Source: Alphaproteobacteria bacterium (GTDB lineage Bacteria; Pseudomonadota; Alphaproteobacteria; RF32; CAG-239). Taken from it: a DNA stretch of 64,000 nucleotides. This document shows, piece after piece, positions 1 to 64,000 of this stretch. A program made the translations under genes and the position numbers. The notes under the pieces were generated by a model, which made no database searches, had not been told where the DNA came from, and worked only from the letters and a program-made list of their open reading frames with translations. The DNA lies in contig JAZSQL010000054.1 in the NCBI GenBank assembly GCA_045537965.1, positions 15,224 through 79,223 of the forward strand, in the 5' to 3' direction. Every line of letters begins with the position of its first letter. Position 1 is the first letter of the stretch.

Positions 1-568
1 ACGCCGTATGTCAGCTGCTTCTGGTCGCATTACCGATGTTGATGTTGCTATGGACTTAATGATTCACGATGCTGAAGTTGTCATGTCTTTAGTTAAATCA
101 CCTGTTATTCACGTTCATGCATCAGCTGTTCATTCAGCTAAATCACCATCTGGCAAGGATTATATCAATGCTATATTAGAATTTGCTAACGGTGCAACAG
201 CAACACTAACAGCTTCTCGCATTACTCAATCTCGCATACGTACATTAAATATTACAACTAACGATAATTATATTGATATGGATTTCATTAATCAAAGTAT
301 TGCAGTTCATTCCCAAGGTCGTATGCATAATGTAAATCAAAATGATTTACCAGAAAACATGCGTTATGGACTAAAAGGTAGCATTGAAAACTTGTTTATT
401 ATGCAAGCACAACCCCTAAATTCGGAATTATCTCATTTTGCGAATTGTATAAATGGTAAAGAAACCCCCAGAGTTACTGGAGAACAAGCTCTAGAAGCTT
501 TGCGTGTTATTTGGAAGATTCAAAACTCTCTTAACTTCAGTAATTCATTACAAATCGCTGCAGAATAA
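1..568 (+). CDS. Gfo/Idh/MocA-type oxidoreductase, C-terminal portion; gene is 5'-truncated by the window edge (frame open from position 2)
   Basis: Reading frame is open at the window start. The alpha/beta C-terminal domain resembles that of the Gfo/Idh/MocA family. A terminator hairpin follows the stop. Confidence 0.4.
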   Translation, partial: RRMSAASGRITDVDVAMDLMIHDAEVVMSLVKSPVIHVHASAVHSAKSPSGKDYINAILEFANGATATLTASRITQSRIRTLNITTNDNYIDMDFINQSIAVHSQGRMHNVNQNDLPENMRYGLKGSIENLFIMQAQPLNSELSHFANCINGKETPRVTGEQALEALRVIWKIQNSLNFSNSLQIAAE

Positions 569-590
569 AAATCTTGCCAAAAATTTAAAT

Positions 591-623
591 AAGGGGCATA
601 AATATCTTGCCCCTTATTTTTTG
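591..623 (+). terminator. Rho-independent terminator (stem aaggggca/tgcccctt followed by a T-run)
   Basis: Perfect 8-bp GC-rich stem followed by attttttg. It overlaps the upstream TTG of the ORF-track start for truA, which argues for the ATG at 640. Confidence 0.7.
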
Positions 624-639
624 CAAAGAAAGAAAAATT

Positions 640-1380
640 ATGCGCTACAAACTAACACTTGAATATGACGGAACCAATACTCTTGGTTGGCAACGACAAT
701 TGGATGGTCCCTCAATTCAAGAATATTTAGAAACAGTCTTAGAAACTTTATCAGGACAACATTCTGAAGTTGCTGCCGCAGGAAGAACCGATGCTGGTGT
801 TCATGCACTTGGGCAAGTAGCTCATATAGACTTTGATACATCAATGGAAACTTGGAAAATACGTGAAGCTTTCAATGCCAACCTACGTCAACTTGAAGCT
901 CCAGTAAATGTATTAGAGGTTGAAGAAGTAAGTGATGATTTTCATGCACGCTTTTCCGCTAAAGGAAGAGGCTATATATATCGCATTCTAAACCGCCGCT
1001 CCCCATCTATTCTTCGTAATAATCGTGTTTGGTGGGTTCCTGTACCTCTGGACATCAATAAAATGCAAGAAGCCGCTCAATTTTTACTAGGAAACCACGA
1101 TTTTACATCTTTTCGAGCCGCTGCTTGCCAAGCTAAATCACCAATAAAAACTCTTGATAAACTAGACATTCAACAAAATGATGACGAAATAATATTCATA
1201 GTTGAGGCAAAATCATTTTTACATCACCAAGTCCGTAATATGGTTGGCACACTAAAACAAGTTGGCGAAGGAAAAATGCTTCCCAAAGACATAAAAACAA
1301 TTCTCGAAGCTAAAGATAGATCCAAAGCTGGAGCAACAGCCCCCGCCTGCGGTTTGTATTTAAATAAGGTTATGTACTAA
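640..1380 (+). CDS. truA: tRNA pseudouridine(38-40) synthase TruA
   Basis: N-terminus MRYKLTLEYDGT..GWQRQ and the catalytic region GRTDAGVHA are canonical TruA. Start placed at the ATG at 640 rather than the upstream TTG. Confidence 0.88.
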   Translation: MRYKLTLEYDGTNTLGWQRQLDGPSIQEYLETVLETLSGQHSEVAAAGRTDAGVHALGQVAHIDFDTSMETWKIREAFNANLRQLEAPVNVLEVEEVSDDFHARFSAKGRGYIYRILNRRSPSILRNNRVWWVPVPLDINKMQEAAQFLLGNHDFTSFRAAACQAKSPIKTLDKLDIQQNDDEIIFIVEAKSFLHHQVRNMVGTLKQVGEGKMLPKDIKTILEAKDRSKAGATAPACGLYLNKVMY

Positions 1381-1382
1381 CT

Positions 1383-3191
1383 TTACTCATCACCAATACG
1401 CAATGCTTCAATAAATGCAGATTGTGGAACTTCAACTTTTCCAAACTGGCGCATACGTAATTTACCTTTTTTCTGCTTATCCAACAATTTACGTTTACGT
1501 GTTATATCACCACCATAACATTTAGCAGTAACATCTTTACGCAAAGCTGATATTGTTTCTCTAGCAACAACCCTTCCGCCAATACAAGCTTGGATTGGAA
1601 TTTTAAATAAATGTCTAGGAATCAAATCTTTCAAACGTTCACAAATCTGACGACCTCGCGATTCTGCCTCTGTTTTATGACATAAAAATGCCAAAGCATC
1701 AACGGGCTCTTCATTAATCAAAATCTGTACCTTAACCAAATCAGACTGCTGATACCCTATCAACTCGTAGTCAAAACTAGCATAACCAGATGTTATTGAT
1801 TTTAATCTATCATAAAAATCAAACACTATTTCATTAAGTGGAATTTTGTAAACCACCATCGCTCTAGAACCAACATAAGTTAATTCTTGTTGCTCGCCTC
1901 GTCGTTCAGTGCAAAGCTTCAAAACTGATCCTAAATATGTATCAGGAACAAGAATAGTAGCTTTTACCATAGGTTCTTCTATAGAAGAAATCTTTGTTGG
2001 CTCTGGCATATCAGCAGGATTATGAAGGGTAATATCTTCTCCATTTGTCATATGTATTTTATAGGCTACAGATGGAGCTGTTGTAATCAAATCAAGATCA
2101 AACTCTCTGCCCAAGCGTTCTTGGATAATTTCCATATGCAAAAGCCCCAAAAATCCACATCTGAAACCTAACCCTAAAGCTGCTGAATTTTCATTCTGAT
2201 AATCTACACTGGCATCATTAAGCTTAAGTTTTGCTAAAGCATCTTTTAATGTTTCATATTGACTTGAATCAACTGGAAAGATAGAACAAAATACCACTGG
2301 TATTGATGGCTTAAATCCTTTTAATGGTTCATCACACGGCCTTTTATGTTCAGTAATAGTATCACCTACACTACAATCTCCTACACTCTTAATACTCGCA
2401 GTAATAAAACCAACCTCACCAGGATATAAAGCATCAACATCTGTCATCTTGGGTGAAAATATACCAACTCTATCTACTAAATATGTTGCATTATTTGACA
2501 TCATTCTTATTTGTGTTTTTTTCTTCAAAATTCCATCATTAACACGAACTAAAATAATTACCCCTAAATAGCTATCATACCAACTATCAATCAACAAAGC
2601 TTTGAGTGGAGCATTTTCGTCACCTTTGGGAGCTGGCAACTTATTAACAATTTCTTCTAATAAATTATCAACCCCTAAACCTGTTTTTCCAGATGCTTCA
2701 ACAGCCTCAGATGTATCCAATCCGATAACGTCCTCAATCTGTTGTTTAACCCTATCAACATCTGCCGATGGTAAGTCAACTTTATTTAATACAGGAATAA
2801 TTTCATGATTATTGTCTATAGCCAAATAAACATTTGCTAAGGTTTGCGCCTCAACCCCTTGTGTAGCATCAACCACCAATACAGATCCTTCACAAGAAGC
2901 CAATGAACGAGATACCTCATAAGAAAAATCAACATGTCCTGGGGTATCAATTAAATTAAGTTGATATATCTTACCATCTTTTGCATTATAATTCAGACGT
3001 ACTGTCTGAGCTTTAATCGTAATACCTCTTTCTTTTTCAATATCCATATTATCTAAAACCTGTTCGGTCATTTCTCGTTTTTCTAAACCACCGCAAAGCT
3101 CTATTAATCTATCTGCCAAAGTTGATTTACCATGGTCAATATGGGCAATAATTGCAAAATTTCTTATTAAATCAATATTGTGATTGCTCAT
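1383..3191 (-). CDS. lepA: Elongation factor 4 (LepA)
   Basis: G-domain motifs [17 protein letters not shown] and NKVD are present. Length of 602 aa and the LepA-specific C-terminal domain fit. Confidence 0.95.
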
Positions 3192-3357
3192 TTCTTAATC
3201 TTTCTTAAAGCATATTTATTTATATTAAGCCAAAATACTAGAAAAATTAAAATAGGCAAGCATTTTTGGGATTAACTTATAAAGATTGACTCATTTTAAG
3301 AAAAAGCGCATAATTAAACTCATAAACTATTATTAAAAAAGGGGGGGAGATATTATC

Positions 3358-3795
3358 ATGCGAAAAATTATCGATATTGATTTTGGTTCAAGTCGCTACG
3401 AACAACTAGTTGAACTACGTTATAAAGTTTTGTTAGAACCCCTTGGTCTAAAATTTTTAGATTCCCATCGCGATAAGGAGATAAACTATCTTCATATTGG
3501 TTGTATAGAAAATTTAGATGACAAACTAATTGGTGGAATGATGCTAATCCCCTTAGATGATACAACAATTCGTATGATGCAAGTAGCTGTTGATGGTAAA
3601 TATCAAAGAGACGGTGTCGGACGTGATCTTGTTACGCATGCTGAAAATCGCGCCAAAAAAACTGGATATAAAAAGATTGTTATGCACGCAATGCTCACCG
3701 TTATAGGCTTTTATGAAAAACTTGGTTATACCCAAGAAGGAGAAATATTTGAAGAACGAGGTATAACCTTTGCTAAGATGGTCAAACAATTATAG
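3358..3795 (+). CDS. GNAT-family N-acetyltransferase
   Basis: GNAT motif A-like QRDGVGRDLV at 145 aa. GGGGAGA RBS lies upstream. Confidence 0.7.
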   Translation: MRKIIDIDFGSSRYEQLVELRYKVLLEPLGLKFLDSHRDKEINYLHIGCIENLDDKLIGGMMLIPLDDTTIRMMQVAVDGKYQRDGVGRDLVTHAENRAKKTGYKKIVMHAMLTVIGFYEKLGYTQEGEIFEERGITFAKMVKQL

Positions 3796-3939
3796 GACAT
3801 AAAAAAATTTAGCCCCTTAATAATTCTATATTACCAAAGGGCTAATGGTTATTTTTCACATCATTGCAAGTTGTATGGCTCTGTTTGTATTTACATACAA
3901 AACACATCTATTTGTTATTTTAATATATTTCTACGACAC

Positions 3940-4452
3940 TTAAGCTTTTTCTTTTCTAAATTTCTCTAGTTTTTTCAATAACATCTGCCTTTTTAATCTG
4001 CTTATTTTATCAATATAAAGAACCCCCTCTAAATGATCTAACTCATGCTGAACTGCAACAGCTAAAAAGTCTTCCGCCAAAAGTTCCTGTTTTTTACCAT
4101 TATAATCTAAATATTCTACTCTGACCATTGCAGGACGCTCAACCTCAGCTCTTTGTCCAGGAACTGACAAACAACCTTCTTCACAAATTTCTGTCTCTTC
4201 CGACTTCCAAATAATAACAGGATTAACCATATAAATAGGATTCGCTTCTTCTCCTTCATGAGCAATATCTATCACTACAACTCTTTTTGACACACCAACT
4301 TGCGGAGCTGCCAAACCACAACCATTACTAGCATACATAGTTTCTAGCATATCATTTAAAAACCTACGTATCTCATCATCAACCGCTACTACATTCTCAG
4401 CTTTTTTTTTCAAAACTGGATGTGGATACTCATAAAGTTTTAATATTGCCAT
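3940..4452 (-). CDS. def: Peptide deformylase
   Basis: Carries the three PDF motifs GCGLAAPQVG, EGCLSVPG and HELDHLEG. Confidence 0.93.
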   Translation of the reverse strand: MAILKLYEYPHPVLKKKAENVVAVDDEIRRFLNDMLETMYASNGCGLAAPQVGVSKRVVVIDIAHEGEEANPIYMVNPVIIWKSEETEICEEGCLSVPGQRAEVERPAMVRVEYLDYNGKKQELLAEDFLAVAVQHELDHLEGVLYIDKISRLKRQMLLKKLEKFRKEKA

Positions 4453-4947
4453 TTACACTCTAACCTGTTTTGCTATTGAATCTAACAACGCATTAACCAT
4501 TTTAGGTTCATTTTTAGAAAAGAAAGCATATGCTAAATCAACATATTCTTTAACAATCACTGCCGCATCAATATCTATAGTATGAACCAATTCATATGAT
4601 GCACATAATAAAAGAGCTCGCAACGTACCATCAAATCTATCAAATTGCCACCCATCTTTAAGGTAATGAGCTAAAGATTTTTCTAACATTTCTTTATTTT
4701 TATGAACATCACGAGTTAGTGTCGCAAAATAATTAGTATCCATTTCTTCTATTTCAACCATATTTTCAAACACTTCATAACCATCACTATCTTCTTCTAT
4801 CACAAAACGTCCAATATTACCATTGACAAAATCTTTAATTACCTCGTCAACTGACAATTGACCATATTCAATCATATATGTTGCCTGAACAGCGGCCAAA
4901 CGAGCCGCTGATTTTTTCTTTATCTTTTCTGAAATAAATTTAGCCAT
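4453..4947 (-). CDS. nusB: Transcription antitermination factor NusB
   Basis: NusB-like helical protein (ARLAAVQATY...) located immediately downstream of nrdR, the typical arrangement. Confidence 0.75.
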   Translation of the reverse strand: MAKFISEKIKKKSAARLAAVQATYMIEYGQLSVDEVIKDFVNGNIGRFVIEEDSDGYEVFENMVEIEEMDTNYFATLTRDVHKNKEMLEKSLAHYLKDGWQFDRFDGTLRALLLCASYELVHTIDIDAAVIVKEYVDLAYAFFSKNEPKMVNALLDSIAKQVRV

Positions 4948-5420
4948 TAATTTTCTCCTGTTATCTTGGCCATTTTTTCCAAAGTCTCTAAAAATTCTTC
5001 AAAATCCTTTGGTTCTCTAAAATCTCGATAAACTGAAGCATATCTAATATACGCCACATGATCAAGAGTTGCCAAAGCATCCATCGTCAAATCACCAATC
5101 TTTGTAGATAAAATCTCCGCCTCTCCAGTACTTTCTAAGCGTCTTTGGATTGAATTAACAATTTTCTCTACCCTTTCATTGCCAATAGGTCTTTTACGAA
5201 CCGCTAAATAGATTGAACGAGCTAGCTTATCTCTATCGAACATAACTTTCTCGCCATTTTTTTTCACAACCATCAAATCTCGTAATTGTACATGTTCAAA
5301 TGTTGTAAACCTTTGACCACATTCGGGACACTCCCTACGACGACGAACAGCTGTATCATCATCTGCATTACGAGAATCTTTTACTTGTGTATCATTGCAT
5401 CCACAAAAAGGACACTTCAT
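4947..5420 (-). CDS. nrdR: Transcriptional repressor NrdR
   Basis: N-terminal zinc ribbon CPFCG...CPECG followed by an ATP-cone domain. Confidence 0.93.
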
Positions 5421-5423
5421 TAC

Positions 5424-6746
5424 CTATTTTCCTTTTTCCAAAAGACTATCAGTAACCTGATAAAGCTTTGATGAATATCTTGCCCCTTTTATAAGAACAA
5501 TATCATTATTTTGCAAGCACTTATTTAACAAAAAGTCATCTAAACCTTCTTTATTCTCAAAAAAATACTTCTCTTTTTTATCAGATACCTGAGCTAACAT
5601 ATCTTTCATTTCAGAACAAACACCTATAACTACATCAACATCTGTTGCTTCAACTGTTTTTCCTATCTCAACATGTCTTGCCATAGAGGTATTTCCAAGT
5701 TCAGCCATCTTTCCTAAAACGACTATCTTTCGCCCATTATGCTTTATTTTACCAAGAGTTTCTATTGCAATTTTCATTGCTTCTGGCTGTCCTGAATAAC
5801 TGTCATCAATTAAAGTATAATATCCACCTTTAGGCAACTTAAGTTTGTGTTTAGCTCCCCTACCAGCTAAAGCTTTAAAATCTGACAAGTGTTTAGCCGT
5901 TTTTGCAGTATCAAGCCCCAGCTCTTTTACCAATGTCAAAACACACCAAGCATTATAAAAATTATGCTCTCCCTCATCAGCCAAGTTCAAAACAACATCT
6001 GGATGTTGATTTTTACCAAATTTTGCAATTCTCGCTCCATTTTCTAAAGCTCTTTTTTCCAAAATATCTGCAAAATTTGTATCTTCATTAATAAGAGCAA
6101 TACCTCCTTTTTTCAAAGATTTAAATATTTCAGCTTTAGCCTCTGCGATTCCTTCAAAATCCTTAAAAAACTCTATATGCATAGGATAAACATTAGTAAT
6201 TATAGCTATATCAGGCTTTACATAATCTACTAATTCCTCTATTTCGCCTTTTGCACTCATCCCCATCTCAATTATCGCAAAATCAGCCTCCATATCCATA
6301 TTACAAAGCGTGATTGGCACCCCAACATTGTTATTATGATTTCCTTCTGTGGCATAAACTTTACCAAATTGTGATAATGCAAACTTTATTTCTTCTTTAG
6401 TGGTTGTTTTACCTGCACTACCTGTCAAACCAATAACAACTCCTTTAAACATCGAACGATTATAAGCCCCTATTTTACCATAGGCTTGTAAAGTATCTCT
6501 AACAACAATTTGTCTATTCTCTGGCACATTTTCAAGCAAATGATCAACTATCGCTAATTCTGCCCCCTGTTCTAAAGCTTGCTTTACAAAACTATGTCCA
6601 TCAAACTTTTCTCCTTTAACAGCGATAAACAAATCACCTTTTTTTATTTTTCTACTATCTGTAGTAATATTACCAATTTCAACATCAATAACTTTACCAT
6701 TAAAACCAACTATTTCTGACAATTTTCTAGCTGTAATCTTTAACAT
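5424..6746 (-). CDS. murF: UDP-N-acetylmuramoyl-tripeptide--D-alanyl-D-alanine ligase (Mur ligase family)
   Basis: Mur ligase P-loop GLTGSAGKTTTKE and a MurF-like N-terminal domain. Confidence 0.8.
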   Translation of the reverse strand: MLKITARKLSEIVGFNGKVIDVEIGNITTDSRKIKKGDLFIAVKGEKFDGHSFVKQALEQGAELAIVDHLLENVPENRQIVVRDTLQAYGKIGAYNRSMFKGVVIGLTGSAGKTTTKEEIKFALSQFGKVYATEGNHNNNVGVPITLCNMDMEADFAIIEMGMSAKGEIEELVDYVKPDIAIITNVYPMHIEFFKDFEGIAEAKAEIFKSLKKGGIALINEDTNFADILEKRALENGARIAKFGKNQHPDVVLNLADEGEHNFYNAWCVLTLVKELGLDTAKTAKHLSDFKALAGRGAKHKLKLPKGGYYTLIDDSYSGQPEAMKIAIETLGKIKHNGRKIVVLGKMAELGNTSMARHVEIGKTVEATDVDVVIGVCSEMKDMLAQVSDKKEKYFFENKEGLDDFLLNKCLQNNDIVLIKGARYSSKLYQVTDSLLEKGK

Positions 6747-6864
6747 AATTAAATCCTTCTTTATTAAACAATCTTTCCCAACATCATACTATCTAATGTT
6801 AAACAATTTATTTAAAAAACCGTATCCAATAAAAGATACGGTTTTAAAACAGTTCTTTAGTATC

Positions 6865-8118
6865 TTAATAAATAGGAAAATCTTCACAAAGTTTTACAAC
6901 TTTTTTTGCTACTTCTGCAATTACATCTTCCTGTTTATTCGTACCCAGAGCATCTATTACATCTGCTATCAAATTACCTATTAATTCAAATTCCTTTTCC
7001 TTAAATCCTCTAGTAGTACCAGCTGGTGTACCAACTCTAATACCAGAAGTAATCTTAGGTGGCATAGGATCAAAAGGAATAGCATTTTTATTGCAAGTAA
7101 TATGGGCCTTATCCAAAGCATCTGCCACTACATCACCTGTAACATTTTTAGGACGTAAATCAACTAACAATAAATGCGTATCTGTGCCTCCTGACACCAA
7201 ATCAAAACCTCTTTTTTTCAAAGTTTCACCCAAAACAACCGCATTATCAATTACTTGTCTGGCATAACATTTAAATTCATCACTCAAATCTTCTTTAAAA
7301 CAAACTGCTTTAGCTGCAATAACATGTTCTAAAGGCCCCCCTTGCGAACCAGGGAAAATAGCAGAGTTGATTTTCTTAGCTAAATCTTCATTATTAGTTA
7401 AAATCATACCGCCACGAGGACCACGCAAAGTTTTATGTGTTGTCGTTGTAACAACATCGGCATATTTTAAAGGATTAGGATGAACACCTCCTGCAACAAG
7501 ACCAGCAAAATGAGCCATATCAATCATTAAATATGCATTTACCTTATCTGCAATTTTTCTAAAACGATCAAAATCAATTCTTCGTGGATACGCTGACCCA
7601 CCAGCGATAATCAACTTAGGACTATTTTCTAAAGCCAAACGCTCAACTTCATCATAATCAATCAGTCCATCTTCTTTTCTAACACCATAAGCCACCGCAT
7701 TAAGCCATTTACCAGAAATCGAAACCTTTGAACCGTGTGTCAAATGTCCACCAGCATCAAGCGACATTCCCATAATTGTATCATACGGTTTTAATAAAGC
7801 CAAATAAACTGCTGTATTAGCTTGGCTACCTGAATGAGGTTGAACATTGGCAAATTTGGCACCAAACAACTGCTTTGCTCGCTCAATTGCTAAATTTTCA
7901 ATTCCATCAACAAATTCACATCCATGATAATAACGTTTTCCTGGATAGCCCTCTGCATATTTATTAGTTAAAATAGAACCTTGCGCTTCCATAACTGCAT
8001 GAGAAACTATATTTTCAGATGCAATCAATTCTATCTGTTGCTGCTGACGCTTTAATTCTTTTTGGATAAGTTGATAAATATCATTATCTTCAATTTCTAA
8101 GTTCTGTATAAAATCCAT
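6865..8118 (-). CDS. glyA: Serine hydroxymethyltransferase
   Basis: PLP-lysine motif [14 protein letters not shown] and full-length SHMT similarity. Confidence 0.95.
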
Positions 8119-8132
8119 TTTCTATTCCTCAA

Positions 8133-8558
8133 TTATCCTAACAAGTCAATCCTGCGACAATGTCTTTCACCATTAGAAAAAGGAGTCGCTAAAAAGATAT
8201 CAAAGTACCGTAATACTTCTTCTTTAGTTTGAACTCTTGCTCCAAAAACCGCCACATTTGCATTATTATGTTCTCTAGCTAACGCAGCAACCTCATTATT
8301 ATAAAGCAACGCTGCTCTAATCCCCTTATGTCTATTAGCTGCAATAGATATACCAACACCAGTTCCACAAATCAATACACCCATATCAGCTTGTCCACTA
8401 TTAATAACATCAGCCATCTTATCTGCAATAACAGGATAGTCACACGATTCGCTTGAATAGGTACCAATATCAAACCAATCAATATCTTGATAATTATTTT
8501 TTAAAAACTCTTTTAATTCAAACCCACCATGATCTGAACCTATTGCTATTTTCATCAA
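8133..8558 (-). CDS. rpiB: Ribose-5-phosphate isomerase B
   Basis: RpiB/LacAB family with motifs MKIAIGSDHGGFELK and CGTGVGISIAANR. Confidence 0.88.
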   Translation of the reverse strand: MMKIAIGSDHGGFELKEFLKNNYQDIDWFDIGTYSSESCDYPVIADKMADVINSGQADMGVLICGTGVGISIAANRHKGIRAALLYNNEVAALAREHNNANVAVFGARVQTKEEVLRYFDIFLATPFSNGERHCRRIDLLG

Positions 8559-8638
8559 TCACCTCATACAAAAAATTATAAACTTTCTCTATCATACAAC
8601 AAAGTTGTGATAAAAAAACAAATTTTTAAAAAAATATA

Positions 8639-8666
8639 TTGACGTGTGAAAAAATTATTGTATATA
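8639..8666 (+). promoter_or_regulatory. Candidate sigma70-type promoter for the tRNA-Cys/tRNA-Asn operon (TTGACG, 16-nt spacer, TATATA)
   Basis: -35/-10-like hexamers about 35 nt upstream of the tRNA-Cys 5' end. Confidence 0.4.
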
Positions 8667-8701
8667 TAGAGGCACCGATTGAGAGAACGGTAACCATGAT
8701 T

Positions 8702-8776
8702 GGCCGGTTGGCAGAGTGGCTCATGCAGAGGACTGCAAATCCTTGTACATCGGTTCGATTCCGGTACCGGCCTCCA
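8702..8776 (+). tRNA. tRNA-Cys (anticodon GCA)
   Basis: Cloverleaf with acceptor stem ggccggt/accggcc. Anticodon stem gagga/tcctt with loop cuGCAaa. Encoded CCA. Confidence 0.9.
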
Positions 8777-8791
8777 AAATACCGTTTTTAT

Positions 8792-8866
8792 TCCGGCTTA
8801 GCTCAGCGGTAGAGCAATCGGCTGTTAACCGATTGGTCGCCTGTTCGAATCAGGCAGCCGGAGCCA
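8792..8866 (+). tRNA. tRNA-Asn (anticodon GTT)
   Basis: Acceptor stem tccggct/agccgga. Anticodon stem atcgg/ccgat with loop cuGUUaa. T-loop ttcgaat. Encoded CCA. Confidence 0.9.
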
Positions 8867-8871
8867 AAAAA

Positions 8872-8905
8872 AAGACCTTAGCTTTACAGTTAAGGTCTTT
8901 TTTTG
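8872..8905. terminator. Bidirectional rho-independent terminator (tRNA operon and convergent prfC)
   Basis: Hairpin aagacctta...taaggtctt flanked by an A-run on one side and a T-run on the other. Confidence 0.75.
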
Positions 8906-8945
8906 TTGTTCCTTGCCACTATCTTTGACGATGAACCAGAAAACG

Positions 8946-10538
8946 TTATTCTTTAACTTTTGCAAATTTTATCTTAGAAAAATCTTCTTGAGCTTTATTT
9001 AAGTGCCAAGCATTACGCGCTAAAAACACCAAAGCTCCATCATTATCTTCTGCAATATTAAGCCTATTATCATCAACAAATTTATTCAACTCCTTACTAT
9101 CATCTGCAGAAATCCACCTCGCTGTAAAATACTGTGTTGGTTCAAACATAACAGGCAAACCAAATTCATTTTTAATACGATCAGCCATAACTTCAAACTG
9201 TAAAACACCAACCACTCCAACAATCCATTCAGCACCAACAACAGGTTTAAAAATACTTGCTCCCCCCTCTTCTGCAATTTGTCTTAAAGCATCACCCAAA
9301 TGCTTAGACTTTAAAGGATCTAAAGCTCTAGCTGATTTTAGTAATTCAGGAGCAAACGAAGGAATCCCTGTAAACGTTATCTTTTCCCCCTCAGTCAAAG
9401 TATCTCCTATTCTAAGTTGTCCATGATTGGGAATTCCTATAATATCTCCAGAATATGCATCTTCAGCTAGTTCTCGTTCTTGAGCCAAAAACATTACTGG
9501 CGTTGGAACCTTAATCACCTTACCTGTTCTAACTTGATGTAATGTCATACCTCGCTTAAAATGTCCCGAACAAATTCGCATAAAAGCGATTCTATCACGA
9601 TGCTTTGGATCCATATTAGCCTGAATTTTAAATATAAAACCACTAACCTTAGTTTCGTCAGGCTTAACTTCTCGCTCAATCGCTGGATGAGGGCGAGGAG
9701 TTGGAGCAAAAGAATGCAATCCTTCCAAAACCTCTTTAACACCAAAGTTATTAATAGCACTTCCAAAAAATACAGGTGTCAAAGTACCTGCTAAATAAGC
9801 ATCTAGATCAAATTTAGGACAAAGTTCGCTAATCATCATAACATCTTCACGCAACTTTTCAACCTGATGCGCTGGTAACAATTCATCTAACTTTGGATCA
9901 TCAAGCCCACTACATGTTTCAATTACACTATTAACTGTTGACTTGTCTCCTGATTTATTCATCAAAATCATACGATTATTCAAAATATCATAACACCCCT
10001 TAAAATCCTTACCTGATCCTACAGGCCAACTTGCAGGTGTAACATCTAACGCTAGCGTTCGTTCAATTTCATCTAACAAAGCAAACGGATCTTGCCCCTC
10101 TCGATCTAATTTATTGATGAACGTTAAAATAGGAACATCACGTAAACGACAAACTTCAAACAATTTTTTAGTTTGGGTCTCAATACCTTTTGCCGAATCA
10201 AGAACCATAACGGCCGAGTCAACAGCTGTCAAAACACGATATGTATCTTCTGAAAAATCTTCATGCCCTGGCGTATCTAAAAGATTAAATGTTATATTAT
10301 CATATTCAAAAGTCATAACAGATGATGCAACAGAAATTCCTCGTTCTTGCTCAACCTTCATCCAATCAGAATGAGCTCGCCTACTTTCTCCTCTAGCTTT
10401 TACAGCACCTGCTTGTTGAATAGCACCTCCAAATAACAACAACTTTTCTGTCAAAGTTGTCTTACCAGCATCTGGGTGCGAAATAATTGCAAACGTTTTA
10501 CGTGGATTAACCTTTGTCATTTTCCAATTCCTTAACAA
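8946..10538 (-). CDS. prfC: Peptide chain release factor 3
   Basis: GTPase motifs AIISHPDAGKTT, DTPGHEDF and NKLD. Length of 530 aa fits RF3. Confidence 0.95.
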   Translation of the reverse strand: MLRNWKMTKVNPRKTFAIISHPDAGKTTLTEKLLLFGGAIQQAGAVKARGESRRAHSDWMKVEQERGISVASSVMTFEYDNITFNLLDTPGHEDFSEDTYRVLTAVDSAVMVLDSAKGIETQTKKLFEVCRLRDVPILTFINKLDREGQDPFALLDEIERTLALDVTPASWPVGSGKDFKGCYDILNNRMILMNKSGDKSTVNSVIETCSGLDDPKLDELLPAHQVEKLREDVMMISELCPKFDLDAYLAGTLTPVFFGSAINNFGVKEVLEGLHSFAPTPRPHPAIEREVKPDETKVSGFIFKIQANMDPKHRDRIAFMRICSGHFKRGMTLHQVRTGKVIKVPTPVMFLAQERELAEDAYSGDIIGIPNHGQLRIGDTLTEGEKITFTGIPSFAPELLKSARALDPLKSKHLGDALRQIAEEGGASIFKPVVGAEWIVGVVGVLQFEVMADRIKNEFGLPVMFEPTQYFTARWISADDSKELNKFVDDNRLNIAEDNDGALVFLARNAWHLNKAQEDFSKIKFAKVKE

Positions 10539-10629
10539 TCAATTGCCTTATCAGTAACAACTATCCAAGCATAAGTCAAGCAAAAGAAAAAAACTCAATA
10601 TACCTAATTTTAGCTAAAATATCAGAAAA

Positions 10630-12720
10630 TTAAAATAACCCCAACACCCCTTGTGTAGATTGCGACGCTAACGACAAAGAATTAATTGCCAATTGTTGTC
10701 GTGTCTGTAACATTAAATAATTTGCTGTTTCTTCATTAATATCTGCCAACACTAACTTATCAGCACCGATTTCTAAAATATCAATCAACGCATCTATAAA
10801 ATCTTGTCTTGTTTGAACAAGTTGAGACTTATTACCAAACATACACGAATATTCTCTCATCTTAGCAATCGCCTTTGTTAACTCATCAATAGATTTTTCA
10901 ACAGATTTTATATCATTCCAATTATTCATTTCAATTCCTAGAGCATTGTACCTAACATCTACCCCATTTATAACAATCTTATGCGAACGTATTTCATTGA
11001 GAGTTACTGTTAATGCATCACCATAAAGTAAATTTATCCCTTGATATGAAGTATCCTTAATTAATCTATTATATTCTGTTAAAATATCATGATACTGCTT
11101 ATCATATAAAACTCCACCATCATCATGTTCTCTAACAATAACACTTCCTCCTTTCCCCACATAACCATCAACATCAGGAATATCAATAATATTAGTACGC
11201 ATATAACCAGCTATAAAGTGATCAGTATATTTAAATAATCCACCATAAGGATCATCTGCATTAAAATTACCTTCCATATACTTACTACTAAATGTTAAAT
11301 CTTTAAGATTAACAATTTTAACAGAACCATCTGCATTTATATCACATATAATCCCCACAGCTACTTTACTTCCGTCATAATCATTTGCTGATCCCCATGT
11401 TTTATCTGTATACATAACATCACCTATTCTTGGAACAGAATCACTATTATTCAAAGACGAAGGAATAAAACAATTTTTTAAAAGCTTAAAACATCTAACT
11501 TGAGCACCTTCACTTAAACCATCATTACCACGGTAACCATTACTAACATTAAATACCCAAAAAGTACTACCTACTCCTTCAGAAGAAGACCAATAATAAT
11601 CTTGCATTTTTTCTGCAATATATGGATCTTTGTTTGCCAAAACATCTAATGCATCATTTATTAAGCGCATATTATTACCATCAGCACCGTCCGCACCACA
11701 AAGATCTCCATATATAACCGATGTATCAGTTCCGTACATTTCCATCAGTTCTCCCATAGCTGGTAAATACCATTCTCCTTGTCCAAACTCTCCTTCTTTA
11801 TTACCAACATAAAATTGATTTGCAGCACTAGCCAATAAAGCTATTTCCCCTATTTGATCAACAATAGCCTTAGTATAAATTTCTCCTTCATACAATAAAG
11901 CATCATCAGCACTGGCTAAACCTGTACCTAACACTTTAACATCAGCATTAATTTCATCTGTACTATCAATATTAAATAACGCTCCTTGCATCGCTAAAAT
12001 ACCATAACCACAGGCATCTGCATTGTTTATTTTTATCTTAGACGCATCAACAATTGTATCTTCACCCATAGCTACAATTGCAGAACTAATATAATTACTA
12101 CTAGATGTAAAATTAAGTTGCAAATTAGATATATTAACACCTTTTGCTAATGCCATAATACCAGCACCACTGCCTGAAATATCGTTAATTGTAATTGTAT
12201 GACCATTACCATCTATTACTACATTTTCTACATCAATTACCAAACTATCTATCAAATACAAATCATCAGCTAATACAACTTTTGCATCAACATTATTTAT
12301 AAGTGCATTTATTTCATCTACACTCATATCAGCAGTAATAACTGAATATCCTTCTTTTTCATACTCTACAATATCTTTAGTTATTAGATCAACCTCATCT
12401 AATTGTTTTGCTCTATAATATAACAACGCTTGCTCAGCAACAGTTTTTGCTTTTTCTAAAAAAGATATCCCTTCTTCAATACCAAGATTTGCAACTGAAA
12501 TTGTCTTAATAGTTTGCCCTATTGAATCTAATAATACATCCAAATCTTTCGCTCTATTAGTCAAAGAACGTGAAGAATAATAGCTCGATGCATTATCTAA
12601 CGCCGAACTAACCTTATTACCTGTAGATAAAGATTTTTGCGTCTTATCCAATTGTTCTTGAATCACTTTTAATGAGTGTAAATTAGACCGCATACTAAAA
12701 GTTAATGCTATTCTTTCCAT
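10630..12720 (-). CDS. Flagellin-like protein with a very large (~500 aa) central insert
   Basis: N-terminal region (SLSTGNKVSSALDNAS..SRSLTNRAKDLD) and C-terminal region (MFGNKSQLVQTRQDF...LMLQTRQQLAINSLSLASQSTQGVLGL) match the conserved flagellin N/C helical domains. The central region is Gly/Asp/Asn-rich and beta-helix-like (VIDGNGHTITINDISGSGAG). Confidence 0.55.
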   Translation of the reverse strand: MERIALTFSMRSNLHSLKVIQEQLDKTQKSLSTGNKVSSALDNASSYYSSRSLTNRAKDLDVLLDSIGQTIKTISVANLGIEEGISFLEKAKTVAEQALLYYRAKQLDEVDLITKDIVEYEKEGYSVITADMSVDEINALINNVDAKVVLADDLYLIDSLVIDVENVVIDGNGHTITINDISGSGAGIMALAKGVNISNLQLNFTSSSNYISSAIVAMGEDTIVDASKIKINNADACGYGILAMQGALFNIDSTDEINADVKVLGTGLASADDALLYEGEIYTKAIVDQIGEIALLASAANQFYVGNKEGEFGQGEWYLPAMGELMEMYGTDTSVIYGDLCGADGADGNNMRLINDALDVLANKDPYIAEKMQDYYWSSSEGVGSTFWVFNVSNGYRGNDGLSEGAQVRCFKLLKNCFIPSSLNNSDSVPRIGDVMYTDKTWGSANDYDGSKVAVGIICDINADGSVKIVNLKDLTFSSKYMEGNFNADDPYGGLFKYTDHFIAGYMRTNIIDIPDVDGYVGKGGSVIVREHDDGGVLYDKQYHDILTEYNRLIKDTSYQGINLLYGDALTVTLNEIRSHKIVINGVDVRYNALGIEMNNWNDIKSVEKSIDELTKAIAKMREYSCMFGNKSQLVQTRQDFIDALIDILEIGADKLVLADINEETANYLMLQTRQQLAINSLSLASQSTQGVLGLF

Positions 12721-12927
12721 ATTAAATTTCAGATATAATTTAAATACTCAATCAGTCTGAACATATCCTAAACAACATTTATCGTTAATTAGTTAGTTTC
12801 TTTTATCCACAATAACATCATAATACTACAAACAAAATATTATAATTTTTTACCAAAAAAATAAAATAAGCAAAAGAAAAGCCCCTCAATCAATACGATT
12901 GGGAGCTTTTTCTATTAAAGATTACAG

Positions 12928-13746
12928 TTATTCACCAATTTTATTACCTTCAGTATCATATTTTACTACTGTAGCATTACTTTGCAAAGATTTAATAATA
13001 TCTCCCATTGTCTTTTGTGCCAACATAGCCTTTAGCTGAGGTTCAATTTTTTCCAATGGCTGAGGTTTAGCATCTCTAATATCCTCAACCAAAATAACAT
13101 GATAACCAAATTGTGTTTTTACAGGTGTTTTAGTATACTGCCCTTTTTTCAAACTAAACGCTGCTTCTGCAAATTCTGGCACCATCATATCTTTAGTAAA
13201 ATAACCAAGTTCTGCAGGTTCTTTTGAATATTCCTTAGCTAATTTATCAAAACCACCTTCTTTTTGAAATTTAGCAATAACTTCTTTAGCTGTAGCTTCA
13301 TTTTTAACCAATATATGCTTAGCTTTAACCTCTTTTTCACCCTTAAAAGTATTTTTATAATCATCATAAAGTTTTTTAACAGCTTTATCATCTACTTTAG
13401 CTCTTACTTTTTTCTCTAAATAAATCTTGCGAGCTAATTCTTCTTTCAAACCTTTAAGTTGCTGTTTATATTCTGGTGTATCTTCAATTTTTTCTTTAGC
13501 AGCAGCCTGATAAACAATCTCGCCATCAACAAAAATATCTAATGTCTTAGCATAAAAATCATCAAATGACGTTTTTTCTTTAACAGCAGGATTCGCATCA
13601 TAAGCAACCTTAATATCTGCAACATTAATATTTTTACCATTAACAACTGCAGCTACACCATCTTTACCTGCAGCCAAAGCATTTGCAACTTGCAAAGTTG
13701 CCAAACCCATAACTACATAAGCCAAATATTTTTTATTCATTATCAC
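12928..13746 (-). CDS. Secreted parvulin-type peptidyl-prolyl cis-trans isomerase (PpiC/PrsA/SurA-like)
   Basis: Signal peptide plus PpiC domain (HILV...GGFDKLAKEYS...GYHVILVED). Confidence 0.85.
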   Translation of the reverse strand: MIMNKKYLAYVVMGLATLQVANALAAGKDGVAAVVNGKNINVADIKVAYDANPAVKEKTSFDDFYAKTLDIFVDGEIVYQAAAKEKIEDTPEYKQQLKGLKEELARKIYLEKKVRAKVDDKAVKKLYDDYKNTFKGEKEVKAKHILVKNEATAKEVIAKFQKEGGFDKLAKEYSKEPAELGYFTKDMMVPEFAEAAFSLKKGQYTKTPVKTQFGYHVILVEDIRDAKPQPLEKIEPQLKAMLAQKTMGDIIKSLQSNATVVKYDTEGNKIGE

Positions 13747-13924
13747 TTCTCCTAAAACAAAAAAACTTATTCAAAAGTTATATAATAAATTGATTAAAAT
13801 TTCCAAGATATTTTTTTATCAAGTTTATAACTTGGTACAACTCTTGACTCTACTAAATTAAAACACTAAGTATAGAATGTTAAACTATTGAATATAAAAC
13901 TTATAACCCAAGGATAATTAAATT

Positions 13925-16651
13925 ATGATAGGTAGTCTCGCTCGTAAGATTTTTGGTTCTGCAAATGATCGCTATATAAAAAAGCAACACAAAATTATTG
14001 AGAAGATAAACTCTCTTGAGCCAGAAATAGCAAAACTGAGTAATGACGAACTTCGTGCGAAAACCGATGAGTTTAGAAATCGTCTTACTCAAGGTGAAAA
14101 CCTTGATGACCTTTTACCTGAAGCTTTTGCAACAGTTCGCGAAGCTGCTAAACGTACTCTTGGTCAACGACACTATGATGTTCAGCTCATCGGCGGTATT
14201 GTTTTACATCACGGTCAAATTGCCGAAATGAAAACTGGTGAAGGAAAAACTCTCGTAGCAACATTAGCCGCCTATCTCAATGCCCTATCTGGTAAGGGTG
14301 TTCATATTGTTACTGTAAACGATTACCTTGCTAAACGTGATGCAGAATGGATGGGACAAGTTTATCGTTTCCTTGGTTTAACTGTAGATTATATAATCCA
14401 CGAAAAAGATGACGAAGCTCGTCGTGCAGCTTATAACTCTGATATTTTATATGGAACAAACAACGAATTAGGCTTTGACTATCTACGTGACAACATGAAG
14501 TTCCGTCGCTCTGATATGGTTCAACGTCCCTTCAATTATGCCATAGTTGACGAGGTTGATTCTATTTTAATTGATGAAGCTAGAACTCCTCTAATTATTT
14601 CTGGTGCTGCTGAAGATAGTTCTGAAAAATATATTCTAGTAAATAGAATAATTCCTCGCTTAAGCAACGATGATTACGAAAAAGATGAAAAAGCCCGCCA
14701 AGTTACTTTAACTGAAAAAGGGATGATTCATGTTGAAGAATTACTTAAAGAAGTAGGTCTAATCAATGAAGGCGGATTATATGATTTAGCTAACGTCAGT
14801 TTGGTTCATCACGTAAACCAAGCTCTTCGTGCTCACAAAATGCACACCCGTGATGTTGACTACATAGTCAAAGATGGCAAAGTTATGATTATTGATGAAT
14901 TTACTGGTCGAATGATGGAAGGACGCCGTTATTCTGATGGTTTACACCAAGCCATTGAAGCTAAAGAAGGAGTCAATATTCAATCTGAAAATCAAACTCT
15001 TGCTTCAATAACTTTCCAAAATTATTTCCGCCTCTATCCCAAACTTTCTGGTATGACTGGCACAGCTATGACTGAAGAAGCCGAATTTAACGATATTTAT
15101 AACTTGAGCTGTGTTGAAATACCAACCAATCGTCCTGTCCAACGTGAAGATTTGCACGATGAAATATATCGCACTGAAAAAGAAAAGTTTAATGCCATTA
15201 TTAAAACTATTGAAGAATGTCATAAAAAAGGACAACCAGTTTTAGTTGGTACTGCATCCATTGAAAAATCCGAACTAGTAGCTGACTTACTAGCAAAAAA
15301 TACCAATCTAAAATTTGAAGTATTAAATGCCCGCCACCACGAGCGCGAAGCCTATATTGTCGCTCAAGCAGGTGTTTCTGGAGCTATAACTATTGCCACC
15401 AATATGGCTGGTCGTGGTACCGATATCCAACTTGGCGGTAATGTAGATATGCGTGTTAAAGAAGCTCTCAAAGGTGATGAAACCGAAGAACAAATAGCCC
15501 TTTTACGCCAAAAAATAAAACAAGAAGTTGAAGCCGATAAAGAAAAAGTAAAAGCAGCAGGTGGCCTTTATATTTTAGGTACAGAACGTCATGAAAGTCG
15601 CCGTATTGATAACCAATTACGTGGACGTTCTGGTCGTCAAGGAGACCCTGGAACTTCAAAGTTCTTCTTATCATTAGAAGACGACTTAATGCGTATTTTT
15701 GGTTCTGAACGTATGAGTATCATGCTACAACGACTTGGGCTCCCTGAAGGTGAAGCGTTAGTTCATCCTTGGATTAGTAAAGCCTTAGAAAAAGCACAAC
15801 AAAAAGTAGAAGAACGCAACTTTGATATTCGTAAAAACTTGCTTAAATATGACAATGTCATGAATGAGCAACGCAAAGTAATCTACGAACAGCGCAAAGA
15901 ACTCATGGAAGCCGAAGAAGTATCTGATACTGTACTGGATATGTGTCATGAGCAAATCCGTAATACTATTTATAAAGATGTTGCTTATGGTTCATCGCCA
16001 AAAGAATGGAACAGTGAAGTTATCAAACAAGATCTTGCTCGTCTAACAGGGGTGTTGCTTCCTTTAGAAGAATGGATTAATGAACCAGAAATGGATGCTG
16101 AAAAACTAACCGAAAAAGTTATTGATGCTATAGATACACACCAACAGGCAAAAAATGCTAATGTTCCAACAGAAATTATCAAAATGGTTGAAAAATCTAT
16201 TTTGTTACAAGAGCTTGATGCGTTATGGAAAGATCACATTGCAACTCTTGATTATATGCGACATACAATAGTATTACGTGCTTACGGACAAAAAGATCCT
16301 CTCAATGAGTATAAAAAAGAGGCATTTAATCTATTTTCTGAAATGTTGAATCAATTAGGTGAAAAAGTTGCCTTTATTCTCATGCGTACAGTAATTCAGC
16401 AAAATTCAGCTGAAAATTTGGAAGAAAAAAATTCTCGTCAAGCTAAATTGCAAGCGGTTCATGAAAGTCCTGTTAATTTATTATCAGATAAAAAGGAAAC
16501 TTCTACAGAAACAGAAAAACAAACTCCTTTTGCTTATAGTAGGCAAGAAATTGACCCTAATAACCCAAATACTTGGGGAAAAGTTGCCCGCAACGATCTA
16601 TGTCCCTGTGGCAGTGGTAAAAAATATAAACACTGTCATGGTCAAGTCTAA
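13925..16651 (+). CDS. secA: Preprotein translocase ATPase SecA
   Basis: Full-length SecA with DEAD motor motifs and the C-terminal zinc finger [14 protein letters not shown]. Confidence 0.97.
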
Positions 16652-16693
16652 AAAAGGTCTCATTTGAGCCCTTTTTTAGTACAATCAAATACA

Positions 16694-17026
16694 TTAATTA
16701 ATTGTAGCTTTCAAAGCTTTAAGTTGTTCGGTCAACTTTTCGATACTAGCCTTAGCACTAGCAATAGCTTGTTTAGTCGCATCAGTATCTGCACTATCAG
16801 ATGATTGCCATTTAGCAATCTTATCCTTCAATTCAGCAATTTTTTCTTCAATTTTATTTTGAGCTTCTTCATTTTTAGCATCTTTTTTAGCTTGAGCTTC
16901 TTCAATTTTTGCTGAAGCTTTATCTGCTGCTGATTGAACTTTATTTGCCATAGATGCCAAATCAAATGCACTGGCATTCGAAGCAAACAAACCAACAGCT
17001 AAAAGAGCAATAAACTTTTTCATCAT
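16694..17026 (-). CDS. Small secreted Ala/Lys-rich coiled-coil protein
   Basis: Signal peptide MMKKFIALLAVGLFASNASA followed by heptad-like AKxxEAQ repeats. Confidence 0.5.
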   Translation of the reverse strand: MMKKFIALLAVGLFASNASAFDLASMANKVQSAADKASAKIEEAQAKKDAKNEEAQNKIEEKIAELKDKIAKWQSSDSADTDATKQAIASAKASIEKLTEQLKALKATIN

Positions 17027-17108
17027 TAATTCTCCTAAAAAAATAATTAAGACAAACTAACTGTAAAACCTAGACAAACCATATCGCAACATAAAATATT
17101 TTTTACAC

Positions 17109-17142
17109 AAAAAAAGCACGTCCCTTTTAAAAGGGCGTGCTT
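17109..17142 (-). terminator. Rho-independent terminator downstream of the flotillin gene
   Basis: On the minus strand, a GC-rich hairpin agcacgccctttt...aaaagggacgtgct followed by a T-run. Confidence 0.7.
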
Positions 17143-17163
17143 AGTAAAGTTTAGTTAATTAGA

Positions 17164-18564
17164 TTAGCCTAACTTAACGCCAAGCTTTTCCAACAACGCT
17201 TTACCTGCATCGGTTGCAGCAAAAGCCTCAAGAGCACCGGCCAAATTGGCTCCTCCCTTCGGAGTAAGCACATCGAGAGCCGAGCTAACGCCACCGGCAA
17301 CATCACCTGCGTTTGCGATGACCTTGATATCAGCGTGAGCCATGTTCTTAGCCTGCTCCAAGCCGACCTTCTCTGTAGCCTCGACTTTACGGATCTCAAT
17401 GAGATATTGCTGATAACCATCATTCTCACCGATCTCCTTAGCTAAAGAAGTCTGTGCAGTAACTGAAGCAAGCTGCATAGCCTCTTCAGCACCTGCCTTT
17501 GCCTTACCTTCAGCCTCGATACCTTCTGCATTCTTGGTAGCACGTACCAATGCAGCCTCAGCTTCAAGTTCAGCCTTCTTCTTGGCAGCCTCTGCATCAA
17601 TCTCAGTCTTACGACGATCAGCCTCAGCCTCTACGACCTTAGCATCACGAGCAATCTCTGCAGCACGGACGGTTTCAACCTTACGAACTTCCATATCTTT
17701 CTCCATAGTTACTTTCGCCTCTTCCTTAACCGCCTGCTCAGACTGCTGTTTAGCAATACCGACCTTTTTGTCTACCTCTGCTGCGCGAAGACCTACGACC
17801 TCATCTGCAGCTTTCTGCTTAAGGTCGATTTCCTGCTGTGCAGCAATCTCTGCCTCCTTAGCTTCCTGCTGGTTTTTAGCCACAGTAACGCGAGAATCTT
17901 TCTCGATTGCAGACTTCTTCTTCGCCATAATGTTAGAGATTACCTCTTCACCACGTGAGTCACGGATATCCATGAGCTCTATGGTCTTGATAGTCTCAAC
18001 ACCCCAGCTTGCGAGCTGCTGATTCACTTCCTTAGTGAACTCATCGCCGTACTTCGAACGCTCAACCATGATCTTCTCGAGATCATCCTGTGCAAGGATA
18101 GTACGAACAGCACCCTTCACTACATCAGCCAACTGCTTATGAAGCAAATCCATCGACGAAGCACGAGTAGCCGCCATCATGCAATCTTTAATATGGAAGA
18201 ACGCACGAATATCCACTACAAACGGAAGCTTCTCTTTGTCATATGCCTCATAGTCATCGACAGGAAGAACAAAGTTCTCAAGCGAAAGCTTCGTTACTGA
18301 AACTCCGATTGCAGGGACCCACTCAGGCCACTGATAATAAGAGCCCCCCTTACTACCGCCATACTCCATAGTAGTACTCCCCTTACGCACAACATGTGCC
18401 TCATTGGTCGATACCACTCGACGAAGGGAGAGGATCCACTTCAACAAGAAAACCAAAAGAATTACTGCAACGAAAGATGCACTTAAAATAATCCATGTAG
18501 CTGTTGTCATATAACTAAAATTTTGATTATAAACCAATATCCTTTGCAATTCCATTGCATTCAT
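17164..18564 (-). CDS. SPFH/band-7 flotillin-family membrane protein
   Basis: N-terminal TM helix, SPFH domain, and a long Ala/Glu/Lys-rich coiled-coil C-terminal region typical of bacterial flotillins (YqiK/FloA-like). Confidence 0.8.
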   Translation of the reverse strand: MNAMELQRILVYNQNFSYMTTATWIILSASFVAVILLVFLLKWILSLRRVVSTNEAHVVRKGSTTMEYGGSKGGSYYQWPEWVPAIGVSVTKLSLENFVLPVDDYEAYDKEKLPFVVDIRAFFHIKDCMMAATRASSMDLLHKQLADVVKGAVRTILAQDDLEKIMVERSKYGDEFTKEVNQQLASWGVETIKTIELMDIRDSRGEEVISNIMAKKKSAIEKDSRVTVAKNQQEAKEAEIAAQQEIDLKQKAADEVVGLRAAEVDKKVGIAKQQSEQAVKEEAKVTMEKDMEVRKVETVRAAEIARDAKVVEAEADRRKTEIDAEAAKKKAELEAEAALVRATKNAEGIEAEGKAKAGAEEAMQLASVTAQTSLAKEIGENDGYQQYLIEIRKVEATEKVGLEQAKNMAHADIKVIANAGDVAGGVSSALDVLTPKGGANLAGALEAFAATDAGKALLEKLGVKLG

Positions 18565-19084
18565 CTATTACCTTTGAACTTAACTTTGGTCCCCCGAACA
18601 CGTAGTTCTCTGCTATTTAGCAGTGGGCGTCTTGGATTAAAAGAACTTTCGCTCAAAACGTAAATTTCAAAAACACAATTTCCTGTACAAATTTCTTTGA
18701 TTTATTTATTATTAATAATAAAGAATTATCACTTAACATACATTTTAATTGTACCATATTTTTCAATGTATTGCAATTTTTTAATTTAACGCAAAAACAA
18801 CGTGTTGACAGAAACAGAGACTATTGAAATTAAATGTACCTTTAATTTCAATATTTTTTTAATCTACTGATAAATCAGATCTTATATTTAAATATTTTAC
18901 TCTTTCATTTTTTGCCTAAAAAAATCTCTAAAAAACCTAATTTTTTACTGGATTTTTAATATCTCAAATGCTATAAAGCGCTATAGAATTTGATTCTGTT
19001 TTATAATGGCCGGAAGATTAGGCATTAAATCGTCTAATTTGAGGGCCTCTTTTATTTTGTTAACGTTAACTTTAAGGATGAAAT

Positions 19085-22000
19085 ATGTCTGAAGTAAAGA
19101 TGAAAATGATGGATGGTAACGAAGCTGCTGCTTCTGTTGCTCACCGCATGAATGAAGTCTGCGTTATCTACCCAATTACTCCATCTTCTCCGATGGGTGA
19201 ATGGGCTGATGCGTGGTCTGCTGCCAAACAAAAAAACCTTTGGGGTGTAATTCCTGAGGTTCAAGAAATGCAATCAGAAGCAGGTGCTGCAGGTGCTTGT
19301 CATGGTTCTGTTCAAGCAGGTGCTTTAACCACAACCTTTACCGCTTCTCAAGGTTTGCTTTTGATGATTCCAAACATGTACAAAATTGCTGGCGAACTTA
19401 GTCCATTTGTTATGCATGTAGCTGCTCGTTCTTTGGCTTATCATGCATTGTCAATTTTTGGTGATCACTCTGACGTTATGTCTTGCCGTCAAACAGGTTT
19501 TGCAATGCTTGCATCAAACTCTGTTCAAGAAGCTCATGACTTTGCAGCAATTGCCCAAACTTCAACTTTGCGTTCTCGCGTTCCATTCATGCACTTCTTT
19601 GATGGTTTCCGTACTTCACACGAAATCAAAAAAATCAAATTGTTGTCTGATGATGATTTGCGTGCAATGTTAGAAGGTGTTGACTATACTTTCAACGCTA
19701 AAAATGCGCTTCGTCCAGAAGCTCCTGTTTTGCGTGGTACAGCTCAAAACCCTGACGTATTCTTCCAAGGTCGTGAAGCCTGCAACAAATTCTACAATGC
19801 TGTTGAAGGTATCGTTCAAGAAGAAATGGATAAATTTGCTAAAATTTCTGGTCGCAAATACAACGTTGTTGATTATGTTGGTCCAGAAGATGCTGAACAA
19901 GTCATTGTTATTATGGGTTCTGGTGCCGAAACAGTTGAAGAAGCAATAGCTTATTTAAATAATAATGGATACAAAGTTGGTCTTTTAAAAGTTCGCTTAT
20001 ATCGTCCATTCCCAGAAAAATCATTCTTAAAAGCTCTTCCAAAATCTGTCAAAGTTGTAAATGTTTTGGATAGAACAAAAGAGTCTGGCTCTATTGGTGA
20101 ACCTTTATACTTAGATGTAGTAGCAACCCTCACTCAAGCATTTGCTAATGGTGAAATAGCTAATATGCCTCGCGTATTTGGTGGTCGCTATGGCTTGTCT
20201 TCAAAAGAATTTACTCCTGGTATGGTTCGTGCTGTTTATGACAATGGTGCATCAATGAAACCTATTAATGGTTTTGCTGTTGGTATCAATGACGATGTTA
20301 ATAACACATCTCTACCATACAACGATGATATCGATACCGAAGGTAAAGACGTTATTCGTGCCGTATTCTATGGTTTGGGTGCTGATGGTACCGTTGGTGC
20401 TAACAAAAACTCAATCAAAATTATTGCTGAAGATGCAGGTAAATATGGTCAAGGTTATTTCGTTTACGATTCTCGTAAATCAGGTTCTATGACCACATCT
20501 CACCTACGTTTTTCCGACAACCCAATCAAAGCTGCATACTTAATTAACAAAGCAGATTTTGTTGCTTGTCACCAATTCCCTTTCATGGCAAAGGTTGACA
20601 TCTTAAAAATTGCTAAACCTGGTGCAACATTCTTGCTCAATGCTCCATATTCTGCTGATGAAGTATGGAACCATCTTCCACGTGAAGTTCAGCAAGAAAT
20701 TATTAGTAAAAAACTAGAATTCTACACAATTAATGCTGTAGAAGTAGCTCGTGAAACTGGAATGGGTCAACGCATTAACACAATCATGCAGGCTTGCTTC
20801 TTTGCGATTTCTAATATCCTACCAAAAGATGAAGCTATTGCCCAGATTAAAAATGCAATTAAAAAAACCTATTCCAAAAAAGGTGACGCTATTGTTCAAA
20901 AGAACTTTGTTGCTGTTGATGCTTCATTGGAACACTTACATAAAGTAAACTATCCAAATGAAGTTACATCGACATTTAATCGTTTACTTCCTGTTCCTGC
21001 TGATGCTCCTGAATTCATCCGTAAAGTTACAGGTGAAATCATCGCTGACCGTGGTAACGAACTTCCTGTTTCTGCTTTCAACGATGTTGTGGATGGTACA
21101 TGGCCAACAGGTACAACTCAGTTTGAAAAACGTTGTATTGCAACTGAAATACCTGTTTGGGATGCTGAAAGTTGTATCCAATGTGGTAAATGTTCTCTTG
21201 TTTGTCCTCATGGCGTTATCCGCATGAAAGTAGCTTCAGAGGCTGAACTAGCTTCTGCTCCAGCAACTTTGAAATCAGCTCCTTACAAAGGTAAAGAATT
21301 TGCAGATAAAAGATTTATTTTGCAAATTTCTCCTGAAGATTGTACAGGTTGTGGTATTTGTACGTCTGCTTGTCCAGCAAAGAACAAGGCAAATCCTGAA
21401 CTCAAAGCTATCAATATGGATCACATTGAAAACCATTTGGATGCTGAAAAAGCTAATTGGAAATTCTTTGAAACTTTACCATATGTAAAACGTACCGAAG
21501 TTGTTAAGAACTTGCCAAAGACAACCCAAATGATTCAACCTTTATTTGAATTCTCTGGCGCTTGTGCTGGTTGTGGTGAGACACCTTATGTAAAATTGTT
21601 GACTCAATTGTTCGGTGACCGCATGGTTGTTGCTAATGCAACAGGTTGTTCTTCAATTTACTCTGGTAACTTGCCTACAACTCCATATGCTAAAGATGAA
21701 AAAGGTCATGGTCCTGCTTGGGCTAACTCTTTATTTGAAGACAATGCCGAATTTGGTTTAGGAATGCGTTTTTCAATTGATCAACAAACATCTTTTGCTA
21801 AACAATTGTTAGAAGGCTTAAAAGATAAAGTTGGTGTAGAATTAACTGAAAAATTGTTAAACAATCCTCAATCAAATGATGTTGAAATTGATGAACAACG
21901 TGGTCTTGTTGCTGAATTGCGTACAAAATTGACAAGTATCAATTCCGCTGAAGCTAAACATCTTGATAAATTAGCTGACTACCTCATCAAAAAATCTGTA

Positions 22001-22645
22001 TGGATTTTAGGTGGTGATGGTTGGGCTTACGATATTGGTTTTGGTGGTCTTGATCATGCTATTGCTTCTGGCAAAAACATCAACATTATGGTAATGGATA
22101 CAGGTGTTTACTCAAATACTGGTGGTCAGCAATCAAAAGCAACTCCAATGGGTGCTTCTGCTAAATTTGCTACTGCAGGTAAAGCAATTCCTAAGAAAGA
22201 TTTGGGCATGATAGCTATGTCTTATGGTAATGTTTATGTTGCTCAAGTTTCAATTGGAGCTAATGATAGCCAAGTAATCAAAGCCTTAAATGAGGCTGAA
22301 GCATATGATGGTCCATCATTGATTATCGCTTATTCTCACTGTATCGCTCAAGGTTTCAACTTGATTGACGGTTTGTCTCACCAAAAAGCCGCTGTTGAAT
22401 CTGGTTCTTGGCCTTTGTACCGTTACAATCCTGAAAACGTTAAAGAAGGTAAAGCTCCATTGAGCCTTGACTCAAAAGCTCCAACCAAACCATTAGCTGA
22501 ATACATGGCTAATGAAACACGCTTCCAGATTGTCAACAAACAAAATCCAGAGCGTTATGAAACTCTTGTAAACAAAGCTCAAGAAAACGTTAATGAAAAA
22601 CGTTCACTTCTTGAACATATGGCTGAATTCAAAGTTGCTGAATAA
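19085..22645 (+). CDS. nifJ: Pyruvate:ferredoxin (flavodoxin) oxidoreductase, single-polypeptide PFOR
   Basis: 1186 aa. N-terminal MDGNEAAA..IYPITPSS. Two 4Fe-4S ferredoxin motifs (CIQCGKCSLVCP, CTGCGICTSACP). TPP-binding GDGW..DIG motif. AAGGATG RBS upstream. Confidence 0.95.
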   Translation: MSEVKMKMMDGNEAAASVAHRMNEVCVIYPITPSSPMGEWADAWSAAKQKNLWGVIPEVQEMQSEAGAAGACHGSVQAGALTTTFTASQGLLLMIPNMYKIAGELSPFVMHVAARSLAYHALSIFGDHSDVMSCRQTGFAMLASNSVQEAHDFAAIAQTSTLRSRVPFMHFFDGFRTSHEIKKIKLLSDDDLRAMLEGVDYTFNAKNALRPEAPVLRGTAQNPDVFFQGREACNKFYNAVEGIVQEEMDKFAKISGRKYNVVDYVGPEDAEQVIVIMGSGAETVEEAIAYLNNNGYKVGLLKVRLYRPFPEKSFLKALPKSVKVVNVLDRTKESGSIGEPLYLDVVATLTQAFANGEIANMPRVFGGRYGLSSKEFTPGMVRAVYDNGASMKPINGFAVGINDDVNNTSLPYNDDIDTEGKDVIRAVFYGLGADGTVGANKNSIKIIAEDAGKYGQGYFVYDSRKSGSMTTSHLRFSDNPIKAAYLINKADFVACHQFPFMAKVDILKIAKPGATFLLNAPYSADEVWNHLPREVQQEIISKKLEFYTINAVEVARETGMGQRINTIMQACFFAISNILPKDEAIAQIKNAIKKTYSKKGDAIVQKNFVAVDASLEHLHKVNYPNEVTSTFNRLLPVPADAPEFIRKVTGEIIADRGNELPVSAFNDVVDGTWPTGTTQFEKRCIATEIPVWDAESCIQCGKCSLVCPHGVIRMKVASEAELASAPATLKSAPYKGKEFADKRFILQISPEDCTGCGICTSACPAKNKANPELKAINMDHIENHLDAEKANWKFFETLPYVKRTEVVKNLPKTTQMIQPLFEFSGACAGCGETPYVKLLTQLFGDRMVVANATGCSSIYSGNLPTTPYAKDEKGHGPAWANSLFEDNAEFGLGMRFSIDQQTSFAKQLLEGLKDKVGVELTEKLLNNPQSNDVEIDEQRGLVAELRTKLTSINSAEAKHLDKLADYLIKKSVWILGGDGWAYDIGFGGLDHAIASGKNINIMVMDTGVYSNTGGQQSKATPMGASAKFATAGKAIPKKDLGMIAMSYGNVYVAQVSIGANDSQVIKALNEAEAYDGPSLIIAYSHCIAQGFNLIDGLSHQKAAVESGSWPLYRYNPENVKEGKAPLSLDSKAPTKPLAEYMANETRFQIVNKQNPERYETLVNKAQENVNEKRSLLEHMAEFKVAE

Positions 22646-22664
22646 CGCTTTGTTTTAGCTAATT

Positions 22665-22698
22665 AAAACTCTCCAATCGCTGATTGGAGAGTTTTTTA
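22665..22698 (+). terminator. Rho-independent terminator of the PFOR gene
   Basis: 12-bp stem aactctccaatc/gattggagagtt followed by TTTTTT. Confidence 0.8.
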
Positions 22699-22705
22699 TA
22701 ATTAT

Positions 22706-22745
22706 CAACAAAAACCCTCGTACTTATAAAAGTACAAGGGTTTTC
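22706..22745 (-). terminator. Rho-independent terminator for the convergent minus-strand gene
   Basis: Hairpin accctcgtactt/aagtacaagggt; on the minus strand it is followed by a T-run. Confidence 0.65.
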
Positions 22746-22759
22746 GTTAAAAGAAAACA

Positions 22760-23734
22760 CTACTTAATAATTAAGCCACGTTTAGGAAAACTTTTACGTA
22801 TCCTTTTTAACAAAATTTTAGTTTGTTCATCAAAATTTCCATTTTTCTGAAAAATACGTAGCTCTTTTCGTCTTGCGGCTGCATTTGCTAAACCGATATT
22901 ACAATCAAGTCGCAAAAATTTCCACATATCAGCAGTATTAAAAAATGCGCTATATCCTCTCAAAAGCAAATCCTTAACCCAAGCCATTTCTGGTCGAGCA
23001 AACTTCTTTTCAATTGGAAGCTCTATTCTTTCTTGAGGTCTATAAATCTGCGCGATAACTACATTAGCCAATAATTTATCGACAGCATACGTTTGAGGTG
23101 AAAATACCTCAACATCAAACAATCTTGCCGAAAAATCAAGTCGCGGCACTTCGAAAAAAATAAAATCAATGTGCGGCAACATTTTAGGCAACGTCTGAGC
23201 AGCAAGAAGAGATAGCCCAACTCCTGTAATAACCAAAACTTTAGGCTTAGTCTTACATGGAATACTTCTAATTACTTGATTAATATCCCATATAATCTCC
23301 CGACTTGTTTGACCATAGGCTTGCTGATGATTCTTCAGAACCCAATCTTTAGAAAAACCAAGTTCTATCATACCATTCTCAAACCATTGAGCATTAGGAA
23401 TTTTTTGATTAAAACTCCCTTGCAGATTTCCTACCGTAACAAATTCAGGATATTTACCGTATTTATCACGATAGCGAACAGCAATTTCAGCAGCATAATC
23501 TAACGCTCTAGGACTTTCCCCAAAAACCAACATAATATCAGCTTCTGGAATGCTATCCATAGCAAATGAATGAACTTTGGAGTTATCCTCGCTCACAAAC
23601 CTAGAAAAATTACCACCACCATTCTTATGATCATTTTGAATCACATCAAGTAATGACAATGGATTATTTTCATTATAGGTGCACCAATCCTCCATAAGTA
23701 TCAAATGACGACAATCTTCTCTTGATAGAATCAT
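22760..23734 (-). CDS. Hypothetical protein, paralog of the adjacent upstream gene
   Basis: 324-aa ORF. Shares the LV.G...RA...AA...Y..G.YP and LANVV motifs with the 23731-24639 product. Its start overlaps that gene's stop (ATGA). Confidence 0.55.
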   Translation of the reverse strand: MILSREDCRHLILMEDWCTYNENNPLSLLDVIQNDHKNGGGNFSRFVSEDNSKVHSFAMDSIPEADIMLVFGESPRALDYAAEIAVRYRDKYGKYPEFVTVGNLQGSFNQKIPNAQWFENGMIELGFSKDWVLKNHQQAYGQTSREIIWDINQVIRSIPCKTKPKVLVITGVGLSLLAAQTLPKMLPHIDFIFFEVPRLDFSARLFDVEVFSPQTYAVDKLLANVVIAQIYRPQERIELPIEKKFARPEMAWVKDLLLRGYSAFFNTADMWKFLRLDCNIGLANAAARRKELRIFQKNGNFDEQTKILLKRIRKSFPKRGLIIK

Positions 23735-24639
23735 AATCCTAGTTGATCTTTATATTGGACAATCAGTTTTCTAACTTGAGCTCGAACATAAGCGCAGGTA
23801 TCTTTGCTAAACCACGGGAAATCCTGTAGTCTATCACAAAGAAGCTGAAACACATCCCCCTCTTGCAAACCAAAACCTTCAAAATTGTGATTTTTGTTCA
23901 CTCCTAAGACATACCCTTTGACTGCTACTTTATAAATAAACCTAGCATCAAGAGCATATGCCCTTACATCCTTGGGTAAATGACATCTTTTTTCGCCCCA
24001 TCCTTCAAAAGCTTTTACTACATTTGCAAGCATCAAATCTATTGCAAAACCATTAGGTCCCACAATTTCCGCCTCAAAAATTCTATCTTCCTCTGCAATA
24101 AAAGGATTTTCATAAAAAGACCAATTAATTTTCGGAAAATAGAAAAACAGTTCTTGAGCCACATTCAGCGAATATCCTCTAGACGAGAAAACCGCAACCT
24201 TTTTCAAACATTCTTTTGGTGTAAAAACTTCCGCCAATCCGTTTATCACACCAGCCTCAAAACTAGGATTATACTTATTTACAACATCCTTAGGGACGCC
24301 TAAAGAGTGTAAAATAAGTTTAAGCCAAAACTCTGTTCTATAACCATAATTAATATGTAGCGAAGAACAAAACGCTGGAGTACAAATCAAATTCGGATAT
24401 ACCCCAAAACGTTGATAAAAATTGTGTAAAAATACTGCTGCTTCTGCGGCGGCTCTAAAATTATCACCCACCACCAAAACAGCATCTACAGGCTTAAGCC
24501 CTCCATAAATTGAAATAGATGGAACAGCTCTTAGCTTACCAGATTTTTCAATCTTCAAATTGCTAAATGTTAGCCATGTCTCACTGCCAAGCAGCTCTCT
24601 GTGTTTGTACACAGAAATTTCTCTACCTTTCTTTGCCAT
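23731..24639 (-). CDS. Hypothetical protein, paralog of the 22760-23734 product
   Basis: 302-aa ORF that is tandem and co-oriented with its paralog. No family is recognisable from sequence alone. Confidence 0.55.
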   Translation of the reverse strand: MAKKGREISVYKHRELLGSETWLTFSNLKIEKSGKLRAVPSISIYGGLKPVDAVLVVGDNFRAAAEAAVFLHNFYQRFGVYPNLICTPAFCSSLHINYGYRTEFWLKLILHSLGVPKDVVNKYNPSFEAGVINGLAEVFTPKECLKKVAVFSSRGYSLNVAQELFFYFPKINWSFYENPFIAEEDRIFEAEIVGPNGFAIDLMLANVVKAFEGWGEKRCHLPKDVRAYALDARFIYKVAVKGYVLGVNKNHNFEGFGLQEGDVFQLLCDRLQDFPWFSKDTCAYVRAQVRKLIVQYKDQLGL

Positions 24640-24784
24640 AAGCTTTTATTTTTTAAAATTAAACATAGGGAATTCATAATTATTAACTGGCATCTTTAAT
24701 ACAACACCTTTAGACAAAAATCAAGACAAAAATATTGTCATATAAACAAAACATGCCTACAATCTACAACAAGACAAATATAAA

Positions 24785-25477
24785 ATGCATATAATTATGA
24801 AAAAACTAGAATTTTTACCTCCTGATGCTATCGTGCAAAATGAGGCTGAAGCACAAAAGAAAGTTTTAGATGGTATCAAGCTTAAATTAACATTCAAACC
24901 ATACCTTATAACTTTTTCCAATAACAATAATGATGATACAAGTGTCGCCTTTTGTTGGAGAAGTTTATTAGCTGATAAAAAATCAGAAATAATGATTTTT
25001 GCATTTGAAGATGATTTAAACTTAATGAAAGATTTCGACAATTACGAATACATTCCTCTTTCTCAGGAAAGTACGTTTATAATTGAAGACAGAATCTTTA
25101 CTATCAAACATTCTCACAAAGGTTATGAACTTATGGAGTTGCCATATGTTTACTCTGAACAACAAGCAAAATCTATCGCTCGCGTTATAAATGCTGATTC
25201 GAATCTTGTTTGGGATATATGTCTAGCTCACTGTGAAAATGAACCTTTATGTTACGTATGGTACGGAAAGTCCAATATCGATGAAAGCAAAAGCTTTTAT
25301 ATTCCCGTATTTCCAGAAGATGTCGATAAAATAAATTACTTAGACTATCTTGGTTTCATAAACAAAAACAAACCTATCATTAATGAAAAAATGATTTACG
25401 AATTTGTTTATGATAAAACCGCTGGGTTAGTAATTAAAAGACTTTGTCCTATGCTAAATGATGGTCCGCATTCTTGA
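24785..25477 (+). CDS. Hypothetical protein
   Basis: 230-aa ORF ending inside a strong terminator hairpin. No recognisable motifs. Confidence 0.45.
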   Translation: MHIIMKKLEFLPPDAIVQNEAEAQKKVLDGIKLKLTFKPYLITFSNNNNDDTSVAFCWRSLLADKKSEIMIFAFEDDLNLMKDFDNYEYIPLSQESTFIIEDRIFTIKHSHKGYELMELPYVYSEQQAKSIARVINADSNLVWDICLAHCENEPLCYVWYGKSNIDESKSFYIPVFPEDVDKINYLDYLGFINKNKPIINEKMIYEFVYDKTAGLVIKRLCPMLNDGPHS

Positions 25478-25502
25478 TATCAAGATGCGGACCTCATTTT
25501 TT
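25463..25502. terminator. Bidirectional terminator between convergent genes
   Basis: Perfect 9-bp stem ggtccgcat/atgcggacc followed by TTTTTT. It overlaps the TGA stop of the upstream gene. Confidence 0.75.
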
Positions 25503-26628
25503 ACTTCAACTTATCAGGATTCAATCCTTGCAACTCTTTAACTACAAAAATTCCATCTCTCCTTATCAATTTATCATCAAACCAAATCTCACCACCACCA
25601 TGCACCTTGTCTTGTATTAAAACTAAATCCCAATGCACACTAGATCTATTTCCATTAAATGTTTCATCATTATAAGAATTACCGATTGCCATATGAAGAG
25701 AACAAGCTATTTTCTCATCAAACAAAATATCCATCATTTCTTTTCTGATATAAGGGTTTACTCCAATAGCAAACTCACCCATATATTTAGCTCCTTCATC
25801 AACTGACAATTGTTTTTGCAATTTATCATTATTAGCTCTCGATTCTGCCTTTATAATTTTTCCATCTTTAAATTCTAAATATATGTTTGAATAATATACT
25901 CCTCCATACAAAGTATCTGTATTAAATTGAATGTATCCATTAATTGAATTTTTAACTGGCGCTGTATAAACCTCTCCATCTGGAATATTCATATTTCCAT
26001 CACAAACTACTGCTTTCAAATCTTTAATCGAAAATTCCAAATCAGTATTAATACCTTTAATTCTAACCTTGTCGGTTTTATCCATCAACTTCTTTAATGG
26101 TTGCATGGCTTTGCCCATTTTTTTATAATCAACCAAACAACAATCAAAGAAAAAATCTTCTAACGATTTTTTAGACATTTTTGATACTGCTGCCATCGTA
26201 TCATTTGGATACCTCATCACACACCACCGTGTATTAGGGATTCTAGCATCAAAATGCACCAGATTATAATAAATTTCATTGTAAGTTTTCATTTTAGCAG
26301 GAGAAACATCAGACATTGCGAACAAATCATCATATCCCCTAACTGCCACATAACAATCCATATCATCCATCAACGATTTGTGCCACTTTGCATATTGTTC
26401 AATCTGCTGTGGATTTGCATTATCTACCAAATTTTTAACAAATGAATTATCATTATACATATAAAATGGTACTGCTCCCATCTTTGTAGCAATTCTAATA
26501 AATTCATTGAATAAATCTTTAGTAGATTCGCTAAAGGCTTCAATATAAATTTTTTCACCTTTTTTAAGTTTAACTGAGTTTTTCAAAATATTTTCAGCAA
26601 GTTTTGTAATTCTATCATCTATCCTCAT
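25501..26628 (-). CDS. M29-family aminopeptidase (AmpS/PepS-like)
   Basis: N-terminus MRIDDRITKLAENILKNSVKLKKGEKIYIEA resembles thermophilic metalloprotease M29 family members. 375 aa. Confidence 0.7.
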   Translation of the reverse strand: MRIDDRITKLAENILKNSVKLKKGEKIYIEAFSESTKDLFNEFIRIATKMGAVPFYMYNDNSFVKNLVDNANPQQIEQYAKWHKSLMDDMDCYVAVRGYDDLFAMSDVSPAKMKTYNEIYYNLVHFDARIPNTRWCVMRYPNDTMAAVSKMSKKSLEDFFFDCCLVDYKKMGKAMQPLKKLMDKTDKVRIKGINTDLEFSIKDLKAVVCDGNMNIPDGEVYTAPVKNSINGYIQFNTDTLYGGVYYSNIYLEFKDGKIIKAESRANNDKLQKQLSVDEGAKYMGEFAIGVNPYIRKEMMDILFDEKIACSLHMAIGNSYNDETFNGNRSSVHWDLVLIQDKVHGGGEIWFDDKLIRRDGIFVVKELQGLNPDKLK

Positions 26629-26631
26629 AAC

Positions 26632-28077
26632 TCATAATCCTTTAATAAGCTCATTCAGCAACTTAACACCAAAACCTGATGCCAAACCATCTTTATTCAA
26701 TCTTAAACCACTCATATCAATATGAGCCCATTTAGTATCTTTTTCAATAAACTCCTGTAAAAAAGCCGACGATGCTACTGATGCACTTTCTCCAACTGGT
26801 AAATTTTTTAAATCGGCAATTTTAGAACTCAACATCTTTTTATATCTATTATCTAAAGGCATTTGCCACAATTTTTCCCCACTCAGATTACCAGACTCTA
26901 TCAAATCTTCTACTAACTCTTCATCATTTGAAAAAACAGCTGCATAAACATTACCTAACGTAGTTTTGAGCGATCCAAAAGTTGCAATATCAACCAATTT
27001 TGCTATTTTATAATTATTTTGCAAATAAGATAAACAATCTGCCACCACTAAACGTCCTTCAGCATCTGCATTAACAACTTCAACTGTTTTTCCTTTAAAT
27101 GAAGTATAAACGTCACCTATTTTCATAGCTGTTGCACTCGGAATATTTTCAACCAAACCAACAACGGCCACCAAATTTTTACGTACCCTTTGTAATGCTG
27201 CCACTTTCATTGAGGCAACAACCGCTGCAGCTCCAGCCATATCCATTTTCATTTCTATCATACCTTGATTCGACTTCAAACTCAAACCGCCTGCATCGAA
27301 ACAAACTCCTTTGCCAATCAAACCAAGATCATAATCTTTTTTATCTCTATTACCAATCCAACGCATCACAACAACATAAGGCTTATTGTCACTTCCTTTT
27401 CCAACAGCATCAATCAAACCTAAACCATTAAGTCTAATTTGTTCACTATCTAACACATCTATATCAAGTCCCAGATAAGTGAGTCTTTTTATATCAGAAG
27501 CAAAAACTTCTGGCGTCAAATAACTAGCAGGTTCATTACATAAATCTTTACAATATCTAACACCATTAACCATAGCAACATAAGGTTTAAAATGCTCTGT
27601 TGCTTCTTTTTCATTTTCTACTCGTAAAATTATTCTTTCCAATTTAGTATATTCTTCAACCCTTTTTTCTGTTTTATATTTATCAAAACTATACGAACCC
27701 AACAAAACACCATAAGCCAAATTCAAAGCTATATCTTCACTTTCTACAGCAATATAAGCACTTTCAACATCAAACAAATTTTCAAAAAGAAACTGCCCTA
27801 CATCACGAATTGCTAAAATATCATTTTTCTTACCTAAACCAAATAATATTATTTTTTCACGAGCACCATACACCACACAAACCTGATTAGCTTTTCCTTC
27901 AAAACCAGACTGTAAAATAGCACTTTCTACTAATTTAATTTCATTTGCTGTTAAAAAATCTATTGCAGTTTCTTGTCCCTCAAACATTGCAATTACCTTG
28001 ACAACATTTTGAGGCTTATCATTCGTAAAAATAACCTCTAACATATCAATAACACCCCTACTCCTAAGCATTATCAT
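26632..28077 (-). CDS. pepA: Leucyl aminopeptidase (M17)
   Basis: M17 signature NADAEGRLVVAD and the conserved catalytic region. 481 aa. Confidence 0.9.
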   Translation of the reverse strand: MIMLRSRGVIDMLEVIFTNDKPQNVVKVIAMFEGQETAIDFLTANEIKLVESAILQSGFEGKANQVCVVYGAREKIILFGLGKKNDILAIRDVGQFLFENLFDVESAYIAVESEDIALNLAYGVLLGSYSFDKYKTEKRVEEYTKLERIILRVENEKEATEHFKPYVAMVNGVRYCKDLCNEPASYLTPEVFASDIKRLTYLGLDIDVLDSEQIRLNGLGLIDAVGKGSDNKPYVVVMRWIGNRDKKDYDLGLIGKGVCFDAGGLSLKSNQGMIEMKMDMAGAAAVVASMKVAALQRVRKNLVAVVGLVENIPSATAMKIGDVYTSFKGKTVEVVNADAEGRLVVADCLSYLQNNYKIAKLVDIATFGSLKTTLGNVYAAVFSNDEELVEDLIESGNLSGEKLWQMPLDNRYKKMLSSKIADLKNLPVGESASVASSAFLQEFIEKDTKWAHIDMSGLRLNKDGLASGFGVKLLNELIKGL

Positions 28078-28205
28078 TTATATACACCAGTTTAAGTATT
28101 TTTTTATAAAATAAAACAAAAAAAACACTATCCTCATCAAATATTTTATGGACAAAAAACCAAATATATGCTATGTTTTGTCAAACAAGTTAAGAGGAAC
28201 TATTC

Positions 28206-29270
28206 TTGTCAAAACAAATAAAATATTTAATCAAAGCCATTACAGAAGAACTTAAAGAAAGTTCTGAACTTTCTCTATTGTTAAAAAGAATTACTCATAA
28301 GTACATTGCTCAACAAAAAGCATCTAAAAACAAAAGTAAAGATCGTGGTTATAAAAAAGGAAATAAAAAGCCTAAAAACCAACCCAACACATCTACTAAA
28401 AGTCAAGATAAAAATAGAATTAGGCAAATTGTTGAAAAACATCATATTGGTATTCCTCATATTAAGATAGCTAATCAACCAAGACTCTCTGAAGAACAGA
28501 AACTAATCATAAACTGGGATTTTGAAGGTATCAACATCCACAAAGATACACTCATGCTATCAACATACTTTCAAAATGCTCTGCAAATTTCAGAAAATTA
28601 TGATGTTGGCAATCGTTATGATATAAAAGAATACGATTTAACCCAAATCCCAATTTGGAACGAAATGAAAAAATTTAAGAGCTTTCAAACAATATATCAT
28701 CCTATCTGCCAACAACTTTCAAATATAGGATACCCTCCTGAAAATTTAAATTTACTTAATATTTATGACGTTGCTTACCTCATAAAAAAACACAACAAAT
28801 CTACCCCCTCTTACAAAACCATGACTTGCCAACGTACAAAATTCTTAAAAATGTTTGCGGCATGCTATAGCGATGAATTTATTTCAAAAGAACGACTACT
28901 AGGACGTGAAGAAACAGCTAAAAATTTTATCGAATATATTAGTATTCTTGATACCGACAAAGAAGTATCAGATAGTCGCTGGGAAGCATCATTACATTCT
29001 GCTTCCCTTTACAATGTACATCATAAGAAAAATCGCCAATTTGCAATTGAACTTGATGAGTACCATCAGATAAATGATTTTGCTAATCTTACTCTTTGCT
29101 ACGCTGAACCATATCACAGAATTTTACACACCCCTCAGGAAATTGATTTAAACACGAATATTGTTTATTTGGGCGGTCTTAGAAAAGAATTTCAAGTTAT
29201 TCGCGACCCTGAAAAAGAACGTCAATATCTAAGAGGAAACGTCAGAATAACTAAGAAGGAACGAGAATAA
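28206..29270 (+). CDS. Hypothetical protein with a Lys-rich basic N-terminal region (TTG start per ORF track)
   Basis: 354-aa ORF lying first in an apparent operon with the next two genes. Confidence 0.45.
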   Translation: MSKQIKYLIKAITEELKESSELSLLLKRITHKYIAQQKASKNKSKDRGYKKGNKKPKNQPNTSTKSQDKNRIRQIVEKHHIGIPHIKIANQPRLSEEQKLIINWDFEGINIHKDTLMLSTYFQNALQISENYDVGNRYDIKEYDLTQIPIWNEMKKFKSFQTIYHPICQQLSNIGYPPENLNLLNIYDVAYLIKKHNKSTPSYKTMTCQRTKFLKMFAACYSDEFISKERLLGREETAKNFIEYISILDTDKEVSDSRWEASLHSASLYNVHHKKNRQFAIELDEYHQINDFANLTLCYAEPYHRILHTPQEIDLNTNIVYLGGLRKEFQVIRDPEKERQYLRGNVRITKKERE

Positions 29271-29687
29271 ATGGATACACTACTAAAAGAGATAAATTCT
29301 TTGCGATGTGGTTTTATCGGCACTCCTCTTACAGATGCGGATATTGATTTATTTCAAAAAGAATTATCTGAAAGCGGTTTTAACACACTTCCTGAAATAG
29401 TTATAACTTTTCTAAAACATTATAATGGTTTTCTACTAGAAAATCGCTGTTTTTGGGGAATTAATACCAACGAACATTATACTAATGATATTCTTGGTGA
29501 AAATGCTATTGCTCAAAATCCTCAACCAAACAATCTACTGTTGCTCGGTTCTACAGAAACAACTTATATCGGTTGGTTCAAATCAACTAACTGTTATTCA
29601 ATGATTGACAAAAGCGATTTTATAGTGCTACATAACTTCAATAATTTTCAAAATGCTGTGCGATACATACTAAAAATTGATGACTAA
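29271..29687 (+). CDS. Hypothetical protein
   Basis: 138-aa ORF translationally coupled to its flanking genes by overlap. Confidence 0.45.
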   Translation: MDTLLKEINSLRCGFIGTPLTDADIDLFQKELSESGFNTLPEIVITFLKHYNGFLLENRCFWGINTNEHYTNDILGENAIAQNPQPNNLLLLGSTETTYIGWFKSTNCYSMIDKSDFIVLHNFNNFQNAVRYILKIDD

Positions 29688-30630
29688 TATTTTTACATAT
29701 TCTAATTCAACACTTCAACAAGCTGCCGAAATAATAAAAAGTGGTGGACTTGTAGCATTTCCAACCGAAACTGTATATGGTCTTGGAGCAAATGCTTTTA
29801 ATAACCAAGCTGTTGCTAACATTTTTGCAGTTAAAGGTCGCCCTAACTTTAACCCTTTAATATCTCACATTGCGGAAATTGAAACCTTATTTGACTTAGT
29901 TCAAATTGATGAACGTGTAATCGCTCTAGCTAAACAATTTTGGCCAGGTCCGCTTACATTTGTACTAAAACGCAAAGAACAAAACAAATCTCTTGATTTA
30001 GTATGCGCAGGCCTACCAACCATGACTATAAGAATGCCCAACCATCCTATTGCCTTAGATTTAATAAGAAGTGCTAACGTTCCTATCGCTGCTCCCTCAG
30101 CCAATCGCTCTCAAACAATATCCCCAACTACAGCACGTCATGTTTTTGAAAGTTTAGGACACAAAGTAAATATGATACTAGATGGTGGGTTTTGTAAAGT
30201 TGGTGTTGAATCAACTATTATTGACCTAACTACAAGCAAAACTGTTCTACTTAGAGCAGGTGGCTTAGCTAAAGAAGACATAGAGAAATTTTTAAATGAA
30301 GAAGTTTTACTATCTCAAGGCAACCCTAATCTTCCATCATCGCCAGGACAAATGCTAAAACACTACGCAGCTAAGCTCCCTACACGCATCAATGTAAAAC
30401 CTGAAGATAAAAAAGATAACGAATTTTATATTGGTTTTGGTAATATAGAATGTAACCTAAATCTAAGCCCAAGCAGCAACCTCATCGAAGCTGCTGCTAA
30501 CTTATTTGCCTATATGCATCTAGCCGAAGAACAATCAGAATATTCTTCTATCGCTATATCACCAATACCCCAAACAGGTTTAGGTCTTGCTATAAACGAC
30601 CGTATAAGGCGTGCATCATATTCAAAATAA
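29677..30630 (+). CDS. tsaC: L-threonylcarbamoyladenylate synthase (YrdC domain plus Sua5 C-terminal domain)
   Basis: YrdC motifs VAFPTETVYGLGANA and KGRP..PL..H, with a Sua5-type C-terminal extension. 317 aa. Confidence 0.88.
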   Translation: MMTNIFTYSNSTLQQAAEIIKSGGLVAFPTETVYGLGANAFNNQAVANIFAVKGRPNFNPLISHIAEIETLFDLVQIDERVIALAKQFWPGPLTFVLKRKEQNKSLDLVCAGLPTMTIRMPNHPIALDLIRSANVPIAAPSANRSQTISPTTARHVFESLGHKVNMILDGGFCKVGVESTIIDLTTSKTVLLRAGGLAKEDIEKFLNEEVLLSQGNPNLPSSPGQMLKHYAAKLPTRINVKPEDKKDNEFYIGFGNIECNLNLSPSSNLIEAAANLFAYMHLAEEQSEYSSIAISPIPQTGLGLAINDRIRRASYSK

Positions 30631-30632
30631 AA

Positions 30633-31172
30633 TTATCTTCTATCAATTATAATCTGATACATATTTTTCGACATATAATATTCTGCTAACTGTAAAATTC
30701 CAAACATTACAGCGTACAATCCCACCACAGTGGAAATGGTAATTGCTCCAACCAAAGGATATGCCAAAATAATTAAGCCAAAAACAATACCTATTATTCC
30801 CATCAATACAGACCAACCCCAAGGAAGTTCATAGCGCTTTAGTTCAAAAGCCCCTATCAACTGAACAACACCAACAGTTAAACTCCACAAAGCTAAAATT
30901 ACTGGTAAACTTGCTGCCGTAATACCTAAATTTGCCATCAAAATTAAACCAACAACTAAATCTAGCGCACCTACCAATAAATACCAACCAGATCTAATCT
31001 CAATTGATGACATAACATAAAATGCACCAGCCAACACAAAACCAATACCAATATAAAAAGCTAATGCTAACATCGTCCCGAAGGGATTAAACCAAACAAA
31101 TCCTCCTAAAAACAACATAACAATCCCCGCAACGAGATTCCATTTGCTTCCTTTAAACCTTGCTGTAACCAT
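30633..31172 (-). CDS. HdeD/DUF308-like small membrane protein
   Basis: Repeated TM hairpins carrying Gly-rich GxxxLxxG motifs. Confidence 0.5.
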   Translation of the reverse strand: MVTARFKGSKWNLVAGIVMLFLGGFVWFNPFGTMLALAFYIGIGFVLAGAFYVMSSIEIRSGWYLLVGALDLVVGLILMANLGITAASLPVILALWSLTVGVVQLIGAFELKRYELPWGWSVLMGIIGIVFGLIILAYPLVGAITISTVVGLYAVMFGILQLAEYYMSKNMYQIIIDRR

Positions 31173-31231
31173 TTGCTAATCTCCTATATTAAATATTCCT
31201 TATTATAATATAAGAATAGCTATCATCTTTT

Positions 31232-32440
31232 TCAAATATTCATCTTAATTTTAGTCGGAAATTTTCGCTTCCAATAATCTTCTACCTGAAATACTACAGC
31301 ACCCCAAACCGCAGAAAGTATAGAACCACATAAAATTCCTAAACGTACTTCTCCTTGCATTGCTTCTGGTAGTGATAAGTTTCCTACAAACAAAGCCATT
31401 GTAAAACCAATTCCAGCGACACAAGCTACACCATACAAATCTATCATTTTAACTTCACGTGGAAAATCAGCTATTTTTACTCTAACCAACAAAAATGTTG
31501 TAAGAAAAATTCCAATTTGTTTACCAAAAAACAAACCACAAATAATACCAAGTGTCAATGTATGAGTAAATGTTTCAAAAGTAACATCTCTTAAATATAA
31601 TCCTGCTGATGCAAACGCAAAAACAGGAAGAATTAATAAATCGACCCAAGGTTTTATTGAAACAGATAACTTTTCTAAAGGCGAATACTGTTTTGATCTA
31701 ACTCGCATAGGATAAGCCATTGCCACAACCACTCCTGCAATTGTTGTATGTATTCCGCCATTCAAAAAACAATACCACAAAACCACACCAAGGATTAAAT
31801 ATGGACTAAATCTTGTAACTTGCATTCTATTAAGCATATATAAAGCTACACAACTCAAACTCGCATAACCTAACAAATCAACAGAAACACCTTGATTATA
31901 AAACAATGCAATAATTAAAATCGCACCCAAATCATCAAAAATAGCTATAGCTAACAAAAATATTTTAGCTGCTTGAGGGATTGCCTTACCAACCAACATC
32001 AAAACACATATTGCAAATGCAATATCTGTAGCTGTTGGAATAGCCCACCCATTCATATATTGTGGTTGTCCATTATTTATAAGTGCATATATAATTGCAG
32101 GACACAAAATCCCTCCCAAAGCTGCCAAAGCTGGAACTAATATTTGTTTAGGATCAGACAAAAAACCCTCTTTCATTTCTCTTTTTAGTTCTAAACCAAT
32201 CTGCAAGAAAAAAAACACCATTAAAACATCATTAACCCACCATTCCAATGACTTAGAAAAAGACAGAGAACCAACACCAACAAACAATTTTGTTTCCCAA
32301 AAACTCTCTATTGATCCATGCAAATATGTATTTGCACAAATAATTGAAGCAAACATTGCAACAATCATTAAAATACCACTTGTCATATCATTATAAACAA
32401 TTTTTTCCAACCACTCTTTTATCTTCATATCAAACACCAT
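31232..32440 (-). CDS. nhaA: Na+/H+ antiporter NhaA
   Basis: Signature LLAIAIFDDLGAILIIALFY. The true start may be the internal Met MKIKEW. Confidence 0.9.
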   Translation of the reverse strand: MVFDMKIKEWLEKIVYNDMTSGILMIVAMFASIICANTYLHGSIESFWETKLFVGVGSLSFSKSLEWWVNDVLMVFFFLQIGLELKREMKEGFLSDPKQILVPALAALGGILCPAIIYALINNGQPQYMNGWAIPTATDIAFAICVLMLVGKAIPQAAKIFLLAIAIFDDLGAILIIALFYNQGVSVDLLGYASLSCVALYMLNRMQVTRFSPYLILGVVLWYCFLNGGIHTTIAGVVVAMAYPMRVRSKQYSPLEKLSVSIKPWVDLLILPVFAFASAGLYLRDVTFETFTHTLTLGIICGLFFGKQIGIFLTTFLLVRVKIADFPREVKMIDLYGVACVAGIGFTMALFVGNLSLPEAMQGEVRLGILCGSILSAVWGAVVFQVEDYWKRKFPTKIKMNI

Positions 32441-32537
32441 AAGTAATTAAAATTACAGCAATACTAAATTCTATATATTAATATTTAATAAAAAATAGCC
32501 CCACTTTTAAGAGAGGCTATTAGCATTTTAGAAAATA

Positions 32538-32861
32538 TTAATCAACATAAATAATTTCGTTAGAAGCATTTTCAACACATTCTTGCCGAACTTTACCAGT
32601 CTTGCGCGAAACTATAGTGTAACATTTAGCTTCTGGCTCAGCAATATAAACTCTTGGATTTTGAGGTTTTCTGTATCTTTTGTACCCTCCCATAATCTCT
32701 CCAGCAATCATGACACCCACAGCTGTACCAACAATTCCAGCAGTAATATCACTTGCGTAATAACCAACTTTATTATGGTGTGGGTGCTTTCCCCATCTTT
32801 TTGCTAGAGCAGGATTTGCAATAAATAATGTTGCTAACAAAATTACAATAAACTTTTTCAT
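32538..32861 (-). CDS. Small secreted or membrane protein
   Basis: Signal peptide and a Gly-rich segment. 107 aa. Confidence 0.45.
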   Translation of the reverse strand: MKKFIVILLATLFIANPALAKRWGKHPHHNKVGYYASDITAGIVGTAVGVMIAGEIMGGYKRYRKPQNPRVYIAEPEAKCYTIVSRKTGKVRQECVENASNEIIYVD

Positions 32862-32882
32862 TTAACCTCTCCTAAAAAATAT

Positions 32883-33287
32883 TTAGTCTTCTGGTTTATT
32901 ATCTTTTTCACGAAATTGTTTATGATGTTTCTTAAATTTTTCTTCATGATGCTTTCTCATTTTTTTAAACTCTTCTTTTTGTTCATCAGTTAAGATTTTT
33001 TCAAATTCTTGCATATTTTCTTTACGCAATTTATCCATTTTTTCATAAAGCTCTTTTTTCTGTTCCATCAATGGTTTCATTTTTTCACGACCATCTTTTC
33101 TAATTTTATCAGCTTTTTCTTTTTGTTCTTCCGATAATTTAAGTTTTTCAGCTAATTTTTCTTGATGCTTTACCATTTCAATTGGTGGACGTTTATCAAA
33201 CTTATGTTCATTATTTTTTGCGTTAGCACACAAAGCACTACCCAACAACACACTCATACAAACTGTTGCTAATATCAATTTTTTCAT
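32883..33287 (-). CDS. Periplasmic LTXXQ-motif protein (Spy/CpxP-like)
   Basis: Signal peptide. Lys/Glu-rich helical protein with LSEEQKEK and LTDEQKEEF motifs. Co-transcribed downstream of the ECF sigma factor. Confidence 0.6.
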   Translation of the reverse strand: MKKLILATVCMSVLLGSALCANAKNNEHKFDKRPPIEMVKHQEKLAEKLKLSEEQKEKADKIRKDGREKMKPLMEQKKELYEKMDKLRKENMQEFEKILTDEQKEEFKKMRKHHEEKFKKHHKQFREKDNKPED

Positions 33288-33784
33288 ATCATTTCTCCTT
33301 GTAAAAATTCAAGTTTTTCTGCCAAAATTTTTCTAGCATTATACAATCTAGATTTTATTGTACCTTCTGGTTCGCCAAGTTTTTTTGCTATTTCTGCAAT
33401 CGTAAACTCTTCAAATTCAAACAAAATAACAACTTTACGCATTTTTCTTGGCAAATCATTTATTGCTTTCAAAATAATTTTCTGTCTAAGTTTAGCATCA
33501 ACAATTTTTTCTTGCGATGCCATAACCGATTTATTCTCTAAAACCTCTTCCGAAGTTATTTCATTACTTTTTTGACGATATTGTGAAGAACGAAAATAAT
33601 CTTTACATACATTAGCTGCTATTGTTGTAATCCAAGCACGAAATTTTCCACTTTCCGTATATGATGACAAGTTTTGCCATGTCTTGATATAAACTTCTTG
33701 TTCAATATCTTCATTGTAAGAACCAGTTATTTTCTTTATAACGGCTTTAATAAATCCTTTATTGTGTTCAATTATTTCTCTCAT
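33284..33784 (-). CDS. ECF-subfamily RNA polymerase sigma factor
   Basis: Sigma-70 region 2 and region 4 (FTIAEIAKKLGEPEGTIKSRL). 166 aa. Confidence 0.85.
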   Translation of the reverse strand: MREIIEHNKGFIKAVIKKITGSYNEDIEQEVYIKTWQNLSSYTESGKFRAWITTIAANVCKDYFRSSQYRQKSNEITSEEVLENKSVMASQEKIVDAKLRQKIILKAINDLPRKMRKVVILFEFEEFTIAEIAKKLGEPEGTIKSRLYNARKILAEKLEFLQGEMI

Positions 33785-34060
33785 TTAACTCACCAAAAGC
33801 AAACCATAATCATCAACTGGAAAACCTAAATTTTCTATATAGCTTTGTTCATTAACTGGCTGCTCTATTCCTAGATCCCAGTAATACATATCATCTACTT
33901 GATATTTTTTAGGCATCATAACAGAAATAAAGGCAACACAAACAAGCATCACAGCAACAGAAAAAATTTGCTTTTTCCTCTTTTTTCTAGCAAAATATAA
34001 AGGCTTTGCTTCTTTAATTAATGTAGAAATATCTTGCATCATCAATCTCCTTTCTACCAC
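33785..34060 (-). CDS. Small single-pass membrane protein, possibly an ECF regulator
   Basis: 91 aa with one TM helix. Immediately upstream of the sigma gene and translationally coupled to it. Confidence 0.35.
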   Translation of the reverse strand: MVERRLMMQDISTLIKEAKPLYFARKKRKKQIFSVAVMLVCVAFISVMMPKKYQVDDMYYWDLGIEQPVNEQSYIENLGFPVDDYGLLLVS

Positions 34061-34160
34061 TTAAAACGATGCTAACTTGTAAAAAGTTCATTTTCAATTA
34101 AAAAATTTTTTTCAAAATTAAGATTGCATTTAAAAACAATTTGATATATACCAACAATCA

Positions 34161-35858
34161 CTAATAGTTATTGCTTCGTCGTCTAATGGTAGGACAGCGG
34201 ATTCTGACTCCGTCAATCTTGGTTCGAGTCCAGGCGAAGCAGCCAGCTTGGACAGGGCTAGCGGAAATTTTCGCTAGCCCTTGATTTTTAAGGCTTTCGG
34301 CGAGTTCGATTGATTTCATATACCCAATTTGTACATTTTCGTTATCATTTGCCTGTAACCTTTGTCCTGCAACGGTTTGCATCTGTTCGTGCGGCAACAC
34401 TTTATTTCCTTTCGGATTGTTAATATTTACAAATTCATTAAACGGAAATCTTAATTTGTAACTGATTACGCCTTCGGTCAAAGTAATCTTTTCAAATACA
34501 AATTTTAAGAGAAGTCTTTTCATTTCATAATTAGATGATTTTTCAAAAAAGTATCCTGCTTGTGTAGCAATATCCAATAGTCCTAAAATTGTATCATCAA
34601 AGCAGATATCTGCTTTTTCATGAGAAGCTATTTTCCTTTTAATGCGTTCTATTTTTAACTGTATATCGTTCCGTTTTGTATCAAATGACTCTCTATCCAG
34701 TTCACCATCAAGCCTTAAATCAAACAATGTATCCATCTTTTCTTTGAGTTTTTCTTGTTCACCTTTAAGCCTTTTAATCTCTTCGGAATTGAATTTTCTT
34801 TCAGATGCTTTGGCTGTTTTGAGTTCTTGTTGTAGTTCTGTTATAATATTTTCAGGTAGTCTTATACAATTTAAAATTGAGCTCACACGACTAGTAAACT
34901 CTTCTTCACGAATATACATTCTTGTTTTATCTTTGCGCCAGCATGCTACATAGCTGAATATTCCTTTTTTTAATTCACACTGACATATTTTGTTAGTTAT
35001 GCCACAAGTAACTAATCCACGAAAAAGAAAATTCTTTTCAGATTTTTTTGTACATTGTCCGCCTCTAATTGCTTTCTGTTTTTGGCATAAATCCCATAAT
35101 TCTTTGCTTACTATCGGTTTATAAACATGTGGCATAATGCCTCTTTTTGTGCGCATTTCACCATAATAAAAAGGATTTCCCAATATATTATGCATAGAAT
35201 TAAGACAAATCTCTCCGCCTTTGGCATTTCTTAATCCCATCATATTTGCATAATGTTGTAGCTCGGAAACACTTGTATTGCCCAAAGAATAGATTTCATA
35301 ACATTTGCGAATAATTACAGCTTCTGATTCTTTAGGACGGATAAACTTTTTTCCTCGTTCATCTGTATAATTTTCATATCCGATAGGAGCTTGTCCTGTT
35401 ATTTCGCCATTTCTATTCTTTTGTTCAGTAGAGCGACGAACATTCTCGGACAGTTGCAAAACGTAAGCTTTCGCTCCCATTACCGAGAAATCCCATCTCA
35501 TAATATCAACAGATGTAGATTTACTATTTAATACCATTCCCTCACGATAGAAATGAAGCTCAATTTTATCTTGTCGCATCAACTCATCAAGCAACACACT
35601 TTCTTTGAAACTTCTTTGTACACGGTCAACTGTATCAGCAACAATAGCTATGGTTTCTTTCTGTCTTTTACAAAAGTTTATCATTTCCATAAATTGTTTA
35701 CGCTGACCATGAGTAGAACTCTCAACGATTTCAAAGGTTTTGATAACTTCTAAATCTTTTCTGTCAGCATACTCATGTAAACGATTACTTTGAGCAAGCA
35801 GGCTCAAGCCTTCTTCCTGCATCTTCGTTGAAACACGGGTTAGTATTATTGCCTTCAT
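34161..35858 (-). CDS. Large serine recombinase (integrase)
   Basis: N-terminal resolvase catalytic domain (ILTRVSTKMQ with Ser nucleophile) plus a large C-terminal recombinase/zinc-ribbon/coiled-coil region. ORF as tracked reads antisense through tRNA-Gln; the true stop may lie earlier. Confidence 0.82.
   Translation of the reverse strand: MKAIILTRVSTKMQEEGLSLLAQSNRLHEYADRKDLEVIKTFEIVESSTHGQRKQFMEMINFCKRQKETIAIVADTVDRVQRSFKESVLLDELMRQDKIELHFYREGMVLNSKSTSVDIMRWDFSVMGAKAYVLQLSENVRRSTEQKNRNGEITGQAPIGYENYTDERGKKFIRPKESEAVIIRKCYEIYSLGNTSVSELQHYANMMGLRNAKGGEICLNSMHNILGNPFYYGEMRTKRGIMPHVYKPIVSKELWDLCQKQKAIRGGQCTKKSEKNFLFRGLVTCGITNKICQCELKKGIFSYVACWRKDKTRMYIREEEFTSRVSSILNCIRLPENIITELQQELKTAKASERKFNSEEIKRLKGEQEKLKEKMDTLFDLRLDGELDRESFDTKRNDIQLKIERIKRKIASHEKADICFDDTILGLLDIATQAGYFFEKSSNYEMKRLLLKFVFEKITLTEGVISYKLRFPFNEFVNINNPKGNKVLPHEQMQTVAGQRLQANDNENVQIGYMKSIELAESLKNQGLAKISASPVQAGCFAWTRTKIDGVRIRCPTIRRRSNNY
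34172..34245 (+). tRNA. tRNA-Gln (anticodon CTG)
   Basis: Acceptor stem tgcttcg/cgaagca. Anticodon stem gcgga/uccgu with loop uuCUGac. T-arm ggttcgagtcc. Encoded CCA. Confidence 0.88.
34240..34603. repeat. Left copy of a long imperfect direct repeat (tRNA 3' end, terminator and integrase 3' end)
   Basis: Aligns with 58152-58433 base by base, with scattered mismatches and an in-frame ~81-bp segment present only in this copy and bounded by gttcg. Confidence 0.8.
34255..34289 (+). terminator. Rho-independent terminator after tRNA-Gln; duplicated at 58166-58200
   Basis: Perfect 9-bp stem gggctagcg/cgctagccc followed by ttgattttt. Confidence 0.6.
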
Positions 35859-36083
35859 TTTCTAAAATCTCCTGTCGTAGCATTAATAAACATTTTGCAA
35901 AACCTATTAAATGCCTTGCACCTTGTTCTAATTGTGCATCCGATAAAGGCTCTGATGATATGTTCCGCAATGCTTCTTTTAATTTGGCTGTCATTTTATC
36001 TTATCTCCATGCAATCCTCAAGCCAAGGCATTGTTGTTTTTTATGCAAGGGCTTATTATACAAGCCCCTGCATAAAAGGTAAT

Positions 36084-36599
36084 TTATCCTTGTTGGGTAA
36101 AAACACTTGTTGGAAGTCCCATTGCTGATAGCATTGGCTCTGTCGCAGCAATAGTTCTTATTTTTGCTTCTTCAGCTTTTTTCTCTCGTTCTGCTTTCTT
36201 TTTATTGCGACGACGTTCATTAGCCTCTTTTTTGCGAGCATTGGCATTATCAATCTCTTTTGCCAAGAAATCTGTAATGTCCTCATCAAATCCCTTATTG
36301 GCAACGCTGGTATAAAAATCTGCCAAAAATTGAAGCTTTTGTTCTGTACTCAACAAATCCAAAGAATAGCGAACAATACGTTTACCACCGAGACGAAGCG
36401 TAAAAATGGAATTTTTCTCGGTATCCGTCATCAATTTATTCATACGGTTTGATATATCCCAACTATTATCCTTAAAGTTTTTCATATTCTCGGTCAAAAG
36501 TTTCAAAATACGCTCACGAGCTTTTTCAAGTGTAAGCAATCCTTCATCTTTTGAGGTTTCAAGCTTGTTAGCATTATATTTCATTAAAAATTGTTTCAT
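36084..36599 (-). CDS. Hypothetical protein with a basic C-terminal tail
   Basis: 171-aa ORF carrying an RRRNKKKAEREKKAEE basic stretch. Confidence 0.45.
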   Translation of the reverse strand: MKQFLMKYNANKLETSKDEGLLTLEKARERILKLLTENMKNFKDNSWDISNRMNKLMTDTEKNSIFTLRLGGKRIVRYSLDLLSTEQKLQFLADFYTSVANKGFDEDITDFLAKEIDNANARKKEANERRRNKKKAEREKKAEEAKIRTIAATEPMLSAMGLPTSVFTQQG

Positions 36600-36715
36600 T
36601 TTATTTTCCTTTCAAAAATTAAATTAGTTAAAAAAAGAGCATAATAATTCTGTATGGCATTTAGGCATCCCTTCACGCCATTTGGGTTAAAATTGTTGGT
36701 TTTGTTAGATTTTAG

Positions 36716-36955
36716 TTATTTTTGACAGTCCATAACATAAACCACATCGGTTGGTTCAAACGGACATCTCGTTTCGGTTAGGTAAAAAGGCTCACCAAGA
36801 GCTGATATAAAAGCATAAACACCTTGCGGAGAGTTTATGACTTCGCTGTATCGCTTCAATTCCTTAAAATTACAGTTTGTAAAATGCTTGGAAGCTATAA
36901 CGGATATTTCATCCGGTAAAAAATCAGCGACTTTTGCTACAACTTGATAATTCAT
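36716..36955 (-). CDS. Hypothetical small protein
   Basis: 79-aa ORF. Confidence 0.3.
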   Translation of the reverse strand: MNYQVVAKVADFLPDEISVIASKHFTNCNFKELKRYSEVINSPQGVYAFISALGEPFYLTETRCPFEPTDVVYVMDCQK

Positions 36956-36966
36956 TGCAAGCCCCC

Positions 36967-37074
36967 TAATAAGCGAAACGAGCCATATTAACGAGGTTCT
37001 CTAAACGTTTTGCATCTCTGTTGAGGTGATACTTCCTCTTTAAAGATGCTATGATGTAACTTAAAACAGTCATT
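36967..37074 (-). CDS. Possible 35-aa small ORF with an AGGAA RBS
   Basis: ATG preceded by aaaggaaactaaa. Too short to validate from sequence alone. Confidence 0.2.
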
Positions 37075-37373
37075 TTAGTTTCCTTTCAAATTTTATTTTA
37101 ATAAAACGGTATTGCTACCTGACACCGTTAGTATGAAAGAAAACCAAAACAGAAGTCAACGCCTTATTTTTCAACGATTTTTGCAATGTATGTTTTTAAA
37201 TGTATTTAAATGGGTATTGATGGGTTTATCGGGGTAAAAAGTTTTTGATACATTTTGTAAAAAAGGCAATATTTTATAAAATTTAGTCACGAATCGTAAA
37301 AATTATGATGTTAAATAAACTTAAACTTATATAAGATATTAATTATATTAGGTTAGTTTTTAGGTAGAAAAAG

Positions 37374-39023
37374 ATGTCATGGATTAATATTAAAGATTAC
37401 CAATTTAAAGAAGATACTTATATGAGTGTGGAAAAAGTTGATGAAGCAATCCCCTCATTAAATCAAAACAATATTAAAAATTTTAATTTTAAATTTCAAA
37501 ATACTGTTATTGATAATCTTTTGGTAAGAGAATATGCAAAAAGTTTAGCAGAGCCTGTACAACAAGGCAATTTCATATATTGTGATAACGTAGAGCAACT
37601 TAAAGAATTTTGCATGTTGTTCATGATGCGACTATCAAAAGTTTTTTTGACACTTAAAAATCATAACATTGAAAATGTAGGTAATTCTATCAAAAATTTA
37701 ATGGCTTGTTATGATGAATATGTAGAAGAGACTGGAAATGATTGTAAAGCTTTTCAGTCTGTGAAGGAGTTCCTTTTTAGCCTTCCTTCTAAAGAAGAAG
37801 CTCCCATAACAATTAAGAATGAATATTTAGACCAATATTATTCTTATTATGCTGATGCACTAAAAACATTCTTGTCAATTTTAGCGACAATATTCAATTA
37901 CAATCTAAAACAGCCCACTTTATCTTCAAAAGAACTAAAAATATTTGAAAAAAAGGGATATACTCGCAACTTTATAGCCAATAATGAAATCAAATTAAAA
38001 AAGTTTTTAGCTGATTTTGATGAAGAATATTGCTTTGCAAAGCAAGAGCCTATCACAGGTTTTATACATAATTACGCAGATATAGAGCTAAAATCATTAG
38101 GCTTTAACAATTTGTGCTTACATTTGAAAAATATGAAAATCGGCTCAAATGAAGAAACTCTTCACTTATTTACGTTTATTGATTACGTAGATATTAGGAC
38201 AGTGATTTTTGAAAACTGTTGTTTTAGTGAAGCAGAGCATCTATCTTTAAGAAGCAAATCATTTTTGTTCAAAAATTGCACATTTAATTGCAAACTTCGT
38301 TATTGGGAAGCGAGTATTCCAAAAAACTTTCAAACAGTAATAAGTTTATTAAAATTTGAAAGCTGTACGTTTAATGATAGCTTTGAGGTTGATAAAATTA
38401 AAAAGGGATGCTATTCAGCTATTATCTTAAGAAATTGTACTTTTTCAGAGCGTGCAAACTTTTTACTATCTAATATCTCTAAATTGAAAGTTATTTTTAG
38501 TAATACAATCTTTGGTGGTAAAGTATCCTTTACAGATGTGAACTTTCATGATGGACAATTTTCTAATATCGTATTCCTAAACGAATTTAGAGTTAAGAAC
38601 GTTACCTTTACATCCCATATTGATTTCAAACAACTCATATTTTCTGCAAATGTTGTAAAGACTATGAGTAATTCTATTCGTTCATTTGTAAAATCATTAG
38701 AAGATAATGGGTTTAATGATTATGCCGCAGAGTTAGCTGAATTTTACTTAAATGACTTAAATAGTAGCAAAAATAAAGAAGAATTTGATATTGCTATCAA
38801 ATCTGATTGGGTCAATATTAAACAAGCTGCAAGAATTTTAGGGCTTTCATATAATACCTTGCTGACGATGAGAAAAGAAGACAAAGCTACCGGAATTATC
38901 AGAATTCCTTATATTGGTGATGGCAAAAGTACGAAATACTATTATCCGCTTCTTATTGCTTACAAAAGTAATGATATGGCTTTAGTTAAAAAACTTGAAA
39001 AAGAAATGAACAGCAAAAAGTAA
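37374..39023 (+). CDS. Pentapeptide-repeat (beta-helix) protein with an N-terminal unknown domain and a C-terminal excisionase/MerR-like HTH
   Basis: Residues ~280-430 show strict 5-residue periodicity with Phe/Leu at the centre (FENCCF, FKNCTF, FESCTF, LRNCTF, FSNTIF, VSFTDVNFHDGQFSNIVF). C-terminus IKQAARILGLSYNTLLTMRKEDKATG is an HTH_17-like motif. Confidence 0.6.
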   Translation: MSWINIKDYQFKEDTYMSVEKVDEAIPSLNQNNIKNFNFKFQNTVIDNLLVREYAKSLAEPVQQGNFIYCDNVEQLKEFCMLFMMRLSKVFLTLKNHNIENVGNSIKNLMACYDEYVEETGNDCKAFQSVKEFLFSLPSKEEAPITIKNEYLDQYYSYYADALKTFLSILATIFNYNLKQPTLSSKELKIFEKKGYTRNFIANNEIKLKKFLADFDEEYCFAKQEPITGFIHNYADIELKSLGFNNLCLHLKNMKIGSNEETLHLFTFIDYVDIRTVIFENCCFSEAEHLSLRSKSFLFKNCTFNCKLRYWEASIPKNFQTVISLLKFESCTFNDSFEVDKIKKGCYSAIILRNCTFSERANFLLSNISKLKVIFSNTIFGGKVSFTDVNFHDGQFSNIVFLNEFRVKNVTFTSHIDFKQLIFSANVVKTMSNSIRSFVKSLEDNGFNDYAAELAEFYLNDLNSSKNKEEFDIAIKSDWVNIKQAARILGLSYNTLLTMRKEDKATGIIRIPYIGDGKSTKYYYPLLIAYKSNDMALVKKLEKEMNSKK

Positions 39024-39163
39024 TAAGTTATTTAGACTTATTATAAATGTAGTAAATAGCAAATAAATTAAGTTGAACTTATAAATAAAATACTTGAAAT
39101 ATTAATAGGGATTAGATAGCATTTCTCTCAATAGATATTTTTTAATAAATTCGGAGAATGTAG

Positions 39164-41395
39164 ATGGCTGTATTAGAACAAAAAATCACTATTGAAGATT
39201 CTTGTTCTATTGTTAAAAAAGCAAAAAGTCCTTTTTCACCAATTAAGGAAGCTATAACAAATGCCATGGATTCTATTGTAAAAAGGCAAGAATCGGGTAT
39301 TTCGTTTATACCTAAAATATCCGTTATTTTAAACTTTATAGAAAAAAAAGATTTATATAATCCTGAAAATTCTAAATATTTGTTATCGTCAATTTCAATT
39401 GTTGATAACGGGGAAGGATTTATTCAAAAAAACATTGAAAGATTTAAAAATCTAGGAGAAAGAAGCAAAGGATTAAATAATAGAGGAACTGGTAAAGTAC
39501 AATTATTTTGCCGTTTTAAACAAATTGATATAGAAAGTATTTTCTATGAAGATAATAAATGGAAAAAATTTACATCTACATGGAAAAGAAATGGTGATTA
39601 TACAGACAGTATTTCATACATAGGTAAAGAAAATGATAACAAAACTACTGTAATGATGTCTTATTTAATCAATGATAAAGAACATGAATATTATGGAGAG
39701 TATTTAAAAGATATTGAAAATTTAAAAAGAGATATATTAAAAAATTTTTTATTGCGTTTATGGTTAGGCTCATCATCTACAAATCAGTCTATTGAAATAA
39801 AAACAATGATTAATGAGCATGAAAAAGATAGTTTTATTTATAACGAAAAAACAATACCCGTTCCTGATAAAGAAGATACTATTAAGATACATACACAAAA
39901 AGCTGATATTTATAAAGACACAAAAGGGAAAATAAAAGTAACATGGCTGTCAACAGAACCATCATATACTTTAAATTTTTATAGATTCAAGCTAAATGCC
40001 TCTGAAATTAATGAAAATGGAGTATATATTTGTAGTAAAAATATTGTTGTAGAACCTTTTAGCTTTTCTGCAGTAAAAAAAACAGCTAATTTTGATGGGG
40101 CGCGTTATATATCATGCGTAAGTGGCAATTTATTAGATGCATCAGATAATGTTAGTCAATCAGTGGAGAGTTTTAATTTCCCATTAAAAAGAGAAGTAGA
40201 AAAAGATTTAAAAGAAGAAACAGGAGAGTTGTTTAATCAAGAAAATATTTTTGTTTTTTGGGATGAGATAAAAGAAAAAATAAATTTAGTTTTAGAAAAA
40301 AATTATTCTGACATTCAGGGATTAAAAGAAAGTAGAGAAAAAGATATTTTAAAAATTGCTGCTCGTTATGGCATATCTTCTGATATTGTAGATGAAGCAG
40401 ATATAGAATTTAATGATACTGAAGAAAAAACTATAGAGAAACTTTTTCAAGCTCAAGCTCGTAAATTTGCAAAAGAAAATATAGAAATCCGACATACGTA
40501 TGAAGAATTAAATAATCTTGAGTTGCAAAACTTAGACCCTACAAGCAATGACTATAAAGACAAGTTTAGAGCTGTTTCTCAAAAGTTATTGCAAAAAATA
40601 CCTCAACAAAATAAGGATGAACTAACTCGTTATATCATTAGAAGGGATATGGTTGTAAAATTGCTTGGCTTGGCTCTCAAAAATGAATTAGCCATTCAAA
40701 AAGATTGGAAAGACAAGAAAGCTCGTGGTATCGATGTAAAGAGACAAAAGGAAGCTATTTTTCATGATTTGATTTTTAGAAGAAAAATGAAAGGTGTGCC
40801 GAATGATTTATGGATATTAAATGAAGAGTTTGTTCATTTTGATGGTTATTCAGACATAGAACTAGAGAATCTGGTAGTTAATGGTGAAAAATTATTGCAA
40901 GATAATATTGATATATATGAAGCATTGAAATCTGTAGGTATAGAAAAAGATACATACTTAAAACAACGTCCAGATATATTTTTATTTCCAGAAGAAGGGA
41001 AATGTATATTAATAGAATTCAAAGCTCCTGATGTTGATTTATCTGAGCATACAAACCAAATTTCAAGATATGCAACATTGATAGCAAATTATTCTCGTAG
41101 ACCTAAGCAATTTACACAATTTTTTGGTTTTTTAATTGGAGAAGAGATAGACTTAGTTAATTTAGATAGGTCTTTATGGAAGAAAGTTCCTTTTGGAAAT
41201 TATCGTATCTATCCTAATAAAGAAATATTATCTATAGGAGAAGTAGAAACAACTATAGCTAATATATATCAAGAAATTATACCTTTTTCTGAAATAGCTA
41301 AAAGAGCTAAGATACGAAATAAAAGTTTTGCTGAAAAACTAGGAATAGAAGAAAGTGAATTAGAAAAAATTCAAAATCTAAACAATATTCTTTAA
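39164..41395 (+). CDS. GHKL-family (Bergerat fold) ATPase fused to a C-terminal PD-(D/E)xK-like nuclease motif
   Basis: N-box EAITNAMDS, G1 box IVDNGEGF and G2-like NRGTGKVQLF near the N-terminus. Near residue 600, RPDIFLFPEEGKCILIEFKAPD matches the PD-x(n)-ExK pattern. GGAGAATG RBS. Confidence 0.65.
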   Translation: MAVLEQKITIEDSCSIVKKAKSPFSPIKEAITNAMDSIVKRQESGISFIPKISVILNFIEKKDLYNPENSKYLLSSISIVDNGEGFIQKNIERFKNLGERSKGLNNRGTGKVQLFCRFKQIDIESIFYEDNKWKKFTSTWKRNGDYTDSISYIGKENDNKTTVMMSYLINDKEHEYYGEYLKDIENLKRDILKNFLLRLWLGSSSTNQSIEIKTMINEHEKDSFIYNEKTIPVPDKEDTIKIHTQKADIYKDTKGKIKVTWLSTEPSYTLNFYRFKLNASEINENGVYICSKNIVVEPFSFSAVKKTANFDGARYISCVSGNLLDASDNVSQSVESFNFPLKREVEKDLKEETGELFNQENIFVFWDEIKEKINLVLEKNYSDIQGLKESREKDILKIAARYGISSDIVDEADIEFNDTEEKTIEKLFQAQARKFAKENIEIRHTYEELNNLELQNLDPTSNDYKDKFRAVSQKLLQKIPQQNKDELTRYIIRRDMVVKLLGLALKNELAIQKDWKDKKARGIDVKRQKEAIFHDLIFRRKMKGVPNDLWILNEEFVHFDGYSDIELENLVVNGEKLLQDNIDIYEALKSVGIEKDTYLKQRPDIFLFPEEGKCILIEFKAPDVDLSEHTNQISRYATLIANYSRRPKQFTQFFGFLIGEEIDLVNLDRSLWKKVPFGNYRIYPNKEILSIGEVETTIANIYQEIIPFSEIAKRAKIRNKSFAEKLGIEESELEKIQNLNNIL

Positions 41396-41436
41396 TTAAT
41401 AAGCAGACATAACCCTCCATATAGAATGTAAAAGAA

Positions 41437-41466
41437 TTGACATTTTTTAACATTTTCTCTGTAATT
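41437..41466 (+). promoter_or_regulatory. Sigma70-like promoter (TTGACA, 18-nt spacer, TGTAAT) upstream of the 286-aa gene
   Basis: Consensus -35 hexamer and a near-consensus -10. Confidence 0.4.
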
Positions 41467-41517
41467 GGCTATTTTCCTAGTATTTTATTTTGACTGTCTT
41501 ATGTGGCAAATATAAAA

Positions 41518-41555
41518 TGTTAAACTTTATTAAAGTTGACTATGAAGTTTAACAT
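41518..41555. promoter_or_regulatory. Perfect 11-bp inverted repeat (ATGTTAAACTT, 16 nt spacer, AAGTTTAACAT); candidate operator
   Basis: Lies between the putative promoter and the start of the 41560 ORF. Confidence 0.4.
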
Positions 41556-41559
41556 TTGA

Positions 41560-42420
41560 TTGATATTTACAAGGATTTACATTATTATAACAAAAAATAT
41601 CATAGAGAGGATTGTTTTGCCTAATACAGTTGTAAAATTGAAATTAAAATTTACTGGAGCCGATGCAAGAAACCATCGATTAGATTTTTATGATGCAACC
41701 TACTCACTATATGGATTTGCTCGTGCATTACAAATAACAATGGATTTATTTGTAAATAAAAGAGTAATAAAAAAGGCAAACACAACTAAAAACTTTAAAA
41801 GTTATATGCTTACCTCTAAAGAAGGAAGTTTTGAGCAGGATATTCTTTATTTGTTAGCATCAGGAGTAGCTGTTAATGCTGTTTATGATTTTATTAAATA
41901 TGTATTTAAACAAGCTATTAGCTCCGAACGGGTTCGTTTGAATAGACAACAAAGTTTAATGCACACAGAATACGAGCCATATTTCGATAAAATAACAGAA
42001 GTTATTAAAAATCCATTACTTGATGCTCACAGAGTTATAAAAATGAATCCATCTTGTAAAATATCTTTGATTGCGGAAAAGGAAAATAGTTCCAATAGTA
42101 CTTTAGTAAATTTTAATTATGATACTTATTGTTATCTATCCCAAGAAGAAAATAACGATGATATAATAGTAGAAACAGGAAATATAACTAAATATAATGT
42201 ATTAACCCAAAATGGTAGAGTTTATTTGACTTCATATGGACGAGTAATTTCATTTTCTCTTTGTAAAAACATAAGCGATGATGCAAAAAATTTAATAACA
42301 TTATCTTTACATAATAGGAACAATGGTCTTCCAGATATTCTAAACATAAGTTATAAAAAAGTATTATCTTCTAATAATAAAATTGTAAAAATAATTATAG
42401 TTGATTGTTCAGAATTATAG
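41560..42420 (+). CDS. Hypothetical protein, third gene of the candidate module; start uncertain (TTG at 41560 or a downstream TTG/ATG)
   Basis: 286-aa ORF co-oriented with the two upstream genes. GAGAGGA RBS precedes an internal TTG at ~41617. Confidence 0.45.
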   Translation: MIFTRIYIIITKNIIERIVLPNTVVKLKLKFTGADARNHRLDFYDATYSLYGFARALQITMDLFVNKRVIKKANTTKNFKSYMLTSKEGSFEQDILYLLASGVAVNAVYDFIKYVFKQAISSERVRLNRQQSLMHTEYEPYFDKITEVIKNPLLDAHRVIKMNPSCKISLIAEKENSSNSTLVNFNYDTYCYLSQEENNDDIIVETGNITKYNVLTQNGRVYLTSYGRVISFSLCKNISDDAKNLITLSLHNRNNGLPDILNISYKKVLSSNNKIVKIIIVDCSEL

Positions 42421-42432
42421 CGTTTGTATATA

Positions 42433-42810
42433 TTAGTCATGTACTTTTAACTTCTTCAAAATCTGTTTCACTTCATCATTCGGAATATATTTTTCAGTAT
42501 CATCATATTCAAATTGATGATTGATTAGTTTTCCCTTCTTAATATAATAAATGTTAATTGAGTTATCGCCATAGGATTGATGATAATGAACTAAAGGTAA
42601 ATCTTTATAAGTAAATCCATTGTTCCAAAGGTTAATCAAATTGCCGAGTGTGATTTTATCTATTCTGTATGAATAATACGGACAGGCAAAAGCGTTAATT
42701 ATCAAACCTGAAATGACAAATTCGGCACAAGTCCTATTTTGTAACTTGTGCCGATTATTATAAATCCACTCACAATGGTTTATAAAACACTTTTTATCTA
42801 TGATTGGCAT
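42433..42810 (-). CDS. Hypothetical protein
   Basis: 125-aa ORF translationally coupled to the recombinase gene upstream. Confidence 0.4.
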   Translation of the reverse strand: MPIIDKKCFINHCEWIYNNRHKLQNRTCAEFVISGLIINAFACPYYSYRIDKITLGNLINLWNNGFTYKDLPLVHYHQSYGDNSINIYYIKKGKLINHQFEYDDTEKYIPNDEVKQILKKLKVHD

Positions 42811-42811
42811 A

Positions 42812-43396
42812 TTAAACCCTCACATTCTCCACGGCATTAGCAAGCATTTGCTGGTTGTAATTGAAATAATGCTGTGTGGTTGAGATGTTTCTATGATTGG
42901 CGAGTTTTTGAACTAAACAGATATTAACTCCGGAATTTACCAGTTTTGATACAAACAAGTGTCTGCCCAAATGGCTTGCACCTTTAATGTTGAATTTGCG
43001 GTAAATCGAAGAAAACAAACGACTAATGCTTACTCTGTTATAAGGTTTATTGAGTTTTTGACTTGTGAACAAATATGTTTCCTGTGTCAGTTTCTCGCCC
43101 CATTTTCTTTGCAAATATTTCAAATATTCGCAAAACTCCTTCTTTAACTGGCTATTCATATAATATTCGCATTTGTTTTTGCCTTTGTTTTTATCGTAAT
43201 CAAGACAAATGACATCTTTGATTTTCAAATCATCGGTAAAAATATCTTTGATTTGCAGATAAGCAAAATTAATTGAGCGCATGCCATTTAGACTGCAAAG
43301 GAACATCATACGAATTTGTTCGGTATGCTTCATCGATTTGATGAAATTCAAAATATCCTTAATTTTCTTATCATCTACAAAAACATCATTTGTCAT
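42812..43396 (-). CDS. Tyrosine-type site-specific recombinase, catalytic domain only
   Basis: Conserved Arg (GMRSIN), HLGRHLFVSKL..G (box II His/Arg) and HRNISTTQHY (catalytic Tyr). 194 aa, lacking the N-terminal core-binding domain. Confidence 0.7.
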   Translation of the reverse strand: MTNDVFVDDKKIKDILNFIKSMKHTEQIRMMFLCSLNGMRSINFAYLQIKDIFTDDLKIKDVICLDYDKNKGKNKCEYYMNSQLKKEFCEYLKYLQRKWGEKLTQETYLFTSQKLNKPYNRVSISRLFSSIYRKFNIKGASHLGRHLFVSKLVNSGVNICLVQKLANHRNISTTQHYFNYNQQMLANAVENVRV

Positions 43397-43408
43397 AATT
43401 ACCTCTCT

Positions 43409-43777
43409 CTACAAATTGTAATATTTCTCAACTCTTTTTCTTAATATTTGCTGTCCTTCCTTGATTATTTCGCTCAACCTTTTATCATCAAAACACTCTT
43501 TGATTTGCTTTAAGTTCAAAGTCAGGTCATGCAATAAATGACATCCGACTTTACGCTTCTCACAATCAAGAACTCCATAATAAAACTTACTCTTACCTAA
43601 AAATTGTTCAGAAAACTGTTGTTTGCTCTCAACAATTCCAAGCTCCTGCAAAAGCTCATAAGCCTTGTTCAGATAATCTAAACCGTTATTTGCTTCTAAA
43701 TCTTGTGGCTGTGGGGTTTTGCGTTTTATCATTTTGACTAACTCTTCCTTAAATTTGTTTTTCCAGTTCATCATCAA
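43409..43777 (-). CDS. Hypothetical protein
   Basis: 122-aa ORF. Confidence 0.4.
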   Translation of the reverse strand: MMMNWKNKFKEELVKMIKRKTPQPQDLEANNGLDYLNKAYELLQELGIVESKQQFSEQFLGKSKFYYGVLDCEKRKVGCHLLHDLTLNLKQIKECFDDKRLSEIIKEGQQILRKRVEKYYNL

Positions 43778-43982
43778 TCCTTTCTTATGGTATTTATTAC
43801 CAAATGTAATGAGCTGGCTATTTCTTCACCATTGCTTGATAAAATACAGTGTAGTCAATTTGTTGTGTCATAGTGGCAATTCCACCTTGAAGTTCCCATC
43901 CTTTCTTTATCTGCTCATTTACCCATTTTATCAACTCATCTATACTGGTTGAACAAATCACATCATATTGCATAGGCATCTC

Positions 43983-44309
43983 CTAATACTCATCAGCATA
44001 CATTATAGTCATAACTCGGTTGGTAAGTCTTGGCTTGCAAGCATTAGGCGAAAGGAAAAGGAAATTGTTGTCATAATAATCAATCTTCCAGAAAATCTTT
44101 TTGCCCTTAAAAGTAAATGCCCCGAAATCCTTTTCGCCATATGGGTTATTATTTTCATTGAAATCGTTGAAATTGCGGACTTTATTGATAATGGTTGTAA
44201 TATCATCATGAGTGTTGCTTCTGATACCTTCGGTTAAAATCAAAGTACCTAGCGAGGGATTGGCTCTGAAAGCATCATTTAGTTTGGCGATTTCTGATAC
44301 ATTATTCAT
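43983..44309 (-). CDS. Small protein resembling the DUF3768 family (recalled, unverified)
   Basis: Motifs NDAFR, NNPYGEKDFGAFTF.GKKIFWKIDYYD and LTNRVMTIMYADEY match my recollection of DUF3768 proteins found on plasmids and ICEs. Confidence 0.4.
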   Translation of the reverse strand: MNNVSEIAKLNDAFRANPSLGTLILTEGIRSNTHDDITTIINKVRNFNDFNENNNPYGEKDFGAFTFKGKKIFWKIDYYDNNFLFLSPNACKPRLTNRVMTIMYADEY

Positions 44310-44829
44310 TGCAACTATCCTCTAAATATAAGTTGAACATCAAATCCACCAAGCCTTCTTTGTCGTTGGCATAGTCCCAAACATTTTTTCCTTTGTTGTT
44401 TTTGATATCAGGGTCAGCATCGTTATTGATAAAAAACTCAATCAATCCCAAACGCATCATGGCTTGCGGATGATTTACAACCTTTATAAAAGCTGTATTA
44501 CCGGCATTGTCTTGGGCATTGATATCACTTCCGGCTTGAAGCAAAAGGTTCAAACTAGCAGGATTGCTTCGTTTCTTGGCGGCAATCATAAAAGGAGTAT
44601 CGCCGGAAATGTTACGAGAATGAACATCGCCACCGTGAGATAAGAAAAGCTCAATGACCTCGGGTTCATAGAACTCACGGCAGGCGAACATAAAAGGAGT
44701 GTAACCGTTAGAATTGTAGGGTTTGTTTACATCTGCACCATTTTCAAGCAAAGTCTTGATAGTTGCGAAGTCTTCGCTATAAAGTGCTTTCATTAAATCA
44801 TTATCGTTACTAACCATTTGAATCTCCAT
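44302..44829 (-). CDS. Ankyrin-repeat protein
   Basis: Four to five ANK repeats (NGADVN...GYTPFMFACR, GSDINAQDNAGNTAFI, NNDADPDIKNNKGKNVWDYA). Confidence 0.85.
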   Translation of the reverse strand: MEIQMVSNDNDLMKALYSEDFATIKTLLENGADVNKPYNSNGYTPFMFACREFYEPEVIELFLSHGGDVHSRNISGDTPFMIAAKKRSNPASLNLLLQAGSDINAQDNAGNTAFIKVVNHPQAMMRLGLIEFFINNDADPDIKNNKGKNVWDYANDKEGLVDLMFNLYLEDSCNE

Positions 44830-45020
44830 GAAATTGCGGGTGGCTTTAAATTGCCGCCCGGGATATCATGCAAAGATTCAGCTGTCAAGCCGCAAAATTA
44901 ACATTTTTTCACGATAATCTATTGATTCTAAAGAATTTCTTTTAAATTCAGAGGATTAGGAATGTAACATTTATTACAAAAAGTAATGATAAATACCTTT
45001 ATAAGCCAAAGGATAAGGAA

Positions 45021-45329
45021 ATGAAGGTGTTGATTGAGACTATCACAAATCGTAAAGGGTATAAGAATTTCAAAGATATTGATTGTTTGGGCGAGTTTTT
45101 GAACGAAAATCGCAAGAAGATTAAAAGCTTCAAAATCTTAAATGAAACCTATAACGGTACTTTTGAAGAATTGCTTCAAGATGTTATGAAACGAGCTGAT
45201 TTTCTTGGAAACATGATAGGTTACGCATTTTTTCAAATGACCGATAAAAGCGACAAGTACAATAAATTGCTTCGTGCAATGGGGCTTGCCGCCGAAATTC
45301 AAGGTTTGGTTAGAGGGTATTTGAAATAA
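45021..45329 (+). CDS. Hypothetical protein
   Basis: 102-aa ORF. Confidence 0.35.
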   Translation: MKVLIETITNRKGYKNFKDIDCLGEFLNENRKKIKSFKILNETYNGTFEELLQDVMKRADFLGNMIGYAFFQMTDKSDKYNKLLRAMGLAAEIQGLVRGYLK

Positions 45330-45347
45330 CAATATCTTTTTTATACT

Positions 45348-46601
45348 CTAAAAGTCTAAACTTTCAGGTGATAATAAGAAATCTTTTAACCCTACAATTA
45401 AAATACCAGATTCATTGTAGTACGGTTTTCTGCTACCTCCAACGATAATGATTTTCTTAAATCCATCAGGAATATTAAGAAGTGACCTTTCTTCCTGTTT
45501 TTGTTTTTCTTCAGTAGGCATACTATATGCTGATTGTATGTAATATCTTTTGCTTCCCAAATTAACTACAAAATCAACTTCTAATTTCTTTTCTTGCTTT
45601 TTCCCTGCAGTATTTTTCTCTGTAACTGTAACTTCTCCAATATCAATTTGGTAACCTCTTATAGTTAATTCATTATATATAACATTTTCCATAAGATGAG
45701 TTTCTTCTTGCTGACGAAAATTAATTTCTGCGTTTCTTAATCCTACATCAGTAAAGTAATATTTTGCAGGTGTATTGATATATTTCTTTCCTTTTATATC
45801 ATAACGAAGCACTTTGTTTATTAAAAATGCATCTTCTAAGAAAGATAGGTAATTCTTTATTGTCGGTGCTGTTAAATCTAAATGTTTCTTGCTTTTGAAT
45901 GTATCTGCTAGTTTTTGAGGATTTGTTAAAGAACCGATATTAGATGCAACAACAGCAAGCAATTCTTCTAATTCTTCAGAGTTTTGTATTTTGTTTCTTG
46001 CTATAATATCCTTTAAGTAAGTTTCTTTATACAAATTCTGCAAATATTTTGCTTTTTCAATATCTGTATTGAATTTGAATAATGCAGGCATTCCTCCATA
46101 TACACTATACTCATTCCAAGCATCGTCCCAATCTGTGTTTTTATGAGCATAAAATTCGGCAAAACTCAATGGATGAATACGAATTTCATCTCCTCTACCT
46201 CTAAATTCTGTAACAATATCAGTTGATAAAAATTTAGAATTACTTCCGGTTACATAAACATCTAAGTTTTTAATTCGTAAAAATCCGTTCAAAACACTTT
46301 CAAAATCTTCCATCATTTGAACTTCATCAAGTAGTAGATAATACATGTCTTTGTCTTGTATTCTTTCTTTTACATAACTTGTGCATTCATCAGGATTGCG
46401 ATATTTTTCATCTTCTCTGGTATCTAATTGAATAGAGATAATATGGTCTTCTTTTACATCGTTTTCTAATAAGTGGTTATAGAATAACTCAAATAACATA
46501 TATGATTTGCCACAACGACGGATACCACTGATTATCTTAATAAAACCATTGTGTTTGTGGCTAATAAGTTGATTTAAGTAGGTATCTCTTTTGATTTCCA
46601 T
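45348..46601 (-). CDS. AAA-family ATPase with a DUF4143-type C-terminal domain (start re-placed at MEIKR)
   Basis: MEIKRDTYLN...GIRRCGKS (Walker A) ...LLLDEVQ (Walker B). GGAGG RBS 5 nt upstream of this ATG. The upstream part of the tracked ORF is a translated palindromic repeat. Confidence 0.8.
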   Translation of the reverse strand: MEIKRDTYLNQLISHKHNGFIKIISGIRRCGKSYMLFELFYNHLLENDVKEDHIISIQLDTREDEKYRNPDECTSYVKERIQDKDMYYLLLDEVQMMEDFESVLNGFLRIKNLDVYVTGSNSKFLSTDIVTEFRGRGDEIRIHPLSFAEFYAHKNTDWDDAWNEYSVYGGMPALFKFNTDIEKAKYLQNLYKETYLKDIIARNKIQNSEELEELLAVVASNIGSLTNPQKLADTFKSKKHLDLTAPTIKNYLSFLEDAFLINKVLRYDIKGKKYINTPAKYYFTDVGLRNAEINFRQQEETHLMENVIYNELTIRGYQIDIGEVTVTEKNTAGKKQEKKLEVDFVVNLGSKRYYIQSAYSMPTEEKQKQEERSLLNIPDGFKKIIIVGGSRKPYYNESGILIVGLKDFLLSPESLDF

Positions 46602-46612
46602 AATTGCCTCCA

Positions 46613-46718
46613 TTTTAGATTTTGCCGACAAGTCGGTATTTTCTAAAATAATATACATTAAATAGATAAAAGTCAAGAGTATTTTAGATTTTGCCGACAA
46701 GTCGGCATTTTCTAAAAT
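46613..46718. repeat. Two copies of a 37-bp palindromic element (46613-46649 and 46682-46718) in the promoter region of the AAA ATPase gene
   Basis: ttttagattttgccgacaagtcgg(t/c)attttctaaaat, with inner palindrome ccgacaagtcgg and outer arms tttaga/tctaaa. Copies are 69 bp apart. Confidence 0.55.
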
Positions 46719-46780
46719 GAACAAACCACCACCTTATATAAAAGTAGCGATTTTATAGGAGAATTTATTGTTTAGTGGGC

Positions 46781-47302
46781 TTATTCCTTATAAATCACTG
46801 CACCATTATCTAAAAGTAGGTTTGCTATATCTATTTCTATTCGTTCTAATGCGATAAGAAGTGCTGTTTCTCGTTGGTAATTGAGCCAATTTACATCACA
46901 TCCTTTATCAATCAACATCTGAATTACATCTAGTTTTAGGTCATCAGTCATATTTTCGTTCAAAATTACTGACATTATCGCATTATAGCCAAATATATCG
47001 GTTTGGTTGATTTCGCTTCCTTGTTCGAGCAGATATTCAATCGGCTCTATGGTAGAGCAAAAGTAGCAAGCAACCAAGAAAAGTGTAGCTCTTCGGCGGT
47101 TTATTGGTGTGTTAATTTGGAAATTTTCCATTTCTATCATTTTTTGTATCTCATCAACGCAATCAATGCAAAGCTCCGCTTCGCTTTCATAATTAACCAC
47201 AGGAAACACCGGTGCGTTCTTCACTCGCTCAGCAATCTGTTCCATTTTCTTTTGCATTTCGGGGAATTCACCTAGAAGCCATTTGTTGCAAAAAATCGTC
47301 AA
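46781..47302 (-). CDS. Ankyrin-repeat protein
   Basis: ANK repeats (GSEINQTDIFGYNAIM, GCDVNWLNYQRETALLIA, LLLDNGAV). Confidence 0.75.
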   Translation of the reverse strand: MTIFCNKWLLGEFPEMQKKMEQIAERVKNAPVFPVVNYESEAELCIDCVDEIQKMIEMENFQINTPINRRRATLFLVACYFCSTIEPIEYLLEQGSEINQTDIFGYNAIMSVILNENMTDDLKLDVIQMLIDKGCDVNWLNYQRETALLIALERIEIDIANLLLDNGAVIYKE

Positions 47303-47577
47303 CCAAAGTAATGGGCAATAAACTCGTCAGAGAGGGCTATTTGATAAAACCCTGTGATGATAAGGGCAGAAGACAATTATCGCTCTCTGAACGCCAATTT
47401 ATCCCCTAGATGGCATCAACATGAGTAACGTGGAGAAGACTTTGATTTTGCGTGAATTGGTCGAGGCGCAAAATGATGCAAACAACTACAAACAACAGTA
47501 TTTGCTTGAAAAAGCACGAGCTGATAGATTATCCGAAGAACTCACAAATCTTAAGTTTCAAATGATAGGTAATATTG

Positions 47578-47979
47578 CTATTTAATCTGTGTTTTGTAAA
47601 GAGAACCATAGATTGAGTTATCTTTTGCTAATAATTCTTCATGTGTTCCTATTTCTACAATCTCACCATAGTTTACAACAACAATCTTATCGGCATTCCT
47701 AACAGTAGATAGGCGGTGTGCAATAATAAACACCGTTCTATCTTTCATAAGATTATCAATGGCTTGTTGAACAACTGCCTCAGATTTATTATCAAGAGCT
47801 GATGTTGCCTCATCTAAAATAACAATAGGAGCATCTTTGATAAAAGCTCTGGCAATGGCTATTCTTTGTTTCTGACCACCTGAAAGCAAAACACCTCGCT
47901 CACCAATCTCTGTATCTAAACCTTTTTCAAGACTAGATATAAATTCTTCTAAACAAGCACATTTAATAGCTTTATGGTG
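47578..47979 (-). pseudogene. 3' fragment of an ABC exporter ATP-binding domain (signature to C-terminus only)
   Basis: Frame encodes ..[45 protein letters not shown]. No Walker A or TMD. The fragment begins exactly at the stop codon of the upstream gene. Confidence 0.7.
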
Positions 47980-48966
47980 CTATTTTATAATGGTATTTCG
48001 AAAAGAAAGTCCTAATAGTGATTTAAGATTATACAAAATTTTCTTTTTACTATGTCTTAGTCTAATCGACCAATAAAGGCGTTTTACTTTTTCCTTATCA
48101 TAAAGCGGTAATTTATAATTTTTATCGCAGTATTTTTTGTATAATTTTAACCATTCAAAATGAGAATACATTGCAAACATTTCATAATGTGTATGTATAT
48201 TATTATGCTTATATGAATTATACCCAATATCAATAGCATCTAACAAAACAGTATTATTTGCAAATATATGTTCTGATTTCTCTAAATTACCATGCTCTAT
48301 ATCAACACTATGTTCAAATTCTAATCGAATATGACGACGCAGAAATGCTACCCAAATATATTGCTCTGCAGAATACTGGCATAAAGCTGGAACCCAATTT
48401 TCATATTTCACAATCGGACGTTTATGTGTCTCAAAATAACGTGAAGTCTGGGGCTCAGGACATAAAGGAGAGTTAAAAACATCTATTAAGTCTTCTCTTA
48501 AACCAAAGAAGAACCAATCGGAAGGATGATATGGTTTAGCTTCTCTGTGTGGGTTGGGTGCAAATCGCGTAGACATCAAAATGCGTTCTTTAGTTATCTT
48601 ATATTCTGTACATCTTTGGGGAAATCTATCCCAGTAATTTAAGAAATTTATATTATCAAAATACATATCGGAACGAATTTTTAAGGCATATTTTCTAGTT
48701 GCCTTTTTCAAGCCGGCTAAAGTTGAAACTATTTGTCGATTGCATGCATTCAATATTTTAGGGTTATCCCACACGGGATATCCTCCAGGATCTTTGCTTT
48801 CTATAATAACATCAGCCAATTGATGTTGATAATTACTACCTTCCCAAGTAGATACAATAATCTCTGCATCTGGAAAAAACTGCCTGATATTTGTAACAGT
48901 ATTATCTGTCATGTAATTATAAATGGGACCTTGAATAATTACTGATATATCAAAAGATTCTATCAT
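47980..48966 (-). CDS. Hypothetical protein, last gene of the glycan-decoration operon (possibly a WavE-like LPS biosynthesis protein, unverified)
   Basis: 328-aa ORF whose start overlaps the epimerase stop. Trp/Tyr-rich with no clear motif. Confidence 0.4.
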   Translation of the reverse strand: MIESFDISVIIQGPIYNYMTDNTVTNIRQFFPDAEIIVSTWEGSNYQHQLADVIIESKDPGGYPVWDNPKILNACNRQIVSTLAGLKKATRKYALKIRSDMYFDNINFLNYWDRFPQRCTEYKITKERILMSTRFAPNPHREAKPYHPSDWFFFGLREDLIDVFNSPLCPEPQTSRYFETHKRPIVKYENWVPALCQYSAEQYIWVAFLRRHIRLEFEHSVDIEHGNLEKSEHIFANNTVLLDAIDIGYNSYKHNNIHTHYEMFAMYSHFEWLKLYKKYCDKNYKLPLYDKEKVKRLYWSIRLRHSKKKILYNLKSLLGLSFRNTIIK

Positions 48967-49970
48967 TTAATATATTCCTTCTGATAATTAATAATTTCTT
49001 TCAAGCCATCTAACAAATTTATTTTCGCCTCATAATTGAACTCATTTCTTACTTTTGAGCCATCACCAAGGCAATGTTTAAATACTTCTTGTTTTACTCT
49101 TTCTTTTCTCAAATTATATGTTGCATTAAACAATTCTTCATATTTGTCCCAAAATTTTAAAGGTTCGCCTTTATCATATTCAAAAGGTTTCTCTAATGCA
49201 GAATATATTGTTTTTGCTATTTCCATAGCTGAATAAGCTTTGCCTGTAGCGAGATTGAAAATATCAGCATTATATTTCTTATCTGATATTGCCATTCTGT
49301 GTAAATATTGCATCAAATCATAAACGTATATATAATCCCTTTTGCAATCTTCCGTATTATAAATTGTAGGCTTTCTTCCAGCTAATGCTTCACGAATTAA
49401 AAAGCTAGTAAAAGGCGGATATTTACGTTTAAAATCTTGATGCGGTCCAAAAACGTTAAAAAATCTACATATTACAATATCTATACCATAATTTTGAGCA
49501 AATGATTTGCAAACTTGTTCAGCACAATATTTTGTTGTTGCATAAACTAAATTAGGGTGGACATCATCTGTTTCTTTATGTACTTCATTTGCTGGATTGT
49601 TTTCATAAACAGCTGATGTCGATGCAAAAATAAAACGTTTAACATTACTTTTTCTGATAGCGTTCAAAACATTAGCGACACCTGTGGTGTTCACGTCGAA
49701 AGCTTTGTCTGGGTGTGATTCACATTCTGGAAGAGCTGAAATACCTGCAAAATGATACACTATATCTATATTTTCTAAATACTTCTCAAAATTTTGTTCC
49801 CTTACATCTGCTTGTATAAAATTTTTAGATAATATTTCATTATCTTCAAAATTATCTCTGTAACCATATTCCAGATTATCTAGAATTTTGACATTATGCC
49901 CTTCTTTTAGTAAAAACTTACCTAGTTCAGAACCAATAAATCCTGCACCACCTGTAATCAAAATATTCAT
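48963..49970 (-). CDS. NAD-dependent sugar epimerase/dehydratase (SDR extended family)
   Basis: Rossmann motif ITGGAGFIGSEL and the catalytic YxxxK (YATTKYCAEQ). Confidence 0.85.
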   Translation of the reverse strand: MNILITGGAGFIGSELGKFLLKEGHNVKILDNLEYGYRDNFEDNEILSKNFIQADVREQNFEKYLENIDIVYHFAGISALPECESHPDKAFDVNTTGVANVLNAIRKSNVKRFIFASTSAVYENNPANEVHKETDDVHPNLVYATTKYCAEQVCKSFAQNYGIDIVICRFFNVFGPHQDFKRKYPPFTSFLIREALAGRKPTIYNTEDCKRDYIYVYDLMQYLHRMAISDKKYNADIFNLATGKAYSAMEIAKTIYSALEKPFEYDKGEPLKFWDKYEELFNATYNLRKERVKQEVFKHCLGDGSKVRNEFNYEAKINLLDGLKEIINYQKEYIK

Positions 49971-49983
49971 TTATTTCTCCTAT

Positions 49984-51042
49984 CTATTGTAAATATTCTT
50001 TAATATTATTGTTTCTCGGCAATGTAATGGCTATTCCTGAAGGATATGGATTTGTTGGAGCAAAATCATTTACAACAACTCTTGCTGCATGATTCATTCC
50101 CATAAGCATTGCATATGGCTTTATGCCGTTTTCATTTAAGATTTTTTCTAAATCTGTTCTAAATTCTTCTGGACGAGATGTTGTTATTACAATTTGAGCG
50201 CCATCATCTTGTAATTTTCTAATTGTTTCCATATTTTCAGGTAAAGTTTCAGTGTTGTTGTACCAATTACGTTTTCCATACTTTCCGCAATTTTTCATCA
50301 AAACACCATCTACATCAACAAAGTATGTTCTATGTTTTTTTTGTACTTCTTTCCACTCTGATAAAGTACCCCAATCATCATATGAAAGAGCTAATATTGA
50401 TGAAAATACGTAATTATTTGAAGCCAACATATACGAAATCACATGACTTATATACATTTCACCTGATATTTTCTTTGTAAGCATTTCATCATATGCATTT
50501 ATAAAATCTAAAGCATTTTCGAAACAATAAACGCCCAAGCATATAATATTCGAAACCACCTGTTTTTCTATAATGTCATGGATAATTCCCTGTTCATTTA
50601 CTATGAGAAAACTTTTTCCCGGTATGTTTGTAATATCAGGATGTTCATGCAAATTGTAACCAACAATTGAATTTTTAATTTGTTTGTTAAAGTTAACCTC
50701 TACGCGATTATCCGAATCTTTAATAACAAATGCACCCTCTACATTCATTTTCTTTAGTGTCAAGTAAACCGTCTCACTAGCTGACGATGTAAAATCATCT
50801 AGCATACAAATTTCTATTTTGGGATTGTTCTCAAAAACTTGCTCCATAATAAGCTTAGCTTCATATTTTTCATCATGAGGCTTAACGATAGTGATGATTA
50901 TTCTATCAAACACATCTACGTTAATTTTCTCCATTGATTTTTCAATCATTAACTTGCCATCTGGACGAGTTAACATGTATTTGGGTTTCATATTAGGAAA
51001 ACGACTGGATTTTCCGGCGCATGGAATAATTAAAGTATTCAT
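49984..51042 (-). CDS. Bifunctional sugar/phospho-substrate nucleotidyltransferase (MobA/LicC-like) with a HAD-like phosphatase domain
   Basis: N-terminal IIPCAGKSSRFPNMKPKYML (NTP-transferase G-loop). C-terminal FVDVDGVLM (HAD motif I DxDG) and ITTSR (motif II). Confidence 0.65.
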   Translation of the reverse strand: MNTLIIPCAGKSSRFPNMKPKYMLTRPDGKLMIEKSMEKINVDVFDRIIITIVKPHDEKYEAKLIMEQVFENNPKIEICMLDDFTSSASETVYLTLKKMNVEGAFVIKDSDNRVEVNFNKQIKNSIVGYNLHEHPDITNIPGKSFLIVNEQGIIHDIIEKQVVSNIICLGVYCFENALDFINAYDEMLTKKISGEMYISHVISYMLASNNYVFSSILALSYDDWGTLSEWKEVQKKHRTYFVDVDGVLMKNCGKYGKRNWYNNTETLPENMETIRKLQDDGAQIVITTSRPEEFRTDLEKILNENGIKPYAMLMGMNHAARVVVNDFAPTNPYPSGIAITLPRNNNIKEYLQ

Positions 51043-51923
51043 TATGCCTCCATTTCATTTATTGAGTTTAAAACGCTTTCAAGAGCATTATTTAAGAAAA
51101 GTATTGTTGTTTGGTCTTTAGCGTATGGATAAATTCGCAAGACATTTAAAAGTAAAATATGATATATTGTAATGACATTTTGCTTGCCATTTTCCATGGC
51201 ATATAAATTATCTAGCAAAGCTTGTTTAGCTGTTGCTAGGCGTAAATTAAGATTATAATTTCGTTCTTGATGTCTATATGACCAGCCTAAATCAATATCT
51301 TGTAAAAGTTTTGCTACATCAATCATCCAAGAGTTATAAAATGAATCTAATAAATCAATTACGTAAATGCCTGATGACGAAAGTATAATATTCTCTAATG
51401 TTAAATCACCACAACAAGCTGAAAGAGGAACATTTTGGAAGTTAAATTCTTTTAACTTATTTAGAGATTTCAGAATTAATTCATTGTTTATATCGCATGT
51501 TTTGTATAAAGATAAAATTTTTTCCTTAAAAATACTTTCACTTTTATCCGTAACTACACTTTGTTTTATGGGTAACGACTTAAATAATAGCCCTATCAAA
51601 TCAACTATTTCTTTTATTTTAATTTGATTCATATATTCTGACATACATATGCCATTAATGAATTCCATATCAAAATAAAAAAGATTATTATTATCATAAC
51701 CATAACGTAAAACTTTAGGTGTTTTTACGGCATCAAGCTTAAACCACTTTTGTTTAGCACATTGTTTCTTTAATCTGTTGTTATATGACACATTTCCAGC
51801 ATCTTTACGTAAAAAAAAGACATCCTTTTCTTTATAAAGATTAAGTTGGCAACCTGAATGCCCTTTTAATTCCTTAATATGTTCAAAATTTGTTAACAAT
51901 AAATATTTTTTATCAACAATCAT
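51042..51923 (-). CDS. Choline/ethanolamine-kinase-like phosphotransferase (APH/LicA family)
   Basis: Brenner/APH-like motifs CCGDLTLENIIL and VIDLLDSFYNSWMIDVAKLL. 293 aa. Confidence 0.55.
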   Translation of the reverse strand: MIVDKKYLLLTNFEHIKELKGHSGCQLNLYKEKDVFFLRKDAGNVSYNNRLKKQCAKQKWFKLDAVKTPKVLRYGYDNNNLFYFDMEFINGICMSEYMNQIKIKEIVDLIGLLFKSLPIKQSVVTDKSESIFKEKILSLYKTCDINNELILKSLNKLKEFNFQNVPLSACCGDLTLENIILSSSGIYVIDLLDSFYNSWMIDVAKLLQDIDLGWSYRHQERNYNLNLRLATAKQALLDNLYAMENGKQNVITIYHILLLNVLRIYPYAKDQTTILFLNNALESVLNSINEMEA

Positions 51924-54091
51924 TTTATAATTTTCCTTAGATTTTGTAATGATTGCTCATAAATACTATCAGATAAAATTTTAAGATTTTTCTTCTTGTC
52001 TTGATACTCTTCTTCTGACATTTCAATAGCTTTAATCATTAACGATGCCAAATCTTCCTCATAAATCAAAGAATTTTTATCATTAAAACCATAAAAATCA
52101 GCAAATTTTTGCTGTATTAAGCACGGAATATTAAATCCGTATATCAGTTGAGCTGAGCCTGTAACACCGGTTGTTATATATCGATTATGTTGAGAATTAT
52201 TACAATCTAATAATGGCAAAAAGAAATCCGCTGTTTCCACTTGCTCATACATTTTTGGAAAACTCAAAAATCCTTTAAGGTTAAAATAATTTCGAAACTT
52301 ATTTGGAATATCATTTAATCTTCCTCTGCCAATAACATTTATTTTACAATGATATCCGTGTTGACATATAATATCTACAGCATCAATCAAAAGACGATGA
52401 TTTTTTTGTTCAGGATTTATTCCGCCAACTACAATAAAAGTGGTAGCCTTATTTTTTTTATGTTTTTTATAAGTTCCGAAATAATGCGGATTTACATATA
52501 TCCCCTTACTAAATTTACCAAGAGTAACAATTTGTTTATTTTTATCAAATTCTTGCAAATTAAAAAGAGGGATATCTGTAATATCATGTTCAACAATTAA
52601 AGTTTTTGATTGTCCTTTTGGCCAAAAACCTATTTTATCTTTTAATGAAATTATCTTTGAGTAGTCATAAGTTAATAAAAATCTGGAACTAGTTACAAAT
52701 ATAAATTTATATTTTTTAATTTTAGCTTTGTTAAAAAAATATTTCAAAAATATTGGACAGAAGGAAAACAATTTAATTTGTTTAGTTTCTATTCGTTTAA
52801 ATGGGTGCTCTTTAACATTCTTTTCAGACATTAAAACATCAACATTGTACCCTAAATCAAGCAAATATTTGGCATATCCGACACCTACTTCAGCATGACA
52901 ATCATTGGGTTCTACTAATAGAACACTATTACCACGCACTGATGTAAAACAGAATCTTGCTAAATTTAATAACGATTTTAATGATAATAAACTTAAGGTA
53001 TTTTGAACCTTTTTTCTGGTGTCTTTTTTCCAAATACAACAGGTTAAAATTTTTATAATTCTCTTTTTTAGCTTAATTTTGTAATATATTTTAGAAATAG
53101 GTATGTTTATGATAGAAATATTTCCCGTTTCCTTATTCTTAGAAAATAAAGGAAAGCAAAATAATTTAATCTTCTTGCCATAGCCATTTTTTTCTTTCCT
53201 CCATTTCAAAATATTGAGAAAATATAATAGTCGTAATCTCCTATAAAATGGTGTTATTTTTGCATATTTCCAGAAATACACACTATAAGGGACATTTGGA
53301 GTATTCCAAGGTTTTCGAGAGGATGCGTAGTGAAATAGAAAAGGAAATTTTTCTGCGTTGAGCATTTCTTGATTTTGGGATACGTCTTCTGTGCGATGTG
53401 TACAAAAACTGTATTTATAATCCAAGATTTTATAGTTATTAGCAAAGACAATATTTAATACATCTAAATCTGGATATTGAAGATCTTTTTCGTACTCATA
53501 TGTGGCGTCGATAAGCTTTTGGGTGATATTATTTTTACGCCAATAATCGCAATTAATAAGCAGGTTTCCTGATTGAAAATATTTATGTTGCGGTGTAATA
53601 CCAAATTTCTTTTTACGCATTATATGGTTATCAATTCCCTCTAGAGGCATGCCAATTTCTTCTATAGGTGCTGCTAAGCCAAAATTTTCTACGTTTATAT
53701 CATAAAAATCTTTAATATCCGCATTAAAAATAACATCAACATCAGAATAAATAGCCTTTGATATTTCTGGTTTTAGAAGAGGTATTAAATAACGATTATA
53801 CATTGCAAGTGAATAATGATTACTTGTTTTAGCATTGGGGAAAAATAACTTGACATCAACATTAAGATATTCGACATCAAAATTTTTCCATCGTTTTTTC
53901 AAACTAGCAATTTTTGATTTTGCTGATTGGGAAACACCACTATCCAAAATATAAAATGAAACAAATGACTTTGTATGATCCATTATAGAGGCTATTGTAG
54001 TGGCAATAAATGGGGCATATTTTTCATCTGATGCTAAAAAAACAGGTATTTTTTTTTGAATCATTTTTTGCTCCAATTTTCTAAAATCCAA
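51920..54091 (-). CDS. Two-domain glycosyltransferase: N-terminal GT8 (LPS glycosyltransferase-like) and a C-terminal GT-B-like domain
   Basis: N-terminal IPVFLASDEKYAPF..YLNVD..YSDVDVIFNADI (GT8 DxD). 723 aa. Confidence 0.65.
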   Translation of the reverse strand: MDFRKLEQKMIQKKIPVFLASDEKYAPFIATTIASIMDHTKSFVSFYILDSGVSQSAKSKIASLKKRWKNFDVEYLNVDVKLFFPNAKTSNHYSLAMYNRYLIPLLKPEISKAIYSDVDVIFNADIKDFYDINVENFGLAAPIEEIGMPLEGIDNHIMRKKKFGITPQHKYFQSGNLLINCDYWRKNNITQKLIDATYEYEKDLQYPDLDVLNIVFANNYKILDYKYSFCTHRTEDVSQNQEMLNAEKFPFLFHYASSRKPWNTPNVPYSVYFWKYAKITPFYRRLRLLYFLNILKWRKEKNGYGKKIKLFCFPLFSKNKETGNISIINIPISKIYYKIKLKKRIIKILTCCIWKKDTRKKVQNTLSLLSLKSLLNLARFCFTSVRGNSVLLVEPNDCHAEVGVGYAKYLLDLGYNVDVLMSEKNVKEHPFKRIETKQIKLFSFCPIFLKYFFNKAKIKKYKFIFVTSSRFLLTYDYSKIISLKDKIGFWPKGQSKTLIVEHDITDIPLFNLQEFDKNKQIVTLGKFSKGIYVNPHYFGTYKKHKKNKATTFIVVGGINPEQKNHRLLIDAVDIICQHGYHCKINVIGRGRLNDIPNKFRNYFNLKGFLSFPKMYEQVETADFFLPLLDCNNSQHNRYITTGVTGSAQLIYGFNIPCLIQQKFADFYGFNDKNSLIYEEDLASLMIKAIEMSEEEYQDKKKNLKILSDSIYEQSLQNLRKIIK

Positions 54092-54507
54092 GAAGATGAA
54101 TTGGGCTTAACTCTTCCTGAAACAGAAGTTCCCACATTATACTTAATTTCAATATTTAATGATTGACACGTTGGAATTTCGGGGATGTTATCTGCAGTCC
54201 GATCTCCACCTTTAGCAAAAGTAAGATTTGCCGTAGGATATTTTTGTCGTGCTCTTTGGAGCCCATCGCAAGCAGTGTTGTCGGAATCATCAAAAACAAT
54301 TACATCTACAACACCTTTAATATTTTCCATAATCATTCTACGTGTTTCAAAATTCATAAAAGGCTTTCCTTTTTTACGAGTTAGCCATGCATCAGAATTA
54401 AGAAGAACAATAACACCATCGGAATTTTCACGACTTTCGATAATGTTTTCTATATGTCCTTCATGTAGTGGATCAAATCCTCCGCTAACGATGTATAAAA
54501 TAGTCAT
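54061..54507 (-). CDS. Cytidylyl/adenylyltransferase-like protein (HIGH-motif nucleotidyltransferase, RfaE domain II / TagD-like)
   Basis: IVSGGFDPLHEGH (HxGH motif) at the N-terminus. 148 aa. Confidence 0.7.
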   Translation of the reverse strand: MTILYIVSGGFDPLHEGHIENIIESRENSDGVIVLLNSDAWLTRKKGKPFMNFETRRMIMENIKGVVDVIVFDDSDNTACDGLQRARQKYPTANLTFAKGGDRTADNIPEIPTCQSLNIEIKYNVGTSVSGRVKPNSSSWILENWSKK

Positions 54508-54511
54508 AACT

Positions 54512-55480
54512 TTAATCCTCTGATAAACGACAGTTGTTTTTTTGTGTTTTGGTTAACCAATAATATATGATTCTGTTTTTAATGGATAAATTACGTGGTC
54601 TAAAAATACCTTGTTTTTCCAGTTCTTTTAAAACAGGAAGATATTGTGTTAGCCATTTATTATAATTCTTCTTATCTTTTTTCTTAGTGAACTTAACTAC
54701 ATAACCAAATAAGCGTTTTGCGATATAATGTTCCAAGTCTTTTTTCGTTTTTTTATCCAATGTATTATTATCAAACATACTAGAAAGTTTAATTGCAATT
54801 AAAAGCTCGTCATCCAATCTCTTTTTGGTTAATGGTTTGGTCATAGCACTATTTTCTCTAGTGCGATAAAAATACATATCCGAATGAATATAAACTGCAT
54901 ATTTTGCTCTATGGAGTACCTGATAAAGGAATATCAAATCTTCTCCGACAGACAAATCTTCTGAAAATGTTAAATTTTCAAGCAAATTCTTACGATACAA
55001 TTTATTCCATATAGACGATACTATTTTAGGCTTTTGATGTTGTACATAATGATCAAAAGGTTTGTCGTAAATTTTCTCTGACGTCTCAAAAAAGTTCCAT
55101 TCTGCTTTATTTTCACCTTTCTCAAAATCGCACCATGCAAATCCAGCTTCTGATCTTTTTTGTAAAGCCTCTAACATTTTTTCTAAGAAAACAGGGCATA
55201 TTTCATCATCGCTATCAATAAAGGAAATAAAATCTCCATTTGCATGTTGCAATCCATTGTTTCTAGCTGCAGAAACGCCTTGATTTTCTTGATATATTAT
55301 TTTAAAACGACTATCTTTTCGTGCATATTCATCTAAAATAGCACCACAATTATCAGGACTTCCATCATTAACACAAATTGCTTCCCATTCACAAAATGTT
55401 TGTGCAAGAACAGAATCTAAGCATCTTTTTAAGTATTTCTCTACTTTGTAGCAGGGAATTATAATGGAAACCTTAGGCAT
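54512..55480 (-). CDS. Family 2 glycosyltransferase
   Basis: VSIIIPCYKVEKYL..NDGSPD..DSDD motifs. Confidence 0.85.
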   Translation of the reverse strand: MPKVSIIIPCYKVEKYLKRCLDSVLAQTFCEWEAICVNDGSPDNCGAILDEYARKDSRFKIIYQENQGVSAARNNGLQHANGDFISFIDSDDEICPVFLEKMLEALQKRSEAGFAWCDFEKGENKAEWNFFETSEKIYDKPFDHYVQHQKPKIVSSIWNKLYRKNLLENLTFSEDLSVGEDLIFLYQVLHRAKYAVYIHSDMYFYRTRENSAMTKPLTKKRLDDELLIAIKLSSMFDNNTLDKKTKKDLEHYIAKRLFGYVVKFTKKKDKKNYNKWLTQYLPVLKELEKQGIFRPRNLSIKNRIIYYWLTKTQKNNCRLSED

Positions 55481-56477
55481 TACAGCTCCTTTTGTTTTCT
55501 AATTTTCTTAAGCGATACATAACTGTGTTTGGAGCAACGCCATACACTTGACCTATTTCTTTATAGGTCATACCTTTTCTGCGCATTTTGATAATTTCTT
55601 TATCTAAGCCAAATAGCTTGGTTTTATATTCAGCCATCTTATTGGCTCGGGTTAGCTCCATTTTGCGAATTTTTGCTCCAATCCAAACAGGATGAGCATT
55701 AACTTTTTCGCCGATTTCTTGTAATGAACGGCCTTGTTCGTACATTTTCTTTATCAAGCGTTCATCTTTGGCTAATTTACTATTGATTTTGATATCAGAT
55801 AAAGGACGAGATAAATTAAGTTCTTTTATTTTGGTTGTAACCGTCATAAATGAACAGTTTAGTTTTTTTGCTATCTCTTCTACTGACAAACCTTTGTTAA
55901 ATAAACGTCTAATGGTATTCTCTTTACCATCAAGTTTTTTTACTACAGGAATCTTAATTTCATAAAGAGCTAAAAGATTAAGAACTGTTTGTGGATTTAC
56001 ATTATATCTTCTTGCTACTTCCGCTTTAGAAATTCCAGAATATAATAACTCCAAAATCTCATCTAAATAGATTTCAAGACAATTATATTTGTGTTTATTT
56101 TCTGGTTTAATTCCTGCTTTTTTGTTCTCTGTTCTAACTTTTAATGCTTTGGCTTGTTGTTCTATAACCTCTTGTGGTGGGTTATAAATACCAAGACGTT
56201 TCCTTCTTGTGAGTAATGTTGACGAATGTATGTTTAACTTTTCCGCTATTTCTCTGTAACTTAAACCTTGTTCTTCAAGTGATAATATATCTTCCTTGTC
56301 AATATTCTTTCTTCTTAAACGAGGTTCTCTTTTTAAGCCAAGCTCATTAATTTTATTGCATAAGGTTGTTTTACCAATAGAAAGCTTCTCAGCTATTTGC
56401 TCCAAAGTTAAATCTGAGTTAAACAGCTCTATAATGTGTGCGTTTGTAAATGATGCAGAGGTTGAAGCGTTAATCAC
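55473..56477 (-). CDS. Protein composed of six tandem resolvase-type HTH repeats
   Basis: Six ~50-aa repeats, each ending in an HTH such as IAEKLSIGKTTLCNKINELGL, IAEKLNIHSSTLLTRRKRLGI, VARRYNVNPQTVLNLL, IAKKLNCSFMTVTTKIKELNL, IGEKVNAHPVWIGAKIRKMEL, IGQVYGVAPNTVMYRLRKLE. Confidence 0.6.
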   Translation of the reverse strand: MINASTSASFTNAHIIELFNSDLTLEQIAEKLSIGKTTLCNKINELGLKREPRLRRKNIDKEDILSLEEQGLSYREIAEKLNIHSSTLLTRRKRLGIYNPPQEVIEQQAKALKVRTENKKAGIKPENKHKYNCLEIYLDEILELLYSGISKAEVARRYNVNPQTVLNLLALYEIKIPVVKKLDGKENTIRRLFNKGLSVEEIAKKLNCSFMTVTTKIKELNLSRPLSDIKINSKLAKDERLIKKMYEQGRSLQEIGEKVNAHPVWIGAKIRKMELTRANKMAEYKTKLFGLDKEIIKMRRKGMTYKEIGQVYGVAPNTVMYRLRKLENKRSCNA

Positions 56478-57114
56478 TAGCTATCCCTCCACTAATCATT
56501 TTCAATTCAGGGTATTGTTGCAGGTATTTAAATATCAGCGAGATGCTACAACCAATAGTTTTAGCTATTTGTTTTTTTGTTTTTCCTTCGTGATACAACT
56601 GAATTATTTTATATTTGTTGCGTTCTAATATGGTAGATTTACATTTTTGCCCTTTGACAAAACCTAATATAGCGCCTTGATCTTTTTTGTCTTTTAAGGC
56701 TTTTTTAGTTATGGTAGAAACCATAGAATTACGGATATCTATTGATAGTTTAATCCCATTAAGAAGTTGAGTTGTTTCGTTAGAAGAATCGAATTTGAGG
56801 TTTTCTTTGACACTTATTAATTCAAATCCGTTTGAAACTAAAAATTCTATATTTTCTACAATTGTTACTAATTTGCTGCCTAAACAGGCTATATTAGCCA
56901 CAATGAGCGTATTTTCTTTGGAATTTATATTATCCTTAATGTTTTTGATATCCGGGTCATTGATGAATATATCAATATTATATGCATTATTACGAGCATA
57001 TTGATTTACAATGTCTCGTTGTTCATCTGCGCTTATATTCCTTTGGTTGTTATCCAAATATCCAATAATCACTATGCGCCCCTTATAACAATAAATGCTT
57101 TCGCCATATATCAA
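56470..57114 (-). CDS. Resolvase/invertase homolog lacking the catalytic serine and DRLGR motif (likely non-catalytic); TTG start
   Basis: Starts MIYGES.. but reads GYLDNNQRNISADEQ where YxRVSTxxQ is expected, and IACLGS where SRLGR is expected. C-terminal HTH (KKQIAKTIGCSISLIFKYL) is retained. Confidence 0.55.
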   Translation of the reverse strand: MIYGESIYCYKGRIVIIGYLDNNQRNISADEQRDIVNQYARNNAYNIDIFINDPDIKNIKDNINSKENTLIVANIACLGSKLVTIVENIEFLVSNGFELISVKENLKFDSSNETTQLLNGIKLSIDIRNSMVSTITKKALKDKKDQGAILGFVKGQKCKSTILERNKYKIIQLYHEGKTKKQIAKTIGCSISLIFKYLQQYPELKMISGGIASD

Positions 57115-57304
57115 CGTTTTTGGCGAGGGGTTTTCTTTGTTTTTTCAAAAGGCTACGATTTTTTAAGAAAAGCTTGGATTTGTTGAAATTTTCCTTGCTT
57201 TATTAAATTTATTGGATTAAGGATATTTGTTATGTAATCTAGACGTTGGTTTATGAAGAGTGTCTATTTTATATAGGTTTTCCCTTAGAAATATTGGTTA
57301 TTCT

Positions 57305-57330
57305 TATAAATAGTTATGTAACTATTTGTA
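57305..57330. promoter_or_regulatory. hix/res-like 26-bp site: 12-bp inverted half-sites around a 2-bp centre (TATAAATAGTTA tg TAACTATTTGTA)
   Basis: Located 10 bp upstream of the invertase ATG, in the 226-bp region between divergent resolvase-family genes. It also overlaps a TATAAAT -10-like box. Confidence 0.35.
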
Positions 57331-57340
57331 AGGAACTGAT

Positions 57341-57964
57341 ATGATTTATGGATATTGTAGAATAAGTACGAATCACCAACAGGTTTGTAATCAACGACAC
57401 GAAATTCAAATATTTGCCGATAAAAATAATATAAAAATTGATAAGTGGATTGAAGAAACAATCTCTTCTAAAGAAGCATTAACCAATAGAAAACTGGGAA
57501 AAATATTAAAAAAACTCAAAAAAGGCGATATTTTAATTGCATCTGAACTTTCTCGTTTGGGGCGAAATTTGCTTGAGGTTATGGGAATTTTACAAAATTG
57601 CCTCGAAAAAGACTGTCAAATCTGGACTTTGAAAGAAAATTATAGGCTTGGAGCGGATATTCAATCAAAAGTTTTGGCTTTTGCATTTAGTTTAGCAAGC
57701 GAGATAGAACGCCAACTTATTTCAGAACGCACTAAAAATTCACTTCAAAGACTAAAAGATGAAGGAAAACATTTGGGCAGACCATATGGTTTTAGCTACA
57801 AAAAACTACAAAAGAAGCACAATAAGATAAAAGAGCTATTGGATAAGAATGTATCAAAATCAGAAATTGCAAGGCTTATGGGGTGTACTTGGTCTACTTT
57901 GAATAGATATATAAATGAGGCAATAATAGGTAATCAATTACAAGATGTAATTTCAGAATCGTGA
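57341..57964 (+). CDS. Serine recombinase of the resolvase/DNA invertase family
   Basis: MIYGYCRISTNHQ (Ser nucleophile), ELSRLGRN, and a C-terminal HTH (SKSEIARLMGCTWSTLNRYI). 207 aa. Confidence 0.85.
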   Translation: MIYGYCRISTNHQQVCNQRHEIQIFADKNNIKIDKWIEETISSKEALTNRKLGKILKKLKKGDILIASELSRLGRNLLEVMGILQNCLEKDCQIWTLKENYRLGADIQSKVLAFAFSLASEIERQLISERTKNSLQRLKDEGKHLGRPYGFSYKKLQKKHNKIKELLDKNVSKSEIARLMGCTWSTLNRYINEAIIGNQLQDVISES

Positions 57965-58027
57965 TGAAGCTGTTATTTCATCACAGTTTTGGCTTTTTCT
58001 CATTGTACTTTTAGTCCTGATTTTATT

Positions 58028-58433
58028 TTATGCAGCAAATAAACTTCTTATTAATTGGACTTGTTCTTTCATTTCCAATATTTCTGAACGGTGATTAACA
58101 AGTACACAATAAAGTTGGGCTGATTTTTGTTCTACATATTCCTCTTTCTGCCAGCCAGCTTGGATAGGGCTAGCGGAAATTTTCGCTAGCCCTTGATTTT
58201 TAAGGCTTTCAGCGAGTTCGTGCGGCAATGCTTTGTTTCCTTTCGGAGTGTTAACATTTACAAATTCATTAAACGGAAATCTTAATTTGTAACTGATTTT
58301 ACCTTCAGTCAAAATAATGTTCTCAAATACAAATTTTAATAAAAGTCTTTTTAATTCAAAATTTGATGATTTTTCAAAAAAGTATCCTGCTTGTGTAGCT
58401 ATATCTAATAATCCTAAAATTGTTTCGTCAAAG
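58028..58433 (-). pseudogene. Remnant 3' portion of a second serine-integrase gene
   Basis: Encodes ..ISYKLRFPFNEFVNVNTPKGNKALPHELAESLKNQGLAKISASPIQAG, matching the last ~100 residues of the 34161-35858 integrase. No N-terminal catalytic domain. Confidence 0.7.
58152..58433. repeat. Right copy of the long direct repeat (tRNA-Gln 3'-end-like cagccagcttgg, terminator hairpin and integrase 3' end)
   Basis: Co-linear with 34240-34603 but missing the in-frame ~81-bp segment. Confidence 0.8.
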
Positions 58434-58686
58434 CTGGAATATACAAATTACTGTTTAATGCACTAACTACTTTATTTACAAGCTCATTTGTATCATATTC
58501 TACAGTATAAAATGATTTTATATTAATTCTATTCCATAATTCTTGAAATTCTTTTTTATCAATATTGTTCTTGTTTAATTTTATATCTATAGACTTTGCC
58601 CTAGCATTTTCAAACATAAATTCTTCTTCATCGGACATTTTGAATTCTCTTAAAAAAATTGTGTTTTTCTTTATACATAGGTTCAT
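58414..58686 (-). CDS. Hypothetical ORF adjoining the integrase remnant (possibly a gene fragment)
   Basis: 90-aa ORF ending where the repeat similarity stops. Confidence 0.25.
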   Translation of the reverse strand: MNLCIKKNTIFLREFKMSDEEEFMFENARAKSIDIKLNKNNIDKKEFQELWNRINIKSFYTVEYDTNELVNKVVSALNSNLYIPALTKQF

Positions 58687-58947
58687 TTTAAGGCTAACGC
58701 AAGTTTCTAAAAAATTTTGATTTATTTTAGCTCATTTAACCTTGTAGTTTTTACCCAAATTCCATTTTAAGCGACAATAAAACATCTTATCATTTGGACT
58801 TGCTCTTTCATTTCTAAGATTTGCAATTTTAAATACAATAATTTCGCCCTACTTTTTGTCAACAACTTTTGTCAAAAAAAACTATTGCTACAACAACTAT
58901 TTTATGATATTATCCATCATACAAATTCAATTAATAGGAGTTCCATT

Positions 58948-59439
58948 ATGCATACTTATCGTGTTGTTTGTTGTCACAACCCTCAAAAAGATAAACCTAA
59001 TATAACCGTTGATTTTGCAGTTGCCGATGCAAACAACGCTGAATTAACTCATGAACAATTAATTAGACTTCGCAAATATGAAGATTCTCAAGCAGAGAGT
59101 TTACTTCCCCCAATTATGTTATATGAACAAACAGACAATATTTCTGTTGTTTTTGAAAAACCCGAAAAAGCAACATCCGAACAAAATAAAAAACTAAATG
59201 AACTTACTACTTTAATAAAATGTGAATTCAATAAATTTAAACATCGTGGATGCGAAAGCTCCCTAAAGGTAACAGACCACAACATAGCGCAAGTTTACTG
59301 TGATATTGATCCCTATCAATCACCTAACAACCCAAAAGAAGCTGCTTTATTTGAAAGAATAAGACGCTCCAAAAGAAGAGAGCAACAACTAAGTTCTAAA
59401 CGTAGCTCATCTTCAAAATGGTATTTACCTGAGCGCTAA
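58948..59439 (+). CDS. Hypothetical protein (start re-placed at MHTYRVV with an AGGAG RBS)
   Basis: ataggagttccattATG. Basic Ser/Arg-rich C-terminal tail. Confidence 0.45.
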   Translation: MHTYRVVCCHNPQKDKPNITVDFAVADANNAELTHEQLIRLRKYEDSQAESLLPPIMLYEQTDNISVVFEKPEKATSEQNKKLNELTTLIKCEFNKFKHRGCESSLKVTDHNIAQVYCDIDPYQSPNNPKEAALFERIRRSKRREQQLSSKRSSSSKWYLPER

Positions 59440-59442
59440 ACA

Positions 59443-59778
59443 CTACCCAAACAAATATCCACCATGCGCAACATCTGAAGCGGGTAGGTCTGTCAACTTA
59501 ATGCAGACAAGTTCTTTTTCTGCATTAAGGTTTTCAACTGCAAAATCCGTCAAAACATCAACCACTTGTTGACGATCTCTAAAACCAATTGATGCTATTT
59601 CTATCCACGCACCAATTTTTTGCTTGCTACCTGCAAATGCTAAATCTGAGCTATATTTAATTTCTGCACAAACATAACCAACAGGTTTCCCCAACGCATC
59701 AGCAACCACATTAGCAGCTTTTTCAACTAATTTATTATCATTACTAAACCCATTAGTTTTTATTGTCAAAAATGGCAT
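59443..59778 (-). CDS. MIF/tautomerase-superfamily protein (Pro-1 tautomerase)
   Basis: Begins MPFLTIKTN (N-terminal Pro after Met removal). ~111 aa with a MIF-like beta-alpha-beta pattern. Confidence 0.6.
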   Translation of the reverse strand: MPFLTIKTNGFSNDNKLVEKAANVVADALGKPVGYVCAEIKYSSDLAFAGSKQKIGAWIEIASIGFRDRQQVVDVLTDFAVENLNAEKELVCIKLTDLPASDVAHGGYLFG

Positions 59779-59802
59779 ACCAAACTCTCCTCTTATTGTT
59801 AA

Positions 59803-59831
59803 AAAGGCACTCTTAAAAAAGAATGCCTTTT
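59803..59831. terminator. Candidate bidirectional terminator between gyrA and the MIF-like gene
   Basis: Imperfect hairpin aaggcactc..gaatgcctt flanked by A- and T-runs. Confidence 0.4.
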
Positions 59832-59840
59832 AACTATTTA

Positions 59841-62651
59841 TTACTCGTTATCTTCAGCGATGACTTCTGGTTCTTCGACTATTGCCTCAGTTTCATCAAA
59901 TTCAGGTATATTTTCACCTAAAATTTCTTCACCTTCAGCTGTCTCCAATTCTTCTTCATCATCGTCATCTGCTTCCAACTTAGTTACCGAAACAACTTTT
60001 TCATCATCGGCTGTTCTAAATAGGATAACCCCTTGCGTTTTTCTTCCTGCAATACGAATATCTTCAACAGGCATTCTAATAAGTTTGCCAGCATCTGTAA
60101 CCATCATAATCTGATTATCATCTTCTATTGGGAATGAACTTACAATCTCTTTATTACGAGCTGACATTTCCATATTAGCAATACCTTGACCGCCACGTCC
60201 AGTTACACGATATTCATAAGAAGATGAACGCTTACCATAGCCAGTCGTTGTAACAGAGAGAATAAATTGTTCTTTTTCTTTCATTTCAGCAAATTTATCT
60301 TCTGTTAAAACAGTCATTTCAACACCAGTATCCGCTATTGTTACTTCACAATCACCGCCTTTTTCAGCCTGAATACGTTTCATCGCAGACGAAATCTTCA
60401 AGTATTCTTCTCGCTCTTCTGAAGTTGCCTCACTATGTTTCAAAATCGACATAGAAACAACTTCATCGCCATCTCCAAGTTTAATTCCTCTAACACCCGT
60501 TGAATTTCGACCAACAAATACCCTAACCTCTGTAACAGAGAAACGAATACATTTACCGCTTTTTGCTGCAAGTAATACATCTTCGTCTTCATTACAAATT
60601 CTAACGTTAATAAGTTTATCACCTTCATCTAACTTCATGGCAATCTTACCATTAGATTGAACATTAACAAAATCCATCAACGAATTACGACGAACATTAC
60701 CAGATGCTGTTGCAAACATAATTGACAAATCTTTACATTCTGCCTCATTTTCTGGCAACTTCATAATAGTAGTTATTGTTTCTCCTGCATCTAGAGGTAG
60801 CAAATTAATAAATGGTTTTCCTTTTGAGGTTGGTGAGCCTAATGGTAATTTATAAACCTTCATCTTATATACCAACCCTTTTGATGAGAAGAATAATACT
60901 GGAGTATGAGTACTTGCCACAAATAAACGAGTAACAAAATCCTCTTCTTTTGTAGCCATACCAGATTTACCTTTACCGCCTCGTTTTTGCGCCTTATAAG
61001 CATTCAAAGGAACACGTTTGATATATCCAGCATCAGTAACAGTAACAACCATTTCCTCACGCTGAATTAATGATTCAATATCAGTATCATATTCAATATC
61101 TTCTATCTTGGTACGACGTGGATTAGCATATTCATCTTTAATCTCAACTAATTCATCACGCATAATGCCATACAATTTTTCACGAGAACTCAAAATAGAC
61201 AAACACTCTTTGATCTCATCTCCTAACGAAACCAATTCCTCATGAATCTTATCACGCTCTAATCCTGTCAATCTCTGCAATTTCAAATCCAAAATTGCAC
61301 GAGCCTGCGCCTCAGATAGTTTATATGTACCATCTTCCACTTTTCTATCTGGCTCATCAATCAACTTAACTAAAGCTTCCACATCACCTGCTGGCCAAGC
61401 CTTTGCCAACAAAGCATCTTTAGCCTCTTGTGGAGTTGGAGCTGTTCTAATAAGCTCAATTACAGGATCAATATTTTCAACAGCTATTGCCAAACCAACC
61501 AAAGTATGAGCTCTATCACGAGCTTTGTTAAGTTCAAAAATTGTACGTCTTCTGATAACTTCTTCTCTAAACTCAACAAAAGCCTTCACAATATCCTTCA
61601 AAGTCAACATAACTGGTCGACCATTATAAATGGCAAGCATATTCATACCAAAACTGGTCTGCAAAGGTGTATACTTATAAAGCTGATTCAATACAACATC
61701 AGCCTGAAAATCACGTTTAATTTCAATAACAACACGCACACCATGACGATCTGATTCGTCCCTAATTTCAGAAATTCCTTCAACTTTCTTTTCTTTAATA
61801 AGTTCTGCTATTCTTTGAATCATTGCAGCCTTATTCACCTGATAAGGAATTTCGTGAACAATAATAGCTTCTTTGTCTTTGTGCAATTCTTCAATCGTAC
61901 ATTTTGCACGCATCATAACCGAACCGCGTCCAGTCAAATAAGCTGATTTTGCCCCCGAATAGCCAAGCACCAAACCACCTGTCGGAAAATCAGGTCCTGG
62001 AACTATTTTTATCAAATCTTCAATTGAAATATCAGGATTATCAATATAGGCACAACAAGCATCACAAACTTCGCCTAAATTATGTGGAGGAATATTAGTT
62101 GCCATACCAACAGCAATACCATTTGTACCATTAACCAAAAGGTTTGGATACCTAGCAGGCAAAACTGTAGGCTCTTGCAAACTTTCATCATAGTTTGGCA
62201 TAAAGTCGACTGTATCTTTATCAATATCATCAATCAACGCATGAGCAACTTTAGCCAGTCTGGCTTCAGTATAACGCATAGCAGCAGCACTATCACCGTC
62301 CATCGAACCAAAGTTACCTTGTCCATCAATTAAAGGAACACGCATTGAAAATGGCTGAGCCAATCGCACCATTGCATCATAAACCGAACTATCACCATGT
62401 GGGTGATATTTACCCAAAACATCACCGACAATACGAGCCGACTTTCTAAAAGGTCTGTTATAATCATAACCATTTTCGTATGCCGAATAAATAATACGGC
62501 GATGCACAGGCTTCAAACCATCACGAACATCAGGCAATGCACGCGAAACAATTACACTCATTGCATAATCAAGATACGAACGTTTCATTTCTTCTGAAAT
62601 TTCAACAGGCATAATATCTTGTTTGCTTTCTATCAAATTATTTTCTTCCAC
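59841..62651 (-). CDS. gyrA: DNA gyrase subunit A
   Basis: Active-site region and QRDR ([17 protein letters not shown]) are present. C-terminal beta-pinwheel repeats and an acidic tail. 936 aa. Confidence 0.97.
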
Positions 62652-63027
62652 GCTTAATATTTCCTTCTAAAAATCATATAAAAACTTCCTAAATTATAGT
62701 TATTTTATCCTTTTCCAACCACTTTTTTTTGTTATTTATACCCATAAAAAAAGGCACTTTTCGCTCTACAGTCAAAAAAAGCACCTTAAAATCGATTTTA
62801 CATCACAAAAGTTAACAATCTCGATAAACTGGCAAATCTTTATACAACCCCATTTTTAACACTACCTAAAATTATTTATAAAAAAGTCACTCTGAGCAAT
62901 GTGAAACATCTCACTAATAATGTCATCACCTAAACGAACGTTAGTGAGTATCCTAAAACCTCATTACCCATTATCTTCCCCCTCGTCCTCGTAATAATTT
63001 TTTAAAAATAGTTAAATAGACAAAAGT

Positions 63028-63816
63028 TTAAAAAGCTAAACCACACCGAACGTAGGTGCGGTAGTTCGTCTTATTGTTGTCGAGCATGGTGCCAGATATC
63101 ATGGCGAGATTCCACGCGGCATAGGAGCCGTACGCGGTGGAAGACCAGTAGCGGTAGGTAATGTCTAAAGCCGTTCCACCAGAGTTAGTGAGGGCGGTAT
63201 CTATGGTTGTTTGGTTATCATATATAGCTTTTAATTCTTTTAAACTAGGTAAGAACCAACTTCCTATAGGTTGTTCTCCTTCAGTTAAATTATAACAATA
63301 TCCTGGTGCATAATCACTAGAAGCATAATCTCCTCCTAAAGTCATAATAGTAGCGGTATTTTGTTTCCCTGTTGTCGTTTCTGTTAGTGCTGTACTCTCA
63401 GAGGTATAGTTAGTTAAACCTGCAATATCTTCCTGAACACTAGACCAAGCCATCATACTAGGAGCATCATTTAATCCAATAGCTAATCTACTTTCAGTAT
63501 CAAACACCACAGCTATTGGTGTTACTTTTCCGCTAGGTAAAGAAGATTCATCATAACAATTTAAATCACTATACAATATATCTCCTACAGCACAATTTTG
63601 AGGTTTGTTTGCTTCTATACCATCACTCGAACTCTCGCTCTCACAAAATACTTTATCTGTCTCAAAAGGACATTTAAGCATATTTTTTCCAGCACAATCT
63701 GTGGCTGTTTGTAAATAACCTAGATCTGCACAAGTTGGTATTTTTGTACAATCAAATTCAGCATAAGCTGATGAAGCTACAATTAAACTAGTACCTAAAA
63801 GCAAATATTTTTTCAT
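63028..63816 (-). CDS. Secreted hypothetical protein (start re-placed at MKKYLLLG with an AAGGAGATAAGG RBS)
   Basis: Signal peptide MKKYLLLGTSLIVASSAYA. Cys-rich N-terminal region and a GC-richer conserved-looking C-terminal region. Confidence 0.55.
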   Translation of the reverse strand: MKKYLLLGTSLIVASSAYAEFDCTKIPTCADLGYLQTATDCAGKNMLKCPFETDKVFCESESSSDGIEANKPQNCAVGDILYSDLNCYDESSLPSGKVTPIAVVFDTESRLAIGLNDAPSMMAWSSVQEDIAGLTNYTSESTALTETTTGKQNTATIMTLGGDYASSDYAPGYCYNLTEGEQPIGSWFLPSLKELKAIYDNQTTIDTALTNSGGTALDITYRYWSSTAYGSYAAWNLAMISGTMLDNNKTNYRTYVRCGLAF

Positions 63817-64000
63817 AACCTTATCTCCTTTATATTTTAATTTATAAATCTCATCCCAAAACGCTACAAAAGCCCTAGAAACTCTTGGCTTGCTCCCTCT
63901 ACAAAAACCAACGTTTTTGTAGAGGCAAAAAAGAGACATTTTAAAAAAAAAGAAATAAGAAAAACAAAAGAAGAATAACTTATTGAAAATATGTAATAAA

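Follow-up and report, generated by a model that had tools for sequence, protein, structure and literature searches.

A flagellin with a lectin-like outer domain from an uncultured gut alphaproteobacterium, probably a fixed member of a DGR-targeted family

The flagellin gene and its surroundings

The DNA analysed here is a stretch of 64 kb, referred to as the window, from an uncultured, low-GC gut alphaproteobacterium. It contains a minus-strand open reading frame that was confirmed as real and encodes a flagellin-family polypeptide of 696 amino acids (Table 1). The termini match Flagellin_N (aa 13-98, 36.6 bits, Pfam cut-off 26.6) and Flagellin_C (aa 612-695, 24.0 bits, cut-off 23); the second pass is marginal, and its weak margin is reinforced by phmmer matches in the PDB and by the scores of NCBIfam flagellin subfamilies. 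All NCBIfam matches at E ≤ 10 are flagellin models (PRK12688, PRK14708, PRK12687, PRK08869 and PRK12802). PRK12688 and PRK14708, which we take to be long flagellin subfamilies of Alphaproteobacteria, score 155-164 bits with the termini, and the match covers aa 541-695. The closest solved relative by sequence is the 'Flagellin A' chain of the Sinorhizobium meliloti filament (7sn9, phmmer E = 3.6e-14), and the Caulobacter filament flagellins FljK/L/M/N also match at E about 1e-10 (range 3.6e-14 to 6e-10 with 7sn9 included). The D0/D1 alignment to filament-forming flagellins runs end-to-end and includes the C-terminal LSLF. An AlphaFold model has long helices at both the N and C termini, as in D0/D1 of the solved filaments, and Foldseek aligns it with the Caulobacter FljK/L/M/N filament structures at a probability of 1.0 and E about 1e-4. 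A previous sequence-only reading had proposed bona fide flagellin termini, in agreement with these scores. Its designation 'giant' is not appropriate, since 696 amino acids is below the definition of > 1000 amino acids given in PMC6248924.

Table 1. Features of the flagellin locus and other elements of the window, with positions in the 64-kb stretch.
Feature	Position	Strand	Basis or remarks
prfC	8946..10538		flanks the flagellin gene
Flagellin-family gene	10630..12720	-	696 aa + stop codon; ORF list, Pfam
C-terminal D1/D0 helical segment, aa 540-696	10633..11103	-	Flagellin_C aa 612-695; PRK12688/PRK14708 aa 541-695; alignments to 7sn9, 8uxj
Predicted third outer domain, aa ~431-530	11131..11430	-	conserved motif PKIGDVMYxDKxWGSADDYDGSKxAVGI..DGSVKIxNLKDL (alignments A1, A2)
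Stretch 3' of VR-equivalent, hairpin site in relatives	11386..11473	-	AT-rich, without hairpin in the window
Predicted DUF1566/Lcl_C (C-type-lectin-like) domain, aa ~275-420	11461..11898	-	Pfam, family profile, model
VR-equivalent segment, aa 376-416	11474..11593	-	YYWSSSEGVGSTFWVFNVSNGYRGNDGLSEGAQVRCFKLL; aligns to TRs and VRs of L001, L003
Hypervariable core, aa 382-408 (27 residues)	11497-11577	-	within VR-equivalent
Predicted beta-helix-like outer domain, aa ~112-265	11926..12387	-	contains VIDGNGHTITINDISGSGAG, noted in the sequence-only reading
N-terminal D0/D1 helical segment, aa 1-105	12406..12720	-	Flagellin_N aa 13-98; model helices 8-33, 44-104; aligns to 7sn9 and Caulobacter flagellins
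Sigma-28-like motif, 85 nt upstream of ATG; status uncertain	12779..12805	-	TAAA-N15-AACGATAA; sequence read
Hairpin + T-run 3' of PPIase gene	12885..12903	.	terminator scan and sequence read
PpiC-type PPIase gene	12928..13746		flanks the flagellin gene
Second DUF1566-tailed ORF	63028..63939		

The gene is flanked by prfC and a gene for a PpiC-type PPIase. Flagellar Pfam families were not found among the ca. 50 window ORFs of at least 120 amino acids, and tblastn with the FliE, FlgC, FlgB and FlhB-like proteins of a relative gave nothing in the 64-kb window; the earlier description of a gene between prfC and a PPIase with no other flagellar gene in 64 kb is therefore accurate. As flagellin genes often lie apart from the other flagellar genes, the absence of the latter from 64 kb is weak evidence. 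Downstream, the block rpiB-SHMT-mur ligase-nrdR-nusB-def is present in both the window and L001, indicating synteny. A hairpin followed by a T-run lies between the PPIase and flagellin genes, and the latter is therefore expected to have its own promoter. The upstream motif TAAA-N15-AACGATAA is found in all four copies from the window species but in none of 65 upstream regions of relatives (background 0.008 per 250 nt); as it is confined to the window species, a sigma-28 promoter was set aside as evidence for a flagellar regulon. A 'GGAAAAGTTT' box is common mainly to paralogues within a few genomes and is accompanied by no consistent -10 element, and the search of upstream regions revealed no sigma-54 motif.

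A homologue search gave 157 proteins, many of them full-length. More than 100 full-length homologues share the same architecture, and the family often occurs in several copies per genome, in MAGs of gut Alphaproteobacteria. The gene can thus be called an orphan within the 64 kb, as was proposed earlier, but not with respect to its family. Both Flagellin_N and Flagellin_C are kept in 53/53 aligned members, and in L003, L013, L058 and L086 the homologous flagellins are adjoined by flgB-flgC-fliE and an flhB-like gene. The window gene thus appears to encode a structural flagellin that would assemble into a filament and be displayed on the surface; as the window contains no flagellar gene, we infer filament formation in this species from its relatives.

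Predicted outer domains of the insert

The flagellin termini are separated by an insert of ca. 430 amino acids (aa 106-535), somewhat shorter than the earlier estimate of ca. 500. Its richness in Gly, Asp and Asn, which had been noted correctly, amounts to 28.6% as compared to 17.7% in the termini. According to the AlphaFold model and Pfam, the insert is predicted to comprise three domains, of which the first is beta-helix-like, the second of the lectin-like DUF1566/Lcl_C type and the third beta-rich. The beta-helix that had been proposed for the insert thus remains for the first domain, on the strength of the model and weak Pfam and Foldseek matches, whereas the remainder is predicted to be of the other two types. 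In the beta-helix-like domain, short strands are stacked between residues 147 and 263 (pLDDT 81-93). The Pectate_lyase_5 match is weak in the window protein (E = 0.67) and reaches E ≤ 1e-3 in 17/53 family members, and Foldseek gave weak matches to the beta-helix proteins FdlA fucoidan lyase, pectin methylesterase and SRRP adhesin.

The Lcl_C match (PF07603) of the window protein has 20.7 bits, below the cut-off of 34.9, while 45 of the 53 family members match at E ≤ 1e-3. The family profile matches the Legionella Lcl-CTD (8q4e) at E = 1e-4, with ca. 40 residues aligning over the VR segment. The third domain is modelled with a pLDDT of 91-95 over aa 431-500, decreasing to 50-75 by aa 530, and a model of the lectin and third domains shows them packed together in a compact arrangement (pTM 0.86). 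The same two-domain module is also found in the large non-flagellin proteins P0009, P0134 and P0196, which suggests that it is able to work outside a filament. Lcl-CTD of Legionella is C-type-lectin-like and binds glycosaminoglycans, and canonical Ca2+/carbohydrate motifs are absent from it (PMC11162425). By analogy, an adhesive role in ligand binding is plausible for the insert, in line with the earlier suggestion of an adhesive central domain, and the filament would likely bind carbohydrate or another surface ligand in a multivalent manner. What the sequence-only reading missed is that in sister species a diversity-generating retroelement (DGR) has this lectin domain as its variable region (VR).

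DGR cassettes in relatives and the corresponding segment in the window

Genes for a reverse transcriptase (RT) and a bAvd protein adjoin the flagellin gene in nine independent relatives (L001/L002, L003, L014, L017, L023, L038, L039, L047 and L052), in cassettes with the order template repeat (TR), RT, Avd. In eight of these nine, a TR of ca. 115 nt matches flagellin codons ~382-420, and nearly all differences are at TR adenines. Seven loci have TR/VR mismatches at TR adenines in 23/24, 18/19 (L003), 17/17, 18/18, 16/16, 11/11 and 16/19 cases (L052), and the L039 core has about 20; the binomial P for this adenine bias is 3e-5 to 2e-9 per locus. The RT matches RVT_1 with 68 bits and possesses the motifs IGNLTSQ and YVDD, and the bAvd match has 69 bits. 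In the linked loci a GC-rich hairpin with 4-10 GC pairs follows the VR at a fixed offset of ca. 35-39 nt, within the codons of a Gly-rich linker, and the GC content downstream of the VR is 0.43-0.63. By these sequence features the cassettes of the relatives qualify as bona fide DGRs with a VR inside the flagellin. In its own genome, each TR matches solely its adjacent VR, and the L001 template allows for about 10^24 protein variants.

Comparison of closely related alleles showed where these genes differ. Between the alleles L003 and L086 there are 40 nt differences, 28 of them within the VR, and 25 of those 28 are at TR adenines; between L001 and L087, 22/23 VR differences are at TR adenines. 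At the protein level, P0002 and P0003 share 97.3% identity, with 15 of the 20 differences falling inside the 27-residue patch, which in other pairs of relatives contains 13/27 and 12/35 amino acid differences. Co-divergence of RT and flagellin was considered as a test for loss versus gain of the cassette, but the identities are not correlated (rho = 0.06) and paralogy confounds the comparison, so it was dropped.

The equivalent of the VR is present in the window protein. Column entropies at the variable positions of the family alignment are about 3-3.5 bits; residues W377, S378, S379, E381, R397 and R409 are invariant and W388 and G395 near-invariant, and all of these are found in the window protein, which retains the motif YWSSSE..W..G.R..VRCF. 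The protein thus has the DUF1566-type (CLec2) sequence scaffold that is a feature of DGR targets, with its own Lcl_C score being sub-threshold. A second copy of the VR that could act as TR was not found on either strand of the 64 kb by blastn-short and repeat search, and tblastn with the RT and Avd proteins of relatives gave nothing better than E = 0.4 in the same 64 kb. The window gene also lacks an IMH and, behind the VR-equivalent, a GC-rich inverted repeat: the final 20 nt of the VR-equivalent have 20% GC, and in the following 90 nt (GC 0.28-0.32) the best stem has 5 bp with 1 GC pair.

Variation of the segment was also absent from the copies at hand. Seven protein variants of the same cluster have 0 differences in aa 371-420, and four DNA copies from different samples, all with the PPIase-flagellin-prfC context, differ at 1 nt in 2091 and at none in the VR. 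L083-L085, used for the window VR, are from the samples ERZ27318228, SRR24653659 and ERZ28594346. Since the four copies are nearly clonal, the comparison has limited ability to reveal DGR activity that is rare or conditional. Signs of earlier NNY-codon mutagenesis in the VR of the window gene were considered and dropped, because AT-rich codon usage gives an equal picture. A JGI metagenome search for a cognate TR of the window VR, with a pattern that was degenerate at the diversifiable positions, gave 0 matches, the VR itself included, which indicates that the species is absent from that collection.

Interpretation and relation to known systems

We consider it probable that the window gene encodes a flagellin which displays a lectin domain of fixed specificity, in a family that is otherwise diversified by DGRs. 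We call this member 'locked' because neither the locus nor the rest of the 64 kb contains the cassette, the GC-rich inverted repeat is gone and the patch is identical in the sampled copies. In the proposed mechanism, the conserved D0/D1 terminal helices would build the filament core and the ca. 430-residue insert would decorate the filament surface with its three domains. In sister species, the patch of aa 382-408 is the VR of a dedicated DGR: the TR would be transcribed and then reverse-transcribed with adenine-specific errors, and the cDNA would replace the VR, so that AAC/AAT codons are rewritten. In the window species, which lacks the cassette and the inverted repeat, one specificity would have become fixed. 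The DGR was presumably lost in this species rather than never present. The broader proposal is that a clade of gut Alphaproteobacteria wired a dedicated DGR to flagellin, making a lectin-like site rewritable at ca. 20 codons, and that the window species was locked after loss of the cassette; our judgement leans slightly in its favour.

The patch could also be something other than a binding site. The outer domain would then be an antigenic or phage-receptor face, the DGRs of the relatives a means of escape from IgA or flagellotropic phages, and the window copy an ordinary fliC with an inert bulky decoration. Outer domains of flagellin are indeed classic targets of antigenic and phase variation, and our search gave no ligand or binding-site motif. 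The lack of canonical Ca2+/carbohydrate motifs in Lcl-CTD points in the same direction (PMC11162425). However, the invariant scaffold strictly alternates with hypervariable positions, which resembles the design of a binding site and not diffuse drift, and according to PMC5758913 and PMC6328139 the variable proteins of DGRs studied so far bind ligands on C-type-lectin or Ig scaffolds, the binding surface being made up of the diversified residues. Moreover, the window species keeps the domain whole in spite of the frozen patch, which argues for a role beyond being variable. We therefore regard a patch without a binding function as unlikely.

Continued DGR activity on the window copy, in trans from a cassette outside the 64 kb, is distinctly improbable. 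DGRs can have targets more than 100 kb away (PMC5758913). No RT is located within 10 kb of the CAKQNT01 flagellin paralogues L006, L020 and L042, whose VRs match an L023-type TR with 18 mismatches at adenines and 2 others, 19 and 5, and 17 and 5, respectively; the hairpin is kept in two of the three. Matches of the L023-type TR across genomes suggest remote targets elsewhere, and the second DUF1566-tailed ORF of the window hints that the genome may have had further DGR-type targets. Exact-protein look-ups of the product of this ORF and of P0126, which appears identical to the window protein, gave no record that would lead past the ends of the window. Alleles of sister species, however, differ at 23-28 positions in the VR, as compared to zero among the seven protein variants and four DNA copies of the window gene, which also has an AT-rich 3' end of the VR-equivalent and no GC-rich inverted repeat downstream, and TR, RT and Avd are all absent from the 64 kb. 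We give little credence to the earlier suggestion of a non-filament orphan, either a FlgL-like paralogue of the hook-associated type or, in a host-associated genome, a surface or secreted adhesin or effector that leaves the cell by flagellar or T3SS-like export: the 64 kb without flagellar genes and the occurrence of the lectin module in non-flagellin proteins would fit it, but the NCBIfam matches include no FlgL model even at E ≤ 10, D0/D1 aligns and models onto filament-forming flagellins, both Pfam termini are kept throughout the family and homologues adjoin rod and export genes.

The locked-lectin reading can be compared to several known systems. Classical flagellar antigenic or phase variation, such as the switching of fliC and fljB by Hin inversion in Salmonella, selects between few pre-existing alleles by recombination. 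Hin switching and the DGRs of the relatives both vary the flagellin surface and keep the polymerisation core, but in the relatives a reverse transcriptase would rewrite about 20 codons, and the number of possible outcomes is astronomical. Among DGR targets, DUF1566 constitutes the 'CLec2 / category d' class, exemplified by LdtA of Legionella pneumophila (PMC5758913). The flagellins share with this type the VR motif (YWSS...W...G...VRC) and the Pfam family (PF07603), and the relatives likewise have AAC/AAT codons in the TR, differences confined to adenines, an RT of the IGxxxSQ type, bAvd and, following the VR, a GC-rich inverted repeat. Unlike in LdtA-type systems, the host protein is a flagellin and its VR is internal (codons ~382-420 of ~700-730) instead of C-terminal, so that the IMH and hairpin are embedded in coding sequence, with the hairpin in a Gly-rich linker. 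The order in the relatives is TR-RT-Avd and not target-avd-TR-rt, and the window copy is devoid of cassette, hairpin and variation.

With Mtd/Brt/Avd of Bordetella phage BPP-1, the archetypal DGR, the relatives share a TR, adenine-specific mutagenic retrohoming, a predicted scaffold of the C-type-lectin type and an IMH with a downstream inverted repeat. Their elements are cellular, without phage context, and the diversified protein is a subunit of a motility organelle present in thousands of copies rather than a tail fibre; the system itself is absent from the window. Legionella Lcl-CTD (PDB 8q4e; PMC11162425), a C-type-lectin-like adhesin domain, is the sole solved structure for which a relation to the insert could be detected. 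Lcl itself, a trimeric adhesin that is secreted by the T2SS and has a collagen stalk, is not diversified by a DGR, and the motif order in the flagellin appears permuted, with the GDxxYxD...VGI strands located after YWSS...VRC and not before. A D0/D1 core with a large, function-adding surface insert is also described for flagellinolysins (PMC7643111) and for giant flagellins of Bermanella/Oleibacter (PMC6248924), and characterizes the PRK12688/PRK14708 subfamilies. The window protein has no peptidase family in its Pfam scan at E ≤ 10, and hence lacks the metalloprotease domain of flagellinolysins. Its insert is unrelated to those of the three groups, and programmed hypermutation, as found in the relatives, is reported for none of them.

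DGRs are the only known prokaryotic system of targeted protein hypermutation. Few bacterial surface proteins have been studied as well as flagellin, which in the gut is a major target of innate and adaptive immunity. DGR-targeted flagellins are barely described: we found no description beyond one listed word in a 2019 survey, and the text of PMC6642488 mentions a 'flagellin' target that has no retrievable entry in its supplementary tables. The window copy serves as a built-in comparator, a scaffold without cassette, hairpin or variation that has the look of a retired or fixed target, and it gives reason for caution in annotation, as the label 'flagellin' here conceals a predicted lectin domain. 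For DGR biology, the family would add an abundant, polymeric class of targets with an internal VR, where IMH and recognition hairpin must coexist with coding sequence, and it would offer a natural scaffold for very high-valency display of diversified binders. If the proposed mechanism is correct, a filament of thousands of subunits would turn a rotating propeller into an adaptive adhesin of massive valency, or into a surface for evasion. The motility filament of these poorly known gut Alphaproteobacteria may thus double as a programmable surface for ligand binding or for immune and phage evasion, with a possible bearing on their persistence in the host.

Architecture and genomic context of the window flagellin

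The ORF described in the sequence-only reading as an orphan giant flagellin-like gene is present on the minus strand and encodes 696 amino acids, and both termini of its product score above the Pfam cut-offs (Flagellin_N, 36.6 bits against 26.6; Flagellin_C, 24.0 bits against 23). NCBIfam matches are to flagellin models only, with PRK12688 and PRK14708, models of long flagellin subfamilies, reaching 155-164 bits through the termini, and the nearest solved sequences are the 'Flagellin A' chain 7sn9 of the Sinorhizobium meliloti filament and Caulobacter FljK/L/M/N. On one side of the gene (32% GC; ~33% for the window) lie prfC with two tRNAs, and the genes for SecA and a PpiC-type PPIase flank it on the opposite side. 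No flagellar Pfam family was found among the ca. 50 window ORFs of at least 120 amino acids scanned, and tblastn of the window with FliE, FlgC, FlgB and an FlhB-like protein of a relative gave no match. The label orphan holds within the 64 kb but not for the protein, of which a word-indexed search found 157 homologues.

The insert, proposed to be a beta-helix-like domain of ~500 amino acids, covers ca. 430 residues (aa ~106-535). It is indeed enriched in Gly, Asp and Asn (28.6% versus 17.7% in the termini), but the AlphaFold model (mean pLDDT 78.9; central domains 80-95) and Pfam split it into three domains, of which one is beta-helix-like (see table). The earlier reading thus recognized a genuine and unusual flagellin, misdescribed its insert and missed its main interest.

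Coordinates of the flagellin, its outer domains and components of the probable mobile element in the window
Feature	Position	Strand	Remarks
Flagellin ORF	10630..12720	-	696 aa, ORF list
Beta-helix-like segment	aa ~112-265	-	AlphaFold model; weak Pectate_lyase_5 match
DUF1566/Lcl_C domain	aa ~275-420	-	AlphaFold model, Pfam
Third conserved beta-rich domain	aa ~431-530	-	AlphaFold model
VR-equivalent segment	11474-11593	-	gene nt 1128-1247, aa 376-416
Serine recombinase	34161..35858		mobile element
Two large ORFs without Pfam match	37374..41395		27-28% GC stretch of mobile element
DUF7946/7947, Phage_integrase fragment, AAA_14/DUF4143 ATPase			within mobile element
Two ankyrin-repeat ORFs	44302..44829, 46781..47302		within mobile element

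Elsewhere in the window, a probable integrated mobile element (~34160-47300) adjoins tRNA-Gln (34172-34245); its flank 34240-34603 is repeated in the region 58150-58435 (at 58152-58434, with 89-97% identity), with more resolvase genes alongside. A glycosylation cluster at 47980-55480 (minus strand; WavE, NAD-dependent epimerase, a 723-aa GT8 protein, cytidylyltransferase and GT2) could serve LPS synthesis or flagellin glycosylation. At 22760-25477, Pfam gave nothing at E ≤ 1e-4 for three consecutive ORFs, of 324, 302 and 230 aa.

Many of the homologues are full-length proteins of 650-790 amino acids, which share the combination PF00669 + (PF20585) + PF07603 + PF00700. When 1.84 billion cluster representatives were searched exhaustively, 716 matched at E ≤ 1e-30; among the matches listed, roughly the first fifty align over the central module, and many more of the 716 share the flagellin termini only and carry other inserts. 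Scanning species-representative genomes, from which the window's species is absent, yielded 79 loci, all from MAGs of uncultured Alphaproteobacteria or 'Proteobacteria'; many bear the name of a human-gut cohort in their title (Hadza, Nepal), one comes from deer rectum, and some carry the label Azospirillaceae. The nearest relatives of the window protein are the homologues P0002-P0005 (~60% identity). Paralogues are numerous, with at least 8 loci in CAKQMD01 and ca. 10 in CALXTO01; up to ~10 flagellin loci per MAG is an unusually large repertoire for one genome. In L070, L077, L024, L027 and other loci the paralogues follow one another in tandem, with as many as three of them starting within 3.5 kb.

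Diversity-generating retroelements beside related flagellins

In the two nearest relatives that have long contigs (loci L001/L002, encoding P0004, and L003, encoding P0003), a divergently oriented RVT_1 reverse transcriptase (RT) and the accessory gene bAvd are found 500-800 bp away from the flagellin gene. The RT carries YVDD and IGNLTSQ, the latter fitting [LIV]GxxxSQ, a motif characteristic of the RTs of diversity-generating retroelements (DGRs). Sensitive two-strand self-comparison of these loci revealed a 114-117-nt copy of flagellin codons ~382-420 on the RT strand, 43-44 nt upstream of the RT start. In L001 the copy and the gene differ at 24 positions, 23 of which are adenine in the copy; the one exception, a C, falls in the 3' part in which the ends of the two repeats (IMH and IMH*) diverge. 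Judged from this pattern, the copy and the flagellin segment are a template repeat (TR) and variable repeat (VR) pair. The L001 copy is rich in AAC and AAT, codons from which no stop codon is reachable by the mutation, and its 23 diversifiable codons allow ~10^24 protein variants.

A screen of all loci showed that RT and Avd adjoin the flagellin in seven further species-representative loci (L014, L017, L023, L038, L039, L047 and L052). The genome survey includes 48 loci with the lectin region, so that 7 of 48 are linked in this way; as many contigs end early, this is a minimum. Mismatches fall on TR adenines in 11/11 cases in L047, 18/18 in L023, 16/16 in L038, 17/17 in L014, 16/19 in L052 and 18/19 in L003, and in about 20 in the core of L039; binomial P values for this adenine bias range from 3e-5 to 2e-9 per locus. 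L014 and L003 each have in addition one codon indel, and the gain or loss of codons facing AAC is known from DGRs (PMC5758913). The order is TR-RT-Avd on one strand in all loci except L014 (cassette at 7760-9523), where the plus strand encodes RT and Avd and the TR (9523..9412) follows Avd on the opposite strand. The flagellin gene of L003 stands between the two copies of a 152-nt direct repeat (9613-9764 and 12285-12436, 98% identity), and a 43-nt sub-repeat (TTTTATGGACTGCTTCGTC.TTGTCACTCCTC...) occurs three times; a REP-like or recombination element is a possible explanation.

RT-linked loci with enough downstream sequence have a GC-rich hairpin of 4-10 GC pairs with a 3-5-nt loop at a fixed offset, ~35-39 nt after the VRCFQ codons and encoded within the codons of a Gly-rich linker; in L003 and L038 the stem is less perfect. 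Its counterpart in the DGRs of Bordetella and Legionella is the GC-rich inverted repeat 3' of the IMH, which efficient homing requires (PMC5758913). No RT lies within 10 kb of three flagellin paralogues of the MAG CAKQNT01 (L006, L020 and L042); the VRs of these paralogues match the TR of L023, from another species, with mismatches mostly at adenines, and L006 and L042 keep the hairpin, which suggests that these are candidate remote (trans) DGR targets.

A hypervariable patch on a lectin-like domain

Comparison of L003 with L086, one species from two samples, showed 40 nucleotide differences over 2.2 kb, 28 of them within the 117-nt VR and 25 of these at TR adenines; between L001 and L087, 22 of 23 VR differences are at TR adenines. 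At the protein level, P0002 and P0003 (97.3% identity) have 15 of their 20 differences in a 27-residue patch (aa 382-408), P0028 and P0037 have 13 of 27, and P0030 and P0053 have 12 of 35. In a few other lineages the patch is frozen (P0034/P0041, 0/45; P0035/P0058, 0/101). As judged from such closely related pairs, the flagellin DGRs of the relatives are active in nature. In an alignment of 53 sequences, patch positions of 3-3.5 bits entropy alternate with an invariant scaffold (W377, S378, S379, E381, R397 and R409, with W388 and G395 nearly so), and the patch averages 2.44 bits, versus 1.1-1.3 in the terminal helical filament core (D0/D1) and the remaining lectin domain.

Lcl_C/DUF1566 was detected at E ≤ 1e-3 in 45 of 53 family members, and the family profile matches the solved C-terminal domain of Legionella Lcl (8q4e, E = 1e-4) across the VR segment. 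VRs of the DUF1566 type are classed as 'CLec2 / category d', which accounts for 14% of the DGRs catalogued (PMC5758913). The window holds a second, small and canonical DUF1566 protein (63028..63939), in which the motifs follow the order GDxxYxD..VG, WxLPSxxEL, YWSS..VRC, whereas in the flagellin (11131-11898, minus strand) the order is WYLPxxxEL, YWSSSE..VRCF, IGDVMYxD..VGI; this difference suggests a circular permutation of the lectin domain or the presence of a second partial domain. The small protein (minus strand, 303 aa, probable signal peptide from M42) has a C-terminal DUF1566/Lcl_C tail ending ...YRYWSSTAYGSYAAWNLAMISGTMLDNNKTNYRTYVRCGLAF*, as is classical for DGR targets whose VR is C-terminal. 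The window, which includes only 61 nt upstream of the ORF, holds no TR for this protein, and looking up the exact protein gave no further contig.

The lectin-plus-third-domain module also occurs in non-flagellin proteins of 1100-1700 amino acids (P0009, P0007, P0134 and P0196; loci L048, L054 and L059), with 40-50% identity, up to 5-6 matched stretches per protein and tandem copies in L048 and L059. Its presence there indicates that the module moves between flagellins and other, presumably surface, proteins.

The apparently locked window copy and proposed function

In the window protein the scaffold is fully kept, and differences between the VR-equivalent segment and the relatives' TRs are not restricted to adenines and largely reflect C-to-T drift in an AT-rich genome. 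The 64 kb contain no second copy of this segment on either strand and no RT or Avd, and the linker after the VR is SSLNNSDSVP, in whose DNA of 28-32% GC the hairpin is absent. The PPIase-flagellin-prfC arrangement recurs unchanged on three more contigs of this species, which come from three samples; their flagellin genes differ from that of the window at one nucleotide (nt 148), with no difference in the VR. Seven protein variants in the 90% cluster have 1-3 scattered substitutions each, none in aa 371-420. We conclude that the window copy is not currently diversified. The downstream genes rpiB, SHMT, mur ligase, nrdR, nusB and def are syntenic with DGR-linked L001, so the window gene occupies a chromosomal neighbourhood similar to that of a DGR target; the upstream side, where a cassette would be expected, differs between the two. 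Identities of RT and flagellin among the relatives, a comparison that bears on cassette loss versus gain, showed no co-variation.

The architecture, the relatives' DGRs and their activity, and the lack of cassette, hairpin and VR variation in the window are established. The protein would polymerise via D0/D1 and display its three outer domains on the filament, the patch probably being a ligand-binding face. The chief rival to a binding role is that the variation helps to evade immunity or phages. A 2019 survey names 'flagellin' once among target annotations, with no detail (PMC6642488), and its retrievable supplements have no flagellin entry; the reference DGR survey does not mention flagellin (PMC5758913). 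The full-text literature searched, outside which most subscription journals fall, gave no other report of a DGR with flagellin.

In the DGR-linked species, mutagenic retrohoming would rewrite the binding or antigenic specificity of the filament, and the window species would express one fixed specificity. The window gene is a new and apparently locked member of a family in which DGR targets and flagellins, each a known kind of system, are combined in a new way.

Follow-up and report, generated by a model that had tools for sequence, protein, structure and literature searches.

A single mobile island very probably occupies positions 34246-58151 of the window, the 64,000-nucleotide stretch of an Alphaproteobacteria bacterium contig analysed here. 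This island, E1, encodes a large serine recombinase (LSR) that would move it, and is bordered on one side by the CCA end of tRNA-Gln(CTG) and on the other by E2, the relic of an older element belonging to the same family (Table 1). The long imperfect direct repeat at its two ends is homology between two integrase 3′ ends and not an attachment-site core; the true core is at most 13 bp.

Table 1. Coordinates of the island, its junctions, its gene content and the adjoining relic in the window
Feature	Position	Strand	Evidence or remark
LSR, integrated-form ORF, 565 aa	34161..35858	-	Pfam Resolvase + Recombinase; PHROG integrase phrog_95 over residues 1-503
tRNA-Gln (anticodon CTG), intact, CCA encoded; chromosomal (B) arm of left junction	34172..34245	+	ARAGORN; also in island-free L082, L085
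Left copy of 13-bp common core, CAGCCAGCTTGGA	34240..34252	+	Crossover must fall within
Left repeat copy (core, terminator and recombinase 3′ end, including 81-bp segment 34309-34389)	34240..34603	+	
Island E1, 23,906 bp	34246..58151		Flanks joined across interval by blastn in island-free strains
Rho-independent terminator for the tRNA, element-supplied, inside recombinase coding sequence (minus strand, GLAKISASP)	34254..34291	+	12-pair stem 34254-34281, then TGATTTTTAA
Three small conserved ORFs (69, 171, 79 aa) adjoining recombinase gene	35785..36955	-	DNA similarity 70-89% to L001, L007, L008, L017 and others
Cargo block 1	37374..47302		Pfam, PADLOC
ABC-transporter ATPase fragment (pseudogene)	47578..47889	-	Pfam: ABC_tran matched in C-terminal part only
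Glycan-synthesis operon and 334-aa protein of repeated helix-turn-helix motifs	47980..56477	-	Pfam
Two small serine recombinases: degenerate 56470-57114 (-), invertase 57341-57964 (+)	56470..57964		Pfam
Right-end (P) arm of E1, in frame with recombinase 3′ end, WQKEEYVEQKSAQLYCVLVNHRSEILEMKEQVQLIRSLFAA-stop	58028..58151	-	Translation
Right repeat copy, 3′ 94 codons of older recombinase gene (relic E2)	58152..58434	-	Also adjoins tRNA-Gln in island-free strains
Right-copy core	58152..58164		
Right-copy terminator hairpin	58166..58193		
Rest of relic E2	58435..58897	-	blastn to L083-L091; similarity to more distant relatives resumes at 58898

Pairwise alignment bears out the ~280-360-bp imperfect direct repeat reported by an earlier sequence-only reading of this DNA. 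Window positions 34240-34603 recur at 58152-58434 in the same orientation with 258 of 283 positions identical (91.2%), in a gap-free alignment of 34240-34308 plus 34390-34603 against 58152-58434 that is identical at 67/69 proximal and 191/214 distal positions. The scattered substitutions and the in-frame 81-bp loss from the right copy were likewise described accurately, with GTTCG at 34304-34308 and 34385-34389 on either side of the missing segment. As that reading also saw, both copies begin with CAGCCA, the final six bases of tRNA-Gln, and continue into the hairpin GGGCTAGCGGAAATTTTCGCTAGCCC and then TTGATTTTT, for which a terminator scan gives a 12-pair stem. On the minus strand the left copy holds 121 codons, and the right copy 94, from the 3′ end of the gene for the same protein, close to the estimated 100 or so per copy. 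Only CAGCCA of the tRNA is duplicated at the far end (58152-58157), and the remaining repeat is recombinase sequence; the repeat is indeed too long for a normal att core, exchange being limited to 13 bp.

Related strains delimit the island and confirm the proposed insertion of ~24 kb at the tRNA-Gln 3′ end. In L082 and L085, strains of the same species that are 98-99% identical to the flanks, blastn and junction sequences join window position ~34245 directly to 58152, the left-hand match running on to 34308, and the interval 34246-58151 is also lacking in L099 and L100. Since L082 and L085 lack exactly this interval and run from tRNA-Gln straight into the right copy, E1 is a discrete insertion and the right copy an older relic; the empty tRNA-Gln site that was to be sought in relatives thus exists, occupied by the relic. 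The suggested comparison of composition gives a G+C content of 30.8% for E1, lower than the 34.6-35.8% of the flanks. A different right-end arm is joined at the same core in L098, so another element uses the same site, and both the island-free junction and a junction with a different element recur in independent assemblies from other samples. Either a gain in the window lineage or a loss in the island-free lineages fits this polymorphism.

The right copy is the stump of E2, in keeping with the earlier proposal of a tandem insertion of two related elements with the second almost wholly deleted. E2 extends over 58152-58897 (0.75 kb), and this relic is kept in island-free strains. The junction at 58151/58152 joins the right-end arm of E1 to the integrase-side arm of E2, which retains a decayed right-end tail of its own at 58767-58835 (LQILEMKEQVQMIRCFIVA-stop; tblastn and translation) and part of a type III restriction-enzyme gene (ORF 58414-58686; PADLOC REase_III, profile positions 684-742 of 989). 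Because the relic is present without the island in other strains, the target was, or becomes after excision, the tRNA plus old element sequence and not a virgin attB.

Comparison of junction alleles places the crossover. The left limit of the core is set by GAAG in the tRNA arm versus CTGC in the island right-end arm, and the right limit by C at 34253 versus T at 58165. At its start, the L085 relic matches the right copy of the window base for base, this T included, which places the crossover in the 13-bp core; the central dinucleotide was not located by dyad-symmetry analysis. An exchange so confined is compatible with the short attP/attB recombination of serine integrases and is too short for homologous recombination. 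E1 could in principle have been gained or lost by homologous recombination of the recombinase 3′ end with the resident relic, the precise junction being coincidental, and we consider this improbable. The 283 bp common to both copies would be enough for RecA-dependent exchange at 91% identity, and homologous recombination does also act at this tRNA-Gln site: L082 carries a third allele, a mosaic of a foreign proximal 62 bp and the same distal part, that is best read as its scar. As an account of E1 itself, however, it is opposed by the match of the right copy to L085 from the first base past the core while the left copy has the C of E1, by the joining of the different element in L098 at the same core, and by the recurrence of a junction right at CCA at 55 loci and about ten tRNAs.

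E1 has the features of a tRNA-integrated genomic island: an integrase gene lies beside an intact, restored tRNA gene, the island is present in some strains and absent from others, and a tRNA 3′ fragment is displaced to the far end. E1 supplies at most the six last bases of the intact tRNA gene together with a new terminator, and a similar hairpin and T-run was scored at 42 of 55 related junctions, mostly those with closer recombinases. The earlier identification of the repeat-borne sequence as part of an integrase gene stands, and Pfam Resolvase and Recombinase matches make the protein a large serine recombinase and not a tyrosine-type integrase. By sequence, the enzyme is assigned a resolvase catalytic domain (PF00239, residues 3-152, E = 3.8e-13), a recombinase domain (PF07508, residues 178-262) and a cysteine cluster. 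Its catalytic-serine motif lies in MKAIILTRVST (TRVST, residues 7-11) and its four-cysteine cluster reads VTCGITNKICQCELKK...YVACW; PF13408 was recorded on the LSR of L105 and falls below threshold for the window protein. An AlphaFold model of the free-form homologue P0032 has strands at 271-305 and, after them, long helices at 338-402, in agreement with the zinc ribbon and embedded coiled coil expected of an LSR, and comprises a folded body, a ~70-residue disordered linker across the crossover and confident C-terminal helices. When the LSR is compared by sequence with solved structures, only catalytic domains match. Many database LSR entries begin at M13 and so omit the catalytic-serine motif.

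The LSR ORF crosses the junction and runs antisense through the tRNA terminator and the tRNA; its element-encoded part is 34246-35858, and its last 28 codons (34161-34245) are antisense to tRNA-Gln. This arrangement bears on a second alternative, that integration is instead the work of a 194-aa tyrosine recombinase encoded within the island (42812-43396) and that the serine recombinase gene belongs to the cargo, which we regard as very unlikely. The protein matches Pfam Phage_integrase (E = 6.6e-20) and tyrosine integrases dominate tRNA sites (44.5% of such elements versus 4.9% for serine integrases; PMC7192596), but its 194 residues hold the catalytic domain only and its gene lies 8.5 kb from the junction, whereas the LSR gene spans the junction here and at 55 related loci and is completed as an ORF by the free-form tail at the far end. 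Several related loci have no match to 42812-43396. The repeat moreover takes in just the last six bases of the tRNA, whereas tyrosine integrases reportedly use sublocations at the anticodon or T-loop (Williams 2002). An assembly or binning artefact, for example a chimeric contig join at a common integrase 3′ end, is less likely still; the sequence-only reading had listed misassembly among the outcomes that would refute it. The source is probably a metagenome-assembled genome and several independent contigs break near the repeat, but the copies differ by 9% and an 81-bp indel and are therefore not one collapsed sequence. In other strains the two flanks of E1 form contiguous sequence, and at the right junction the right-end arm is the one expected, its conserved tail being in frame. 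A junction of a right-end arm with the relic is seen independently in L098, and assemblies from other samples reproduce both the island-free junction and one with a different element.

Because the attachment site lies inside the LSR gene, integration swaps the C-terminal tail of the enzyme, and the integrated and free forms encode different C-termini. The predicted free-circle LSR carries a tail of 41 residues from the right end of E1, versus 28 antisense-tRNA codons when integrated. About 20 unintegrated homologues end in the conserved tail [FY]L.+R.EIL.L+E.L..++..LAA, with an -AA ending in 16 of the 19 listed free-form homologues and in E1 (SLFAA). Substitutions in the right-end tail fall mostly at third codon positions (by position, for example, 2/1/8 and 5/2/11), which argues that the tail is coding, and LSRs with a free-form tail occur in the genomes of phages that also have genes for RecT, SSB, lysis and tails. 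The conserved helical free-form tail, usually ending -LAA, appears to be a functional module, one that the enzyme gives up on integration. It may serve as a ClpXP-type degron or as an interaction helix, the degron idea being drawn from the C-terminal sequence and analogy only; on either role, the stability or directionality of the integrase would depend on integration state, with the free element producing a tagged or tail-regulated integrase and the integrated element a tail-less one. We found no literature report of tail-swapping in serine integrases. A search for an excised circle or free attP of E1 itself returned none, and Pfam and PHROG scans recognised no recombination directionality factor of the kind that serine integrases need for excision.

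The same arrangement recurs widely among the 749 LSR homologues that we found. Of 81 related loci, 55 have an LSR ORF that stops at a tRNA 3′ end or continues into it in antisense, and the tRNAs targeted are of about ten species (Gln-CTG, Gln-TTG, Glu, Lys, Met, Asn, Ala, Pro, His and Arg); antisense-tRNA tails are present in at least 76 of 120 homologues. Transfer between hosts is indicated by recombinases that share more than 90% identity yet continue into tRNA-Gln sequences that differ. Stacking of elements is also seen at other loci (L105/L112 against L001; L021 with L004).

In the mechanism we propose, the LSR would have catalysed insertion, or excision in island-free strains, by recombining the attP of E1 with a site made of the tRNA arm and old element sequence, formally an attL. 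The reaction inferred for E1 would be non-canonical, since the classical serine integrases, phiC31 and Bxb1 among them, recombine attP exclusively with attB and do not accept attL as its partner. The tRNA arm would be regenerated at each insertion, so that new family members could be added beside the tRNA one after another as their predecessors decay; if recognition rests mainly on this arm, occupied sites would stay targetable, which would explain repeated stacking. More tentatively, and with somewhat less than even confidence, we suggest that these enzymes form a large and essentially undescribed LSR clade of gut Alphaproteobacteria, Rickettsiales and candidate-phyla-radiation (CPR) bacteria that targets the CCA end of many tRNA genes and carries attP in its own frame. 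Integration would then trade the -LAA helical tail for an arbitrary antisense-tRNA peptide, yielding two isoforms and a built-in switch of stability or directionality, and the regenerated tRNA arm would keep occupied sites targetable.

Comparison with known systems separates the familiar features of E1 from the unusual ones. The integrases of phiC31, Bxb1, A118 and TP901-1 share with the E1 LSR a resolvase catalytic domain, a recombinase domain and a cysteine cluster with long helices, and phage-type large serine integrases resemble its family in being used by temperate phages and, apparently, in their short att sites with a very small common core. The E1 LSR differs from them in targeting the CCA end of tRNA genes where theirs is a protein-coding gene, in having attP within the integrase ORF, an extra ~70-residue disordered linker and a swappable tail, and in apparently using sites with old element DNA as the distal arm. 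SSV1-type archaeal integrases likewise combine an attP within the int gene with a tRNA gene target, and SSV1 integration splits and inactivates the tyrosine integrase gene; in E1, by contrast, exchange affects only the tail past the disordered linker and leaves the catalytic body whole. In the integration-dependent immunity of mycobacteriophage BPs and its relatives, attP also lies inside a reading frame, and the free-form product loses an ssrA-like tag on integration (Broussard 2013; Villanueva 2015, PMC4557955). Integration thus alters a product C-terminus in both BPs and E1, but the split gene of BPs encodes the immunity repressor and its integrase is a tyrosine recombinase, whereas the split gene of E1 is the serine integrase itself and its family loses a conserved ~25-residue helix ending -LAA. 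Tandem arrays at tRNA genes, in which successive elements stack and older ones decay to relics, are already known and have been explained by regeneration of the crossover core at both element ends (Mageeney et al. 2020, PMC7192596); unlike in those arrays, only the 6-13-bp core and the tRNA arm are regenerated at the E1 site, by a serine integrase. Use of tRNA genes by serine integrases is barely documented, having been unreported before the 14 computational cases of the same study (Mageeney et al. 2020, PMC7192596).

No virion-structure, packaging or lysis genes were found in E1 (Pfam on ORFs of at least ~90 aa; PHROG on ten of those), and E1 is accordingly not classed as a prophage. The three small ORFs beside the recombinase gene have no Pfam or PHROG match and are candidate regulatory or directionality genes common to many related elements. 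Cargo block 1 encodes a pentapeptide-repeat protein, a 743-aa protein with a weak HSDR_N-like C-terminus, a DUF7946/DUF7947 protein, the 194-aa tyrosine recombinase, DUF6626 and DUF3768 proteins, two ankyrin proteins and an AAA_14/DUF4143 ATPase (PADLOC PDC-S01); within it, 42812-46422 is 90-97% identical to a tRNA-Glu element in L011. The glycan operon comprises WavE, an epimerase, a protein with weak nucleotidyltransferase/HAD-like matches, an unassigned 293-aa ORF, GT8, a cytidylyltransferase and GT2. The same helix-turn-helix/GT2 module stands with different glycan genes beside the same 207-aa invertase in L106 and L107, and L105 has the invertase and GT2 gene in common with E1 and differs in its glycan genes; in L105/L112, and probably in L106, the next feature after the invertase is a right-end arm. 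Between the two small serine recombinases lies a ~131-bp invertible segment (57115-57245) with CAACGT/ACGTTG ends, which is in the opposite orientation in L108.

Pairwise alignment of the two repeat copies that bound the island bears out what had been read from the sequence alone, and every element of that description is present in the window. The sequence at 34240-34603 recurs in the same orientation at 58152-58434, and with the 81-bp segment 34309-34389 left out the copies are identical at 258 of 283 aligned positions (67/69 in the proximal part, 191/214 in the distal part). This segment is in frame, has GTTCG on either side and is absent from the right copy. Each copy begins with CAGCCA, the final six bases of tRNA-Gln, followed in a terminator scan by a 12-pair hairpin and then a T-run. 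Contigs from other samples were retrieved through exact matches to the protein of the MIF-like gene on the right side of island E1, and two of them, L082 and L085, have a tRNA-Gln site that lacks E1. By blastn, both contigs are 98–99% identical to the window on either side of E1 and connect window sequence ending at 34308 straight to sequence starting at 58152, with a relic immediately after tRNA-Gln that has the same 81-bp deletion and truncation point. Because tRNA-Gln is followed by the relic in these contigs, E1 (34246-58151, 23,906 bp) varies within one species as a discrete insertion/deletion, and the right repeat copy is a stump of greater age that also occurs without E1. G+C content is 30.8% in E1 versus ~35% in the flanks. 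The sequence-only reading had proposed two related elements at one tRNA gene, the second nearly all deleted, a proposal upheld by the empty site and by the two ends of the relic, E2. The locus is an ordinary kind of arrangement, an island next to the remnant of an earlier island, and the machinery behind E1 is an unusual, poorly documented variant of serine-integrase elements.

Features of the E1 locus discussed in the text
Feature	Position	Strand	Basis or description
tRNA-Gln(CTG)	34172-34245	+	ARAGORN
Large serine recombinase (LSR) ORF, 565 aa	34161-35858	-	Pfam Resolvase and Recombinase domains
Three co-oriented genes	37374-42420		Pentapeptide-repeat protein; 743-aa protein with weak HSDR_N-like C-terminus; DUF7946/DUF7947 protein
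Degenerate resolvase gene	56470-57114	-	
Intact 207-aa invertase	57341-57964	+	

The point of exchange is defined by sequence differences on both sides. On the right, the start of the relic in L085 is identical to the right copy in the window, including T at 58165, whereas the left copy, which carries the arm of E1 itself, has C at 34253; on the left, the tRNA arm before CAGCCA differs from the E1 right-end arm (58028-58151). Exchange is therefore limited to a 13-bp core, CAGCCAGCTTGGA, a confinement characteristic of site-specific rather than homologous recombination. A further contig, L098 (ERZ28593539 scaffold_18905), has a different right-end arm, TGTTCGCTGCTGTCCTGC, at the same core and relic, so another element occupies this tRNA-Gln site in another strain or sample. 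Excised E1 would have the circle junction ...CTCTTTCTGC-CAGCCAGCTTGGA-CAGGGCTAGCGG...; the right-end-arm/core junction had no matches in the JGI metagenome and IMG/VR collections, and no excised circle is documented. In a dyad-symmetry search for the central dinucleotide, the terminator palindrome dominated the signal.

The gene crossing the junction with tRNA-Gln encodes an LSR rather than a tyrosine integrase, based on its Pfam domains, a PHROG integrase-family match over residues 1-503, an N-terminal catalytic-serine motif (MKAIILTRVST) and a four-cysteine cluster. The ORF has no stop before the tRNA and instead passes through the terminator hairpin as the peptide GLAKISASP, running antisense through the whole of tRNA-Gln and ending at 34161. 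The right repeat copy comprises the final 94 codons of another LSR gene, related to the first, and the frame of this copy remains open for 41 codons past CAGCCA into the right end of E1, where it terminates as ...HRSEILEMKEQVQLIRSLFAA-stop. Exact-protein look-ups with the annotated recombinase (P0001), the ECF sigma factor and the 94-aa junction ORF returned no matches. Public gene calls for the LSR family, including P0001 and many homologues, often begin at an internal methionine (MQEEG) and drop the first 12 residues, including the catalytic-serine motif (window 35823-35858).

We detected 749 LSR homologues, and a scan of species-representative genomes yielded 80 loci; uncultured Alphaproteobacteria of gut and rumen supplied most of these, and Rickettsiales and candidate-phyla-radiation (CPR) bacteria supplied some. 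In 55 of 81 related loci the LSR ORF stops at, or enters antisense, the 3′ end of a tRNA gene, with the targets being Gln-CTG, Gln-TTG, Glu, Lys, Met, Asn, Ala, Pro, His and Arg and with junctions at or adjoining the CCA end. Scoring of family junctions identified a strong hairpin in 42 and a T-run in 42, and the two occur together in most junctions with an LSR at least 46% identical (exceptions L031, L042 and L046), which makes this a tRNA terminator that the element carries within its integrase ORF. The tRNA-Asn gene in the window (8792-8866) has no element inserted and its own terminator downstream, and the homologous tRNA-Asn in another genome (L041) bears a related serine-recombinase element, so tRNA-Asn is a potential second landing site in this genome.

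Counting tail types among the 120 best homologues revealed that the antisense-tRNA peptide forms the C-terminal end in at least 76 and that a conserved tail, [FY]L.+R.EIL.L+E.L..++..LAA, ends ~20. The contigs of two conserved-tail proteins are phage genomes that encode RecT or Sak along with lysis genes and large ORFs of tail-fibre size, and SSB is present in one of them; the conserved tail is thus that of the free (attP) form. The E1 right end encodes exactly this tail. Changes by codon position in two tail DNA comparisons were 2/1/8 and 5/2/11, and this third-position excess argues that the tail is conserved as protein. In an AlphaFold model of a free-form homologue, P0032 (mean pLDDT 70.6), a folded body extends to ~residue 472, followed by a ~70-residue disordered linker containing the hairpin-coded peptide and crossover, and then by confident C-terminal helices at residues 541-568. 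Reverse transcriptase genes occur in two phages with free-form recombinase (L102 and L103), and another adjoins the MIF gene in L088 together with a bAvd-like accessory gene, which suggests diversity-generating retroelements.

To the right of the E2 recombinase stump are a type III restriction enzyme fragment detected by PADLOC and, at 58767-58835, a second, decayed version of the right-end tail (LQILEMKEQVQMIRCFIVA-stop), and similarity to more distant relatives (92% identity) restarts at 58898. The stump, tail remnant and restart together indicate that E2 spans 58152 to ~58897 and retains the two ends of an old element that has lost nearly all the sequence between them. A third allele, in L082, L099 and L100, differs at seven positions within the 62 bp that follow CCA (equivalent to window 58158-58219), among them a compensatory pair in the stem of the terminator (GGGTTAGCG/CGCTAACCC), and beyond this is ~99% identical to the distal relic; it is probably the scar of homologous loss of a third element. 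Conversion of the right copy in the window by E1, a reading suggested by the L082 allele, was rejected because L085 shows that the right copy is a pre-existing relic. In the ~92% identical relatives (L083-L091), the tRNA-Cys/tRNA-Asn pair runs straight on to the gene at 58948 (window breakpoints ~8873-8905 and 58898), and the intervening 50 kb is absent or elsewhere. A larger island from tRNA-Asn to 58898 was rejected since 8874-34160 contains prfC, secA, PFOR and other core genes, and the difference is a synteny break, one breakpoint of which coincides with the right end of E2.

Elements of the E1 type move between hosts, as LSRs more than 90% identical to that of E1 are fused to tRNA-Gln genes of differing sequence. 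Window 42812-46422 shares 90–97% identity with cargo of a tRNA-Glu element in another genome. No virion genes were recognised in E1 by Pfam and PHROG scans, which argues for an island rather than a prophage. The junction at 58151/58152 combines the right-end arm of one element with the integrase-side arm of another and is formally attP-type. This architecture is found elsewhere too. On contig L001, a 5-kb relic without an integrase comes after an unoccupied tRNA-Glu, and the right-end arm in which the relic ends abuts an intact LSR with the free-form tail; assignment of this tRNA-Glu as attL of the nearby free-form recombinase was rejected, as it is an unoccupied site adjoining the relic. In L105 and L112 a further element is inserted at the equivalent tRNA-Glu, with its right-end arm joined to the sequence that trails tRNA-Glu in L001. 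The intact element adjoins the tRNA in both resolved cases (the window and L105/L112); it is the newest in L105/L112, and would be so in the window only if the polymorphism arose by gain. In both cases the target had a distal arm of old element DNA, and the two arms are quite different in sequence. Recognition would occur mainly via the tRNA arm, which every insertion would regenerate, so that occupied tRNA sites would stay targets for new elements.

Canonical serine integrases are known to recombine only attP with attB, and the inferred use of occupied sites here departs from this rule. These enzymes are prized in genome engineering for their short sites and directional reaction, and tRNA genes are classically the integration sites of tyrosine integrases. 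Integrative elements arranged in tandem at tRNA genes have been well described, and a 2020 survey found tRNA use in 14 of 297 serine-integrase elements, a use it described as previously unreported and in need of experimental proof (PMC7192596). Our searches of the literature turned up no account of this integrase clade, nor any after that survey, an absence that is not proof. In mycobacteriophage BPs, integration strips an ssrA-like tag from the repressor (PMC4557955). The family described here resembles this integration-dependent immunity and SSV1-type integrases in placing attP inside an ORF, but those systems use tyrosine recombinases, and exchange of just the tail of a serine integrase occurs in neither. 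Here a whole clade of serine integrases targets tRNA genes, ~ten species of them, and a clean insertion polymorphism occurs naturally. Three design features lend themselves to direct testing: a terminator in the integrase gene, an attachment site in the ORF and a tail specific to the free form. If stability or direction is controlled by the tail, this would be a new self-contained coupling of integrase activity to integration state. If occupied sites are truly accepted, this would account for island stacking and would provide integrases whose targets are conserved and portable in gut bacteria that are hard to engineer.

The cargo of E1 includes three "defence-like" genes in the lowest-G+C part of the island (27–28%), which had no PADLOC match and may form an undescribed defence system. 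Between the two small recombinase genes lies a ~131-bp segment (57115-57245) with CAACGT/ACGTTG ends that is in the opposite orientation in L108. Its position upstream of an HTH-repeat gene and glycan operon makes it look like an invertible promoter switch for an island-borne surface glycan. The invertase/HTH-repeat/GT2 module (47980-57964) recurs in L105, L106 and L107 with an identical invertase and other glycan genes, in elements at different tRNAs, and in L105/L112, and probably in L106, the invertase is followed by a right-end arm; the module appears to be an exchangeable glycan cassette.

Follow-up and report, generated by a model that had tools for sequence, protein, structure and literature searches.

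A predicted GHKL ATPase-nuclease gene in the defence cargo slot of a serine-recombinase island

Genes and boundaries of the island

The DNA analysed is a stretch of 64,000 nucleotides from an Alphaproteobacteria bacterium, referred to throughout as the window. A sequence-only reading had described three co-oriented genes within an integrase-bounded island, which we label genes 1, 2 and 3. All three open reading frames are real and all lie on the plus strand. The features of the locus are as follows.

34161-35858, minus strand: large serine recombinase, 565 aa (Pfam Resolvase and Recombinase; phrog_95 integrase, E = 5e-56)
34172-34245, plus strand: tRNA-Gln (ARAGORN; Rfam tRNA, 57.8 bits), left end of the island
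35785-35994, 36084-36599, 36716-36955 and 36966-37073, minus strand: backbone genes p69, p171, p79 and p35, respectively
37374-39023, plus strand: gene 1, 549 aa
38773-39007, plus strand: 3' end of gene 1, coding for its helix-turn-helix (HTH); recombination junction and left edge of the exchangeable cargo
39164-41395, plus strand: gene 2, 743 aa
41617-42420, plus strand: gene 3, 267 aa (longest open reading frame from 41560)
42433-42810, minus strand: p125, conserved backbone, right edge of the cargo slot
42812-43396, minus strand: truncated tyrosine integrase, 194 aa (Pfam Phage_integrase, E = 7e-20), conserved backbone
58152-58434, plus strand: direct repeat, a copy of the sequence just right of tRNA-Gln and of the recombinase 3' end

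The probable start of gene 3 is the TTG codon at 41617, which has a GAGAGG ribosome-binding site upstream and is the point at which database copies begin. Computation shows all three genes to be under purifying selection, with dN/dS values of 0.07 for gene 2 and 0.06-0.17 for gene 1. Searches of the three proteins with PADLOC and NCBIfam returned zero matches. The genes had also been credited with promoter-like elements of their own. The 45 sites counted compare with 38.4 +/- 5.3 in shuffled sequences, which is the level of chance, and separate promoters were therefore discarded as evidence either for or against a single system.

Island boundaries were derived by blastn against related loci, which are denoted here by L numbers. 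The 3' end of the recombinase gene and tRNA-Gln overlap on opposite strands, and this tRNA gene is likely to be the integration target of the island. A tRNA-Gln stands at the equivalent position in L001, L076, L079 and L080, and a tRNA-Met in L075. The recombinase and backbone are conserved in L001, L075, L076, L079, L080, L093, L094 and L095, and in related loci p69, p171, p79 and p35 are in the same order and point the same way relative to the recombinase and gene 1. Pfam and PHROG searches of p69, p171 and p79 gave no match. On the other side, p125 and the truncated integrase recur as a pair in L079-L084, L094 and L095, and directly follow gene 1 in L093. The backbone order is recombinase-p69-p171-p79-p35 and gene 1 to the left of the slot, and p125-truncated integrase-DUF6626-DUF3768-ankyrin to its right.

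Positions 34240-34308 were matched by blastn to 58152-58220 (97%) and 34385-34603 to 58216-58434 (89.5%), and an 18-nt motif, AAGGCTTTCRGCGAGTTC, occurs at 34290 and 58202 only. The repeat at 58152-58434 is what is left of a second recombinase copy. It is the probable right limit of the island, which appears to extend from tRNA-Gln (34172) to about 58150, or ~24 kb. A search for att-site repeats across 33.5-44.5 kb found AT-rich noise only. The term integrase-bounded was roughly right: the serine recombinase stands on one side of the genes, and the 194-aa tyrosine integrase on the other is truncated.

Domain architecture and family of gene 2

Gene 2 is predicted to encode a MORC-like GHKL ATPase, then a transducer domain and a helical region, and at the C-terminus a PD-(D/E)xK nuclease. 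The motifs quoted earlier for this protein, EAITNAMDS (residues 29-37), IVDNGEGF (79-86) and RPDIFLFPEEGKCILIEFK (602-620), are all present. Across 55 family members with identities down to 26%, residues E29, N33, D81, G85, G108, G110, P603, D604, E618 and K620 are invariant, which indicates that the motifs go beyond chance. Within the nuclease, E530 and Q632xxxY636 are invariant along with D604, E618 and K620, and G83 and T161 are kept in at least 90% of the members. GHKL motifs I (ExxxN), II (DxGxG), III (GxxGxG-like) and IV (T) are all conserved in the family.

Searched against Pfam, the window protein gave a sub-threshold HSDR_N match and no HATPase_c match at E<=1. HATPase_c was matched by 38 of the 55 family members (best 4e-7) and HATPase_c_3 by 16 of them, and the remote relatives P0221 and P0227 exceed the HATPase_c_3 cut-off. 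The GHKL assignment by sequence emerges at the level of the family only, not from the window protein. HSDR_N was matched by 35 of the 55, VRR_NUC matches were also present, and 13 members gave weak PADLOC matches to Cas4, plus a few to unrelated models. A profile of the nuclease domain matched the EcoR124I HsdR nuclease in the PDB (2W00; E = 1e-3), with the D, ExK and QxxxY residues aligned. Neither the gene 2 sequence nor its full-length profile found anything useful in the PDB, the single match being a spurious one to titin.

In three dimensions gene 2 displays a Bergerat fold with a transducer-type second domain directly behind the GHKL domain, and its nuclease core is structurally similar to that of Shedu. 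The structure model has a pTM of 0.60, a low value at which the domain arrangement and the dimer stand as predictions. The proposed fusion of a GHKL/MORC-like ATPase to a PD-(D/E)xK nuclease is borne out by the domain matches and by catalytic residues that are invariant family-wide; architecture and catalytic conservation are established at the computational level. An ordinary Hsp90, MutL or histidine kinase was ruled out by the conserved nuclease domain, by the defence-island contexts and by the absence of kinase and MutL C-terminal features.

The gene 2 family is rare. In a set of 1.84 billion representative proteins it forms ~236 clusters at 50% identity, and it is found in 65 of 185,579 species from several phyla. 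The neighbours of gene 2 relatives are highly variable and are typically restriction-modification (R-M) or defence genes. The 111 immediate neighbours include ResIII (9), HSDR_N (5), EcoEI_R_C (5), Methylase_S (4), Type_ISP_C (3), N6_N4_Mtase (3), AAA_21 (3), Mrr_cat_2 (2) and GmrSD_N (2), and plasmid-borne homologues adjoin restriction endonuclease, HEPN, SIR2 or HerA genes. The conflict-system-like company suggested for gene 2 is thus found among its relatives, and the defence-rich contexts are a computational observation.

Coupled hsdM-hsdS-gene2-hsdR operons, with gaps of <=3 bp or short overlaps, occur in L034, L041, L052 and L067, and related layouts in L025 and L049. These operons favour a reading of gene 2 as a non-autonomous R-M accessory subunit, which in the window would act with an unlinked R-M system, as does the HsdR nuclease being nearest in sequence to that of gene 2. 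Unrelated autonomous defence genes such as PrrC are often embedded in Type I operons, however, and we count this against the reading. So do the lack of any adjoining R-M gene in most gene 2 loci and the complete nuclease active site that gene 2 itself carries. The paraMORC literature is in favour, a DNA looping or processing role in R-M having been proposed by Iyer et al. (PMC2292703), whereas VcSduA, which is equivalent in architecture, functions by itself in a heterologous host (PMC12137116). On these grounds an accessory role seems to us unlikely.

Genes 1 and 3 and the exchangeable slot

The gene 1 protein consists of an N-terminal helical domain (residues 1-220), a beta-solenoid (237-423), a helical linker and an excisionase-like winged HTH (~477-549). 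The beta-helix core and C-terminal HTH read earlier from the sequence are upheld by these domains; for the assignment of the core to the pentapeptide repeats, the Pfam match is sub-threshold. Pectate-lyase-type helices score at least as well as pentapeptide-repeat helices against the solenoid, the coils of which are irregular, with 20-29 residues. Pfam matches of the C-terminus are likewise sub-threshold (HTH_17, E = 0.011; HTH_8, E = 0.01), and the AF2 model places helices at 482-489 and 493-506 together with a short strand pair. When the gene 1 model was compared with viral structures by Foldseek, no match was significant, the weak ones being to phage HTH proteins of 60-80 aa.

The solenoid is mildly basic (pI 8.6, net charge +4; whole protein, pI 7.8). 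In contrast, the pentapeptide-repeat DNA mimics Qnr, MfpA and AlbG have a strongly electronegative, DNA-like surface. They also have 20-residue quadrilateral coils, whereas gene 1 has irregular ones and adds a large helical domain at the N-terminus and an HTH at the C-terminus. Because the solenoid is not acidic, the DNA-mimic role suggested for gene 1 is unsupported, and it was ruled out on charge. Gene 1 relatives always accompany the same recombinase backbone. Their C-terminal HTH is nearly invariant and the remainder diverges; the gene 1 bodies of the window and L001 are only 43% identical, yet gene 2 adjoins both. Gene 1 is a backbone protein of the island and no dedicated partner of gene 2.

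Gene 3 is an independent passenger with the Pfam domains DUF7946 and DUF7947 (E = 4e-15 and 5e-10). It matches phrog_13337 (E = 3.8e-49), although tblastn against phage genomes gave no match, and a literature search on the two domains found no papers. A 100% identical gene 3 protein adjoins other cargo, SLFN_AlbA_2, in L079/L080/L082, and gene 3 homologues stand alone on plasmids.

The contents of the slot between gene 1 and p125 vary among related islands.

Window and L081: gene 2 and gene 3
L001: gene 2 and a Type IIG enzyme
L079/L080/L082: SLFN_AlbA_2 (Schlafen-like) and gene 3
L073: ResIII/Eco57I and an OLD-like ATPase
L076: Type IIG enzyme
L095: canonical Shedu (SduA_C)
L093: empty

The slot of L094 is empty or near-empty, and gene 1 is intact in both L093 and L094. 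In near-identical strains other genes replace the segment of gene 1 and gene 2, and gene 3 is kept. The DNA breakpoints lie at 37328 / 38685-38844 and at 41399-41425. The block common to the window and L001 begins at 38685 and covers the HTH-coding end of gene 1 as well as gene 2, and the block of ~100% identity common to the window and L081 begins near 38844. Within gene 1, positions 38773-39007 alone are similar at the DNA level to the 372-aa gene that takes its place in L079/L080/L082. The locus is a defence hotspot slot in a mobile island, in which gene 2 is exchanged with canonical defence genes. The shared block includes the HTH end of gene 1, and a short gene 1-like protein is found beside alternative cargo as well; the gene 1 HTH may therefore have a regulatory link to the slot cargo.

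Such a link could be taken further, with gene 1-type proteins as modular partners (transcriptional gatekeeper, sensor or immunity factor) of any slot nuclease, whether gene 2, Schlafen-like, Shedu or Type IIG, in a pairing that is generic. The near-invariant HTH beside a diverged remainder is in line with this, as is the finding that, in 6 of 9 slot states, a defence-type gene directly adjoins a gene 1-like gene (full-length or a short form of 372-375 aa). However, gene 1 persists intact beside the empty or near-empty slots, its neighbours in L075 and L076 are convergent and not co-transcribed, and its sole constant association is with the recombinase backbone. The cargo types, moreover, are known or inferred to function without partners elsewhere, and gene 2 relatives never need gene 1. 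We regard modular partnership as improbable. We hold equally doubtful a wider version in which the solenoid/HTH proteins are a new island gatekeeper working with any adjacent nuclease and the gene 2 family is a separate GHKL lineage, derived from the HsdR nuclease and missed by defence-finder models. Gene 1 may in that case sense infection or island excision and turn the cargo on, or, as a recombination directionality factor, may link defence to the mobility of the island. If so, the adjacency of genes 1 and 2 would be functional, in a generic and not a specific way.

Gene 2 might instead serve the mobile element (processing, maintenance or exclusion of competitors) and not anti-phage defence. 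It lies within ~3.3 kb of the large serine recombinase in the window-type island, and in the P0006-type element, which has at least three insertion contexts, a gene 2 relative is the terminal gene, with a different recombinase 95 bp upstream of it. Against this, a serine recombinase is found <=5 kb from a gene 2 relative in only 12 of 72 loci, the same-backbone islands L093 and L094 are entirely without gene 2, and gene 2 is interchangeable with canonical defence genes. We consider service to the element very unlikely.

Co-occurrence was assessed by phmmer of the three proteins against all open reading frames of the 72 gene 2-relative loci. Apart from the window itself, gene 1 relatives were found in a single close relative (L001/L002), which makes 2 distinct loci of ~70, and gene 3 relatives were found only in the window; L081, of the window lineage, also has gene 3. 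Gene 2 relatives stand without genes 1 and 3 in >60 loci. Conversely, gene 1 occurs without gene 2 in seven further contexts, in full in L073, L075, L076, L093 and L094 and as a short form in L079 and L095. The distribution of the three genes is independent by this computation. The sequence-only reading had itself named absent co-conservation as an outcome that would count against it, and the three-gene system is therefore largely refuted, as is the sensor/effector or toxin/antitoxin-like logic suggested for genes 1 and 2. Genes 1-3, or 1 and 2, as a dedicated system in which a pentapeptide DNA mimic controls a GHKL nuclease deserve almost no credence: the three genes do lie side by side in one orientation in the window and L081, genes 1 and 2 adjoin in L001/L002, and the block shared with L001 holds the gene 1 3' end and gene 2, but the distributions above, the basic solenoid with its sub-threshold pentapeptide assignment, and the differing relative order and orientation of cargo and gene 1-like gene in L095 all speak against it.

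Interpretation and relation to known systems

We think it probable that the locus is the cargo slot of a ~24-kb serine-recombinase island, with gene 1 as backbone, gene 2 as a self-sufficient nuclease of paraMORC3/type I-D-Shedu architecture and gene 3 as a passenger. The island would have inserted at tRNA-Gln, mobilised by the large serine recombinase. The gene 1 HTH would most likely act in regulation or directionality by binding either the recombinase or DNA of the island, and the DNA that codes for it would anchor the exchange of cargo by homologous recombination. If GHKL clamps and VcSduA are taken as the analogy, gene 2 would dimerise through its ATP-bound GHKL domains, and its transducer and helical middle region would clamp DNA. 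ATP binding or hydrolysis would then license the RecB/HsdR-like PD-(D/E)xK domain to cut invading DNA, protecting host and island. On this analogy, which would supply its nuclease activity, ATP control and anti-phage role alike, gene 2 is a candidate single-gene defence nuclease.

In P2/P4 prophage hotspots and in hotspot 5 of SXT ICEs, a conserved backbone flanks a slot that holds varying defence systems and is sometimes empty. The slot described here is likewise flanked by backbone, variable in content and empty in some strains. Unlike those hotspots, it is carried at tRNA-Gln by an island with a large serine recombinase, in Alphaproteobacteria that are low in GC and probably gut-associated, and its left anchor is the 3' end of gene 1. 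The tRNA-Gln island slot offers a discovery tool for defence genes in these poorly studied bacteria, the candidates being gene 3 and two further slot genes, one of 216 aa in L001 and one of 346 aa in L073. An apparent new three-gene system is removed, and the repeated insertion of gene 2 between hsdS and hsdR provides a handle on cooperation between GHKL nucleases and Type I restriction.

The view that no such system had been described is out of date, because a GHKL domain, transducer and nuclease in a single gene are known both from paraMORC3 (PMC2292703) and from the anti-phage protein VcSduA (PMC12137116). We set gene 2 beside these two by their published descriptions, not by sequence. paraMORC3, a computational prediction of Iyer, Abhiman and Aravind (2008), combines GHKL and S5 domains with a RecB-like E-D-ExK nuclease and occurs in proteobacteria and bacteroidetes, in part within R-M operons and in part stand-alone without conserved neighbours (PMC2292703). 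At this level of description, the gene 2 family agrees with it in its GHKL domain, transducer and C-terminal E-D-ExK restriction endonuclease fold, in its phyla, and in its R-M or stand-alone contexts.

VcSduA, the Shedu type I-D protein of Vibrio cholerae (Adams et al. 2025), defends E. coli against T1-like phages, and its E27A and K557A mutations abolish defence (PMC12137116). Like gene 2, it is a single polypeptide in which an N-terminal GHKL domain with motifs I-IV is followed by a clamp-like middle and then by a PD-(D/E)xK nuclease at the C-terminus, and it lies in a mobile island beside other defence genes; its catalytic Glu, E27, is at the position equivalent to E29 of gene 2. Gene 2 is longer (743 aa), has its nuclease lysine at K620 instead of K557, and belongs to a family of 65 of 185,579 species, whereas VcSduA homologues are present in ~1.2% of genomes (PMC12137116). 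The nucleases also differ, that of VcSduA being DUF4263/SduA_C. No SduA_C match (PF14082) was found in the window gene 2, in 10 remote representatives, or among the 25 families listed for the 55 members, and the PADLOC Shedu models matched neither gene 2 nor those members. The gene 2 nuclease is not recognisably SduA_C/DUF4263, and transfer of the VcSduA mechanism therefore rests on architecture, not on proven orthology. PADLOC v2 and the Pfam Shedu model miss the gene 2 family, though the VcSduA architecture has been validated experimentally, and an entry for the family would be a cheap gain for defence catalogues.

Canonical Shedu SduA (B. cereus 8TI8/8TI9; E. coli 8PS4) shares with gene 2 the core D-x13-(I/L)E(F/I/V)K-x-P and, in L095, occupies the same island slot. 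However, it has no GHKL domain and is without significant sequence or profile similarity to gene 2 beyond a 22-residue core: hhalign of the gene 2 nuclease profile with the Shedu of L095 gave a probability of 0.9% and E = 0.058 over 22 columns, and the profile matched no SduA PDB chain at E<=10. The best sequence-level match of the nuclease is the N-terminal nuclease of HsdR (EcoR124I), which is coupled to an SF2 translocase and HsdM/HsdS, whereas that of gene 2 is coupled to a GHKL ATPase. The GHKL and transducer ATPases MORC, SMCHD1 and MutL are only 12-16% identical to gene 2 and differ from it in nuclease domain and biological context. PADLOC gave no match to Tiamat for gene 2 at E<=1 or for the 55 members, which, on the assumption that its library contains a Tiamat model, indicates that gene 2 is not Tiamat. 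Gene 2 is not part of a new three-gene system; it is a further member of a known GHKL-nuclease architecture, carried in a defence hotspot.

Layout of the locus and its island frame

Genes 1-3 are three adjacent plus-strand ORFs lying between minus-strand genes. The features of the locus are as follows.

34161-35858, minus strand: large serine recombinase (565 aa), left of gene 1
Left of gene 1, minus strand: four small ORFs, p69, p171, p79 and p35
37374-39023, plus strand: gene 1, ORF of 549 aa
39164-41395, plus strand: gene 2, ORF of 743 aa
41560-42420, plus strand: gene 3, longest ORF
Right of gene 3, minus strand: p125 and a truncated tyrosine integrase (194 aa)
Right of gene 3, minus strand: DUF6626, DUF3768, ankyrin and AAA_14/DUF4143 genes

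The start codon of gene 3 is most likely the TTG at 41617, downstream of a GAGAGG ribosome-binding site; copies of the protein in databases are 267 aa long. A family search of p69, p171 and p79 gave no match. GC content drops to 0.25-0.29 over genes 1-3. Every motif quoted in the sequence-only reading was found at its position. The promoter-like elements it had ascribed to the genes were not enriched, with 45 sigma-70-like sites as against 38.4 ± 5.3 in shuffled sequences.

A genuine tRNA-Gln gene (34172-34245, plus strand; Rfam 57.8 bits) is overlapped by the 3′ end of the minus-strand recombinase gene. The overlap recurs in four related loci (L001, L076, L079 and L080), with tRNA-Met instead in L075. 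The window and L079 differ in the left flank past the tRNA and have the right flank in common. The post-tRNA hairpin/terminator and part of the recombinase 3′ end (34240-34603) are present as a direct repeat at 58152-58434 in two matching stretches, of 97% and 89.5% identity, separated by 76 bp; the second copy is a remnant of another recombinase gene. This repeat is probably the right boundary of a ~24-kb island, or else a tandem accretion at a single att site. Within the window, the 18-nt motif AAGGCTTTCRGCGAGTTC is confined to 34290-34307 and 58202-58219, in the two recombinase-end copies (0.1 expected by chance). It is also found at 12327-12344 in L003, L006 and L009, 83 bp past the gene 2 homologue, on the outer boundary of a P0006-type element, which has a different serine recombinase; it is a candidate att half-site common to both element types. 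Taken together, the tRNA-Gln/recombinase frame, the repeat, the motif copies and the lower GC content suggest an island of ~24 kb (34.2-58.15 kb).

The island has a second variable slot at 45348-46724, between the same 102-aa gene and an ankyrin gene, which holds AAA_14/DUF4143 in the window and L079, a DUF3800 protein in L081, and AbiEii with DUF6088 in L093. Two ankyrin-repeat proteins are encoded inside the island (44302-44829 and 46781-47302) and are kept in related islands; they are unusual bacterial island cargo and hint at a host-associated lifestyle. A 103-aa ORF at 47578-47889, whose match is limited to the C-terminal part of an ABC/SMC_N ATPase, looks truncated because an intact 585-aa ABC transporter occupies the corresponding place in L081.

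The slot beside gene 1 and the relationship of the three genes

Gene 1 has ~30 relatives, of which nine distinct contexts were examined. In these the gene always lies beside the same backbone of p171-like and p35 genes, accompanied by the recombinase in all but L073. The cargo between gene 1 and p125 varies.

Contents of the slot beside gene 1 in the window and related loci
Window, L081: gene 2 and gene 3
L001: gene 2, a 216-aa gene and a Type IIG enzyme
L073: a 346-aa gene, a ResIII/Eco57I giant and an OLD-like ATPase
L075: outer-membrane genes, convergent
L076-L078: DUF5655, convergent, and a Type IIG enzyme
L079/L080/L082, 5038-7745 (short gene 1, 372 aa): SLFN_AlbA_2 (501 aa) and gene 3
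L095, 6554-9128 (short gene 1, 375 aa): canonical Shedu, SduA_C (401 aa)
L094: single small ORF
L093, 8001-10181: empty; gene 1 followed directly by p122 and a truncated integrase

The contents of this slot change from strain to strain in the manner of a defence hotspot. In strains with a 100% identical gene 3, two blocks are homologous to the window DNA, 34178-37328 and 41425-45335; between them the segment with genes 1 and 2 is replaced, and only the final ~235 bp of gene 1 (38773-39007) is still similar. The window and L001 have only 38685-41399 in common, that is, the 3′ end of gene 1 plus gene 2. Identity to L081 is ~100% over 38844-42343 (gene 1 3′ end, gene 2 and gene 3), compared with 96-98% in the left flank and 90-94% in the right, which points to a very recent recombinational transfer of this block between strains. 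These DNA comparisons place the exchange junctions in the gene 1 end that encodes the HTH and in the ~30 bp past the gene 2 stop codon; gene 2 moves as a cassette.

The sequence-only reading was largely right as an observation, but its joining of genes 1-3 into one system did not hold. ORFs were called in 72 loci containing a gene 2 relative and searched with all window proteins. Relatives of gene 1 were found only in L001/L002 and the window, and gene 3 only in the window; there is no co-conservation of the three genes, and the neighbours of gene 2 in the remaining loci were highly variable. Gene 3 is kept in place where a Schlafen-like gene substitutes for gene 2 and is missing from L001, showing that it is not a partner of gene 2.

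Gene 3 matches DUF7946 and DUF7947, and phrog_13337 with an E-value of 3.8e-49; searches for a structure and for literature on it returned nothing. Homologues of it with 22-31% identity, annotated 'hypothetical' and standing alone, come from conjugative plasmids and from a cassette-like array in Vibrio. The latter (L089, Vibrio sp. HDW18 plasmid, 3992-4810) places the homologue among short single-gene units (VOC, RelE/ParE, GNAT and ClbS) in an arrangement resembling an integron cassette array, which suggests that gene 3-type proteins function alone.

The proposal that gene 1 encodes a pentapeptide DNA-mimic-like partner was likewise not upheld. The AF2 model (pLDDT 84, pTM 0.77) has four parts: a helical N-terminal domain (residues 1-220), which the short forms of 372-375 aa lack, a β-solenoid (237-423), a helical linker and a C-terminal HTH with a weak match to the excisionase-type HTH_17. 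The C-terminal ~70 residues hardly vary among proteins otherwise 40-45% identical; in the homologue P0077, ~45% identical overall, the HTH segment (residues ~477-549; window 38802-39020) is nearly identical. This conservation reflects either strong functional constraint or repeated homogenization as a recombination anchor. Our best inference is that gene 1 encodes a putative DNA-binding protein of the island backbone, a regulator or directionality factor.

The gene 2 family and its genomic surroundings

The sole Pfam match of the window's gene 2 protein was a sub-threshold one to HSDR_N (E 0.006, residues 599-657), and no match was obtained in PADLOC or NCBIfam, nor in the PDB by sequence. Among 5.8 billion proteins, a word-indexed search picked out 71 relatives, nearly all ~740 aa long and without a precomputed Pfam domain. 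When 1.84 billion representative proteins were searched exhaustively with a profile, 236 clusters passed E ≤ 1e-30, 1390 passed E ≤ 1e-10 and 2200 passed E ≤ 1e-3. Scanning one genome per species placed relatives in 65 of 185,579 species; the hosts include gut and other Alphaproteobacteria, Bartonella, Hyphomicrobium, Planctomycetota, Elusimicrobiota, Verrucomicrobiota and many Bacteroidota.

The assignment of gene 2 as a GHKL ATPase with a PD-(D/E)xK nuclease was borne out. Across 55 full-length members, with identity as low as 26%, the invariant residues are E29, N33, D81, G85, K102, G108, G110 and Q113 in the GHKL part and E530, H534, W550, P603, D604, E611, E618, K620, Q632 and Y636 in the nuclease part. 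Pfam matches among these members were to HATPase_c (38/55), HATPase_c_3 (16/55), HSDR_N (35/55) and VRR_NUC (12/55). A profile of the nuclease domain (A6) matches the EcoR124I HsdR nuclease (E 1e-3), and the catalytic D, ExK and QxxxY motifs line up. The AlphaFold model (pLDDT 82, pTM 0.60) has a helical region at ~340-540. With the L001 copy as reference, dN/dS is 0.07.

The commonest Pfam families among 111 immediate neighbours of gene 2 were those of restriction-modification or defence: DEAD (10), ResIII (9), SWI2_SNF2 (6), EcoEI_R_C (5), HSDR_N (5), Methylase_S (4), Type_ISP_C (3), N6_N4_Mtase (3), AAA_21 (3), Mrr_cat_2 (2) and GmrSD_N (2). Recombinases were represented by Resolvase (4) and Phage_integrase (3). 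L041 and L052 carry hsdM-hsdS-gene2-hsdR in that order, the genes being at most 3 bp apart or overlapping slightly, and the arrangement upstream of gene 2 is the same in L034 and L067. Elsewhere, an OLD-like AAA_15/AAA_21 and DUF4435 ATPase lies within the Type I R-M operon of a gene 2 homologue (L049, 7566-14453), and a GmrSD_N-SLFN_AlbA_2 fusion gene lies downstream of a homologue at such an operon (L025/L027, 12094-14244); with the gene 2 homologue these are multi-layer defence clusters. Plasmid homologues (23-35% identity), annotated as 'hypothetical' or 'ATP-binding protein', adjoin restriction endonuclease, HEPN, DUF4365, SIR2/HerA or UvrD genes. In the P0006 loci, the second island type, gene 2 is the last gene of the element, 95 bp downstream of another serine recombinase, and homology among three insertion contexts stops 80-160 bp past its stop codon.

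Comparison of gene 2 with known defence proteins

Shedu type 1D takes in GHKL-containing proteins with a DUF4263 nuclease (Gu et al. 2023). No SduA_C match was found in gene 2 or the family members tested, and this domain is absent from the families listed for 55 members. Profile-profile comparison of the gene 2 nuclease with a genuine Shedu aligned only a 22-residue D-x13-ExK core, with a probability of 0.9%. Tested for membership of the DUF4263-defined Shedu family, gene 2 did not qualify. Against PADLOC, the gene 2 family showed weak Cas4 similarity only.

The paraMORC3 proteins combine GHKL and S5 domains with a C-terminal RecB-like RE-fold nuclease bearing E-D-ExK, and occur in proteobacteria and Bacteroidetes, some in R-M operons and some stand-alone (Iyer et al. 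2008, PMC2292703). Compared with this description, every feature is present in gene 2. VcSduA, the type I-D Shedu of Vibrio cholerae, also joins GHKL to DUF4263; it confers protection from T1-like phages and does not kill the host, and this protection is abolished by E27A and K557A mutations (Adams et al. 2025, PMC12137116). We file gene 2 as a paraMORC3 match by description that is predicted to work like VcSduA. What remains novel is that its nuclease is HsdR-like and not detectably Shedu (SduA_C), that the family is embedded repeatedly in Type I operons, and that gene 1 is a conserved anchor beside a swappable defence slot. Architecturally, gene 2 is a rare candidate member of an already known class, the single-protein defence nucleases, and the slot it occupies in the serine-recombinase island is a defence hotspot.

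Follow-up and report, generated by a model that had tools for sequence, protein, structure and literature searches.

A probable Mpi-family invertase switch upstream of a glycan operon headed by a catalytically dead invertase paralog in an alphaproteobacterial island

The locus analyzed here raises the question of whether a DNA invertase switches the glycan operon transcribed divergently from it, at which site, and what a second, catalytically dead invertase-like protein (named dRes) does at the head of that operon. The sequence comes from an Alphaproteobacteria bacterium (GCA_045537965.1, JAZSQL010000054.1:15224-79223); the window is the whole stretch of 64,000 nt that was analyzed, and the region of interest spans positions 47980-57964. 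Judging from sequence comparison, we consider it very probable that an Mpi-family invertase flips a promoter segment and thereby switches a nine-gene glycan operon, with dRes as its first gene. The genes of the operon, in order of transcription, are:

56470-57072, minus strand: dRes, a catalytically dead Mpi-type invertase paralog of 200 aa, first gene of the putatively switched operon
55473-56477, minus strand: 6xHTH protein, 334 aa, about six tandem HTH domains (HTH_23, HTH_38 and HTH_7 matches), second operon gene
54512-55480, minus strand: GT2 glycosyltransferase (PF00535, E 1.9e-38)
54061-54507, minus strand: HIGH-motif nucleotidyltransferase, cytidylyl/adenylyl-transferase-like (PF01467, CTP_transf_like, E 3.1e-10)
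51920-54091, minus strand: GT8 glycosyltransferase (PF01501, E 6.7e-41) with a long, weakly GT1-like C-terminal extension
51042-51923, minus strand: putative small-molecule/sugar kinase with an APH-like catalytic loop (weak matches)
49984-51042, minus strand: fusion of an N-terminal nucleotidyltransferase-like domain with a HAD phosphatase domain (weak IspD and HAD matches)
48963-49970, minus strand: SDR-family NAD-dependent sugar epimerase/dehydratase (PF01370, E 2.6e-54)
47980-48966, minus strand: WavE-family LPS-synthesis protein, last operon gene (PF07507, E 1.9e-54)

An earlier note on this DNA had described nine minus-strand genes running from 57114 down to 47980 with overlapping stop and start codons. 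An ORF check recovered all of them with overlapping or nearly abutting junctions (56470/56477, 55473/55480, 54507/54512, 54061/54091, 51920/51923, 51042, 49970/49984 and 48963/48966), and together they make up a single, tightly packed operon that encodes glycan-modifying enzymes. Because most of the 134 homologous dRes clusters are 199-200 aa long, the dRes start is most likely GTG 57072, so that the intergenic region towards the divergent invertase gene measures 268 bp rather than the 226 bp previously given for the shared promoter region. The gene identities proposed before were mostly right; the last gene, called unknown, belongs to the WavE family, and the kinase match is weak (NCBIfam APH(3') E 5e-4, Pfam APH E 0.019, no PDB match). 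NCBIfam matches of the nucleotidyltransferase at 54061-54507 to RfaE domain II and TagD-like proteins lie below the cutoffs, as does that of the GT8 protein to LPS 3-alpha-galactosyltransferases; the C-terminus of the latter matches PF13692 (E 7e-4), and the protein at 49984-51042 matches Cof-type HAD (NCBIfam). The loci L012 and L013 (homologous loci are numbered with the prefix L) contain genes with 92-93% protein identity to the putative kinase and 94-97% to the HAD fusion, with DNA sharing at 89-92% across the cassette 49986-51890. No flippase, polymerase or initiating transferase was found among the operon genes, so that the operon probably makes a phase-variable decoration that is added to LOS/LPS or to some other surface glycan already present; adjacency and family membership suggest how these enzymes may be linked to such a substrate.

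The elements between and around the divergent genes are:

57106-57254: invertible element of 149 bp between the intact invertase and the operon, composed of a 125-bp core and two 12-bp inverted repeats
57106-57117: operon-proximal arm of the inverted repeat, plus-strand sequence ATATATCAACGT
57118-57242: invertible core, 125 bp
57243-57254: invertase-proximal arm of the inverted repeat, plus-strand sequence ACGTTGGTTTAT (reverse complement ATAAACCAACGT)
57303-57332, plus strand: palindrome (14-2-14) in the invertase leader, outside the invertible segment
57341-57964, plus strand: small serine recombinase, intact, 207 aa, assigned to the Mpi master-invertase family, presumed inversion catalyst
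57961-57984, plus strand: terminator-like hairpin where the invertase gene ends

The description of the divergent gene at 57341-57964 as an intact serine invertase is borne out by its motifs and by both family databases. The catalytic residues R7 and S9 are present, as are the motifs MIYGYCRIST and SRLGR; Pfam Resolvase matches with E 3.4e-29, and NCBIfam NF009949 with 272.5 bits, just at the threshold of its cutoff of 272 (E 2e-81), residues 1-196 aligning to profile positions 1-198 of 203 as a full-length match. In public records, relatives with 84-90% identity are named 'master DNA invertase Mpi family'. An 11-nt repeat pair (57287-57297 and 58075-58085) also flanks the invertase gene, and no rearrangement associated with it was seen.

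The second recombination site that the earlier reading required is provided by the inverted repeat pair at 57106-57117 and 57243-57254. The two imperfect 12-bp repeats (ATAAACCAACGT / ACGTTGATATAT) are the sole pair of such type within the 64-kb window, and the end of the operon-proximal arm is 33 nt upstream of the GTG with which dRes starts. Two cores seen here, ACGAACGA and ACCAACGT, resemble the Mpi repeat consensus, ARACGTWCGT. The breakpoint was mapped by alignment to L005. In blastn comparisons with L005/6/7/10, window positions 57106-57255 align on the opposite strand (95%) and the flanks of the segment on the same strand (91-96%), with junctions overlapping by about 12 nt; flipping the core in silico restores colinearity between the window and L005 with about 4 mismatches in 290 bp. 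The same breakpoints recur in L021-L027 and L032-L044.

Comparison between contigs and samples indicates that the core occurs both ways round in natural populations. Among loci whose dRes is 95-99% and whose invertase is 100% identical to those of the window, the core is 100% identical and in the window orientation in L025-27, and 99% identical and in the opposite orientation in L021, L023 and L024, with adjoining genes 95-99% identical in both groups. Altogether, the core faces the invertase in the window, L025/33, L026, L027, L032, L035, L039, L042 and L044, and the operon in L021/34, L023, L024, L040 and L043, while the invertase gene stays fixed relative to its flanks in both states. A clean flip was also found in two further locus families, independent of that of the window; contigs with an identical protein (P0059) differ in core orientation (L001/L002 vs L003/L004), and L020 and L030/31 show 2 mismatches in 213 bp once flipped. 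An inverted-repeat-flanked segment found in both orientations is what defines an inverton.

Scaffold L022/36 is a chimera of both core ends, and eight contigs start or stop at the repeats, which are indirect hints of switching within a clonal population.

Since all orientation evidence lies between contigs and samples, the differences might instead represent fixed evolutionary inversions or assembly artefacts, with the operon constitutively on or off in each strain. We regard this as very unlikely: at least four sequence families show the same precise breakpoints at short inverted repeats, loci with flanks 95-100% identical are found in both states, an intact Mpi-family invertase lies adjacent, and contigs break at the repeats, one scaffold being chimeric. 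Invertase-controlled phase variation of the surface-glycan operon, as the earlier note had proposed, is supported by the clean promoter-proximal inversion between homologous and near-identical loci, at a site other than the one it had pointed to.

That site was a hix/res-like palindrome, and the palindrome itself is real: its arms (57303-57316 and 57319-57332) are complementary at 13 of 14 positions, it is conserved in L005, L009, L014, L016 and L028, and L017 keeps it with a different sequence. Its half-site, 2-bp centre and half-site have the form of hix sites, so it might serve as a crossover, either like a Tn3 res site or by inversion with a second copy in the island. This appears extremely improbable. 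The palindrome lies outside the mapped inversion and keeps its position in both states, and the search for a second inverted half-site yielded only chance-level copies in the window (5 found vs 5.7 expected), leaving it without a partner; it was rejected as a crossover site. The predicted RNA fold is a stable leader hairpin (-25.5 kcal/mol, z -4.1) whose stem covers the AAGGA and AUG region, and the palindrome probably acts as an RNA hairpin that blocks the SD and AUG of the invertase gene, or else as an operator. The suggested parallel with Tn3-type res regulation fails as well: no transposase turned up when the ORFs of the island were scanned with Pfam, the functional repeats lie in inverted orientation, and the palindrome comes without a subsite array, let alone a three-subsite res.

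The direction of transcription from the core would be set by one block:

57195-57236, plus strand: putative promoter block within the core, better conserved than any other block of the type-A core alignment

It contains TTGCTT (57195-57200), N17 and TAAGGA, and a second motif, TG-n-TATGTA (57228-57236), which ends 6 nt before the repeat. L017 has TTGCAA-N17-TATAAT, and type-B cores carry TTGAAA-N17-TATAGT (L019) or TTGACT-N18-TATAAG (L013) at the equivalent end. In all loci with a truncated invertase, this end faces the operon. A generic sigma-70 scan called no promoter in the segment, and the -10 elements are weak in the window's variant. As the promoter-like block points at the invertase gene in the window, its conservation suggests that the window represents the OFF state for the glycan operon. 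In the proposed mechanism, the invertase would bind both repeats and invert the core, which would carry the sole strong promoter. In the ON state transcription from this promoter would cross the repeat and cover dRes, the 6xHTH gene and the seven genes for enzymes; in the state inferred for the window, it would fire toward the invertase gene.

The first gene had been described as a degenerate resolvase. Its resolvase origin holds, with the start corrected: dRes is a conserved invertase paralog that is catalytically dead. The ORF as originally delimited (56470-57114) has a weak Resolvase match (Pfam E 9.5e-6) plus an HTH, and its best NCBIfam match is the Mpi family (66.6 bits, below cutoff). 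At the positions of R7, S9 and the SRLGR arginines of the invertase (R8, S10, R68 and R71 in gamma-delta numbering), dRes has D, N, C and S/N/K, so the catalytic Ser and Arg residues of an active small serine recombinase are missing; a Ser in 'RNIS' near the catalytic position is not conserved. Helix E and the C-terminal HTH are conserved relative to the invertase, and the AF2 model (pLDDT 71.4) predicts that the resolvase fold is kept. In Foldseek this model matches full-length resolvases best, namely those of Sin, gamma-delta and Tn3 (E 2.6e-7 to 5e-6), with structures of Sin at its regulatory site (2r0q) and of the Tn3 resolvase at site III (5cy1) among them.

Lost catalytic residues and the truncation of dRes in L032/L042, which implies that it is dispensable for keeping the locus, would also fit a decaying, functionless relic of a duplicated invertase gene. 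This explanation is hardly credible, since an intact ORF of about 200 aa persists in more than 130 clusters (134, spanning 43-100% identity), 25 alignment columns are invariant and many more nearly so, and the loss of catalytic motifs is common to at least 46 clusters (50% identity) and to 109 of the 150 top dRes profile matches. Moreover, dRes is always the first gene after the switch: it lies just downstream of it in glycan operons of many kinds across uncultured Alphaproteobacteria of the gut, and glycan genes follow at every locus examined.

The claim that both leading genes derive from resolvases stands for dRes, and the 6xHTH protein is weakly linked to a resolvase HTH (residues 180-229 vs the invertase HTH, 36% identity over 50 aa, E ~1e-4). 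The 6xHTH protein has 53 homologs; its gene is present in L012, L013, L019 (twice), L023-27, L033, L035 and L041, and absent from L001, L005, L009, L011 and L014-16. That the two genes control the operon is unsupported, both of them sitting under the switch themselves. With the switch as described, dRes and the 6xHTH protein could be ordinary transcription regulators that leave recombination unaffected, either activating their own locus or repressing others, in the manner of UpxY/UpxZ. We consider this possible, though rather unlikely. Both proteins contain HTH domains and occupy the operon position of UpxY/UpxZ in Bacteroides (PMC11685472). The HTH of dRes also travels with the cargo and not with the repeats: the window and L005 differ in HTH subtype though their repeats are shared, and the window and L001 share the subtype though their repeats differ, which argues against dRes simply recognising the repeats. 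However, target sites for either protein were not identified, and dRes conservation spans the recombinase-like domain and helix E, not the HTH alone, a pattern that would be difficult to account for in a plain HTH regulator. In a more speculative extension of the preferred reading, dRes would be made in the ON state only, with the dimerisation helix and DNA-binding domain kept and DNA cutting lost. It may then influence switching in return, either by sitting on recombination sites or by poisoning tetramers of the invertase, or its action may lie at other loci and make one glycan locus dominant.

The locus had been called island-borne, which is reasonable given the following features and the lower GC over most of the bracketed region:

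34161-35858, minus strand: large serine recombinase (Resolvase and Recombinase domains) that abuts tRNA-Gln and lies at the island's left end
34172-34245: tRNA-Gln
34240-34603 and 58152-58434: direct repeat copies, the right copy being the right end of the island

The right copy opens with the final 6 nt of tRNA-Gln, after which comes a decayed 3' piece of a similar recombinase gene (60% aa identity to residues 420-562 of the large serine recombinase), and the repeat brackets 34240-58152, an island of about 23.9 kb. Within it, the conserved head module ends just past the terminator-like hairpin (about 58003) on one side and with the first ~90 codons of the GT2 gene on the other, where homology to other loci stops at about 55204. 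The module, consisting of invertase, invertible segment, dead paralog and variable glycan genes, recurs in uncultured gut and rumen Alphaproteobacteria, often as several loci per MAG. Most homologous loci encode their own invertase, and none is adjacent in L011 and L015; together with the sole Mpi-type repeat pair in the window, this bears on 'master' action at distant segments.

Several known systems resemble the locus in part. Hin/Gin/Cin switches (hix/gix, Fis enhancer) also combine a small serine invertase and short imperfect inverted repeats with a promoter- or gene-bearing segment giving two expression states. In Hin/Gin-type switches, however, the recombinase gene lies inside the segment between the hix sites, whereas here it lies outside; no enhancer was identified here, and the target is a glycan operon instead of flagellin or tail fibres. 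At Sin site II and at Tn3/gamma-delta res sites II and III, resolvase subunits bind DNA without catalysing, and a resolvase-fold protein would likewise be used architecturally in the case of dRes. One active protein plays both roles in those systems, while dRes is a separate gene for a permanently inactive subunit, and there is no res-like site array here. Akkermansia muciniphila cps1, a capsule inverton with an invertible element that has inverted repeats on either side, is another phase-variable capsule/glycan locus of a gut bacterium outside Bacteroidales, with a different repeat motif, CGGATT..AATCCG (PMC13343947); the words recombinase and invertase do not occur in that text, and an adjacent invertase or dead paralog is not described there.

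The closest parallel is Bacteroides fragilis, in which Mpi controls invertible promoters of the PSA-PSH capsular polysaccharide loci and UpxY/UpxZ lead the operons (PMC4747536, PMC12632263, PMC11685472). Both systems have a serine invertase that falls into one NCBIfam family (NF009949), short inverted repeats around a segment (here a putative promoter segment) that directly precedes a glycan operon, several loci per genome with different biosynthesis genes, locus-specific regulatory-looking genes in first position and a gut bacterium as host. Here, in contrast, the host is an alphaproteobacterium, the invertible segment is 125 bp only, and the window's operon is without export and polymerisation genes. 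Bacteroides Mpi is one global master, whereas the invertase here usually lies beside each switch, divergent or co-directional, with some loci lacking one. The leading gene is a NusG paralog in Bacteroides and a dead invertase copy here, sometimes followed by the 6xHTH gene; Pfam and NCBIfam list no NusG or KOW family for dRes or the 6xHTH protein, and the analogy to UpxY/UpxZ (a NusG/KOW antiterminator and a small inhibitor) is one of operon position only. The switch would be an altered form of the Bacteroides capsule-switch paradigm, with a dead invertase paralog as its first gene, and dRes, if it indeed acts on other loci, would be a functional counterpart of Bacteroides UpxY/UpxZ.

The ORF map bears out the arrangement proposed in the earlier note. 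Nine consecutive minus-strand genes run from 57114 (57072 being the more likely start) to 47980 and overlap or nearly abut at each junction, and a divergent 207-aa gene lies at 57341-57964. Family scans back the individual gene calls listed below. The last gene of the operon, which that note had left as unknown, is a member of the WavE family (E 1.9e-54), and a PDB sequence search with the kinase-like protein returned no match.

Features of the switch locus and of the surrounding region
57341-57964, plus strand: intact invertase gene
57195-57236, plus strand: putative promoter, assigned from conservation
56470-57072, minus strand: operon gene 1 (dRes), weak Resolvase match and HTH
55473-56477, minus strand: operon gene 2, multi-HTH protein (6xHTH protein)
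minus strand: operon gene 3, GT2
minus strand: operon gene 4, CTP_transf_like
minus strand: operon gene 5, GT8 with a weak GT1-like tail
minus strand: operon gene 6, APH-like kinase, weakly supported
minus strand: operon gene 7, nucleotidyltransferase/HAD
minus strand: operon gene 8, SDR epimerase
minus strand, ending at 47980: operon gene 9, WavE family
34161-35858: large serine recombinase, abutting tRNA-Gln (34172-34245)

Just past the operon, 47578-47889 encodes 103 aa from the C-terminus of an ABC-transporter ATPase (MsbA-like end), with 99% protein identity in the SIG59 contig L015. This fragment is probably what is left of a gene and would mark a shared boundary of recombination.

Comparison with homologous loci (numbered L001-L049) placed an inversion between dRes and the divergent gene. 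By blastn, window positions 57106-57255 match four loci (L005/6/7/10) on the opposite strand at 95% identity, both flanks match the same loci on the same strand at 91-96%, and the alignments overlap by ~12 nt at the inversion junctions. Once 57118-57242 is flipped in silico, all 290 bp of the region align colinearly with L005, with ~4 mismatches. The breakpoints are imperfect 12-bp inverted repeats, which read ATAAACCAACGT (57243-57254) and ACGTTGATATAT (57106-57117) on the operon-sense strand. The operon-proximal repeat overlaps the TTG start assigned to dRes by the ORF finder; homolog lengths favour the GTG at 57072 as the more likely start, and with this start the repeat would end 33 nt upstream of dRes.

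Both orientations were found among loci very similar to the window (dRes 95-99% and invertase 98-100% identical, the latter 100% except in L040-L044). The core lies as in the window in L025/33, L026, L027, L032, L035, L039, L042 and L044 and in the opposite direction in L021/34, L023, L024, L040 and L043, and a second core sequence variant also occurs in both states (L009, L028, L041, L037 versus L038). In scaffold L022/36, the two putative promoter ends are joined across an N-gap. Clean flips were further detected in a second family, between contigs that encode an identical protein (P0059; L001/L002 versus L003/L004), and in a distant type from Ca. Scatocola and human-gut contigs (L020 versus L030/31, with 2 mismatches in 213 bp after flipping). 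Moreover, eight short contigs start or stop exactly at the repeats, the assembler output expected when one sample holds both orientations. We infer from these sequences that switching occurs within clones, and it is very likely that a phase-variable switch operates at this locus. Look-ups in ENA and Logan supplied most of the contigs that were informative; in JGI metagenome contigs, a protein-based scan found 4 loci only, and an exact-pattern scan for the operon-side junction gave 0 matches.

The divergent gene encodes a member of the NCBIfam family NF009949 (master DNA invertase Mpi family), with a score of 272.5 bits against a cutoff of 272, and retains the catalytic Arg, Ser and Arg-x-x-Arg. 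Its relatives with 84-90% identity in Alphaproteobacteria MAGs already carry this family name in public annotation. At most loci, an intact invertase homolog is located directly upstream of the switch; L011 and L015 have no invertase of their own and L005-7 have a remnant only. In the lineage of the window the invertase is divergent and the repeats are of the AAACC[A/C]ACGT type, and a second lineage has a co-directional invertase and repeats of either the TAACGAACGAT or the TTAACGGTCGTT type. These co-directional and divergent arrangements, together with an 11-nt repeat pair around the gene, had prompted a Hin-like model in which the invertase gene lies inside the flipped segment. This model was ruled out because the co-directional loci form a separate lineage (51-58% identity) with its own repeat type, and because the invertase gene itself flips in none of the near-identical loci.

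The phase variation suggested by the earlier note holds in substance, given the mapped inversion and both of its states; its Tn3 analogy does not, and neither does the site. The hix/res-like palindrome that it had pointed to does exist (57303-57316 and 57319-57332, 13 of 14 positions complementary) but sits in the invertase leader, outside the flipped segment. A search of the whole window for a second copy of the half-site gave matches at chance level only, and the palindrome was dropped as a crossover site. L017 keeps the palindromy with a different sequence. As RNA, the palindrome is predicted to form a 15-bp hairpin, lengthened by an outer stem over the Shine-Dalgarno sequence and the AUG (-25.5 kcal/mol, z -4.1). 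This hairpin and the position outside the flip suggest that the palindrome probably serves translational or operator-type control of invertase expression rather than crossover. With the operon OFF, transcription from the invertible promoter would pass through it.

Alignment of the type-A cores, one of the sequence types of the invertible segment, places their most conserved block at one end of the segment. Its sequence is TTTTCCTTGC[A/T]T ... TG-n-TAT[G/A]T[A/G], and 6-7 nt separate its end from the repeat. In L017 the sequence is TTGCAA-N17-TATAAT; at the corresponding position, type-B cores carry TTGAAA-N17-TATAGT (L019) or TTGACT-N18-TATAAG (L013), directed toward the operon. Since a generic sigma-70 scan of the segment called no promoter, we infer the promoter from conservation and hold its direction with only moderate confidence. 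In the window it would face the invertase gene, so that the glycan operon is probably OFF. In loci with a truncated invertase, the promoter-block end faces the operon in all cases, as expected if they are locked ON. At L005:9495-9731, and also in L006, L007 and L010, the invertase is cut to residues 117-195 and the segment is operon-facing throughout, which looks like a locked-ON locus.

The first gene of the operon encodes a catalytically dead paralog of the invertase. At the catalytic Arg, Ser and Arg-x-x-Arg of the invertase (gamma-delta R8, S10, R68 and R71), the dRes family has D, N, C and S/N/K, and the nearby Ser of its 'RNIS' motif is not conserved. The alignment nevertheless contains 25 invariant columns, with helix E and the C-terminal HTH retained. 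The best NCBIfam match of dRes is the Mpi family, over the full length but below the cutoff. Its AlphaFold model (pLDDT 71) combines the beta-alpha-beta core of resolvases with a long helix and an HTH, and Foldseek matches it best to Sin, gamma-delta/Hin and Tn3 resolvases in full-length form (E ~1e-7). The family comprises 134 clusters with 43-100% identity, and when 1.84 billion representatives were searched with a profile, the catalytic motifs were absent from the top 46 hits and from 109 of the top 150. A record look-up for P0054, a protein 100% identical to dRes, gave none. At L032:2111-2501 and L042:441-831, dRes is reduced to ~40 codons followed by a GT2/ATPgrasp_TupA gene, with the switch and a 98-100% identical invertase intact, implying that the dead paralog is dispensable for maintenance of the locus. 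The C-terminal HTH unit is duplicated in another family member, P0068 (265 aa), which may be an intermediate toward the six-HTH protein. The repeats of the latter weakly resemble the HTH of the invertase (36% over 50 aa).

One candidate role for dRes, which we put forward only tentatively and regard as less likely than not, is that of a state-dependent decoy subunit, made only when its own promoter is ON. The decoy would join invertase dimers or tetramers, or occupy the recombination sites, and so change flipping rates, latching its own locus ON or freezing competing loci OFF. One locus at a time would then be expressed through control of recombination, and the 6xHTH protein, composed of invertase-like DNA-binding domains, could form a second layer of the same logic. 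The simplest form of this idea, that dRes binds the repeats, is weakened by the finding that the HTH subtype of dRes and the repeat sequence do not co-vary among the compared loci.

In all loci examined, the dead paralog is the first gene past the switch and is followed by glycan genes, which vary.

Glycan cargo at compared loci
L001: RgpF, LicD, nucleotidyltransferase
L005: GT2, GT4, RgpF, TupA
L009: DegT
L011: TOD1/TupA
L016, L045: RmlA/RmlB-like
L015, L018: RgpF
L031: Glf, DUF4422
L047-49: RmlA, epimerase, DegT

Several MAGs contain two or three such loci. DNA homology of the head extends from ~58003, just past the invertase terminator, to ~55204, ~90 codons into the GT2 gene, and the cargo differs beyond; the kinase and NTP/HAD cassette is shared with L012 and L013 at 89-92% identity. 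The 6xHTH gene is present at some loci only. Records of the key-protein homologs are titled 'MAG: Alphaproteobacteria bacterium' and come from gut and rumen samples, and one homolog is from Candidatus Scatocola faecigallinarum.

Two further arrangements were observed. In L015:3264-10600 (SUUZ01000008.1), the invertible segment (9812-9973) lies between two divergent glycan operons with no adjacent invertase; operon A starts with GT2-GT2-GT8 and ends at the ABC-transporter fragment that also follows the window operon (95% DNA identity; cf. window 47490-47972), operon B starts with dRes, and one promoter may toggle between the two. In L047-L049:5560-6000, the leading gene of rml/DegT-type operons belongs to a divergent dRes family (P0333), which occurs there in three distinct genomic contexts and has a different, longer inverted repeat (~26 nt, spacer ~153), with all three copies in one orientation and no adjacent invertase.

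The large serine recombinase gene abuts tRNA-Gln, and a direct repeat that starts at the last 6 nt of this tRNA returns at 58152-58434 as the decayed 3' remnant of a gene for a similar recombinase. Most of the region bracketed by the repeat has a GC content below that of its flanks. These features place the operon and invertase at the right end of a ~23.9-kb segment that resembles a tandem island insertion at tRNA-Gln. Among closely related strains, the invertase-operon head is found in quite different neighbourhoods. At 34161-34245, the recombinase ORF runs antisense across the entire tRNA-Gln gene, its last ~28 codons being tRNA antisense. This recombinase gene may extend over the attachment site, and excision would then alter the C-terminus of its product. 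The window also encodes ankyrin, Lcl and MIF domains. Other island cargo includes a short tyrosine-integrase-like ORF (194 aa), a DUF3768 protein, two ankyrin-repeat proteins and a DUF7946/DUF7947 protein (42812-43396, 43983-44309, 44302-44829, 46781-47302 and 41560-42420), a mixture typical of a composite mobile region. An AAA_14/DUF4143 ATPase gene (window 45348-46724) recurs beside switch modules in otherwise different contexts (L005, L021, L032, L047 and L048). In the window, its 5' part carries two near-identical 38-nt palindromic units (ATTTTAGATTTTGCCGACAAGTCGG.ATTTTCTAAAAT; 46612-46649 and 46681-46718) 69 nt apart, with a weaker third copy at 37245-37282.

Mpi-driven phase-variable capsules are a textbook feature of gut Bacteroides. 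In the capsule loci of Bacteroides fragilis, promoters flanked by inverted repeats upstream of multiple polysaccharide operons are flipped by an Mpi serine invertase. The layout described here corresponds to that design, and its repeats presumably resemble the published Mpi consensus. In contrast to B. fragilis, this system belongs to an alphaproteobacterium, most loci have an invertase of their own, the invertible segment is shorter, and the place of the NusG paralog at the head of the operon is taken by a dead invertase paralog, which the 6xHTH protein may or may not accompany. The decoy model would likewise act on recombination itself, whereas the Bacteroides system acts on transcription elongation. 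A full-text literature search found inverton surveys and one Akkermansia capsule inverton, but no paper on this clade, and the dead-invertase family is described in none of the libraries or papers searched.

This locus extends the Mpi invertase family and its switch design to gut and rumen Alphaproteobacteria of an uncultured, little-known lineage. Such an occurrence suggests that either convergent pressure or gene flow in the gut favours many surface glycans that can be switched. For annotation pipelines, there is reason to drop 'hypothetical protein' for dRes-type genes, and inverton-finding tools can draw on the repeat and segment architecture defined here for the clade. The unexpected part is a widespread, conserved family of dead invertases placed first in each switched operon, and the dead paralog is a testable candidate for feedback from the output of the switch to the recombination machinery.
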